The notes: generated from the letters alone by a model not told the origin. Counted from the whole stretch's first letter, positions 1 to 63,058 are shown. The stretch is DNA of 63,058 bases, filler included, from Bigelowiella natans CCMP2755 (GCA_000320545.1; 6 parts of 6 records of this genome joined end to end with filler, not necessarily neighbours in it); one strand, 5' to 3'. Numbers and translations: made by a program.

Positions 1-74
1 CAGCGTGCTCTTAAACAACATATTACTACACCCCTCTCTATTTTTTTTTGTTATATAAGTCTTCACCCACTGTT

Positions 75-991
75 TTATAATAAAAGGTCCGGGTTTGGCA
101 CCCCTTCTTCTATAACATGAAGACCCACCTCCCCCTCCTCCTCCTCCTCTTCTTCTTCCTCTTCCTCTGGTTTCATTGGAGGGGGTGGCACTAATGAAGG
201 GAGGGATGGAGCTGGAATAGCAGCCCTTTTTCGTGGAAATGAAGCCGACCTTCTTCTTCTTCCTCTTCTTCCCATTTTTTTGACCCTAGAGGGAACAGTA
301 GCCCCCCCCTTTCGTCAAAATGATGAGGATCCTCTTCCTCCTGGGTTTGGTCAAAATGATAAGGATCCTCCTCCTCCTCCTGGGCTTGGGCCCGAGGAGG
401 AGGAGGACGGTGGAGGAACAGCTGGTGGTTGTATTCGTGGAAATGATAAAGAAGACGACGACGAATGATGTGTTGTTAAATAATGCGATTGAGAAAAAAT
501 AAAAGTTACTACTGGTGGTGGTGGAACAGCAGGTACGTGAGCTGATACTGGCTTTGGGGGAGGGGGGCTGTAGGCTGCTGCTGATCGGAAGGAAAAAGAC
601 GGGAGAGGGGGGGGAGAACGTGTAGGACGTGCTTGCAATCCACGCCCCTTACTACTAGGTCTAGCGCCGATTTGCGGTGGGCGTGGTTTTGAAGGAAGTC
701 GGGGGGGGGGGCCAGTAGGTGGACGGCGGGCAGGCAGGGGTGGAGGAGGGTTAGGTGAAGAAGTGGATGACGATGACGATGTAGATGCATAATTGTGCGG
801 TCGTCGTGGCAGTTGTGGAGGGGTGGGACCACTGATTGATTGCGGTCATATGATGATGGAAAAGGAGCAGCCCACACATATATGTGTATATAAATACACA
901 TACAAACAACACATATAATGAGAATCAGAACTCTCTCAGGTTGCTCGAAGATTCTCGCGTTGATATGCGAAAAGCAACGACATGATGTAGC

Positions 992-1024
<33 letters not shown>

Positions 1025-1956
1025 TGGTACAGTTGATAAATAACGAGGGTTGGTGGTGGTGGTTGTTACCCGAAATTATTGGCAGTACGTAGGATGGAAT
1101 CAAAATGAAAGAAATCAACGATGTAGCAGCACAACACGGAAAAGAGCATGCAGTAGTGGATAGGTCCAAAAACGACGTTGTTATACATGCATTGATTGCA
1201 TTTGGGTTAATTCAAATAGTTTCCAAAGCCAAGAACAAACGCCATATTGGTGGTAGTATATAATTCCATCAAGAAACAGAGTTGCATGGTGAGTAGATGA
1301 ACATGCTTTAGTAATGTCAGCACTATGTATGGCGGCACCACATCCCACCTGTTTTTGCGGTCAATTGGAGGGCCGGGGCTTTTCTATAAATTATTTAAGA
1401 TGAAACAGTGAAAACATCAGTATTTTACACGTTATATTAAAAAATAACAACAACGTCTATAGAGGCCAGTGAGATAGTATTCAAATTTGCATATTACACT
1501 CAGTATTATTCTTTCTGTGTCTACATTGTCATCGTCGTCATCGTCGTCATCATCATCATCATCATTATCATTATACATGATCTTATATCACCTTTCCACC
1601 AAAGACGGTGTGTGCATTGACTACAAGGGATGTGACAACTCCTTTCTGCATCTTTGGCTGTGATGATGTGAGAGAACGGCCGCAGTGTAAGCCCATAGAC
1701 GTGATGATGGATCGATGGATGGATGGATGTATCATCGGTGCAATATTGACGCATTTTCATGTGCATAGAGTCGTCACAGGGAACAACGGAAACAATGATG
1801 AAGAGTGTATAATAATATAATAATCAACAGCAAAAGACGTTATAATTGTCTACTAATGCTGCAGTAGTATCACCTGGCTAATAAGTTTGGCCATATCGAT
1901 CGGTTGTCTAAGGGGCCTTGAACAACCAACATATATCATTAATATAGAATCATGAA

Positions 1957-1988
<32 letters not shown>

Positions 1989-2189
1989 TAATATCTGGTT
2001 GTTTTGCCACCTCATCAGTATAGGGCCGAATACGTGACCAATAAATGAGGGTTCCATATCTGATAGTAGTAGTGTTGTTGATGATGTATTATAATTATTA
2101 TTATTATTATTATTATTCCTACTTTTCCAATAGCACTACTACTAACTGCTTCTTATGGAAATGTTGATCAGGTTTGTGTTGGCCAGGGA

Positions 2190-2222
<33 letters not shown>

Positions 2223-3126
2223 AAAGAGTGTCCTCCACAGCATTCGATAAGTTGGTCCATATCATCGTCGTTCACTACAACAACAAGCACCACTACTAAA
2301 AACCTCTGCAACTTACTTCCTTCCTTAACCAGCTTGCCCAACAGGTGGAATAGATATGCAAGAATCCCTAAGAAAAACAGCAATTTGAATAAAGAAGGAA
2401 AACGATGATGATGATTATGATAATGGTGATAATAAAGGCGGTGGTGCATATAGATATTATTTCGATGACAAATAAAACAACTTATTTCTATAAAATCATT
2501 ATTATTATTATTATTACTATTACTATTGTTATGTCATCGCATAACAATTTTTTTCATCGTATTGGTTATGGAAAATATCATGATTTCCATCAAAGATTTC
2601 AATATATCTGCAACATGTCAGCATTGCCACAATAAATCACCTCGCTTGTTGGGTGCTAATTTCTTAATAATCTTGCCGTATCCCCCCGGATTACCTCCTC
2701 CATCTTTGTGCGCGTGGACAAAAATAATTTACAACAAAAATTAGATCATCTTAGACCATTCCAGCATCATCAGTCATAGTAAACACCTCACTTTTTCGAA
2801 TTTCTTCGCATTAAAACTGCATCTATCAAGTCAGTACAGCAACAATACTTACTATGCGTAGCTTCTAGTAGATCGTAGTTTTCAAATCCAAGAAGGGGAG
2901 GCTTGTCCTTCAGATAATTTTTAAATGCACCGGCGATAACCTGAAAGAATGATCCAAATGGTGAAAATTATGCAGCAGCAACATAGTGATGATGCCTGTA
3001 TTGGAATGTATTTCCCTTGATGATCGATCTCCCCTGCCGGCTACTCCTTTAATCCACTGTATGTTCCCAACCGATTATTATTACCTTTGAGTTGTACTTT
3101 GACAATTGGGAAGCTGCAAAGGTTCC

Positions 3127-3167
<41 letters not shown>

Positions 3168-4180
3168 AGTAGTAGAAGTCATGGTAGGTATAGTAGTAAT
3201 GGTGACGATGACCTAGTACACTACTACGACTCTACCTTGGGACCGAAGAGCCACAAGGAGTTGCTTCGCTTCCGCTCCGGATGTTGTATGGAACAACTAA
3301 CATGTGTATAGGAGGATATTAATAGTTTCATGCGTCGTTTTGCGTGAGTTTAGTCGCATAATTGTGTTCTTTGATAGGACTCTTCGTATTTTATATCAGA
3401 CAGAAAGAGGTGTTTGCAATCCTCGATTCTACGTACCTGATTCTCAAGTTGCACGTTTCCGGAAAGTAGATAGTCGATAATCATAGCCTCACATTGATAC
3501 TCGTTGCCCCCTTTATTTCCAGTGTACGACGATGATCCTCCGTTGTTTGAAGGAGGGGGCGGATGGCTTGGTGGCTTCGGTCCCCCGAATTTATTGCCAG
3601 AAGCATACGATGATGACTCATTGTTTGAAGGAGGGGGTGGCCGGTTTGGAGGGCGAGGTCCTCCCACGGGAGGACTGCAAAAAACAAAAACAATAATGAT
3701 GAAGGATGCATTGAGGAGGAGGAGGAAGAGGAGGAGAACTAAGGTGGTGTCTCTCTCAGTGTCACAATCATTCACGTGCTGCCTCCAGTGATGATGATGT
3801 GTCGATTTGCGATTTACTAGCTTGATTTTTGGAAGGACAAGAATCCTTTTGAGGCGCTTTTGTATTGGCTAGCAATTCGGCAACAGCAGTGCCAAAATTA
3901 ATATATTCGGTACCAATAACCAACAATTCGGCAACAGCAGTGCCAAAATTAATATATTCGGTACCAATAACCAACAAATATCCAAGGGAGATAATGTACA
4001 AGTAATAAATTGGGTCATGTGAAGCGAATATTCGAAATAGCACGGTTCGAGGAAACGAATGTTGTTGATACCGTGGAGGAAGCTTCGGCCCACCGTAGTT
4101 GTGGGAACTCATGTGACCGTCGTCTGTCTGTAGGATGGATGATGAGAATGACCGTGAAGAAGAAATGAGTCGCCTGTCCG

Positions 4181-4215
<35 letters not shown>

Positions 4216-4600
4216 CCGTGAAGAAGAAATGAGTCGCCTGTCCGTAGGATGATGATGATGATGAGAATGACCGTGAAGAAGAGAAATGAGTCGTGAGTAC
4301 TGGTACGTTCTGCTCCTTAGTTCTTGCTCCCCTAAAATAATAATAATATACCATGAATCAACCAAAAGATACAAATGAATGGCACACTAATATCCATTCC
4401 ATTATCATCACTTGAGAAACATCTGGGGGGAGGGATTGCACCTTGCTTCTAAAAATTGAGGCAAGGCACCTCCTTTTGCCGACGTAGGGGTGTTGGAGGA
4501 AATCACGAAATCCTGAAATCACCTGGATTTCAACATAAGAGACTACGAGTAGGGTTGTTTTGTGGGAAATCGCCTGAATTTCAACATAAGAGACATGCAC
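75..4600 (-). CDS. Multi-exon RhoGAP-like domain protein with proline-rich N- and C-terminal regions (both ends approximate)
   Basis: Phase-consistent GT-AG splicing of exons at about 3480-2320 gives AMIIDYLLSGNVQLENQ|LFHTTSGAEAKQLLVALRSQ|GTFAASQLSKYNSK|VIAGAFKNYLKDKPPLLGFENYDLLEATH|NGGGNPGGYGKIIKKLAPNKR|GILAYLFHLLGKLVKEG. This follows the RhoGAP consensus (idyL..eGlFR; va..lK.ylre..PLl.f..y; ll..LP..n..lL.yl). Flanking ORFs 3350-3775, 351-638 and 75-275 are Pro-rich. Confidence 0.6.
3873..3977. repeat. 51-bp tandem duplication (2 copies)
   Basis: caattcggcaacagcagtgccaaaattaatatattcggtaccaataaccaa starts at 3873 and again at 3924; it appears as LLVIGTEYINFGTAVAE x2 in ORF 3768-4112. Confidence 0.95.
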
Positions 4601-4879
4601 ACATATATCTTTAGATTGTACGATAACAAACTATGCGAGGATTGCTGGATTGCATCTTCTTCCTGCGACAAAAAAATAAGGAAGTTTCAACGATCTACAC
4701 ACAACACAGATAAAAATATCTCCTTGAGTAGCCAATTATTGTAGAACATGACTGTGCGACTTCGTGATTTTGTTGTCGCACACTGTTATTTCAATGTTCA
4801 GAATTCGTAATAACTCGCCGTACAACTCTACTCGTACGAGTAAAAAGAAACACGAGCTGCACCGAACCCCTCTCTACGC

Positions 4880-5853
4880 ATGTCTGAAATCAAGTTCTCT
4901 GACCCTAACCAGCCACAGCGTTTTGCAAACCAGAAGAAAACTAATGATAAACGTGCCCTGGATATTGAGAGTGTGTATGATGGCGAAAAACTGAGCGGCA
5001 AAGTGGTTTTGGTGACCGGTGCAAATCGTGGGCTAGGAGAAGCAATTGCGAAGGAACTTATCTCCCAAAAGGCTAAAGTTATTGCGACTTGTCGCTCCTC
5101 TAAGCCGAAATATGAAGGCTTACACAAAGTTATCGATGGAATTGATGTTACTGACAAGAAAGCTATGGATAAACTGGTGAAGGATTTAGAGGGTCAAGAG
5201 ATTGACATTCTTATCAATAATGCAGGTTATTTCATGGTTGAGAAAGAAACCATTGAAAATCCTAATTTTGACGAAGAAGTCAAGATGATCGACATCTGTG
5301 CAGTAGGACAGATTCGAGTGACATCTGCGCTCTTTAACGCAAAACTTCTGAAGAAGGGAAGTAAGGTGGTTCAGATTACCAGCCAAGGCGGCTCCATCGC
5401 ATGGAGGTAAAATCCTTTCACTTTTTCGTTAGTGAGATCCATTCTGATTTGATTCATGAATTTGATAAACTAGAACTACACAAAATGCTGGTGGGCCATT
5501 TGATTATGGGCATCACATGTCAAAGGCTGCTGCTAACATGGCAGGAAAGCTCCTCGCAATCGAGCTTGCGCCACATGGCATTCTAGTGCAGATTATGCAC
5601 CCAGGATTCAATAAGGTGAGGATTATTGTCCATTACCATATGCAATTTTAGTATCAGATAGATTTCAGCTGAGCCGTTGATCTATTGTTCTCAGACTGAC
5701 ATGACAAAGAAATATGAGAAAATCTGGGAAGTCGAGGGGGCCGTTGATGCTTCAGTTGGGGCTAAGCGTGTTTGTCATGAGATAAACCTTATATCTCCAG
5801 AGCGATACGGTCTCTTCATCAACTGTGAAGATGGGCTCCAGATTCCCTGGTAA
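4880..5853 (+). CDS. Short-chain dehydrogenase/reductase, CsgA/C-factor-like; exons 4880-5406, 5474-5615, 5695-5853
   Basis: Motifs VLVTGANRGLG (TGxxxGxG), LINNAG, ITSQGGS, YGHHMSKAAANM, MHPGFNKTDMT and C-terminal DGLQIPW*. Two clean GT-AG introns keep the frame. Confidence 0.93.
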
Positions 5854-6760
5854 GAGCTGCATAATTCCATACACCTTCCCTACTGTGAGACCGTCTGGGG
5901 TAGCCACTCCTCTCGAAAGAAGACTGCACGATGAAATCATGTAAAATCATATGAAAAGAGTCTCCTAATGTCATTTCTGCATGTCCTAGTCCTAATTTAA
6001 TTACGAATCTATTATTAAATTAACCAGTATCGCTGCTCATATCTAACAGCAGATATAGACTAAATACTAAAATTACAATAATCCGTAAGAAGATAGCGCT
6101 CTCCACACACTAGCACACATAGGCATGTATGGCTATCTCAACTAAACAAGCAAATTTCGAAATAGATCGATCATACGATACAACACGCATTATTAGTTCA
6201 TTGTATGTGTTGCACAAAATTGTCTTTATTCCAAACTACAACTGTAGATCTTACTAGCTTAGATAGACGGACGTAGTCTAGGTAGTACGTAGCACTCCGA
6301 ATCATGATCAGCATTAGAGACAGCTAGCTAGCTAGACAGCATGATGATGTGCACATGCGCTAGCAAGGGCCGCCGGCCATAGTAGTGTCAGCACATCTAT
6401 CTAGCTATGAGTAGCTACTCTGCGCTACAATCTAGCAATGCTAGAATGCACATAGCCATCACATCTGCATGCTCCTAGACTAGTGCACTGCACTATCGCA
6501 CGAGCTCTAGAGCTTTAGCGGTTGCTGCATGCAAATCGAATGACTTCGTCATTCAAACAGCTAGACAGCTAGCAAGGCTAGTTGAGCTAGCGAGGCACAA
6601 AAGGGCACGTAGCATTGCATATGCAAATGTAGTTGTTTCGATTCGTCGTGCGTGAAGCTGTGCATTTTATTTACCGTTCACATCGACTGTTCTAGTGTAC
6701 ATGGGCCAACAGTCATGCATCGTATCATGCAAGATCCATTTGTGATCATTAGGATGATGA

Positions 6761-9700
6761 CTATTGAACGTGTCTAATATCATGCTTCCTATTCAACAAA
6801 TGATTGATGTAATCTCGAGCACTTTCTTCTGTGATGGAGGATTGATATTTTTTTAACGTCTTTGGTAAGGTCTCTTTGTAAAACTTGAGTATTGCACCTC
6901 CTACAGTCATATCAACTACGCTTCTTGGTACCCACCCCTTAATGTCAGAAACCATAAGGTTTGTCATAGCGGTGACTCCTGGCCGCCCTGCAACTGGGAG
7001 CAAGATTAACCCATCTCCCGGTGCAGTAGCAGCCCGTACGACACCAGAAATAGGCTTATAATCCTTCGCGTTTACAGAACATGAAGCAACAGCAAATCCC
7101 CCCTTATATCGTTTCCACACTCTTACTTTGCATTGATCCCGACTAGAGATCGGACCGATCTTGTTTGTTTGAACGTACACCACATCGAAATGCGGTCCTA
7201 AGACATTGACAACCTTATACACTTTCTTATTTGAGTCCCAATCAGATGTTAACTTAGCATCATATATTAAGTTGAAGAGCCGTGTCGGTGAGGCCTGTAT
7301 CATTCCCATACCTTTGAATGCTTTGTAACTAACACCTGGAATATTGCCACCTAAAACTCGTGTGCTACCCTCAGCTTGCTTCTCTTGCCAATCTCCCTCA
7401 TTCGATTCCAACTCTCGCAAAAGGGCTTTCATTGATTTCTGTCCCATCTTAACCCATTCCTGCTCATCCAAATTAAGGCCGATTAAGTGCTTCTCACTGT
7501 AAATATCAGGGGCAGGTAATGATGCAGGAGATCTATTCACTTTTTTGTCTGACTTGTTATCATGATCATCCTTCTGTTCCTTTTGCTTTTTAGACTCTAT
7601 AGTGTCTCCGAACCGTTCCGAAACGTACATCTTTGCAAGTTTATAATCTGCGTTGGCAGGATTTTGCAACCACTTTGGAAAGCTTTCATCGTAGAACTTG
7701 AATAAAGCGTTTCCAAGCGTCATTTCAAGCACGGAACGCGGAATCCATCCCTTAATATCCGCAACCATAAAGTTCGTCATTTGGCAACGTTTTTCATCCA
7801 GAGGAACGATAACAAATCCTCCTCCCAGTGGGGTGTGTGCGCGGACAATACCACTGCGCGGTTTGCCATATTTGTTGGACTCAATGGAACATGCAGTAGC
7901 TGCAAACCCCCCCCCTTTGAACCGCTTCCAAGTGCGAATCTGAACCTGGTCTCGTGGTGATATTGGCCCAAGCGGATTCGTTTGAATGTAAAGAATCTCG
8001 TGGGATTGGACAATGCTCTCTTTCACTTGAAAGAACTTGTAATTCGCATTGTTTTTCTCTGTGAAGTCAGCATCCATGACGAGCCGGAAAACCACTTCAC
8101 AAGGGGCGTTGATAATTCCAGACGCACGAAATACTCTGTACTGGATCGAAGGCAACTTTCCGCAAAGCACTTTTATGCCTTCTGCGGACTTTTTCATTGT
8201 CCACCCATCCGTAGAGCGCTCAAAGTTTTCAACCAGCACCTTAAAACTTTCATTTGCTTTACGCATTAGCCTTTGATTTTCGGGGCTTATAGCAGGTATG
8301 CTTTTTGCTGGTATAACTGTAGTACTTGAGACTGGTGCCACAGTTACTTTCTCTTTGGCCTCCGAGTTGGGAGGGGCAAATCTCAGCGAGACAAATTTCT
8401 TGGCTTTTTCTGCGTCTCTATATTCGGGAACCTTCAGCCATGAAGGAAAGCTTTCATCGTAGAACTTGAATAAAGCGTTTCCAAGCGTCATTTCAAGCAC
8501 GGAACGCGGAATCCATCCCTTAATATCCGCAACCATAAAGTTCGTCATTTGGCAACGTTTTTCATCCAGAGGAACGATAACAAATCCTCCTCCCAGTGGG
8601 GTGTGTGCGCGGACAATGCCACTTTGCAATTGACCATATTGTTTCGAATCAATCGATGATGCAGAGGCGGCAAAGCCTCCTTTGTACTTTTTCCATGTTC
8701 GAATCTGAATTTGATCGCGAGGAGATATGGGGCCGACAGGATTAGTTTGAATATAAACTACTTCATAACCCGGAGCTACACTCTCGCGTATTTTGAAGAA
8801 CTTATAGTTGGCGTTGTTTTTCTCTGTGAATTCGGGATCAAAGACTAGGCTGAACACTACGTCGCACGGGGCATTTATAATTCCTAAGTAAAATAAAGTG
8901 AGCAAGAGGAGGCAATGCATTGAGATGGTAGTACCTGTGGCTCTGAAGACTTTATATGGAATATCTGGAAGCTTACCACATAAAACATCCACTTTTGAAT
9001 TCTTCTTTTTCGAGACCCACCCTGAAGTTGGCGATTCGAAGTTCCTCAGTAGAGTTTTCATACTCCGATCCGCTTGTCTTACCCATTTCTGCTGTGTTGG
9101 GTTTAATTTCACTGGTAGTTTTGCCCCATTTGTAGGATGGGAGCTTGGCGAAGGAGTTTCACGTGGATTGGCAGTTAATATTTTACGAGAGTGAGGCGAT
9201 TTTCGATTCCCGGCTGGTGGTGGTGCTGCAGGTGCCCCTCGGGATGACGATTTCCCTGCAGATCCAGACAACCATTCTACAGAAACAGTCCATAGAAATG
9301 GAAGGCATGCTAAAATAGACATTACCAGTGTTGCCCACTGTGTTCTAAAGGATGCAACATCTCCGTAACTCGTAGGATCCCCTGCAAGCATTATGCGTCC
9401 AACAGCATACGCAACAAATGGTAGGGACCCTAAAACCACACGCTCTTTCCATGCGTACGAAGCAGTGTGACTCATAAGAAGCATCTCCTGTGCTTCAATA
9501 TTTGCCTTAGATTCTATGGGTTTGACTCTCTTCCTTCGTCCGTTAGATTTACGATTAGAACCAGGCGCAGAACCAGGCGCAGAACCAGGCGCAACCCCTT
9601 GATTTATGCCGTCACTCTTCTTTGGAGTCAAATGTGTCAACAAATTTGCGTAGCACTCCCGGCATGTTCTTCCAGGGTCAGATTTATTGATAACCACCCT

Positions 9701-9868
9701 GTCATTCGAGCAAGAATCGCAGAAGATTTCGCCACATAGTCGGCAGTGGTGGCGCCTTCGAAATACAGTGAAAGGTTTGCGGCACTTCCAACATGCAGAA
9801 CGCTTGTAATCAGGAACCCATTGATCTTTCGTGCGGAAGCGAATGTGTTCGAGGGACTTGGTAGTCAT
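6761..9868 (-). CDS. FYVE zinc finger + two hydrophobic segments + three START-like lipid-binding domains; likely 51-nt intron at 8884-8934
   Basis: FYVE motifs WVPD...CWKC...RRRHHCRLCGEIFCDSCS...RTCREC. Three repeats carry the START hallmarks (W..K, GPIS(P/S)RD, SG(I/V)VRA, DIKGW(I/V)PRSV). First ATG is at 9868; the ORF track starts at a GTG at 9937. Confidence 0.9.
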   Translation of the reverse strand: MTTKSLEHIRFRTKDQWVPDYKRSACWKCRKPFTVFRRRHHCRLCGEIFCDSCSNDRVVINKSDPGRTCRECYANLLTHLTPKKSDGINQGVAPGSAPGSAPGSNRKSNGRRKRVKPIESKANIEAQEMLLMSHTASYAWKERVVLGSLPFVAYAVGRIMLAGDPTSYGDVASFRTQWATLVMSILACLPFLWTVSVEWLSGSAGKSSSRGAPAAPPPAGNRKSPHSRKILTANPRETPSPSSHPTNGAKLPVKLNPTQQKWVRQADRSMKTLLRNFESPTSGWVSKKKNSKVDVLCGKLPDIPYKVFRATGTTISMHCLLLLTLFYLGIINAPCDVVFSLVFDPEFTEKNNANYKFFKIRESVAPGYEVVYIQTNPVGPISPRDQIQIRTWKKYKGGFAASASSIDSKQYGQLQSGIVRAHTPLGGGFVIVPLDEKRCQMTNFMVADIKGWIPRSVLEMTLGNALFKFYDESFPSWLKVPEYRDAEKAKKFVSLRFAPPNSEAKEKVTVAPVSSTTVIPAKSIPAISPENQRLMRKANESFKVLVENFERSTDGWTMKKSAEGIKVLCGKLPSIQYRVFRASGIINAPCEVVFRLVMDADFTEKNNANYKFFQVKESIVQSHEILYIQTNPLGPISPRDQVQIRTWKRFKGGGFAATACSIESNKYGKPRSGIVRAHTPLGGGFVIVPLDEKRCQMTNFMVADIKGWIPRSVLEMTLGNALFKFYDESFPKWLQNPANADYKLAKMYVSERFGDTIESKKQKEQKDDHDNKSDKKVNRSPASLPAPDIYSEKHLIGLNLDEQEWVKMGQKSMKALLRELESNEGDWQEKQAEGSTRVLGGNIPGVSYKAFKGMGMIQASPTRLFNLIYDAKLTSDWDSNKKVYKVVNVLGPHFDVVYVQTNKIGPISSRDQCKVRVWKRYKGGFAVASCSVNAKDYKPISGVVRAATAPGDGLILLPVAGRPGVTAMTNLMVSDIKGWVPRSVVDMTVGGAILKFYKETLPKTLKKYQSSITEESARDYINHLLNRKHDIRHVQ
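7677..7849. repeat. 173-bp sequence identical to 8445-8617 (START2 vs START1 C-terminal halves)
   Basis: Direct base-by-base comparison; offset 768 nt (256 codons). Confidence 0.95.
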
Positions 9869-10021
9869 ATCTACACTTGTATTTTGTTGTTGACTACGGG
9901 CCAGAGAGCCATCAAAGGGGGCTGCACATTTCACCACCTGTTGGATACAGACTGAAGGAAGTTTTGGACTTCAGTCCCTTCGCATCCAATTTTGAGACAG
10001 ACAGGTGCACATAATTACTAA

Positions 10022-10032
10022 GCGACATCAAA
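10022..10032 (+). promoter_or_regulatory. Candidate promoter motif GCGACATCAAA in the divergent FYVE-START/TERT spacer
   Basis: The CGACAWCAAA core recurs in the other three divergent intergenic regions (about 4769-4779 minus, 37542-37551 minus, 45559 and 45630 plus). Confidence 0.35.
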
Positions 10033-10121
10033 ATATGGAGAATTTAATAAAGAATATAGCCCTATTTTATCACAAAGTGTCGCTTGACTAGTACTTATTT
10101 GTCTTTCAAACCTGGCTACAT

Positions 10122-13100
10122 ATGTCGGAAATTGGCGAGTCGGAGATCTCATCATTATTATCATCATTTTCTTATTTTTGGTGAAATATCATGCAGTCGC
10201 ATCCAAGAAAGAACCATTGTTTTTGGCGAAGTATCACGAAGTAGTCAGCAAGAAAGTACATGCCTTTATGAGATCGTTAGGAGATTATCGATGGATCTCT
10301 GGTTACACTCTTAAGATTTTTTGTCATGAGCAGGCTGAGCAGTCACTTTGGCATACACGTACTTCTTCGCGCCATGTCCCCTTGTAGAGGGGAAGGCCAA
10401 TCTCGTGAGGAAGAAGACCACAGCGTGAAGTCTTTACCCCGATAAGTCCTTATCTGCGATGATGACTCTTGTTTCAGGTTTGAGCAACCAAAAAGGAAGA
10501 GTGGAATATGTTCTGATGAGTGTGTTGATGATGATGATGTTCAAGAGTTTGTTCCGGAAGCAAAGCCTCTGATGAGTGTGTTGTTGGTGATGATGTTAAG
10601 AGTTGGTTCCGCAAGCAAAGCCTCTCCGGGAATTCCTTCAGGCCCAGCCCTTCTGCGTTCCCCTTGATCGACTTGTTCAAGAGCAAGGCCTGGAGGAAGA
10701 GGAGGATTTCTTGCAATTCTTGAAAGATACTGTTGTTGCACCATCACCGGAAGCTTCCTCATTCTGGAGTTCGCAGGTACTTGATTCCCCCCCTTCTTAC
10801 TTTGGTTATTGGAAACATAAACATTGTTTTCCTATCTCAAAGGAGGGGCCATTGTACAAAGAAGGGACCAATAAATTTTCGGAGGTATTATTAGCACAAT
10901 TAGGCTATCTCTCCCCCTGATCATAAGTCATATATTTAATTTTATCAGGGAATGTATATGATAGCAATGAGGTCAATAGATCAGTTGGTGGGGTCCAAAT
11001 CGGGCAATATTCTAGCAAAGGGCTTTCGAAGGTCAACATACATATATTCACGGTCTCTCTTCTCTCTCTCTGAGGTTGTGGTTTGCAGAATTGCAGAGGG
11101 AAAAAGCAGCGGTTCTCAACTCTTTCCATTCCTACAATCGGTCCAGAACAATGAGATGGTGATTGTGTTGTGTTTCATACTGCTGAGCCATTAGTAGCCT
11201 TCCTCACATTAATGGCTAAACTCATTAATCTTTTTGAAAGGTGCTACAGCTGTTGCAGAAGCCATGGGAGGTGAATAAGACCATAGTACGGATATATATG
11301 ACTTTGTTTCACTGGAAGTTCCTATAGGTGCTACTTAATCGGTTGGGAGACGGATTGATGGTTTTGCTGTTGACAAAATCACTTATATTTACTAAGCTGC
11401 CAAATAGATGCTTCCTCCAGGTCGTACTAGAGGTGGTTTTGAGTCGTCGTTAATCTATTGGACCAAAGTCAATTACAGATTCTTGAGTCATCGTTAATCT
11501 ATCGGACCAAAGTCAATTACTGATTCTCCCTGGTTTTTCAGATAGCTGGAGTGCCGGTTTCTAAATATCGTCAAGAGAACAGAAGCAGCATTTATGTCCC
11601 TTTGTCCAGCGAAACGGAGAATTTCCAAAATGATGGTCAAGACGCGTGTGAAGACAACCAAATAGGAGGTGGTTTGCAGATTGAAAAGAAGAGACCATCG
11701 CAGAATAAAAGCAATCATAACATTAAGTCTCTCAATAACATTTGGTAAGTCTCCACATCTCGTTTTGGTGCTATATTATTCCAACCTAGTAACCATTTTC
11801 TACTGCTACTACTCAGTTTAAATCGAATGTCACTTTTCTATGGACAATTTCACAATCACGGTCGCATCAATGTCGGCCTTCCTCCTAATGTGAGAATAAA
11901 TGAGCCTACTATTTGAACAATCTCAATATCGTTTGAAATCTCAACTAGCATATTTCCAAACTTAGCACATTCTCTGCCAATCAAATCCATCGCGAAACGG
12001 TGCCAAAAAGGTTGTTGCGACTGTATTGTCTCCATAGGTTGTTCGTATTAGTAACCTAATGGTAAATAATTAATACACGGATTTATTAGGTGATTGGTCG
12101 GATTATTTTCGATCTAACGCTAGACTAAATATTTAGGTGATTGGTCGGATTTTCGATCTAACGCTAGACCCTAAAGGCAGGCCGAAGCAACTTCCTCAAG
12201 TAGTACCAGCTTACTAGAATATCTTCCATTTCTTCATCCTCATCTCCAATGTTGTATTTGTCCAGAGGCTGAAACGGGCAATCGGACTATTCCAAAAAAT
12301 GATATCCAATCACCGCCACTGCCAATATGCGGGTATTTTTACGAGCTGTTGTGCGACAATGACACAACTACAATCATCACCACCAATACCACCACCATCC
12401 TCGACTGAGTCCTCCACGAAGAAGCTCCTCCCAGATTCCTCCTGTCCTACTTCCAACTCAAAAGTAGTAGTGGTAGTAGTAGTAGTAGTAGTAGTAGTAG
12501 TGATAGAAGTAGTAGTAGTAGTAGTAGTAATCATCTCACCTTGTTCGTCTTTGATTATTTTGGTCATCGCGGTATTATTTATGTGTGCTATTATTCTTAA
12601 TATTATTATTACAGCCTCCATGTTGTAGTTCCTTTGAGAGCGCATCAGGTATGTTCGAAAACCTTTCAATGAAAAACCTACTCAATCTCCACACACCACC
12701 GCAAAAAGTGGCAAGCTTCATAAGGGAAGTAATCATGAGGATCGTTCCAAAGCAGCTTTGGGGAGGCAAAGGAAACTTTAAAATCTTCCAGAAAACAATA
12801 CACAAATTTTTGAATCTCGGGAGATACGAATCTCTAACAGTACACGAGATTATGCTTAACGTTAAGGTTGGCTCTACTATTTTCCTCATGCTTGAATTCA
12901 TTAATTGAGCAGCACTGAATACTACTTGAGAATGTAATGATGATCTTAGGTCACTACATTTGATTGCTTCAAAGCCGTACTATCGAATGCTGGTAAGGAA
13001 GAGGAGGAGGAGGAGGAGGAGGAGGAGGAGAGAAAGAAGCTATCACAGCAGGCAGCAGCAGCTCGGTATGCATGTATATATGCATGCAGTATAGCCCTTC

Positions 13101-13553
13101 TGAACATTGATTCAGGAATAGGATAATGATGATCATGGTTGTGACGATGATGATATGTTTTGATGTGTTTAAGGAATGCATCATCAACACGGAAGAAGAA
13201 GGAGAAGAAGAAGAAGAAGAAGAAGAAGAAGAAGAAGAAGCATGGAGCTAAGTCACATCGAGACTTAACGCAGGTGATGTGTGGTTGTTGACCCATCATA
13301 AGAGTGTCGAGTAGTAGTAGTAGTAGTAGTATAAGTAACACTGAGATTATCGAGTACACCACCAACTCGAACTACTTCAAATAATTAGTAGTAACACTGA
13401 GATTATCGAGTACACCACCAACTCGAACTTCAAATAAATTACTCACGTGTAGACCATAGTCGCTTGGATGAAATGGCTGATGGATGACTTGGTGTTGCCT
13501 CTTGTCCGGACCAACTTCTACTGCACAGAGGGGATGTAAGGATGGAACTGTAT

Positions 13554-13587
<34 letters not shown>

Positions 13588-14112
13588 CTCACACCGCATC
13601 TGTCTAGGTGTTCTTCTGCTGTCAGAATAAAAGCATCCTATAATAATACTACGTTTGTTCTTTAGGCCGGACAAAATGAAGGTGCTCTACTACCCTCGCC
13701 AAGTGTGGCAACAGATCCAGCGAATGTGATGATTAATACTTAATAATAATAATGATACAGTTAATACTTTCCCCTAAACTGCGTACTTCATAATAATGCA
13801 GATACAGTTAATACTTTCCCCTAAACTGCGTACTCCATAATAATGCAGATACAGTTAATACTTTCCCCTAAAATGCGTACTCCGCCTCCCATCAATCCGT
13901 GATCTTGGCAGCCAACAGATGCTTGCATCCCTCCATCACCCTCCATCATTCCTTCATCATCCATCATTTGTAGGTACTGCAAACAAGGCAACCTAGGCTT
14001 GCAGCTGCTAACACCTGAGGAGAGTAGTTCGATCTTGCTCAATAAAAAGAAACGATGTTTGGGGTAGTAGTAATAGTAGTAGTAGTGGTAGTAGTATGTA
14101 GCCATGTATCAT

Positions 14113-14144
<32 letters not shown>

Positions 14145-14400
14145 ATATTTTATGACAATTCAGACCGTTATTAGTTATTAATATATTTGTGAGCAGCAGC
14201 TGCAATGTCGATAATTGGGTAGCGTTCTTGCTTTGCTCTGCTCTGCTCTACATATTTTAGGTTTGGGAAGCTAAGGTTACTGCCCCGGTTAAATGCAGGT
14301 ACGGTGAGGCCAATCACAAACATGAGATCACGGACAAGGTACTACTATGCTTTGCTCTCTCTTCTAGTCATTTGTCAGGAATGGATGATAAGATATGGTG

Positions 14401-14431
<31 letters not shown>

Positions 14432-14583
14432 ATCCTATAATATTCGTGATAAAAATACGCTGACGACCCAACACCATTGGCAACGAATATGATAGATTCA
14501 GCAGCGCTCTACATCAAAGATGCTCCAAGCATTTTCCAGAGGCGCTGGTACTACTACTACCACTACTACTACTAGTACTAGTG

Positions 14584-14614
<31 letters not shown>

Positions 14615-15837
14615 TGGTAGTGGTAGCGGTAGTATTAGCATCGAAACAGAACACCTTGTGGTTAATATATATCATGAGTAGTATCATATATTATGATTAT
14701 TATTTCAAGCGCTCAATAATCATGCTCTCTCACTCTTAGAAGACGACCGAGAACAAAAATGAAATGACTCCTCATGTGTCCTTGTTTCAAAGAGCTGGTG
14801 TTAAGCGTAAGCGTAAGGTACTGTATATATTCAATGATGATGATGATAATGGGAACAACCCCAATTGATGATGCTATCTCTCGTAAATACAATATCTGAC
14901 TTCTTATCTACCACAAAACAATGACGTAATAATAGGAAGCTGCTACCTGCTCAGAAGCTCCAAAGGAATTTTGGTCAGTCAACAGCGAACTACAAGACGT
15001 TTTTGAAGTCCTTAAGTTTGAGTACAAGGTTTGATTCATAAGCAGCCTGTTGTATATTAATAATAGGCATCATCATCACAGATAGTATCAATATGCTGGC
15101 CAACATACAAATATCATTATTTTTCTATCACTACTACAACTACTGCTACTACTGCTACTTTTCATAGAAGAACCCAGAGTTGCTTGGGGCATCGACTTTT
15201 GGATACGAAGACTTTCACCAAAGGTAAGAAGTTGTATGCCAACACATTACCAACAACAACAACAACAACAACAACCACCACCAGGAGCACTCACAGTCTT
15301 TTCGGCCACACACACACACACACAAACACACAAATATATGATGATTATCTTTTTGCAGATTATATTTGCATATATGTAGTTATGTGATTATTATCCTCCT
15401 TTGCAGATATTGGCAGTTTGTGACATCTGTTCGTAAGGAGCATTCAGCAAGGAGTTTGGGGGGGAAGAAGCTTCTTCTTCCTGAAAAAGTAGTCCCCGAG
15501 GTGTTTGGCGCCTCGTGTGATGTGAGCAAGTGCTTTGACACCATAAAAAAACAGAAACTTGTTCAGATCGTCTCAAAGGTTGTATAATATTGCTGAAATG
15601 ATACAAGTAATCTTATCTGCCAAACAATAATTGGGGAAGGGCTCTTAGTGTCATTGGGAAGAACTTACTATCAAATATATGAACAATAGGTTTTGAGATG
15701 CAGCAGCTATATTTTCCATCGTTTCTGTATCATGTAAGACCTCCTTCTCCATTCACACATTGCTGTGTTTTAATTTACTTTAGATGGTGATGATGATGAT
15801 GATGATGATGATGGTGATAATGAGACAGACAACTATC

Positions 15838-15881
<44 letters not shown>

Positions 15882-16334
15882 CATTAGATCCCCTGCTCCA
15901 TGGCAAAAATGCTCTGGTACTACTCGTTATAATAAGAACTTTAAAACGAACACAGTAAGAATCCCAAGGACTGAATTTTTGGAAGTACTGAAAAACACCT
16001 ATAACACTGCAAAAGCACAATAAATATCATCATCGTTGCCATGGCTTGATTTGCGATTATAAGTTCAATATTGCGATCTATACCTCTTAGTATTTTTATA
16101 TATCCTGTCTATTGCGATCCATACCTCTTAGTATTTTAATATTTCCTCCTGTCGTGAAGATTTTACTCTCAATCATGATCATAATGATGATGATGATGAT
16201 GATAGTGACAATGCTAAATGTAGACGGAATAAAGCTGCGAATCCAGTACTTGACGTTCGTGCAAACTCCCACTGAAACAGTGGACTTCATAGAACATGTC
16301 AGGACTCGTGCCAGTGCGTGCAAGCCAGGTACTG

Positions 16335-16366
<32 letters not shown>

Positions 16367-16434
16367 GTTACTTCTAGTAGGAGGTGGTGGTGGAGGCGGT
16401 GAAAAGATAGAATGCGAGAGAGGGTGTGGGAAAT

Positions 16435-16481
<47 letters not shown>

Positions 16482-18901
16482 TATTGCACTGAGCAGTAGG
16501 TTTCTCTGATCTGTTTCCTCTCTGTTCTTAGATCGTGTTGTGAGTTGGGTTGGTGATTATCATACTGTGAATAATGATAATCATAATAATAATCATAACA
16601 CTAGGTTCCATCGTCATAGATCTTGTGTACAAGCAACGACTAAGCAGAGAGCAGATCCTGGATCGAATTCAAACGCACATATACGCGAATGTTGTCAAAA
16701 TGGATTGCAGGTTCTACCGCCAACTGCATGGAATACCACAGGTGCTAGTAGTAGTAGAAGTAGTAGTAGTAGTTGTAATAGTAGAAGTAGTAGTAGTAGA
16801 AGTAGTAGTAGTAGTAGCTGTAATAGTGAGAGAAGGCTCTTTGTGGACAACAAGCACGTGCTAAAATGATAAATACACTACTTTGAAGCTGGGGCATTGA
16901 AAAGGAGGGGTAGAACGATAAGAGAATTTCTGAATCCAACCTACCACTTCTTAGGGTTCAGTCATCTCTGCTTTGCTATGCTGTTCATATCTTGGCGATT
17001 TCGAAAGAGAGTGCTTTGACTTTAAAGATCATAAGAGGAGGTTGAGAGGGGGGGTAAAGCGAAAGCACAATGCAGAATCAGCATCCGAAGATTATAACGC
17101 CGTTGATGCTGCTGCTGCTGCTTTAAAACGAGGAGGAGGAGGAGGAGGAGGAGGAGGAGGAGGAGGAGTAGTGAAGCGGCGGAAAAAGAGACGAAGGGGG
17201 GCAATATACAAACGGGTTGTGCGGCCTAGCAGCATTTACCAACGTTCGATGTCCGCATCATCCTCTTCAAAGGAAGGATCTGCGCCGTTATTATCATCAT
17301 CTAACCAAAAAGAAGTTGAACAAGTGACGGCAACGCATCATCGTCTAATGGTGAGACAAATGGATGACTATCTATTCCTGAGCACAGCAAGGGTGGAAGG
17401 TTCTACGTTCGTGAAAAAGATGCATCAAAGGCACCCATCTTATTGCATAAATGTAAATCGATCCAAGACTATAGTATCTGAGGAGGGACTTCTTCACATC
17501 GATGATCATGGTGATGATAATGATGATCATGATAATGATGATGGAAATAATGCAAAGGAATTCAAAAAGAAGACCTCAAGGTTTCTTCCTTGGAATGGCC
17601 TCTTGATCGATACCTACACATTGGAGGTAGTAAGAGTCTTATGAAGCAAAAGAATAGTTATGTAGTTTGAGCTCTAGTTTTTGAGTAAATACTGAAATCC
17701 TTGTTGTTTGTATCACCGACGTTTTATGTCGTGACTTAATCTTTCCTCCTCCCTCTTTAGGTTCGTGGAGATTATTCTCGATATTTGTCCTTCGATCTAC
17801 GATATACACTCACTGTGGAGGCTAGCAGGCAGCCTGGAGAAGCTCTATTGCAGGTGCTCACAGCGCTACTTATAAAAAGGACATATTTTGCCATCATTTC
17901 GGACCCCCACTGTAGAATCATCTTTTGTCGTGAATACATTACTTTACCTCTGTGTGTTATTATTATTTCCCAAGGCGACTAAAAGATTTATTTCTGTGTG
18001 TTATTATTGTTTCCCAAGGCGACTAACCGATTCGTGATTTCGAAGTGTCATCTCATCCTTCTTGATGGGTCAATAGTCAATAGTTTCTTCAGCTGCAATA
18101 GCAAGAATAAGTTTAACCACATTCTGATTACGATATTTCAATGCAGAAACATCAACACGAAGAGGACTGTGGTGCTCAATGTCTACCAGATGTGTGCGTT
18201 TGCTGGTATGTAATGATGATATGAGAAAAACCACCACAATGCACCTGAACCGCCCGAGAATATGTTCCTAAATCTCAGCTATCAAGATGATCGTGTACGC
18301 AAAAGCGGCGAAGATGGCACTTGTTAGTCATTCCCCCCTTTTACAAATTGGTCGCAAGTATGGAATGTTGACATTTTGGTGTCTCTTCCTTTTTCAGAAA
18401 CCTTCATTAGCAAAGAAGATTGCTAGGAGTGCAGTCCAACATCTCATGCAACGGATCAAGACTGTGTTCGAGTATGTTATCGTTGGAGAAACTCTCCGAT
18501 GTATTCTCTCGTAATCCTTAATTTCGTCGTTTTCATTTCTTAGACCACGCATAAGGGGCCAGCTCGGCCTGGATGAAGAGAGGCGGCCGTTTCTTCCCCT
18601 AGCCACTTATGAAAGTCTACCAAAAGGCTCTTTGTGCTCGATGACAAGAGATGAATTGCAGTTTTGTGGGGCATGCGCATTCCACAACGTCCTGGTTTCG
18701 AGGAAGATAAAGTTTCCGGAAGCAACTAAAGGTGAGCTACATGTATGATGTGGATCTCAACGCATGAATTTGGTTCTGTGCTCAGAGTTGGCCAAGTGGA
18801 AGAGCGATATTGTCCGTCGATTGGACGATGCAAAGGGTCTCAAGTTAAGCATTCGTGCAGCAATACATGCTAGTAGATTAATACTCAATATGTGCAAATG
18901 A
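10122..18901 (+). CDS. TERT: Telomerase reverse transcriptase catalytic subunit, many exons; 5' start uncertain (homology clear from about 10603), stop TGA 18899-18901
   Basis: TEN/GQ: GNILAKGFR; PWE|VLLNRLGDGLMVLLLTKSLIFTKLPNRCFLQ|IAGVP. CP: HRHCQYAGIFTSCC. QFP: VASFIREVIMRIVPKQLWGGKGNF...KFLNLGRYE. T motif NFYCTE (about 13513-13530) and YYPRQVW. Motifs 1/2: LRLLPR...VRPITNM. A: SCDVSKCFDTI. B': YRQLHGIPQ|GSVISALLC. C: LMVRQMDDYLFLS. E: FLPWNGLLIDTYTLEV|VRGDYSRY. CTE: VVLNVYQ and ELQFCGACAFHNVL. Confidence 0.95.
13753..13881. repeat. 47-bp tandem repeat, about 2.7 copies, in a TERT intron
   Basis: Unit gatacagttaatactttcccctaaactgcgtactycataataatgca repeats at about 13754, 13801 and 13848. 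Confidence 0.9.
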
Positions 18902-18969
18902 GATCATTTCGCGAAATGTTACCACATCGATCAAATGCAAACCTGTTGATTACTAAAGTAAGAATGTCC

Positions 18970-21300
18970 AGTTCAGTGTCTAGCACACTGTATCTTCTGC
19001 AGTTTTTGCAATTTGCATTGTCAATCATGATGGGAAAATATGAGGCTGGCTAGCTGGATGCAAATGAAAAGCAGACCCTAGAGACAAGGCATCTAATGCA
19101 AATGTTGCGTGCACATGCATGTGTCTAATGCCAGACAATGTGACGCACACTCTGCACATTCAAATGATGCGCACATGATGCTGTCTAGGCGTGGTGTGCG
19201 TGCAATGCTAGAATGGACACAACGTGCTGTGGCGCACATGTGTGCACCCTCCACCACTAATGGATGGACTGTGTGCATGAAATCCTGTGTGCACGTCGCG
19301 AATGCTGCACTGTAGCACTGTAACAATTTGCACGCACCCAAACTAGCAAAAGAATGTAGAAATGCAAGCCAGTGACAGTGATGAGTGTCCAATGAGCTGA
19401 TGATGATTGTGCTAGAAGTGCAGACCTGCAGACATGTGCGTCCGTGGTGTTGCCCATCAATTTTTTGGACACTTTTTTGTGTTGTGCATCGGCTGTCCAC
19501 ACTAGCTAGTTGGTGCAGCTCATTGTCACTTGCGATGTTGATCGTGCACATACAATTCTGCATTTTTTCCATCATTCTTGTTGTCAGTTTTTGGAAATCA
19601 AGTTTGTTTCAACAAGCATGGGACATGAACACACTGACATTGTGACCGCAAAGAAAGCGAGCAAGAGGTGTTTCAATTTTTGGTTCAATTGCCTTTGTTG
19701 TTTGGATTCTTCCTTTGAGCCCTTTGAGGAGAAAGAAGAATTGAAACGCAACAAGCAAAGATCACCAAAGAAGAAGCAGGGGGCTTGCTAGCTTGAAGGA
19801 AGAATTGCAAACAACAAGCGAGTGAACAAAGTGTTTCCAAAAAGCAAGTGGGAGGTTTGAAAGAAGAATGAAACAATGAGCTAGCAAGCGCCAGAGCGGG
19901 AAAATTGAAGATTGGCAAAGAAGGCCATTTTTCCAGCAACATTTCAATTTCTTCGCTCATTTTAGTTCTTCTTTGAGGCCCTCTTTTCACTTGGCGTATC
20001 AGCAGTTCAGCAGTCCGCTCGGTGGCCTTGATCGAAAATCCTGCCGCTGTGACAGTGATCACAAGACAATGGACTGGTCAAGCTAGCAAGCCCCACTAGC
20101 CCAGCTAGCCAGTCCAGTGGCAACCCACGCACTAGACGTCATTGGGTTCATTGGCCAGCCAGCCAGCTGAGCGCGTGTCAGAGTTCACCTCATCTGGTTC
20201 ATTTGCGAATGAGCTGCTCAAGCCCTTCCAGCCTTGCCAGCTTGGGCGGAGCCAATGACAATGCTGGAATGTGAGCTAGTGCACGTTGCAGCTTGTCACA
20301 CGACACGTGCTAGCGTGCTAGAACGTCTGGACCGTCGTGGGTTTGTTAGTTTGTGCATGGGAGCTCTTCGTTCAATGCTGCTGCTAGCAGGACAATTTGG
20401 CGATGCACAAGCACAGCTAGACCGTGCACAACTGGACAAGCTAGCAAGCGACAACACCCTGGATCCTGCCTTCTAGCCTTGCGCACTTGGTGCATCCACG
20501 CGAGCCCGAGCACAACGTGCTGGCAAAGAGGAAGGGCCCATGCTGGCATGCCAGCATGGGCCCATGCCAGCATGGACCAGTGGAAAGCACACTCTTTGAA
20601 TCGGTGCTTCACGGTCCAGGCGTGCGTCAGCCAGCACCGAAGATTGGATTGCGCCTCATCATGACCAGAACAATGGACATGGTGATGGCATGTGACATTG
20701 CGTGTCTACAATTAGACAAGGTGGACTGAATGACCTGATGAGAGCGTGCATCGCCCAATGAGAGTGCACAACGAGTGACGAAACATGCCAGGTGTTCAAA
20801 CCATTCCAGCATTCCAGCACTCTGGCACGTTGCAACGTTGAACATTGCCATTGCTGAACTGAACTGAGCATTGCCAGATTGAGCCAGCTAGCCAGTGACG
20901 CTGAACAACGTGCGCAAGAACCACGTGGGAGACGTGCACTTGTGAGCAACTGCGACTGCGAGCAAAAATCGCAACAGGACCTGTCAGCAGCGTGCACCCT
21001 CTGCTGGTCTGGCCCTGCTAGCCTGCTGGCCTGTTCTGGTGTTGGTGGTGATGTCAAAACTGGCTGGACTAGTGGTGTCAGCAGCTCCAGAGTTGGTTGA
21101 GACCATTGAACATTGAACATTGAATTGAGGATTGATGCAAATCCACACGTGCAAGAACCACGTGGGAAACAAGCGTTGCATGTGGTGGCGCCTGCAAACA
21201 AAAATGGGTCTGAATCCTGGACACGTGCATTTTTTTGCAATTGCGAAGAAACACTGAAAATTGGACCTACCATTTTGGCACAATTAACGACTGAGGACAA
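18970..21300. other. TpA-depleted, TG/CA- and CTAG-rich intergenic block, probably a heavily mutated repeat or pseudogene relic
   Basis: About 34 TpA in 19081-21240, of which about 22 are in CTAG. Six-frame ORFs are nearly Tyr-free and rich in Cys/His. Internal short repeats (gaaccacgtggga x2, attgaac tandem) and a 30-bp palindrome are present. No transposase or RT motif recognised. Confidence 0.7.
20534..20563. repeat. Perfect 30-bp palindrome gggcccatgctggca|tgccagcatgggccc
   Basis: The sequence equals its own reverse complement. Confidence 0.95.
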
Positions 21301-21676
21301 ATTCGAGCAAAAAAGTGCCTTGTTTTGCTAGATGAACGTGAGTTAACTAAATTTGGTACCGATCTCGCCAATGGCTGATCGGCCACTGTGGTGTCGAAAG
21401 GCCAATTTCGGCCTTCGTGAAATTAAATTCAAGGAATGCAATTCGCCTAAATCGAGCCATGGTCTAGAGTCAACGGTAGCCAAACGAAGCTGAAAAGTGA
21501 AAAGAGCCTTTACTACTTTAGGACGCTTTGCCTTTACGAGGAATTCCTATGCCGAGGTTTTTTCTGTCAATGGAAGCGAAATTCACAGTTTTTTGGCGAT
21601 TTTAGGGAAATTTCGATGGAAATTCGGTGCACAGTAGGAAAATCTTCGTGCAGTATCATCTGCGCAGATTAGGAAC

Positions 21677-27832
<6,156 letters not shown>

Positions 27833-28491
27833 ACAATCACGCACAATTATCTCCAAGCTTGCTTCTCACCCATAGCCCATTGACATGCTCATAACCAACG
27901 ACAATGCTACACAGACACGGCACACTGCAAACCGTAAGAGTATACATGTTACGTTAATGCTGATTCTCGTTAATTCATTTACCCACTCCTTGATGTTAAA
28001 ATATCATCATCATCATTATCATCATCATTCAGGAGGAGGCACCCATCAAATAATGATGGCTTCTATGATTCAAGCAGCGCATTCAACAGGGATGGTGGCT
28101 GCCACAGGTAGTGACTTGCTGCTGCTGCTGCTGCTTAGATATGTATATCACATCGTGTCATGGTAAGATAGAAATGCTACTGCCAACAGACATGTAGAAG
28201 TCCAAAACATTGTATGATTTTCTTTATTGCCTATTATCATTGTCATCATCGTGATGACAAGGATGATGAAACTAGGATGATGATTCGTAATATTCCCGCA
28301 AACATATTATATATGTTATCATTGTTATCATTACTATCAGGAGTAGTAGTAGTAGTAGTAGTAGTAGTAGAGCGACGATGTGATTGTTGCAGCAGAGATG
28401 GTGATGATGATGATGATGATGATGATGATGACAAGATTGCCTCTTCACTAAAATTCTTTCTTTTGAGGAGGGAGGGGAGGGGGGGGGGGGG

Positions 28492-28591
28492 NNNNNNNNN
28501 NNNNNNNNNNNNNNNNNNNNNNNNNNNNNNNNNNNTTAATTAATTAANNNNNNNNNNNNNNNNNNNNNNNNNNNNNNNNNNNNNNNNNNNN
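28492..28591. other. Artificial contig linker (N-run, TTAATTAATTAA, N-run); also at 40923-41022, 57536-57635, 58838-58937 and 60484-60583
   Basis: The same 100-nt construct with stops in all six frames occurs five times, and genes are cut at the junctions. Confidence 0.97.
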
Positions 28592-29359
28592 CATGCCCAC
28601 TTGAGGATGCGGACGCCGTTAGATATACTCCGGTGGATGTTTGATAATACACTTGCGCAGACGCACGTATGTATACACGCGTAATTCACGCCTGATATTG
28701 ACACCGTCCTTCTCTCTCCCCCCCCCCCTTAATTATGCACAGGGAAGTGATCGCAGCGGCAGGAATCGAGAGGAAGAGAGGAGCCCCCTCCCCTGCGCTG
28801 ATTGGCCTGCAACGCTTCTTCCTCCAACGATGCTACGATGTGTACGTTAATGATTGTGTTTAGTAGTAGTAGTAGTAGTAGCAGTAGTAGTAGTAGTTGG
28901 AGGAAGAAGCGTTGCAGGCCAATCAGCGCAGGGGAGGGGGCTCCTCTCTTCCTCTCGATTCCTGCCGCCGATTACTTTCACCACCACTCCTATCATATCA
29001 ACGGGGGGGATGGCATTGTCTTCGAGCCAACCACTACAATACGCGAACAAACAAACATGCCCACGCGGCGTCTCCACGACATGTGCAGCTGCGGTATTTG
29101 GGTCACCGGGGGAGACTTCAAGCGTGCACGTCGTGGAAGGGGATGTGATGAGCGCCAACGCCGAGAGAATCGGTATCTGCGGCTCCTTGGCCAGGTAACA
29201 GCACGGTTTGCGTTCGAAAACACGCTGTTAAGCATTCAAAGCCAGACTTGCCGTGCTAGCGTGCAAGCTCCGCCGCGCAATACGCTCTCTATCTCCACCC
29301 CCCTCCTTGATCCTTCATCAACATATGTGCATTGTGTGTGTGTGTGTGTGTGTGTGTGC

Positions 29360-29395
<36 letters not shown>

Positions 29396-29859
29396 TGTGT
29401 GATATACTAAATTGCATTATATCTTAGGAAACCTTGCAGAGGAAATATCTCCGCTCAAAAGCGTTCCGAGACGCGTGCAGGAGATCGAAAGAGTACGTCG
29501 TACTGCACAGGAAAATACGCATTACAAGCCATCACGTCAACGTATACGTGTTTGTTGGGTCGGCCACCACGTCGTTTGGCTGCTGCTCACGCATAATAAA
29601 TACCCCTTCCTCCCCCTCCTCCTCCTCCACCTCCTCCTCGTAGAAACTATCAGAATTTTGCAATGCGATTTGGGATTCAGCGGGGAGCTGCTCCGACATT
29701 TGAGGAGCAGATTCGTAACAAAAGCGTTCTCTTCGCCGCCTGCTTGCGGGACTTGGCGAGGTGCAGTGCGAGAGTGCGCACTGAGAACAGAAGCCACGCA
29801 CATACACACGCGTGTGTGTTTGTTTGAATATTTGTTACATTTGTTGCATTTGTTGTGTG

Positions 29860-29915
<56 letters not shown>

Positions 29916-30387
29916 CTGTGTGTGTGTGCACCCTTTCTATTGCTACAACGACCTCCATAGATTCAAGATCGATCTTCTACCGGAAAGCTATCGGAAGCGC
30001 GTGCAGATCGTCATCCCCGCCTTCCTTGATGACTCGAAGCTGCACGTGGGAGGCATCCTGGTAATATATCAACTGTTGTGGAAGTAGAAGTAGTAACAGT
30101 AGTAGCGATGATGGTTGATACACAACGCGCGCACGTATACACGTGGTGATGAAGTTCCCTCCCCTGGATGGATGTGTCGGCTTTGGTAGAAGGACCACGG
30201 AATGGAGGAGATCGCAGCGATTACTCTTAACGCGACGAGGGCCGACCTCACTCCCGCACTTGTACTTCAGAGCGTGAGATTTAGCTTAAAAAAGAAAGAG
30301 GGTGCCTGCGAGATTTCACACGTCTTTGTTGCCTTCAATATTTCGAGAAAATACCAGATCGAAGCGTCCATTATGCTGATATACCTA

Positions 30388-30468
<81 letters not shown>

Positions 30469-30909
30469 CAAGCTAAAACTTCTACCTTGCTACTTCTTAA
30501 GGCGGAGGCATTGTTCTTTCCTGATAACAACGAATCGCCATTTGATACCGTCCTCTTGACGCTCAACTCGTTAGGCCGCCACGGGGTATCATCGTTCTGC
30601 CAGTTTTTATGCCATAGTATATAACTATTTTACATATTATTAAATGTCTGTAAGCGTGTGCGTGTGTGTGTGTGTGTCTGTGTGTGTGTGTGTAAGGTAT
30701 ATGAAATCCGATGGTGTATTTTTATTTTTTCTTCCAAAAACAAGGTTGAATTGAACCACTCTGTGTCGGCGCGCTTTCTGTCGGAAAGCAGCGGAAACAA
30801 GCTGCCGGCAGCAAGTAGTGATTGTCTAGCAAATGCTGCACCGGGGCAAAATAGAGCCGAATATCCAGATGGCGTGCCTGTTAAAATTCGGTTTCTGAAC
30901 GTGAGCTAG
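28592..30909 (+). CDS. Unknown multi-exon protein, 5' truncated by linker
   Basis: A series of GC-richer, AG/GT-bounded open exons between microsatellite introns, e.g. ETLQRKYLRSKAFRDACRR, FKIDLLPESYRKRVQIVIPAFLDDSKLHVGGIL, KDHGMEEIAAITLNATRADL and VELNHSVSARF...VPVKIRFLNVS*. No family recognised. Confidence 0.6.
28756..28968. repeat. Perfect 73-bp inverted repeat (arms 28756-28828 and 28896-28968, 67-bp spacer)
   Basis: The arms are exact reverse complements (gcggcaggaatcgag...cttcctccaac / gttggaggaag...ctcgattcctgccgc). Confidence 0.95.
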
Positions 30910-31782
30910 GCATCATTCATTACTGCGATGCGGTGCCCATATGCATTTAATGACTTCTTCCTCGAGCATGCATGCATGCATGCATATATGTGCTCGTTGT
31001 CGCGCTAAAAATGTCAAAATTACATTGCACGCTGCCTTACAGCAAGCTTCGACCTGCTAGTCAGCACCATTGCGCGCGATGATGACATATGCGGTTGTGG
31101 ATCGATGAGAAACAGAACGCATGCAAGTTATGGCACATAACCACCTAGCTTATATTAGTCGTAGACGCGCGACTAATTTTGGGGCGCCATATTGCAACTA
31201 TATCCGTGTCGAACAGTACGCGCAGCGGCACGGTCTTCTCTTTCGGCAGCCTTACATGTTCAAGTGTTTGGCATCGTCTCTGCGGTCCATGCGATGGCTG
31301 TCAACTGGTCATGCGCTAGCATGCACGTGCAATAAAGCATTGCGCATTTGAACATATGTTAGAAACAAACATACAGATGCGCAACATGAGCGTTGTATTG
31401 CAGTCGCTGCTTTGCACAACTCTATGTGACTGACTATATCTAGCTATCTAGCTTATTGTATCTAGCTAGCTAGACATACTGCTAGACTGCATCGTCAGCA
31501 GAATAATGGCATGCAAGGAGGCATCATCACCAGTGCACACGCGCACACACACATGCAGCTCTACATACTCGCTACACTACGCATGCACCATCGCATGCAG
31601 TCATGCATGAATGATCTCACAGCACAAATAGAGGCAGGGAAATGAAAACAAAGGCTTTATTCGCAAGAAATTGGCCGCTGCTATAATGCTCAAACAGCGC
31701 CGTCGTGCGCTGCGCTTTCGAAAGAAATCTACGGACAATGTATAGAAGATGATGCTCTTTTTACTTCTTCTTGTTGCTGCTA

Positions 31783-32742
31783 TTATTGCAAAAAACGTGG
31801 CAGAAAGACGGGAGCGATCAAGCGTAATTCATGCACGCGAGGAAGGCCTCCCCCTTCTCCATATCCCTCACCACATCTAATAGCTTCGTAGTCGCCGTCG
31901 CAGCTGCAGCGGCGTTTGCCGGTGAGGCCGCCCCATTTGCTGTAGAAGCAGCTTAGGTCTCGAGCTCCTGTGGGATGGCAAGATGCATTCATGTTACAAT
32001 TTTCATCGTCTTCAAATTGAACCGTGATACTTAAAGCACCGCGCACCGTTGTTTTCTCTCTCTCTCCCTCCCCGGCCTTCCCTCGGCCACTGCTGCGCTC
32101 GAAAAGGAAAAGAGTTGATACATCGTCTCGCCCCCCCCCCCCCCCAACCCTCCCTCGGGAATTGCTTTTAAGCGTTTTTGAGTGGGGGCGCATATTTGGG
32201 GGAGGGGGTCCAGGTCTCTCTTCGTTTCTTCTGTATTCTTCACTGCAGCTGAGGTGGTCAAGATGCCAAAAAGACAGCATGCTCGAGGACGACCACCTGC
32301 GCAATGTTACTGAGCTTTGAGGGAGACACGAGCTCCATCGTTCCAGTGAATCCTCGGCCTATGATGCCGCCTGGCAGTTTCTGCTGCTTCGGTGTGCTCT
32401 CCAGAAGGGGCTGCTGCAAGAGGGGGGGGGCCTGGTGGTGGGGGGGGGCGGCGCCGTGGGCTGAGGAAGAAGAAGAAGACGACGCTTTGGTGGCGGAAGA
32501 CCCTCGTCCTTGCGAGCATGCTCGATCGACGCCTACCAGCGCGAGTGGAAGTATAATACAATTTAGCCAAGGGATAAGGAGCAGCCCGCAGTTCGGTGGG
32601 CAAGGGAGGAGGAGGAGGAGGAGGAGGAGGAGGAGGAGGAGAGGAGAGAGGAAACTACAGCGATGAAAATATATGAGAGAAGGTGAATAAATTCAATAAG
32701 GAGGCTGCTGCACACTGCTGCTGCTGCTGCTATTGCCATCGC

Positions 32743-32775
<33 letters not shown>

Positions 32776-32995
32776 GCACTCACACACACAAGTTCTGCTG
32801 CTGCCTATTCTGTTGTTGTTGTTCAGAATAGGATGTTTAAAGCCATAACCAGGTATCACGCTGGTTGATGCTTAACGAGGAATTTCAATTTAAACAAGAG
32901 GTTCATCATCACAACGGAGAGACGAGAACAGGCGGCACTAGCAGGGACGATAGTGAGGATGATGATGATGATGGTGGTGGTGGTGGTGGTGCTGA

Positions 32996-33035
<40 letters not shown>

Positions 33036-33045
33036 TAGCTGGCAG

Positions 33046-33101
<56 letters not shown>

Positions 33102-33109
33102 TACACTTA

Positions 33110-33141
<32 letters not shown>

Positions 33142-36100
33142 TCAGTCGCAAGGCTTCATACCGTCTTCCTCCTTGCCGGCGTTTCCTCTACCAGCTGCCC
33201 CCCCCTCATCAATATCCATCTTGCTTTCCTCCTCCTCCTCCTCCTCTCCCCCTTTCTCCATCCTTCTCTCACTAGCACTTTCTCCTCCTCCTCCTCCTCC
33301 TCCTTCAAACTCCTCCCAATCTATCTTGGGGAGCACCCCAGGAAGCTCGGGGAAGTTGAAGTCAAGATCCGCGACTGCCGCCGGCTCGCCCCCCCCTCTT
33401 TCTCCTCCCTCTCTGACTGCAGGTGATGGCGATGCTGCTACTGTATGGAGGGAGACGGCGGGCGCTCCCTGCCCTTCCCCACCCCCTTCTTCCTCCTCCT
33501 CCTCCTCCTTTCTAATCCCTTCTATTTCAGAACCGCCCTCCCTAGGTGACGCGCCGTCACCTGAGGCTGCCCCGAGCAGAGATAACAGCGCAGAGCAGGA
33601 TATCGACTTGGCAAAGGAGGCAATGCTTTCAACGGCCTGGCTGATTTCGTCTAGTTCGCCGCTCTCCTCTCCCCGGGGGGAGGGGCCGCCGCCGCTGCTG
33701 CTAGCGACGTCCAAGCCGGTGGTGGTAGGGGGGGGGGGGCGAGACGATGTGGTAGCAGGGGCGTCGCCCTCGTTATTATTATTATCATCATCATCGTCGT
33801 CGGTGTTTGCTCGGCCTTGGCCGTTGATCGCCATCCCGTGATGTTGGTGGTAGCGGTCACCTGCATCGCTGTTATCATTTTTATCTTCAATATTTTTACG
33901 GCTACTACTTCTACTACTACTATTACTACTACTACTACTACTACTTTTACTGTCATTGTTTGCGGCACTGCTGCTGCTGCTGGTGGTGGTGCTACTAGGA
34001 TGGTTGGATTGGAGAGGGGGGGGGGGGCGGCGCTCCGCAGGCCGCCGTTTAGGATGCTGCTCCGTTACTACTACTGCTGCTATGTTCTTTGGATGAGCAT
34101 TGATGTCATTCGTCGGTGGCTTCTTCTTCTGCTGCTGCTGCTGCTGCTGCTGCCTGTGCGAGGACGTTGATCGACGGCGTGCCTGCCGCACGATCTGCGC
34201 CCCTCGTGAACGGCCCGTTTTCATCAAGCTTAGGCGGCGGCGGGAAGGAAGAGCCCTGTACGCGCGTAGGCCTCCGCCAATTCTATTGCTGTTACTACTA
34301 CTACTATTACTATCATTTATGTTCGGATCTTCATTGCTACTGGAGGGAGGCGCGCTGCCGCCTGTGGTGGAAGCTATCGTCGTTCGTTGCCGCCCCATGG
34401 CTCCTGGTCCTCCTGACTCTGCTGCTGCTGCTGCTGCTGATGGTGGTGGTGGTGATGATGATGCTACTGCTGATGATGACGACGTTCTGTCATGGAGAGT
34501 GCTGTGGTGTGTGCTATCATCTTCGCTGCTCCCCCCCCCTTTAGCCTTCTTGCTCTCCGCGGCCTTTGTCAATTCTGGAGACACCGCAGCAGCCGCTGCC
34601 CCTGAGGAGGAGGAAGAGCTCGGCACGCATTCGTGCAGCCCCTTCCTCGCCTCTATACCCTCTCCAGACTGCGACGAGAGAGCAGCTAAGGACGGCGACG
34701 GGAGGGGGGGGAGGACGGACAGCTCCGGCTGCCAACTGGGAGCATCGTTAATCGATTGCAGTCGAATCTAAGCAAGAAGAGGAGGAGGGGGGGCAATAGA
34801 CAACAGGTGACGACTCTTAAACGAATAGGGAGGGGGGGGGGGGTTGGCACACGTGGTGTGAATGGATGTGCATGTGCATGTGTGTGTGTGTGTGTGTGTG
34901 TGTGTACATCTGCTTCAAAAATGACTCGCATGATTGTTTTCAGTGGGATATGCGCTCTTCGCACGCACGCACGCACGCACACGCAAGCACCTGTCTACAA
35001 CAACAATAACAACAACAACAACGCACGACTTATTATTGCAGGGGCAGTCCCCTACCTCTCTCCTGAGGGCACGGATCTCTTCACGCAGTATCGCCTGCTC
35101 CTCACCGGCCTCCCTCAGCCTCAGGTTGCGAGCCGCAGCCTCACCCTCGGCCTTGGCACAGGCCTTCTGCGTTCGCAGCAGCCTCTGCTGGAGGGCGACT
35201 ATAGTCCCTGCATCGACGATTCCATTGAGCTTGGCCTGACCCAGCTCACGCTCGAGCTTCTCCACCCTGCCTCTCGCGGCCTGCTCGGCTGCTGCGCTCG
35301 CGCGCGTAGCTTCCTCCTTCTCGCCCTCCAGGCGATCTCGCCACGCGCGAGCCGCGGCGACGTCAGCGGTGAGGCGCGCGTTGGCCTCCTTCAGTGCGGA
35401 GAGCTGCCTCTCGGTACCGCTTTTAAGGTCAAGGAACTCGGTCGTGGCCTTCGCGGCTTTTTGCTCGAGCCGGGCGGTCTCCTTCTCATGAAGCGATCTC
35501 TGCGAATCGAGCTCCGCCTTCATCTCCTCTACCTTTTGTGCCATTCTAGCCGTTTCTGCTCTCGAGGCTGCGAGCAGCTGTTGCGTCGCCTCGGCGGCCT
35601 CTCTCGTTGTGCTAGGCTCCTCCGCTGCCGGCGACATCGTCGCGGGCAGGGTGTCAACTGATGCAGGCTGGTTTGGGATGCTTGCCGCTGCTTCTCCTGC
35701 TGCCGCGGAATGTTGGAGCAGTTGATTCTCTAGGTCTCCAATCAGCTTTTTGTCACTTGCACGCATCTTCTGCGCTGCTTTCAGCTCGCTGTGCAGAGCT
35801 GCGGACCTCTTGTGCGCGGTTACCGCTCTCTTCTTCGCGGCCTCGAGATCTGATCGGAGCCTGCTCCGCTGTCGCTTGAGCGACATTTCCGACTTCTTCA
35901 CGTTGCCGGTGATCTGCCTCTGCCATTGGTTGAATTGGAACTTCAACCCCTCGACCTCAGAGAGCAGCCTGTCGCGATGTCCGGCTAGTTTCCTCAGTTC
36001 GGCATGAAGGTCCTTTGAGACGCTGCTGTGCTGTACCGCCTTTGCGTGGCTCTGCTTTGTCGGCGGGCTTGGCGTCGAGTATGGGCTTGCAGAACTACAT

Positions 36101-36944
36101 ACGATGACTGCTGGAGCAGCAGTAGACGCAGCACCCTTTAGAGCTTCGTTGGAGTCGTCGGTGGGATCCGAAGGATGATCTACAGCTGCTGCCTTCTGAT
36201 TCTCGTGCGGATTGTTCTTGTTCTGCTTCAGCAGTAGCTTCAATCTTTGCGACCGTGTCCGCGATTGGCGCCGGCGCTTGGGGAGATTCGCAATTATTTG
36301 CGGTGTCGATGGGTTGGGGCATGGCGACCCTGCCCATGATACGTCATCGCTGCTCGCCGAGAATGATCCTCCTGAGCTCGACCGCCGAAGACGATGATTC
36401 GGCCTACTCTTTGAGCTTAATGCGTCGTTCGGGTTTGGTAAGTTTCCTGCACATCATACAAGATTCATGAGTACACTACATTTGTTCAACTTTTGAGCTG
36501 GTAGTGTAAGAACAGCATTGTTTGTTTGGAGTTTATCTTACCAGGGCTCGAGAAGGCCTGAGATAAACGGCGGCTTTGAACAATAAGACGATGCTGAACC
36601 GCCCGTTGGACTTTGGCAGAGAGCTTGTTGAATTCCTGTGGGGATCGCGACTTTCGAAGTGGAGAGCTCAAGATATTATTTGTAGATGTGGAAGCTTCAG
36701 ATGCAAGTATCTTTCTCTTGCGACGGCGACGACTGCGGCTGGGCGAGACAAATCCTGGTGGTTTCTCTTTATATCCTTCTGGCAGGTTGAATCTCACTGA
36801 CTTCTTCTTGCCAGCCGCCAGCGGCGTAGCGTTTCGAAGAAGAGAATGAGGCTTTAGGATTGGCTTTACAACACCATCACCGCAACGCGTACTCCCTGTC
36901 TTATTCTCCGTAGCCTCCAACCTATCGCCGCCACTGCCAGCCAT
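31783..36944 (-). CDS. Large multi-exon protein: N-terminal KPILK and KSVRF motifs, central coiled coil, long low-complexity C-terminal half (3' end uncertain)
   Basis: ORFs 36486-36944, 34915-36243 (heptad-rich E/A/R/L), 33142-34626 and 31783-32603 lie on the same strand and are separated by microsatellite introns. Confidence 0.65.
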
Positions 36945-37818
36945 TGGACAAACCCAAGACTAGGCTGCCAGTTGCCAAGCAGGGGGAGAGGGCCTCTCTC
37001 CGACAAGAATTCAGATCTGGAGTATACATGTGACTATTCCACTAAGGATATTTTACCCTGTTTTCCACAGAAACTGTTGTCGTAGGTACAACAATATGGG
37101 ATATTTATCACTATAAGATAAAGTATCGAATCAAAATTCTTCTTGGCGGAAATCACTTGTTTCAGATTTCAACAAGCCCGCGGTTGGATGGGAGGCAGAG
37201 AAAAATTTGTTACGACTGAGAAATATGGAATTATCTTCGTAAAATACATGCTTATTTGAAATTCAGGACAGATCCAAAGTTCTCCGATTCTTCTCTTTAA
37301 GAGACTATAGAAATCGCGCGCGAGTATATCGTATTTGAGCGCGAAGAACACCAGACTATTATGACAATTGAACATAATTTGTTGGGTTATATGACATGAG
37401 TCAAGCGTAAACTCATGTCGTTCGTAATAATTCTTTCAAATAGTTGTCGTAACTTGGTTAGGCAGGGATTTTCATGTATGACGAATAGAGCATGAAACAC
37501 ACGTGACTCGATATTTCCAAGCATAAAAGCGACAATCTTGCTTTGATGTCGTCAGAGATTATTCAAAGCAAATAAGTTGGGTTTTTCGTGCAATCCGGGA
37601 ATAATGGCCATAGTTTACATTCAGATGGAACAGCTCGATTTTCATTCACGGATCTGTTCCGAAAATACGAAGTGGAACCTTATATCGTGAATATTTAATA
37701 TGATTTCTTTGTCGTAGATATGCAGAATGCGTTATTCAATGCTGGTATTTTAGTCTTAGACAGCTTCTCTGCTCTCTGCTGCTCGCGTCGGCTTCTTGTT
37801 TACAAACCCAGGGGTGGA

Positions 37819-38462
37819 ATGGCGAGCGTGGTGAAGCCTCCTCACAAAAAATCTGACAAAATAGAGCAGAAAATCATGGTGCAGCAGTCCGAACCCGCCC
37901 CTCCGCCAAAATATGTGATCAAAATGGCTCTCTGCGCTTGCGTGAACTCGGCGCTGCTCGGGTTCGATTTCTCCGGATATCCAACTTCCCGAAGCGTTGC
38001 ATTGACTCTTCCATGTCGATCGTTGTCAGGTACGACACCGGGGTCCTGAGCGGAGCCCTGCTTTACTTGAGGGATGATATGAACCTCGATACGCAGCAGG
38101 TTAAGGGATTCTGTCTCTTGCATGTGAAGCGACTGCTGATTCATCTCACCTGACAGATTGAGCTCCTCACCAGTTCTATGAACTTCATCGCAATTCCCGG
38201 CTGCTTTGCAGCAGGGATTATTGCCGATGCAATTGGTCGCACTCGTACGCTTTTCTTTGCCTCCCTCACATTTTTGGTAAGTCATTCGAAATGCAGCATC
38301 AGGTCACGATGTGCAGCAATAAGAGTTCAACGCACGGTTATTATCTTTCAGATCGGAGCTTTGCTGATGGCGGGGGCCAACGACTACGGAACTTTATTTC
38401 TAGGGCGATCGTTGATTGGAATAGGTTGGAGCTTTCTCAAACTCCTCGCCCCATCACCCCCC

Positions 38463-38505
<43 letters not shown>

Positions 38506-38774
38506 GCTTATATGACATTTTATTAGGTGTCGGATGTGGTTTGGCGATCGACCCTCTTTACATCGCTGAGATGTCGCCCCCAGAGTAAGTATCTCATACG
38601 AATCATTCTTGACTGGAGAATGCCGGCTGATCCCTTTGTTTTGCATGTATCACCTTTATTATCGTATAATTCACCGGATGAAATCAGGTGGAGGGGAAAA
38701 TTGACATCATACTCTGAAACGGCCATCAATATCGGGATCCTCTCTGGGTGAGAGCAGCGCGCACGCGTGCGCGC

Positions 38775-38816
<42 letters not shown>

Positions 38817-39028
38817 CGCTTAAACAAAAATTGTAAATTAATTTTGAATTAAATTTGGGGAAAGGGTAGGGAAGAATTGGGAAAGTGATTATATTACCTA
38901 AGGATCTACCTCGAGCATGAAATTTGTTACGAACGACGTCAGGTACTTATCAAACGTCTGCTTCATGTGGCTTCCCTCAGAGTACAATTGGCGTGTTATG
39001 CTCGCGGTATTAATTGATCTTATATCAT

Positions 39029-39065
<37 letters not shown>

Positions 39066-39596
39066 TGTCACCTCTTCTTTCCCCCCCACGCCCACAAAAA
39101 TTTCCATCAGCGTTATTCTACTTCTTAAAGATCCTTTTTTATTTTGTCGATGTTATTGTGAGATCTTCTCTCCCCCCCCCCCCCCCCCCACGCAAGATGG
39201 GCGCGGTGCCTCCGTTCATTATGATGGTTTTGGCGACGTACGTGATGCCGGACACGCCGAGGTGATTGATGGTGATTGATGGTGGTGGTGGTGGTAGTCC
39301 CAACTCGCAAAAAAAGAAAGCCGTTCATTTGGCTGGGGGGGGGATAGACTCACCGTCGGAAGTCGGCCAATGTGAATAACACAAGGGAACGCACCGTATA
39401 GGTTTTACATGTCAAAAGGCAGGACTGCGGAGGCGGAAGCTGTGCTGAAGAAGATAGCAAGGTCGTCATCGTTGAATGGCACAGCATTCAGTCGCCAAAT
39501 AACAGCAATAGGCTTACTGCCTTTCCTCGTTTTTGATATACTCTTAGATAGATGAGAGCGACTTTTGGAACTATTTATTAGCTCTTGTTAACTCTT

Positions 39597-39642
<46 letters not shown>

Positions 39643-39658
39643 TTCCTCCCCCTGTAAT

Positions 39659-39693
<35 letters not shown>

Positions 39694-39707
39694 ATGCACT
39701 TAACATC

Positions 39708-39750
<43 letters not shown>

Positions 39751-40799
39751 ATGTTTTCAGGAGCGAAAGCGAAGCAAAGGCTATAAAGCAGGTTTTGGTG
39801 TTGTCTGATCCCATTTCCCTAGATCTCTCCCTTCCTTCTCTTCCTCTCACTGTGTGTATATTGTGTTTGTATGTGCGTATGCGCGTGCGTGTGTTTCCTT
39901 ATCTTCCCCACCCCCGGTCGCGTGCAAAGGATATCCTCGAATCCATTGCGGAGGAAAAACAGACATCTGCAAGTCGTACAGCACAACACACACACACACA
40001 CACACACTTACACAAAACAAACACGACGATTTTCCATGATGATGATGATGATAATGATGATGATGATGATGATGACGACGAGGACGACTCACGCCATCGA
40101 GGCTGCCAAGAAGAACAGCAAACACTCTCATCATGCATTCGCACATATATTCACCGATACTGCGCCATCTCACCATGCTGCATATGTCACGCCGCATATC
40201 CAAAGAGGAGGGCTGGCGAAGGGTTCTCTGCCCGGACCCGATCTTAAAGCGCATGCTCATGGTGACGCTCATGATCTCTGCGCTCCAGCAGCTCTGCGGG
40301 GTCGACGTAATCCTTTACTACGCGCCGATTATCATGGAGAGCGGCGGCATCAGAAGCCGCTTGGCACAGCTTGCACTTACAGCTGTAGCAGGATTGGCCA
40401 AGGTTATTTGCGGAACTTTGCATGTTGTCGTTCTCCTACTCTTCCTCCAACTTCACCCCTGTGCATCCCCCCCCCCCCCCCTCCCCGGCTTCTCGCGCCC
40501 ATTCCTAGTCGTAGCGATTGCTGCGGAAGGAAGGCATGGCCAATGATTGTATATTGTATATTCGCGGAAACACAACGCAGGTTGGAGTGCTGTTCATCAC
40601 CATGCACTACCTTGACCACAAGTCCGCGGGGCGGCGTCCGCTGATGCTCTTGTCGTTCGGCATCCTCGCCGCCTCCACCACGATGGTGGCCATCGGCTTT
40701 GGTGTAAACTCGCTCCCCGTCATGGTGATAGGAATCATCATCTTCTGTGGAGGGTTCTCCGTGGGGGCGGGGCCTATTTGCTGGCTAATGAACTCGGAG
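37819..40799 (+). CDS. MFS sugar-porter family transporter (polyol/inositol-like), 3' truncated by linker
   Basis: Spliced: NSALLG|YDTGVLSGALLY; ADAIGRTRTL; GRSLIGIG|VGCGLAIDPLYIAEMSPPE|WRGKLTS; NWRVML; MPDTPR; LQQLCGVDVILYYAPII; DHKSAGRRPL; FSVGAGPICWLMNSE. These are sugar-porter signatures. Confidence 0.93.
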
Positions 40800-40844
40800 G
40801 TCGGAAGAAGGGGGGGGGGATAGGGGAAGACCACGCTGTGCACA

Positions 40845-40897
<53 letters not shown>

Positions 40898-41144
40898 TGC
40901 AGATATATAAATATAATATATANNNNNNNNNNNNNNNNNNNNNNNNNNNNNNNNNNNNNNNNNNNNTTAATTAATTAANNNNNNNNNNNNNNNNNNNNNN
41001 NNNNNNNNNNNNNNNNNNNNNNTTCCCCCCCCTCCCCCCCTCCCCTCCTCTCTCTCTCTAACTCTCTCCGTGTGTGTGTGTGTGTGTGTGTGTGTGATAC
41101 GTCGGTGAAAAAAGAAGCTCTTCGTTGTTAAGAGAAAGACGAAA

Positions 41145-41184
41145 TCAATAAACACATATGATTAACGTATTAAGATAAATACAA

Positions 41185-41215
<31 letters not shown>

Positions 41216-44200
41216 ATTGATGTATAAAACATACATATTTGTGATTATGCCCTCCGCCTCTTCGTTCTGATGACACTGCTGCTCCTGCTGGTGATGGTAC
41301 TGCTGGTGCTGCTGTTGTATGTTTTTCTGGTTGCTGTTTTGGACGAAGACCAAGCCGATTCTTGAGAAATGTAATAGGCTTATTAAGGCGAAACCGAAGA
41401 TGCTTTAAATGAAAGCTTCCTTGAGGGAAGTTGGCTTGGTTGAGGAAGTCTTGAAGATCTGGTTGTAGTTGCCACGGACTATTGCTCACGTAATGGAATG
41501 CCGCCCCCTACCAATAATAAATGAGATGATGATGTTGACATGTTGTTAACATACTTATTTTACTTGTTGCTATCATCATAACAATTTGTTGACATGTTGT
41601 TAACATACTTATTTTACTTGTTGCTATCATCATAACAATTTGTTGACATGTTGTTAACATACTTATTTTACTTGTTGCTATCATCATAACAATTTGTTCA
41701 CATGTTGTTAACATACTTATTTTACTTGTTGCTATCATCATAACAATTTGTTCACATGTTGTTAACATACTTATTTTACTTGTTGCTATCATCATAACAA
41801 TTTGTTCATCAACATCACCACCAGCAACATCCTTGAATACAATCCGTTTACTTAGTAGTGACTACTATCCTACTTCAAACTCATCTAGTCATTATCACAA
41901 CACATACTACAGCAACAACCAACAACTGCTGCTGCTACTACTACTACAACAACAACAACAACCACTACTACTAATACACTACTAAAGGCATCACAGTCCT
42001 CCTCCTACAAGCTAAAGCCAACCTTGTCTTTCAGTAGCGAGTAGAGCTCATTCATACCATCCACAGCAACAAAGTCGTATAAGAAAGTATTACTTAGCAT
42101 CTTTCTACGATCTTTCACCTGAAGGAAGAGGAAGAGGAGGGAAAGGATTATGATGGTTTATTGCTATTGATGATTTGGAAACATCCATTTTGTCTTTCCC
42201 AAGAACAGCAGTAGTCTTTTATTCACTCACCTACCCACTCACCACTCGATGCGATCTTTATTTCATTTTCTTTTTTCTTCTTCTTACATTTATATATATT
42301 ATGCTGAAAGAGGAAGATAAAGTTGATGTGATCCTCCACGCCTCCTTCTTTTTTCTTCTTCTTCTTCTTCGTGATCATGCAGGACTGCTGTGTAAAAACC
42401 ACCCTACTAATGTAATTAAACCGCCCTCGACTTACCTCTGTTAGTTTGATTGTATCATCGATATCAGATATCACCGAGATCCCTTGAGGGGGTACAAAGA
42501 ATACTTGTGAGGACCAGGTTCTTCCATCTTCTGTTGGCAGTGTTGTGTAAGTTAAAGACACAGGTCTTCCATGTTCCGGGATATCAAGAGGAAGCTTATC
42601 GTCAGATACTTGCAAATCGGTCAGAAAATGACCTATTGTTGGTATTATCAATGTTGTTGCAAAATTGCAAAGCCAATGAGTAGTGTGCGCCTACAACTAC
42701 TCTTTCACATTGTCGTACAAGATCTTAAGATGAAAAAGAGAGGGTTTTTATAAAAAAACGACCATGACTGACTGTGCCTCTCGATGGCTTAGCAAAACGA
42801 TGTAAGTAATCTTCTTTATCTCTTCTTCTTTCTTCATCATTCATCATTGTGGTGTTCAAAGTTTGTTTTGGAGAAGCAAATTAATATTGTTTTTCTGTGT
42901 GTTGTTTCTTCTACTACTACTACTGCTTTGTTGTCGAACATAACAATATATAATAATATATTCTTCTTGATTGATTGTGTGAATATAATCTAGTTTGATC
43001 TTCTGTGTCAGTAGTATTTCTTACAGTACATAAATTAAGATGAGGAAATAAATACTAGAAGACAAGGAGATGGATAGGTATTCTAATTATGATGATGATG
43101 ATGATGATTATTATTATTAGTAGTAGTAATAGTATTACCGTTGGGGCCTGAAGTAGCCCACACACCTAACCCCATCAAATCAAAACCAACCCATCTTCTC
43201 CTTGCTGCTTTCAACGTGAACATTGCCATTCGTCTCTGGTACATTTCTCTCTACAAAGAACAATAAAATCATATAAATAGCAATACTAACAATAAGAGAA
43301 TACGACAATAAAAAGCAAATGACGGAATGCCTGCATTGTATTAGGATAATATTTAGTTTTCTGTTAGACACAGTTGTTCTCTGTCTGTCTGTCTGTCTTT
43401 TTTGTGTCATGTTCTTGTTCTTCTCCTTTGCTACTTACAACTACTACTACTACCAACCAACTAACTAGAACGGCCTACCTACGTACCTACCTCCTTGTCT
43501 GAAGTCGGATAGAAACCAAGAGCTTTCGCTGCGGAAGTCATACCCATTCTCCTTCTCCTGTATTTTCTAGTATTGTCCACTGCTCTGCCATGTATGCGTG
43601 TTGCCCATCTTGCTTTGCCAGAAGATGTACACAGTCGCTTGTATGCTAATGTAGGAAATAGCATCACAGTTTCGTTTTGTCGAATATCGGAGGTAATGCG
43701 CCCAAATGGCTCCTCTTCTGATACTGTTGCTGCTGCTGCTGCTGCTGGAGGAGAAGGATGATAACTCTCACCCTGAAAGTATTAATTAAAAACATGATGA
43801 CAATACCATCATGATACATAAAGATGAGGCGATAGCAGAAGAAGGAAATGATATGTAATTATCACAAAAATATAGACAAGCTAGGACTACTTCAACTACT
43901 TATATCACCATTCGAATAAGATAACCCTAATGGACAACTTACTACGTATATCATCATCATCCGCATAAGATAGCAATGAAGGAGTGTGAGTAGTAAACTA
44001 CAGCCCCAAGACAGTAAGTCAGATACTACTACTACTACTACTCCTACTACTCTTTGATTAAATATCTACCGCTGTTGCGATTTAACCATTAGTAATAGCT
44101 TTGCATTTAGTTCCTAATTTCTAGTCTAGTACTATCATACCACGTTAGTTTGAGCAACAGATTCATCGTCTCCCTCCTCGCTTTCATCGAAGAAGTCTTG

Positions 44201-44668
44201 GGACGAAGACGACGATGACGATGACGATGAAGATGATGATGATCCTGCGAATTGCTCCTCCCCTCCTGGGTAGCAGTCATCGGGGGTTGGAATCTGACTG
44301 CTACTGCTACTACTACAGCTAAATTGTGCACCTGCATCTCTTCTTCTTCTCAGTATCCGAAGAACAAACGGTGTATTATTATCAAACAAAAATGGTGGCG
44401 CTGGTGGTGTTGATGCTGCTGACAAGGTTGTTCTTTTCCCACTCATTATCTCAAAATTTCGGCTCCCCCTCCTCTTGGTGTGCTGAATATGCTGCTGCTG
44501 CTGGTCATGGTGGTAATGATAACGTTGAGAAATCAAAGTAGCAGCAGAACGACGATGTGCGAACATCGGGGGCGTTGCTCCCAGAATAGTAGCAGTAGCA
44601 GTAGTAGTAGTGCCCTGCACCTTGTCATTATGATCCCTAGTGCTGCTGGTAATCATCGTGGATATCAA
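41145..44668 (-). CDS. APP1: Phosphatidate phosphatase APP1-like (HAD, DxDxT motif), multi-exon; both ends uncertain, 3' end probably lost at the linker
   Basis: GISVISDIDDTIKLTEV (about 42440-42490); VSNSPWQLQPDLQDFLNQANFPQGSFHLK (about 41400-41490); N-terminal VMLFPT...W...IHG (ORF 43479-43667). Confidence 0.82.
41533..41809. repeat. 54-bp minisatellite, about 5 copies, intronic
   Basis: Unit tgtt(g/c)acatgttgttaacatacttattttacttgttgctatcatcataacaatt; ORF 41508-41795 shows 18-aa periodicity. Confidence 0.95.
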
Positions 44669-45952
44669 TCAATCATGAATCAATCACAGCGTTAGATGAT
44701 GATGGTGACAATGGTGAAATTGCTAGCTATGTTGCACTGCTGGGTACACCTCCTCCTGCTACATACTACTACGATGATGACGATTACGAACACGACTACA
44801 TTCAAGGCAAGCCTTGCTGTGGTTGTATATGGAAGTTATAGTATAGCACGAAGATGATGGGACTAGGTGTAGAATAGTGTGATGATTGATTTAAGGTGCT
44901 CATGGAGATTAATAGTCAGGCATCATCGACATTGACGCGATGATGATGATGATGATCACTATGATGACGGCAATGACGACCATAAAAGAACGACATCAAT
45001 CAATCATCATCAGTACCTAATGTAGGCCAAAATTACAATCTGCAACGTGAGGGTGCATCCAACAGCTACATTTCGTGCCAAGGCACGAGCCTTTTCCCTC
45101 CCCCCTCTCAGCACACTCTTTTTGCAAATCGATTCTTCAAAGCAATAAATCTGTCTTCTGGGAGATTTTTTGATAACCGGCATCAGTTTCATTCGCTAAC
45201 TTTTCCGACAAAGCTACCTTTGAGATTACAGGGAGTTAGCGTAGTGGTTCGTGGGAGACACGAATAATTTGTAAAAAATATTCCCACTTAAGAGGAGGGA
45301 GAACACCAACAGTAGTGTCGTCTACGTCCCCTCCTGGATCAAGGATGATGTTTTCCTTGCTTCGAATATTGTAGAACAACCCCCCGCCTAACAGAATTGG
45401 CCGTCTTATCCCAACGAATTACCGAGGTTATCACGAACAATCCCTCTTGAGCAATGAAGGTTTGCTAAGTTTGCAGCGCACATCCTCTTGATTCCATTCT
45501 GGGTTCCCCCCTCGGTTTGGACACTATTATTTAATAAATACCAGTGTAATATATCACTGCGACATCAAATAATTCTTAGAATCGATTTCAAATACTATTG
45601 TTTCATAAATATAAATGTAATCTATACATGCGACATCAAATAACTCTTAGAATCGACCTCAAACAAAAATTTGATCAATGTATACAAATATTCCCCTGTG
45701 ATTCATATGTACGACAACATATAAATCGTTGTCTTAGGTAGACGTAACCTCCCTTAACTGTCCACGCTACGGTCGCCTTCCGGCTCGGAACGGACTCCAA
45801 CTTGCCTCGCAATGCATTCGTAGAGCTAGGCTCCACTGCGGCTTCTTTATAGAAGAAGAGGAGGAGAAGGAGGAGAAGGAGAGTTTTAATTTTGTGCTTT
45901 GGTTAGAGTTCGAGTTCATGGACGAAATTAGAGGATTCTTCTTCTTCTATTT

Positions 45953-48890
45953 TTGTTATCGTCGTCATCGATGACTCGAGCAATTATCACTACTACGGGT
46001 GCAATCCTCATTCTACTCGCCATGACCACATCATCACCTGGGCATAAGTTTTACAGCACCAACAACAATTATATCAACAGGTATTATTTATTGCAGTTGA
46101 TCATGACCCAATTGAAACAACTTTATAAGTACGACTCGTTGTCGTAGTCGTCGTTGTCACCTTTGTCGTGGCCTAACTTACTTTTGGTCTGAAGAGTTGC
46201 GCTCGAGCCTGCTATCAAAAAGAGGACAAGACACCGAGTCGGGAAAATGTTATATGTCCTGTAAGAAAGCTACTTGTATTTAAAAATGATGAATAATTTG
46301 GAACTACTTGCGATATAATGATGATGATGTGTCTCGCTTTGCAGTTATATGTCCTGCAAGGATGCTACTTGTACTCAAAATTGACAAACAACAATTTGGA
46401 ATGATTTGCGACATGATGATGATGTATGTGTTCCCTCTTTGCAGGCCCAAAAACTCAACAAGGGTCTCAATGATGTTCAGCAAAGAAAAAGTACTTATTA
46501 TTATTATTAAGGAGATAGATGATGCCATGAAATTGTTCTCAATACTCTTCTCGTGACACTACCCTCTTAAGCAGTTCTTCTCATTGTTGTTCGAATACTC
46601 CTCCCCTCGCGATGATGACAACGTCGTCTCTCAGATAGAGCGCAAGCATATAAGTTTAATGAAGACTCAGGCAGAACGTATTGCTCAAGATAATGACTTT
46701 GAGACAAGGTGTGCAATCACTAGCCAGCAGCACTATTCTGCTGAGTAGTATCACTGCCATTCATTCCAATGCTGTTGCTAAATTATCACACTACACTTGC
46801 TACTATTACTGTTATTTCTGCGCATACTACAGATATAGAAGCTTCCTTGTATTGTCCGGGGCTTTGAGCGATCCTCTCGATATTGCCAAGAAAGCAAGGA
46901 AAGTTAGAAAGAACCCTGTGTATAGGTCAAGAGCTTTGGAGATGATGCACGTACGTACTGCCGTGTTAGCAGCAGCAGCAGTAGTAGTAGTAGTAGTTAA
47001 ACGTTCCTTCCTACCTGCCAAACGTCGTCGTTGTCGTTGTATGAAGCAACGTTTTTGGCATAGAAATCAAAACCTTGGAACAATGAGAGATCCAATGCTT
47101 TCTTCATAGAAATCAAAACCTCCCAACAATGAGAGATCCAATGCTTTCTTCATAGAAATCAAAACTTCTGCACGTTGAGACACAAACAAACCTTGAGAGA
47201 ATATATCATCATTGCACTGAAAATAATCAGCGACAAAATAATGATCAAAAAGATGAGAACTATTATTATTATTATTATTATTCTCAGAATTGGGATGAAG
47301 AAAATCACAGAAACATTCTTCCAGGATACATAAAAGAGGTTGGTGAGTAGGTAGTAGTGTGTAAGAGGTAGTTAGTAGAAACATTCTTCCAGAATATAGG
47401 TAGGTAGGTAGGTAGGTAGTAGTGTGTAGGAGGTATTTGTTTGCAACTTATTATCTTTAACAAGAGAATAATAGCTAACCATATTTCATACTTACTATCT
47501 TCTTCCTCCTCCCCCTCCTCCACTTCCCTCCTATGAGACGACACCAACATTATCATCATCATCATCAGAGCTCATATTATTCATTTAAAGTTTTTCTCAA
47601 AGGAGATTATGATAAAAGCACGAATTATATTATATTTGCAGAGTGCCTATTACATCTATGAACAAATGACTAATTACAGGAAGACAAATTTTTGGAAAGA
47701 TTTGAGACAGCTGTGCCGTATAGGTAGTGGTAGTAGTAGTACTAGTCGTCGTTGAATGTAATGGTAGAGTAGTAGCAATAGCTTTGATCATTTCATGAAA
47801 TTTTGTCAAAATCATCATGCAACCATCGTCATCATCATTATCAGCATCATCATCATCATAGTGTGCGTTACTTACTATATATAATCGCAAAGATTCTTTA
47901 TCAGAGAAAACTACCACTAAATTATAATTGCTCTTTTGAATTGGTATCTTTATTGTTCTCTCTCTTGATGATAATAATGCTGTTACATATACATACTACA
48001 ACAAAGAGTAACGAAGAAGTACGTTAAAGTTTATGATCGTAAGGATAGAAATCATCCAGATCTAATGACAGTAGCTAAGCTGCCAAGGTGCGCACGTGCT
48101 ACTACTACCAGTACTAGTACAAAAGATAATGATGATGATAGCACCATTCAGATTCAAGCCTTTAACAACATCAACAAGAACAACAATTACACTGTTATTA
48201 ATCTCTGCTGCTTACTTGCTTTGCTTTGAACAAAATCGTCATGATCATCATCATACCATCGTCGCTGCCATCATGTTACTACTTACTTACACAGTAGTAG
48301 TAGTAGTAGTAGTAGTTAGTAGTAGCAGCAGCACCAATGTACATGGCTGGTACACCTCCATCATTAATGAGTACATTCTCTACTTCTTGTTGTGTGTGTG
48401 TGTATTAGAGGATCTGTTGTGGAAGTTATTGGGCAACATGATGGTTTTGTCAAGATAAATCAGCCTTATGTTGGCTGGATACGAGTCAAACACAAGTACT
48501 ACTACCTACAACCTACTACCTACTATTATGTTATAACGTTCATTACTATAACATATTATCACTCACATAGTGGCTCACCCCCCCCTTCACTATCAAATTC
48601 AATATCATAGAGAAGAATCATAAATTTCTTTGTCAAGTCTTTTAGATTGTTTGATTTCCAGATCACTAAAAATAGACACAAATAATATTATCACATCTCA
48701 TCCATCCATACATAAATTGATTCATTTATGAAGAATCATAAATTTCTTTGTCAAGTCTTTTAGATTGTTTGATTTCCAGATCACTAAAAAATAGACACAA
48801 ATAATATTATCACATCTCATCCATCCATACATAAATTGATTCATTTATTGATTCATCGGTTAAACATGAACAATAACAACAACAATAATA

Positions 48891-48921
<31 letters not shown>

Positions 48922-50219
48922 TCATCATCATTCTAGGAGGAAGAAGTATCCATTCATCGAGCCTTTATCAGGTCATAGTAGTAGTAGTATTAATTTGAGA
49001 GAATGAATATCCACCACCACCATCCATCACTACCCTTTTCACCTTTGCTACTATGAGACGCGATGATGTTAACATAATGAAAAGAAGATAATAAGCAAAG
49101 TACAACTAGAAGAGAAGGAGGAAATACAGAGGAGAGAAACCAATTATAACTGAGTTTTCCCTTGTTCGTTCTTCTTCTTTCAACGCGTACACGTGGATTT
49201 TATTAGAAGCAGAGAGAAAAGATGGTATAGTAGTGTATGGAGTTCCTGCAAAGCGTATCAAGCCAATAGCACCGCATATGAATCGTCCCTGGTGGCAGAC
49301 AAAATCGAAGCACTTGCAAAACCAAATGAGTAATAACAATAATAATTATAATAATAATAATAATAATAATAATAATTAATAATAATAATAGCAATACTGC
49401 AATGGATATGCATTCTATTTGGACAAAGAAGAAGAAGAAGAAGAATAATGTTGGTTTTTAGTTTATATTTACTATGGTATCACTCTAATATTGTTATTTA
49501 TATTTGCTTCTGAACAACATGCATCTCCTTTCTGCATCATCATATTGATTGTGCAAGTAATCAACCAATCAATAGTTGCAATATCGAAGCAGTATTTACT
49601 TATTTACTTAGCTACTTACTTACTTACAGCATACACATATTATATTCATTATTAGCTGAGGAAGACAGAATGGCTAGAATTGAAGAAAGGTATTTCTCAA
49701 AGCCAGACGATTATATGGAAATTGGAGGAGGACCAAGGTTTATTCACACTATTCTGCTGCTGTCAGTACTAATGCATGCTAGTGGGAATGTGGATCCACT
49801 ATGATTTACTTGGATCGCTCATCAACATCACACACAAAAGCCCATCATCTACATTTAAACAAGTTTCACTGATAATGTCTTCGCTATTTTCTAATTTAGA
49901 TGAGACTTACTCATACACACACACACACACACGCACACACACACACACACACAGAGGATGGATGCGAGCGAAGAGATTCAAAGATGATTTCAATCCTGAT
50001 GAAACAAGAGAAGAAGTTATTCGCCGCAAAATCTTGGCTAGACAGAACAAGACTTGGCCCCCGGTGTACCCTCCAGGGCAAGTTCCGGTTGTGTATCTAG
50101 AATCAGCAACAGACATCACACGGAGGATGACGAGTATCACGTCAACAACAAATTCTACAACAATTGTTCCCAGCCCAAAAAAATTCATCATCATGGACAC
50201 AGACAGCATACACCCGTAG
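45953..50219 (+). CDS. Unknown multi-exon protein with a possible N-terminal hydrophobic leader and an SH3-like segment
   Basis: Exon-like segments: hydrophobic TTTGAILILLAM; DPLDIAKKARKVRKNPVYR; GSVVEVIGQHDGFVKINQPYVGWI; AEEDRMARIEERYFSKPDDY; last exon GWMRAKRFKDDFNPDETREEVIRRK...HP*. Exon chain not fully resolved. Confidence 0.45.
48612..48848. repeat. About 118-bp tandem duplication (2 copies), intronic
   Basis: gaagaatcataaatttctttgtcaagtc...ataaattgattcattta starts at 48612 and again at 48730. Confidence 0.9.
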
Positions 50220-51513
50220 TGATCAAGATAAAAAAATCCCTTTGTTATTCATCTTCACTTCTAGATCTGAGAAATACGATCTAACTGATCAAGTGATGAT
50301 GCTTATGAAATGTCTGATTTGTCAATAATGACGATTTGATTTGTATCTACATTCGAGAGATCCATTATCTTTCATCATTTCGTTCGTCTGTTGTTGATTG
50401 AAGCGTAGCTGTGAAAAGCCGCGGCCATAGCGCTCAAATTGCACTTGACATTTCTGTGCGCGCTGTCATGCTGTGCATGCTCACCCACTCATCATGTATA
50501 CTAGCACACACTTGCACACATGCGTGAATTGTGCCGCGCTGCACGGCATGCACACTGCTAGACTGACATGCATGCAACGTGCATGCACATGTGTGCATGC
50601 TGTCTAGACATCTACATCAGCAGCAAAAAACTCAGGTCTGAATCCAAACAACAACTTCGCGGGAGATCGAGCACCCCGCCATTTTGTCATCCGTCGTGAT
50701 GTTCACGCCGAAGGTGTTCGTCATCTCAAGGTGCTTGTGCCACATGCAGTGCGTCAAGGCGATCATCCACATGCAGCTTTGTCGATCTGCTAGCATATAG
50801 TAGACTGGAACCATGTGGCTGTGGGTAACCATTGTTCCACTCTACTAGCATTGTTGCGCGACAAGTGGAGAGATAATCATAGAGATACGTGAGCAATGCC
50901 GTGTGCACAATGTCAATTTGCATCATTGCGCCTCATCATTACCACGGTTTTTTGCCAATAGATGAACGCTGTGTTGCATTCTTTTTGTGCAGCCAACACT
51001 CGTTGCATATGTTGCCGCTGCTTGCACCGCATTGTTGTGACAACATTGTAGCGCGGTGCGGCAAGTGATGTACAACTGTACAACGATACACATGAAGGCG
51101 CTAACCGCATGCAGCAAACTTATAACACAGATTTGCACACATGCAGCAGGATCGACTGCACAACAAGTTCATGCATAAGCCGCGTTGATCACATGTGGCT
51201 AATAAACATCGCATCGAGCGTAGCATGCCTAATAATTGGAAAAAAGTTAAGATTAAATATGTATCTAATTGCATCATGTGAACTGACTTCACACGTACGT
51301 GCATTCGCAAACTGAAAGCCATGCAACGCTGAATCACGGCACACAGTTACACCTCTTATTTGTTTGTTATTACAAAAAATATGAGTGCAAAGCCTAGATC
51401 AATGCATTTGTAACGCGCAAGCGCTATTGCTCAGCATGCATATAGATTCTGTTGCAGATGATGTGCGTAGACACATTCAAGACAAACCTGGGAGGAAATC
51501 CTAACAAATATTC

Positions 51514-52401
51514 TTACGATCTATTCAATGACATCCATTGCAGAAACATTAATGTAGTTGCAATTTTATTGAAGAGCAAACTATTGTCTGTAGTAGAGCT
51601 CATTACTTGCAAAAGGGTAGACTGTTCGCATGCTCCACAATTATTTACATACATTTTTATTTATTTTTCATTTAAACTTCTATTTTTCATATTTTATGAT
51701 AGAAGGTGTCTAATAAGTAGACTTTCCTCTTGATTAATGACATAGCTCATTTAAAAGCCGTATTTTGATAAGCAGGATTCTCAAATATTAATATATAGCT
51801 TTCTCGTATAGCTTTCATTGACATAGCTACTCGCTATTGATAAAATCCTTTTTGATCCTTTTCCTTTCTGCTAGAGCAGAGCGATATAGCTTACAATATT
51901 GATGGACCTTAACGAAGTTCATTAGTCAGAAAGGCAGACTAGCATAAATATTTTAATGTAAGAATTGTGATAATTGCAATGTTGAAAATTAAAATAAACA
52001 CCAGATATCTATGCTCATAGGTAAGTTTTTGAAATGCGATCGAAAAAGTAATATATGTATATCAGGCTAACCTTAGATATGAACATCTTCTGAAAAAGTA
52101 TTAATGAATTTTCCTTTCCAAAGTTTCTCAACCTAGATACAAATATGTCCATCATATCGGCAGCAAAAACTATTGGTGTTTCCGGTATTAAACTGAGCAT
52201 TGTGTCAAATTATGAGAAATCATTTTAAGCATATTACTACCCCTCAACGAATTCCCTCCTGACCTAAAGAGCAAAAATTAAATTGAACATTAATGATTGA
52301 AATTTCAAAAATTAAAGCAAATGTACCCTTTGATTTGGCCCGTTTTCAAATGATTCAAGCATTTTGCCAAGGCTTTTGTGGACCTATGTACATATATGTA
52401 C

Positions 52402-52443
<42 letters not shown>

Positions 52444-52696
52444 GTATGTGTGATTGTGTGTGTATGTTGTTATGTAAAGACATCGCTTCTTATTTGACCG
52501 TAAAATTTCTCACTGTTGATAAAAATAATTTACAATCTCGACAGCATCCTCCATCCAGTCCAAGAATATATCCAGACCACAAATATCTATAAGTCTTCTT
52601 AGAATCTGGTAGAATGGTCATAACGATATGAGGGAGATAAAATATGTTACAGAAGTTATATAATATATTCGATAACGAACATCGGTGGGTTTCATG

Positions 52697-52735
<39 letters not shown>

Positions 52736-54036
52736 GCACACACATAATACACATGTATGTAATTGCATTTATCATGCCTTGCCCCCCCCTCCCTAACCCT
52801 AACCCTACCCCCCCCCCCCCCGCCACTCTGTCCCTAAATATGTTGGGTATGTGTGATGTGACTAACTATACCAAGGAAGCCATACACATTATAGTTATTA
52901 TTAAACAGGCATCAGTATTATGAATAGGCTTATGCTTTTATTCATTTCAATTCACATTTTAATTCACATGCTTTTATTTATTTCAATTCACATTTTAATT
53001 CACATTTTAATTCACTTACAATTGGAATTTTCTCATGTCTTTGCTGAGTCACTAGAAGAGTAATTTGGAATTAGATTTTCGTGAATTTTAAAAGTTTATC
53101 ACGTATGTTTATATATGCATTTATATATCATCTATTTATCTCTTTAATTTATCTGTTAGAATGTTGAAACAGCAAAGCAAGGTTCCGAAGCCCATAGATC
53201 AAACCAGAATTCTTTACCTATATTCTTTCCCATCAGTGTCATTGTTGCCACTATTATCGCCAGCCCATGTGTCTGCTGAGTTTTGGCAAATTTCTCTTTT
53301 TCTGAGATAATAGTGTAATCCCCTTGATGTTGCTTTTGTTGTAGCTGTTGAATCGCAGGATATACATTATCATCTGCAGATGTTCCTGGTAACTCTCCTC
53401 TTTTCGCACCGATTTTATGAGCATCTTCACTACGAAAATATCTGGGCAATAAATTGCTTTTCTCATTTCTTTCTAAGATTGAATTTCTATTTAATGCATG
53501 AAATTCTTCCTGCGTTCTTGCATTTGTTGTTGTCTCAAGAAGCCTATCTAGAATCTTTGACGACGAAGTTGAAGGCAGCACAGCAGGGGCTAATTAAAAA
53601 TTAGATCAAGAATACAATTAATTATTATTTACTGTGGATAATAGCTAATTGTTTATTTAGGTTCTTGCATGCTACTTTCAATAGAATCTTCATTCTCTTC
53701 TTTGATGTAGCGTGTTCTAAAAGTAGTATCAAAAATATTCTTCAGAAGCCATTCATACTAATATTTCATAGCATAAATATGAAGATAAGAATAATAAGGA
53801 ATATTTTCGCTCGTAATTAACTTTAGCATTGCTGCTCTCGAAGATCCAGCAGTAATGAATACTGATGACCACGTTTCTAGAACCACCTAATGTAAATCAT
53901 AAATTAAGTACTGATAATCACTCACCGTATTCAAAAAATATGTAATTTAAATCTATTACTTGATGTGCATCTAAGTCTCCTGTCTCCAATAGAATCCGCA
54001 GACCGATTTTTACAATCTTTTTTAAGATATCTTATA

Positions 54037-54082
<46 letters not shown>

Positions 54083-54216
54083 TATATGTGTGTGTATTTA
54101 TATAATGTTCGGTATTATGTGCGCGCATAAACACTACTTTATTGGCGCATACATGTTAAAAAAAATGAACATTTCCACAACACAAATTGAAAATAATTTA
54201 GCATGATATATTGTTA

Positions 54217-54273
<57 letters not shown>

Positions 54274-54329
54274 CGTGTGTGTGTGTGTGTATGGGTGTTG
54301 ATTACATAAAGAAAGCAATGAATATTTGG

Positions 54330-54376
<47 letters not shown>

Positions 54377-54785
54377 GATGTACACATAAATGCACATTAT
54401 ATTTAGAGATGACCTGGCTAAGTATAATATCCTTGTTTTTCTGCATCTGCTCTTGACTATCGCAGTGATTACCCCACGTTGGTAGGGACAAGTATGATAA
54501 AGACGATAGTGATGATAAAAGTGTCCTAGAAATTTGGAGTGATGATGACGATGGTGATGACAAAATCCAAACATTTCCGAAGAACTCAACAATCCTGCGG
54601 GTAAATAAACGAAGACAAACCAATATTTATTAATCCGATGCTTAAATGTTAGATACTCTGTCCTGTTACTGCTGTCTAAATGTCTACTAAGCCGTCTCAC
54701 GAAACGATGCAATAATCATTGAGATAAATCAAAAAAGCGTACAAATCATCTTCATTCATTTTAAAAAATTCTCCGATAAATTCCA

Positions 54786-54831
<46 letters not shown>

Positions 54832-55820
54832 ATTTTGTTCTCCAAACTCTTTGGAAAGAGGCTTTATAGGAAGAGAAAAACGTTGGTATATGTAATGTTA
54901 ATTCATTAATTATGGTCCATATATTCAGCACCACAAACTTAAATTTACTATGCAGCAATATATTCTCGTTACCGTGTAGCGAGGTATGCTTCAGTCTTTG
55001 CCTCCTCAATTGGCAACATACTCCAACTGATTATCAAGATCAAAACGGAAAAAAATCAACCGAATATAGCGTAGGGTTACAGACTGTTTTCATTAAGGTG
55101 AACCCGGCCTCTTCTTCAAAAGGTGCACAATTGGTATCATGGAAATCACCTTTATGGTTTTCTCATTTTTACCCTTATTTTTCATATTTATAACCACTGG
55201 ATCTCATATAACTTATTATTACGTTGCATTTTGCACAAATATTTGAGGAATTTTGAGTGCTAATTTTTGCGCCTCTCGACTAAGTTGCTCCGGCACTCCT
55301 GCGTTCAATTATGTATGTACTTAAAAAGAATCATATTTGAACAAACAAGGTTACAATATCTGTACGTAGACATACAGTAATTTTCACACATGTGATAGTT
55401 ATATCGGCTATGTGTACAAATACTTACACATTTTTGATATTCAGGAATATGTATGTGTGCTCAGGTGGTTATATCTCTGATGGTTGCTGTGTGTGTGTGT
55501 GTGCATGTGTGCGTGTGTATTCGTGTGTTCATTTGTGCTCGTGTATATTGTGATATGTTACTTGTAAATCACATATTACTAATATTGGTAATTAATTACC
55601 CCATATTTGCTCTATATGTCTCTGCATATTTATGAGGCATTCAAGATAAGTTGCATCTTTTCCCAGGTACACGCCCTTTAAATATTTAACAATTTCTTGA
55701 AGTGAAACCCCATATAATGAGATAATGATTACTACGAACCTCTGTGCATCGAGATAAAAATTCTTTGATATGTTCCACTGACAAGCCTTTGCAATATACA
55801 AACAAACGCAAAGATACACG

Positions 55821-55897
<77 letters not shown>

Positions 55898-57500
55898 GTT
55901 ATTACCTCATTCGATATTATCTTACTCAACTTACTCATTCATTAATATACGGGGGATGGATGGAAATAAATGTGTCACCATTCCTAGTACGAAATCTAGC
56001 CACTATTACCAACCCTCTCTCCATTATTACTACATTTGCAAATATGACATGTGATAGATAGTTCTACCTCCACTGTTACCACATAGTTCGGCGATAGAGC
56101 AGGCACTGCAGTGAGATAAGTAAATGAGAATGCAAAGTTTGAAATCACTCACAATTATTATCGTAAATAATGAATGAGAAAGGTATGAATCATAATGAAT
56201 GATAGTAATTGCTTCAAATTTCACAGAGTATGACTGATAAAATAGTTTCAGCTCACAATACGTATAATCAATATTTTTTGTTTTCACTACATTCTCTGCC
56301 ACCACTAACAACTATGATGTATGATGATGTTTTTGTTTTATCTGCCGATATTGTCATATATTTTATTTATGGATCCATGTGATGCTGACTGAGGGTTCTT
56401 CTTATCTATCCATATATGTTCCTTACGTGTCACTCCATATTTCGCCTAAATAGCTCACATTTTGCATCACTAGTGACTGGACTAAATATAACAATAAATA
56501 ATGATTCATTTACACACACACACACACACAACATAAACACACATGTAGGTCAAATTAAGCAAATACTTGCAGTACAAGTGAAATACATATTTGTGTTTAT
56601 GTGTATGTGCATATATGTAAACACGACCTTCAGTATTCTGAACGAGGGATTCCCAAAGAACTTTACCGACGGACTTCATTAAACGTGGTGGCCAATCAAT
56701 GAACGAATAGCAAAAATATATTACGATTAAAGAACCAAATCTATCTTTGTAATGTAGTAGTCAGTATTTTTACGATGATTTTTATGGAAATATCGGATTA
56801 ACCTCCTCGGTGGTTATTGTACTAATTTTTGAATGTAAATGTCTATAGAATGACTACTACAACTACTATTACTACTACTACTACTACTAATACACTACTC
56901 TTGATATATAAAGACGATGATTCGATGCAGGTCTGGAATGTTTGTTGATTATCCCAATCAAGAGACCTGGGAGGAAGGAATTATGGTAAAAAAGTAAATA
57001 AAGAAGCACGATATGATGAGTAAATGGTGAATTTGCAGCAAGAGAAAGGAGAGCTAGAGAGGAGGGAGAAAGCGTGAGTATCATCATCATCAGTGTGGAA
57101 GGAATCATTCCCTTTTCCTTCATGCTGCAGTGAAAACGAATGAGTCATATTAGTTATTATATAAGTATACATATTACGTAATCTGATGCAAGTAAGATGA
57201 AGAGCTCTTTGCTGCTGCTGTTGATTCTTTTGTGTCATTATTATCATAGACTTGATAATTCTATCGAAACACAACGTATAATATTAAAAATATTAGTAAA
57301 ACAATGTGATAGTTGCAATGGCTGAAGGAAGAAGAGACTTAGAGAGAATGTGCTATCATTCTTGGCATACCAATACTACTTACTACTACTACTACTTAGT
57401 AGTAGTAGTGTAGTAAATAGTAGTATTACTTTTGTGAATGCATGAGCACTGTCGTTTGGTTCCTGATATATAAAAAAATACTCATCTTACCACGGACATG
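51514..57500 (-). CDS. Unknown AT-rich multi-exon protein, 5' truncated by linker
   Basis: Minus-strand open exons between (TA)n/(CA)n introns (ORFs 52015-52200, 53156-53581, 54302-54712). Probable last exon ...LLFNKIATTLMFLQWMSLNRS* ends at 51514. No family recognised. Confidence 0.5.
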
Positions 57501-58404
57501 CTAGAATTATTGTAAATACCAATTCATTCATCAAGNNNNNNNNNNNNNNNNNNNNNNNNNNNNNNNNNNNNNNNNNNNNTTAATTAATTAANNNNNNNNN
57601 NNNNNNNNNNNNNNNNNNNNNNNNNNNNNNNNNNNAGATTCGACCCCACTCCTGAAATGAGGTTGGTTCTTGCACCATTAACAGCTCCTCTGCTGCTCTT
57701 TGACTGAGACATAGATTTTGCGTCTAATGATAAGTCTGGTTTCGTCTACTTATAGCCTCATCATAATTCATATTAAAGACGACCTTGCGGTTCTTGTTCC
57801 TGAAGTACGTGTGGCCATCCTCACCTCTCTCCCTCTCCCCGATACGCTCTCACTGATGACCATTAGTACGTTCTTCGAAAAGATTCGAAATTTTCTTTAT
57901 CAATTCGGGTGTTCAGCGTGTAGAACATTAGTTAACGAAGATAAGACCAGCTTTGTGTAGACCATCGCGCCCGGGTCCCATCTCATGCGGGAAGGCCTTC
58001 TCAGTCCATTGCCGCTTCTATCTTATTTTCTCCGATCAACGCTCTTGACTCTTGTCGTATCTCCAAAATACAGCACAAGGGGGGGGGGTTTTTCAACATT
58101 AAACAACGGACAAGCATCCATGGCGACAAGGTGGGGGAGAAGATGTTGTCGCTGAAGTGCATGACACAGCATATCAGCGGTTTGTCGCTATCATCCATTG
58201 TCGTTCTATCGAGAACATGGCCATTTCGATTGTAAGAATTGCCACCCGCCCCAGGCTCCCGGCCCGAGGAGCATAACTTTGAACACGGCACCCTCATGCT
58301 AAGCAAATGTGTGCGTGAGCGTGTGCATGTGCGTGTGGTTGCGTGTGTAAGTGTATGCAAGAGAGGAAGGAATACAGTAAGAGAGGGAGAGGGCGAGGGG
58401 GGGG

Positions 58405-58444
<40 letters not shown>

Positions 58445-58479
58445 GAGGGTGGGGGTGAGGGTGAGGGTGAAGGGGACGG

Positions 58480-58770
58480 AGAACCATGAAAAAGGCGCCC
58501 ATGCACTGAGCAACAATGTGGAGAAACAACCATTTCGGTTTTGACATAATCTGATTGGTAAAGTAACACTTTAGGAGCTGATTTGCTGACGATGCAATCC
58601 TTCCTCTTCCTGTCTCCAAGCTTCCAATTTGCGAGGGTAGATTCATTCTCTCTCTCTCTCGCTCGCTCGCTCGCTCGCTCTCTCCATCTCCCTCCCTCCC
58701 CCCCGTCTTCATCCCATAGCCTCTCACTTGGGTTTCATCTGCCTTCAGATACCGCGCCGACGATATGCCT
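58480..58770 (-). CDS. Fragment resembling a cytochrome b561 (FRRS1/DOMON-b561-type) transmembrane region
   Basis: Spliced GISSARYLKADETQ|IMSKPKWLFLHIVAQCMGAFFMVL resembles the G...aR..k...W...H...Q pattern with a heme-ligand His. The rest of the domain is not evident. Confidence 0.35.
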
Positions 58771-59043
58771 AAGAACCAAGGCAATACCATTGCACACGCT
58801 CATATTAATCTGCCATATCAGCAACAAACACCCCGCCNNNNNNNNNNNNNNNNNNNNNNNNNNNNNNNNNNNNNNNNNNNNTTAATTAATTAANNNNNNN
58901 NNNNNNNNNNNNNNNNNNNNNNNNNNNNNNNNNNNNNATGTGTGCAGGAACAGCCATCATCACCATCATCCTCATCATCATAGTGATCATTTTCGTCATC
59001 ACCTCCCCCATTCTATCAAGCATCATGTCGACTGAGGGTCTGA

Positions 59044-59085
<42 letters not shown>

Positions 59086-59140
59086 TGCGTGTTTGCGTGT
59101 TTATGCATGTGCTTCTGTGCTCGTTCCTACTCACGTACAA

Positions 59141-59403
59141 AAGCCTATAAAAGTGTCCAAGATCCCAAACCCAGACTGGTACTCAATTAACATCGACAAA
59201 ACACGAATATGTGCAAAGTCTTTTGTTTCTCGCTCCGTTAGTCCTCCCCTCCCCCCCCCCCCCCCTGATCACCATTCTGATCATCGACTGCGGCAAAACA
59301 GGGACCCCGATGTGTGCCCTCTCCACGCTCGATATATGGCGGCATTGGAATCGCTGTACAAAGCCAACAGAGAGGTCGTGCCGTACGTAAATATACACTA
59401 GTG

Positions 59404-59450
<47 letters not shown>

Positions 59451-59654
59451 CATATTGTATAGTTCCCCACCCCCCCCCCTCCTAATGATGGTAATAGTGT
59501 CCCGATGTCAATGTGATTGCTGGAGGTTGATGTGCCACAGGCCTACGGATACGCGGGCAAAGAACTCTTTGACTTTGCAGACGAGGAGGCGAAATCCGCG
59601 GCCACAAATGAGAGGAATTCGCGAAAGAAGAAGAAAAAGAAGAAGAAAGCATAG
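59141..59654 (+). CDS. C-terminal exons of a DGAT2/MGAT-like acyltransferase
   Basis: Spliced KPIKVSKIPNPDW|DPDVCPLHARYMAALESLYKANRE|AYGYAGKEL...KKKKA* matches the DAGAT-family C-terminus (PI.v.k...P....lH..Y...L..L....k..yG) and ends in a di-lysine ER-retrieval-like tail. Confidence 0.6.
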
Positions 59655-60153
59655 CGGGCCGGGAGATATAAGCGTCGCAGCATGTTTGCACATAGCGCGC
59701 AATGCCCAGCTAGCCAGGATCGGACACGATAAGCATGTACAGCATCATTCATCAAGCAGTTCTTATATGCAAGACGTGGCCATCTAGCCACGGATTTTGC
59801 ACGTGCCCCTGGATGAAAAGGTTGACATTGCATGCCATGAATTGCATGTGATGTCACGCAAGCTGGCAATTGCCGCCGCACGCCATATCTCACAATCTGC
59901 GACTGAGCGCGGCCTGATGGAACGTCAAGTCTAGAAGTGTTCAATGCAGGAGGAGCAAATGACTAGCACGACGCTCGCTTCCATCGCTTCCATCGGACAC
60001 AATGCCTTGATGACCAGCGCAGGCTCACATGCTTAAATGTCTGCGGCATGCTCTCGATTATAGCAGCAGCCATGCTACGGTAAACGTGTCATTTGCGCAA
60101 ACCGTCGCATCGTGTTGTCACGCATGACTGTGATGTGATGGGACAGACAAGCT

Positions 60154-60483
60154 CTAATCCTCATCAGAATCCGGAAGATCGTCATCGTCATCTCCCATGA
60201 AGAGACTTTCATCTTGCACCATTCCTGCTCCGCCTTCCGCCGTTTGCGACTCCGTCTTTTGTCCACTTCCCCCCGCCTCGCCATCCTGAGAACAGCAGCA
60301 GCAGTAGCGTCAGAAGAAGTGGAAAAAGAGGGAGGGGAATGGCGACCAATATCATCACCACCATCACTATCATCATCATCATCATCGTCGTCGTCGTCGT
60401 CGTCGTTTGCTCGTTCCGGACTCACCTGATTGGTCTTTTCATTCTCCTCCTCCTCATCGCCGTAGTTGGCGTCCTCGCTATGC
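60154..60483 (-). CDS. Acidic 3' end of a gene, resembling DFRP-type C-termini (RWDD1/Gir2 or ZC3H15/Tma46)
   Basis: Two exons: HSEDANYGDEEEENEKTNQ|DGEAGGSGQKTESQTAEGGAGMVQDESLFMGDDDDDLPDSDED*. The family call rests only on the DESLF motif plus acidic tail. Confidence 0.35.
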
Positions 60484-60584
60484 NNNNNNNNNNNNNNNNN
60501 NNNNNNNNNNNNNNNNNNNNNNNNNNNTTAATTAATTAANNNNNNNNNNNNNNNNNNNNNNNNNNNNNNNNNNNNNNNNNNNNC

Positions 60585-62695
60585 AAGAAGAAGAAGAAGA
60601 GGAAGAGGAAGAAAAAGCCCCCTCCTTAGTAAAGGGCCTGCTGCTGCTGCTGCTGCTGATAATGATGATGATGATAATGATACAGCAGCAGATAAAGGCA
60701 ATAACAGTGACAGCGGTATTATAAATGGGAATGGTGCCTCCGGCACCACCATCGCCGTTGATCCTCCTCCTCCTGCTGCTGCTGCTGCTGTAAGTAGTAC
60801 CGCCAAGCAACAGCAACAGGACGCCAAGAGCATCGATAATGCGTCCGATTCGGTGACCTCCACCACTGTCTCCCCGGCGATGACCATGCTTTCATCCACA
60901 AACACGCCGTCCTCTAATGGCGCTCCGACGCCGACGAACACCCTCACACCACCGACGCCTCATCACAGCCACTCCCCGTCGCCAGCACCTCCCAACGCAG
61001 CAGGCCCACCAGCGGCACCTGCTCGCTCTACGACTACGAGTACTGCGACGACGGCGGCGACAACGACGGCGGCAGCAGCAGGCAGGGGGGGGGGGGGGGA
61101 TAGCAGCAGGAGCTGCGAGCGCCTCCGTTGCTCACGCCTCAAGCAAGCGCGGAAGAGCTCACAGCAGCAGCACCGCCGGCAGCAGCAGCAGCTCCTCCCT
61201 TTCAAGCGCTATCGCGGGCAAACGACAAATAGCGGCCAAGCCTCGGCGTGGAGGCGGCGGCAAGCGGCATCACCACAAGGACAGCAGGCTGCAGGAGGCC
61301 ACGGCCCTGCGGAAGTACTCCGAGACGGAGCCGGACCGCTACCTGGCGCTGCACTACCTCTTCGACGGCGCGCTGAAGCTCCTCGGCGCGATCAACGACA
61401 TGCTCAAGTCCAAGCGAGACCGGCCAGAAACGGCTGCGGAATGGGGTTACTACCTCATCTATACGTTCCTCTCGAAGGCGGAGGTGCGGGCTGCTGCGCT
61501 CAGCATCCAAGGGGTGGTGGTGGCCATCAGATTCTGCCGCGTGATTGCGTACCGACAGCTCCTCGAGGCGACGGCCATGGTCCACGAGCAGAGGAAGAAG
61601 GAAGGGCGCGGCGGCATTCGCGTCGAGTGGGACAAGCAGCAAGCGCAGCAGCGCAATGCCCTCTCGTATGTCGTGGGTATCTCCCTTGGCGCGGAGCACC
61701 GCCGTATGTTGGTGAAGGCCGAGCTGGACGTCGCTATCGAAAAGATGAAGAAAGATGGGTTGCAGCCCTCGGGGGGCGGGGCGAGTCTTGTCAAGGGCGA
61801 CCCGGGGGGCTTGCCGTCATCGTCATCATCGTCTTCCGTGCTGCCGCTCCAGCAGAAGCTGTTCAACGAGATGTACGACCGCATGCGATCGATGATTCGC
61901 CACATTGCGAGCGGGGAGAGGTCGCTGGGCGATTGGCTCCAGTGCTGCCAGGACGCGTCCAAACGAATGATCCAGAAACCGGAGGAAATCGAGCAGATGA
62001 TGGCGAAGCAAGACAGGGAAGAGGAGAAGAAGGCGGATAAGATGGCTGCGAAGCAGAAGAAAGGCTTGATCAACGGTAGTAGTGCGAATGGGGCGTCAAA
62101 GCCCTCAACCGCCTCCTCATCAGCAGTAGCAATGGCGGGGGGAGGGGGGACACCTTCTTCAACAGCGTCTTCGACGGGTGATGCAGCAGCAGCAGCAGCA
62201 GCATCTTCCACGGGGCAGCAGAAACGAGTGAACATCTCCCTCAACTCTCTCAGCAGCGGTCGTAGGAACAGAGACCACCACCGAGGAGGGGGCGGGGGAC
62301 ATCACCGAAGGGGGGGCGGAGGGGGGGAAAGAGACCTCAGAGATAGAGGAAACGGGGGCAGGAGGAAGCAGGACTACCATCACCGAGACCGCAACAACAG
62401 TAGAGGAGGAGGAGGAGGAGGAGGATGGGGTGGAGGGGGGGGGAGGCGTAGGACTAGTGGCAGCCCCTCTCCCCGGCCCTCACGTGGTGGTGGTGGTGGT
62501 GGTGGTGGTGGTGGTGGTGGTGGCGGTGGTAGCAGTAGTGGCAACGGGGTGAATGATAGGAGAAGAAAAAGCAACGGCAGTAGTAGAGGTGGGGGACGAG
62601 AGAAGAAAGATCGAGAGCATCATCATCATCATCGTGATCAACAACGAAGAGGAAGTATCCCTAACAGTAGGAACACCTCTCGGTCGCGGAGGTGA
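60585..62695 (+). CDS. C-terminal part of a large disordered protein with a helical AF4/FMR2-CHD-like domain and an R/G/S-rich tail; apparent +1 frameshift at a G15 run (61085-61099)
   Basis: The upstream frame (ORF 60853) is protein-like up to the poly-G, and the ORF 60917 frame is protein-like after it. Globular segment: LQEATALRKYSE..DRYLALHYLFDGALKLL...AIRFCRVIAYRQLL. Confidence 0.6.
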
Positions 62696-63058
62696 TCCTG
62701 GCATGAGGGGTGTAGAAATTAGGTTGTTATTCTTTTTATCATAACATCTACTACCAATTGTCTCCTACCCCCCTCTTCAAATTGGTAGATAAACTCGCAA
62801 TCTTGGCCGCCGGCACCAAGGACCTATCCTTACCCAGACTCTTGTCTGACTCTACTGGGCCAGCAATGTACGCAATCCATTGTAATGAAGTCTAGCTATG
62901 AGCAGCATCAATGATTTAGCATCCACTTAGAAATGTGAGTCTTTGCTTCATTTTGACGCATCATTTTGACACAGCTAGTGTGTCAATCCAAGCTAAGCAA
63001 AAACCAGGCACGTGACACGACGCAGCAATCTTGCCACATGCTCGCTAGCACCGGCTAC

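What the first reader, a model, noticed from the sequence alone, without database searches (positions are those of the whole stretch)
5854..63058. The TpA-loss signature tracks gene 3' flanks and spares introns and promoters
Seen: the CTAG-only/TGCA-CATG pattern recurs at about 6.3-6.7, 19.0-21.3, 30.9-31.6, 50.4-51.4, 59.7-60.0 and 62.9-63.06 kb. All six lie downstream of stop codons, four of them between convergent genes, and they span five contigs. Divergent promoter spacers (about 4.6-4.9, 9.9-10.1, 37.0-37.8, 45.0-45.9 kb) and introns are TpA-rich with long intact (TA)n. Known: in kinetoplastids the modified thymine base J marks Pol II termination regions. Inference: a chromatin or DNA mark laid on untranscribed or terminator DNA leaves this mutational scar, and the scar could serve as a sequence-only map of silent chromatin.
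Basis: partly seen in the sequence, partly recalled or inferred. Interest (0 to 1): 0.85.

Follow-up and report, generated by a model that had tools for sequence, protein, structure and literature searches.

The report
TpA mutator scars behind algal genes
In the marine alga Bigelowiella natans, the DNA just past the ends of ordinary genes is poor in TA and rich in CTAG, likely the scar of a TA-to-CA/TG mutator so far reported as an anti-viral defence, which would mean that it also rewrites the host's own likely silent spacers and skips TAG.

Summary
The window is Bigelowiella natans. One zone (19.0-21.3 kb) is truly 'CTAG-only' (TpA o/e 0.27; 24 of 39 TA are in CTAG). The other five are partial: TpA o/e is 0.5-1.2, but CTAG is enriched and TA outside C..G flanks is reduced. 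5 of 7 gene 3' intervals beat shuffles for CTAG, against 0 of 7 promoter intervals. The zones are not one repeat family. Promoters carry no long (TA)n; all ten arrays lie inside genes. A 2026 preprint measured TpA>CpA/TpG hypermutation in this species and read it as defence against integrated viruses. Its text has no CTAG, UTR or terminator analysis, and no zone here reaches its three-window cluster rule. Context models give T>C at TAH about 30x baseline in the large zone, 2-8x in the others and 0.4-0.8x in promoters, introns and an exon; TAG is spared. There is no strand bias, and the loss deepens away from the 3' end, which fits silent DNA better than a terminator mark. The chemistry (adenine deamination or thymine oxidation), the excess CTAG and the excess purine/pyrimidine alternation are unresolved. 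Verdict: new variant of a known process, seen in one 63-kb window.

The parts
18967..21350 (.). z2: saturated TpA-null tract between the TERT 3' end and the promoter of the next gene (tandem)
   Evidence: TpA o/e 0.27, CTAG 26 vs 2.6 shuffled; fitted T>C at TAH about 31x baseline, plus YCG decay about 4x; single-copy depth up to 20.8 kb
20896..21205 (.). short diverged direct repeat (about 237-bp period) at the right end of z2, with a few other copies in the genome
   Evidence: family D3; DNA depth 259-743 against 95 and partial matches in other contigs
6174..6673 (.). z1: gap between two convergent spliced-contig ends; CTAG-rich, partial TA loss
   Evidence: contigs end at 6169/6173 (+) and 6674/6752 (-); CTAG 16 vs 4.3; fitted 4.9x
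30800..31650 (.). z3: convergent 3' gap; CTAG-rich, R/Y-alternating, weak TA loss
   Evidence: CTAG 11 vs 3.3; 1.7x; alternation 0.65; flanking genes read from sequence
50300..51450 (.). z4: convergent 3' gap; TGCA/CATG-rich, partial TA loss
   Evidence: CTAG 7 vs 3.1; 4.1x; best window outside z2 in a z2-trained scan; right gene mapped with P0127
59655..60075 (.). z5: short convergent stop-to-stop gap
   Evidence: CTAG 4 vs 0.8; second-best window outside z2
62860..63058 (.). z6: start of a 3' flank at the window end; suggestive only
   Evidence: CTAG 3 vs 1.4, 74/500 shuffles
4814..6173 (+). short-chain dehydrogenase gene (Bigna1 56258); left flank of z1
6674..9982 (-). FYVE + START domain gene; right flank of z1
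   Evidence: Pfam Telomerase_RBD; spliced contigs at 10.5-12.3 and 17.2-18.97 kb
21644..27832 (+). DEAD-box helicase-like gene (named from recalled motifs); its promoter 21.35-21.64 kb bounds z2, and its own 3' flank lacks the CTAG excess
   Evidence: spliced contig starts at 21,644
51827..57250 (-). intron-rich gene matching P0127; holds four intact (TA)17-19 arrays; right flank of z4

Best explanation
These zones are likely the long-term scar of the B. natans TpA>CpA/TpG mutator acting on likely untranscribed host DNA outside promoters, which in this compact genome means the gap past gene 3' ends, with TAG likely resistant so that CTAG survives. Shown here: the composition, its position after 3' ends, its absence from promoters and introns, the lack of strand bias and the lack of a shared repeat. 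Shown in the preprint: that the mutator exists in this species. Inferred: that the same process made these zones; that the rule is T>C in TAH (A>G in DTA on the other strand); and that CTAG is the one TpA tetramer resistant on both strands. Long R/Y-alternating runs such as the CATG array near 30.97 kb are inferred to be decayed (TA)n. For the chemistry I commit to episodic adenine deamination by a trans-acting enzyme (about 0.45), ahead of an oxidised-thymine mark mispairing with G (about 0.3) and other routes (about 0.25).
For: Same species and same predicted signature as the preprint: all AT>GC mutations in two viral inserts fell on TpA. T fraction at A_A, G_A and T_A sites is 0.03-0.08 in z2, 0.19-0.35 in the other zones and 0.52-0.55 in promoters, while C_A is spared. 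Fitted TAH rate over baseline: z2 31, z5+z6 8.2, z1 4.9, z4 4.1, z3 1.7; promoters 0.5, intron-rich DNA 0.4 and 0.6, an exon 0.8. z2 and the pooled other zones independently give a TAG factor of 0.01 and a CTA factor of 0.42-0.49. The 3'-G block beats the 5'-C block by 34 and 12 log units, and simulations recovered the true rule in 10 of 10 runs. The TAG factor stays at or below 0.25 in every later variant that fitted it. A model trained on z2 alone ranks z4, z5, an exon, z1 and z4 next. Zones share no alignment longer than 20 bp. Spliced contigs of two runs stop within 4 bp (6169/6173) and 20 bp (18,966/18,946) of each other just before z1 and z2, a weak hint of silence. The preprint reports that lines with virophage mutations all had NCLDV mutations too, which suits a trans-acting episodic enzyme.
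Against: One window, seven 3' intervals: one shows nothing and z6 is not significant. No mutation was observed; the DNA run laid on z2 had 0 differences, so direction rests on equilibrium models and the preprint. CTAG is 3-4 times what a passive refuge predicts (24 vs 7.8; 39 vs 9.6), and the extra terms tried (TTA>CTA, stabilised C, CTAG sink) fit about equally well. TTA>CTA would conflict with the preprint's 'all on TpA'. R/Y alternation of 0.60-0.65 in z1, z3 and z4 (0.47-0.49 elsewhere) cannot come from transitions, and CC is depleted (rho 0.46), so more than one process is at work. Dose does not follow gap length. A CTAG-rich tract from another locus lies inside RNA-type contigs of both runs (loose ends at 6338 and 6428). 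Fungal A-to-I mRNA editing slightly favours C/U at -2 and A/G at +1 (PMC9600606), the opposite of the rule fitted here, which weakens the deaminase step.
Confidence: 0.6

Rival explanations
1. A terminator-specific modified base (5hmU, 5fU or a base-J-like T) is laid on TAH just past poly(A) sites and on silent inserts; oxidised T pairs with G and leaves T>C.
For: The scar starts just past spliced-contig ends. In dinoflagellates 5hmU preferentially replaces T in TA and TC in one species (PMC11572971) and is enriched at gene-array boundaries and repeats; 5fU pairs with G and gives T>C (PMC11071213). A rate of 6e-7 per site per generation looks more like a by-product than a defence (inference).
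Against: Loss deepens away from the 3' end in z2. No sequence preference of 5hmU in Breviolum. No paper found placing TET/JBP or 5hmU in Bigelowiella. The published target is a 186-kb viral insert.
Confidence: 0.15
2. Two different things: z2 is a degenerate foreign insert already covered by the preprint's defence model, and the short zones are selected or slippage-built 3' elements (CTAG/GCA-rich, alternating) with little mutator input.
For: z2 differs in dose, in YCG decay and in GC, and carries a small dispersed repeat. Short zones keep TpA o/e 0.5-1.2 and have alternation and CTAG excess that transitions do not explain. GCTAGC makes up 10 of 24 CTAG in z2.
Against: Both sets give the same context factors. 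Dropping the TA term costs about 107 log units in the short zones. The one z2 frame searched found no relative, none of five z2 frames hit Pfam, and most of z2 is single-copy.
Confidence: 0.2
3. Chance, window picking or ordinary 5mC decay (CG/CHG deamination giving TGCA, CATG and CTAG).
For: The zones were picked by eye; z6 and one 3' flank are not significant; z2 does show YCG loss.
Against: Intervals fixed by stops still give p 9e-8 and 7e-14 without z2. Models without the TA term, or with CAG>TAG in place of the block, fit worse. C>T decay creates TA; it cannot remove it.
Confidence: 0.05

Closest known systems
TpA hypermutation of integrated viral DNA in Bigelowiella natans (bioRxiv 10.64898/2026.01.13.699255)
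   Same: Same species; TpA loss with CpA/TpG gain; silent DNA as target; z2 passes the paper's 1-kb thresholds.
   Different: Here the targets are host intergenic gaps after ordinary genes. The TAG/CTAG exemption and the 3'-flank position are absent from its main text (0 hits for CTAG, terminat, context). No zone reaches its three-window cluster rule. Its supplements were not seen.
Repeat-induced point mutation (RIP) of fungi
   Same: Dinucleotide-specific hypermutation that leaves a compositional scar.
   Different: Opposite direction (C>T, making TpA; dinucleotide recalled) and needs duplicated DNA; these zones are mostly single-copy.
Base J of kinetoplastids and 5hmU of dinoflagellates
   Same: Association with gene ends, convergent boundaries and repeats; TA preference reported for one dinoflagellate.
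   Different: No modified base shown here; genes have their own promoters and mixed orientation; the scar is strongest away from the 3' end.
ADAT2/3 (Tad2-Tad3) A-to-I editing
   Same: Strong T/U at -1 and an A>G outcome; the preprint names a B. natans ADAT2 candidate.
   Different: The fungal editing acts on mRNA and slightly favours C/U at -2, whereas C at -2 blocks the change fitted here.

Membership tests
B. natans TpA hypermutation targets | organism is B. natans | tested here: met
   100% match to Bigna1 56258
B. natans TpA hypermutation targets | [quoted passage not shown] | tested here: met
   met by z2 only (15 sliding windows); z1, z3, z4 and z5 fail
B. natans TpA hypermutation targets | cluster of three or more consecutive such windows | tested here: not met
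   at most 2 consecutive in any of 10 phases
B. natans TpA hypermutation targets | measured de novo or polymorphic TA>CA/TG changes | not testable with these tools
   one DNA run on z2 gave 0 differences; contigs drop rare variants
B. natans TpA hypermutation targets | viral or other foreign origin | tested here: inconclusive
   no Pfam, protein or viral-contig relative; small dispersed repeat at 20.9-21.2 kb
B. natans TpA hypermutation targets | transcriptional silence | tested here: inconclusive
Base J / 5hmU termination marks | modified thymine present at these sites | not testable with these tools
   needs mass spectrometry or chemical mapping
Base J / 5hmU termination marks | TET/JBP hydroxylase (and J glucosyltransferase) encoded | not testable with these tools
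   no genome held; literature searches empty
Base J / 5hmU termination marks | signal centred on the termination site | tested here: not met
   TA loss in z2 is weaker in the first 433 bp than in the interior, p 0.002
Fungal RIP | C>T direction, TpA gain | tested here: not met
   TpA is lost
Fungal RIP | target is duplicated DNA | tested here: not met
   z2 single-copy depth to 20.8 kb; z1-z3 share no long alignment in the window
One dispersed repeat family | zones align with each other | tested here: not met
   longest inter-zone match 20 bp in the printed rows for z1 and z2; output cut at z3; no long repeats within z1-z4

The most novel reading that the evidence does not exclude
B. natans lays a mutagenic modified base (oxidised thymine in TAH) on DNA just beyond the poly(A) site of most genes and on silent inserts, and protects CTAG with a second, sequence-specific mark. 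The 'anti-viral hypermutation' would then be a side effect of a base-J-like silencing and termination mark in Rhizaria, and TAH loss with CTAG gain would map silent chromatin from sequence alone.
Probability: 0.15. Interest if true: 0.9.

Novelty: new variant of a known kind. Interest (0 to 1): 0.6.

Why it matters
The only report found reads this mutator as an immune system aimed at foreign DNA. If it also scars the spacers behind housekeeping genes such as TERT, its targeting rule is 'silent, non-promoter DNA' and not 'foreign DNA', which changes what guide has to be sought. The TAH-not-TAG rule is an enzyme fingerprint that can be checked at once against the 230 published mutations and used to screen candidate enzymes. 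The CTAG-to-DTAH ratio detects tracts of about 0.5 kb that the published 1-kb, three-window rule misses.

Tried and rejected
No whole genome is held, so the genome-wide test could not be run. Two scans of metagenome contigs gave no B. natans DNA: a gapped pattern from the z2 repeat found 0, and the FYVE-START protein found 1 unrelated locus, L001. Lack of RNA-contig cover over most of z2 (19.1-21.6 kb, apart from the repeat bin) and the middle of z1 is recorded here as no proof of silence; the two runs are RNA by guess, though spliced. Marine metatranscriptome contigs gave 7 exonic differences, 2 of them in TpA, with unknown polarity: uninformative. z2 as a coding or viral remnant: five frames had no Pfam hit; the 222-aa frame had no relative among 133 candidates or in viral contigs; long frames are expected where TAA is nearly absent (12 TAA). 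The profile search of representatives never ran. Rfam: 0 matches in the window. Transcription-coupled or R-loop editing: no strand bias in any zone. Polymerase-eta-like TT>CT: no gain in z2, a modest gain in the other zones. CHG deamination as the source of CTAG: fits worse than a TAG block by 18 and 14 units. The giant-virus methylation paper does not mention CTAG. Earlier findings of the scan: none. Two recalled paper ids were not held.

Full report
Organism and layout. The first exon at 4.88-5.40 kb matches P0001 at 100%, which the collection names Bigelowiella natans, Bigna1 56258. The window is six contigs joined by N spacers; no whole genome is held.
Noticed in passing
window 10300-18966 (+): Intron-rich telomerase reverse transcriptase gene (Pfam Telomerase_RBD), spliced in two runs; lies directly upstream of the strongest zone.
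   Followed up: partly
window 6761-9970 (-): FYVE plus three START stretches; two START repeats share a near-identical block of about 170 bp (near 7.68 and 8.44 kb), suggesting recent internal duplication or conversion.
   Followed up: no
window 20896-21205: Short diverged direct repeat with a few more copies elsewhere in the genome and faint RNA-type cover; no family identified.
   Followed up: partly
window 6338 and 6428 (loose ends): A contig from another locus with CTAGCTAGCTAG tracts is present in both RNA-type runs, 85 letters from one end.
   Followed up: no
window 52790-52810: A few CCCTAA telomere-like units inside an intron of the P0127 gene.
   Followed up: no
window 60075-60200 (-): The C-terminal frame of the minus-strand gene runs into TA-poor sequence next to z5; loss of TAA/TAG stops could have extended it.
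   Followed up: no
window 41533-41806: 54-bp tandem repeat, 5.1 copies at 99% identity, in the APP1-domain gene; many introns carry two- or three-copy tandem duplications of 36-119 bp.
   Followed up: no
window 19780-20094 and 20534-20578: A perfect 17-bp inverted repeat 281 bp apart and a perfect 30-bp palindrome inside z2.
   Followed up: no
window 19600-20000: The centre of z2 is rich in A/T runs with low R/Y alternation (0.38-0.40), unlike its flanks: probably a different precursor sequence.
   Followed up: partly
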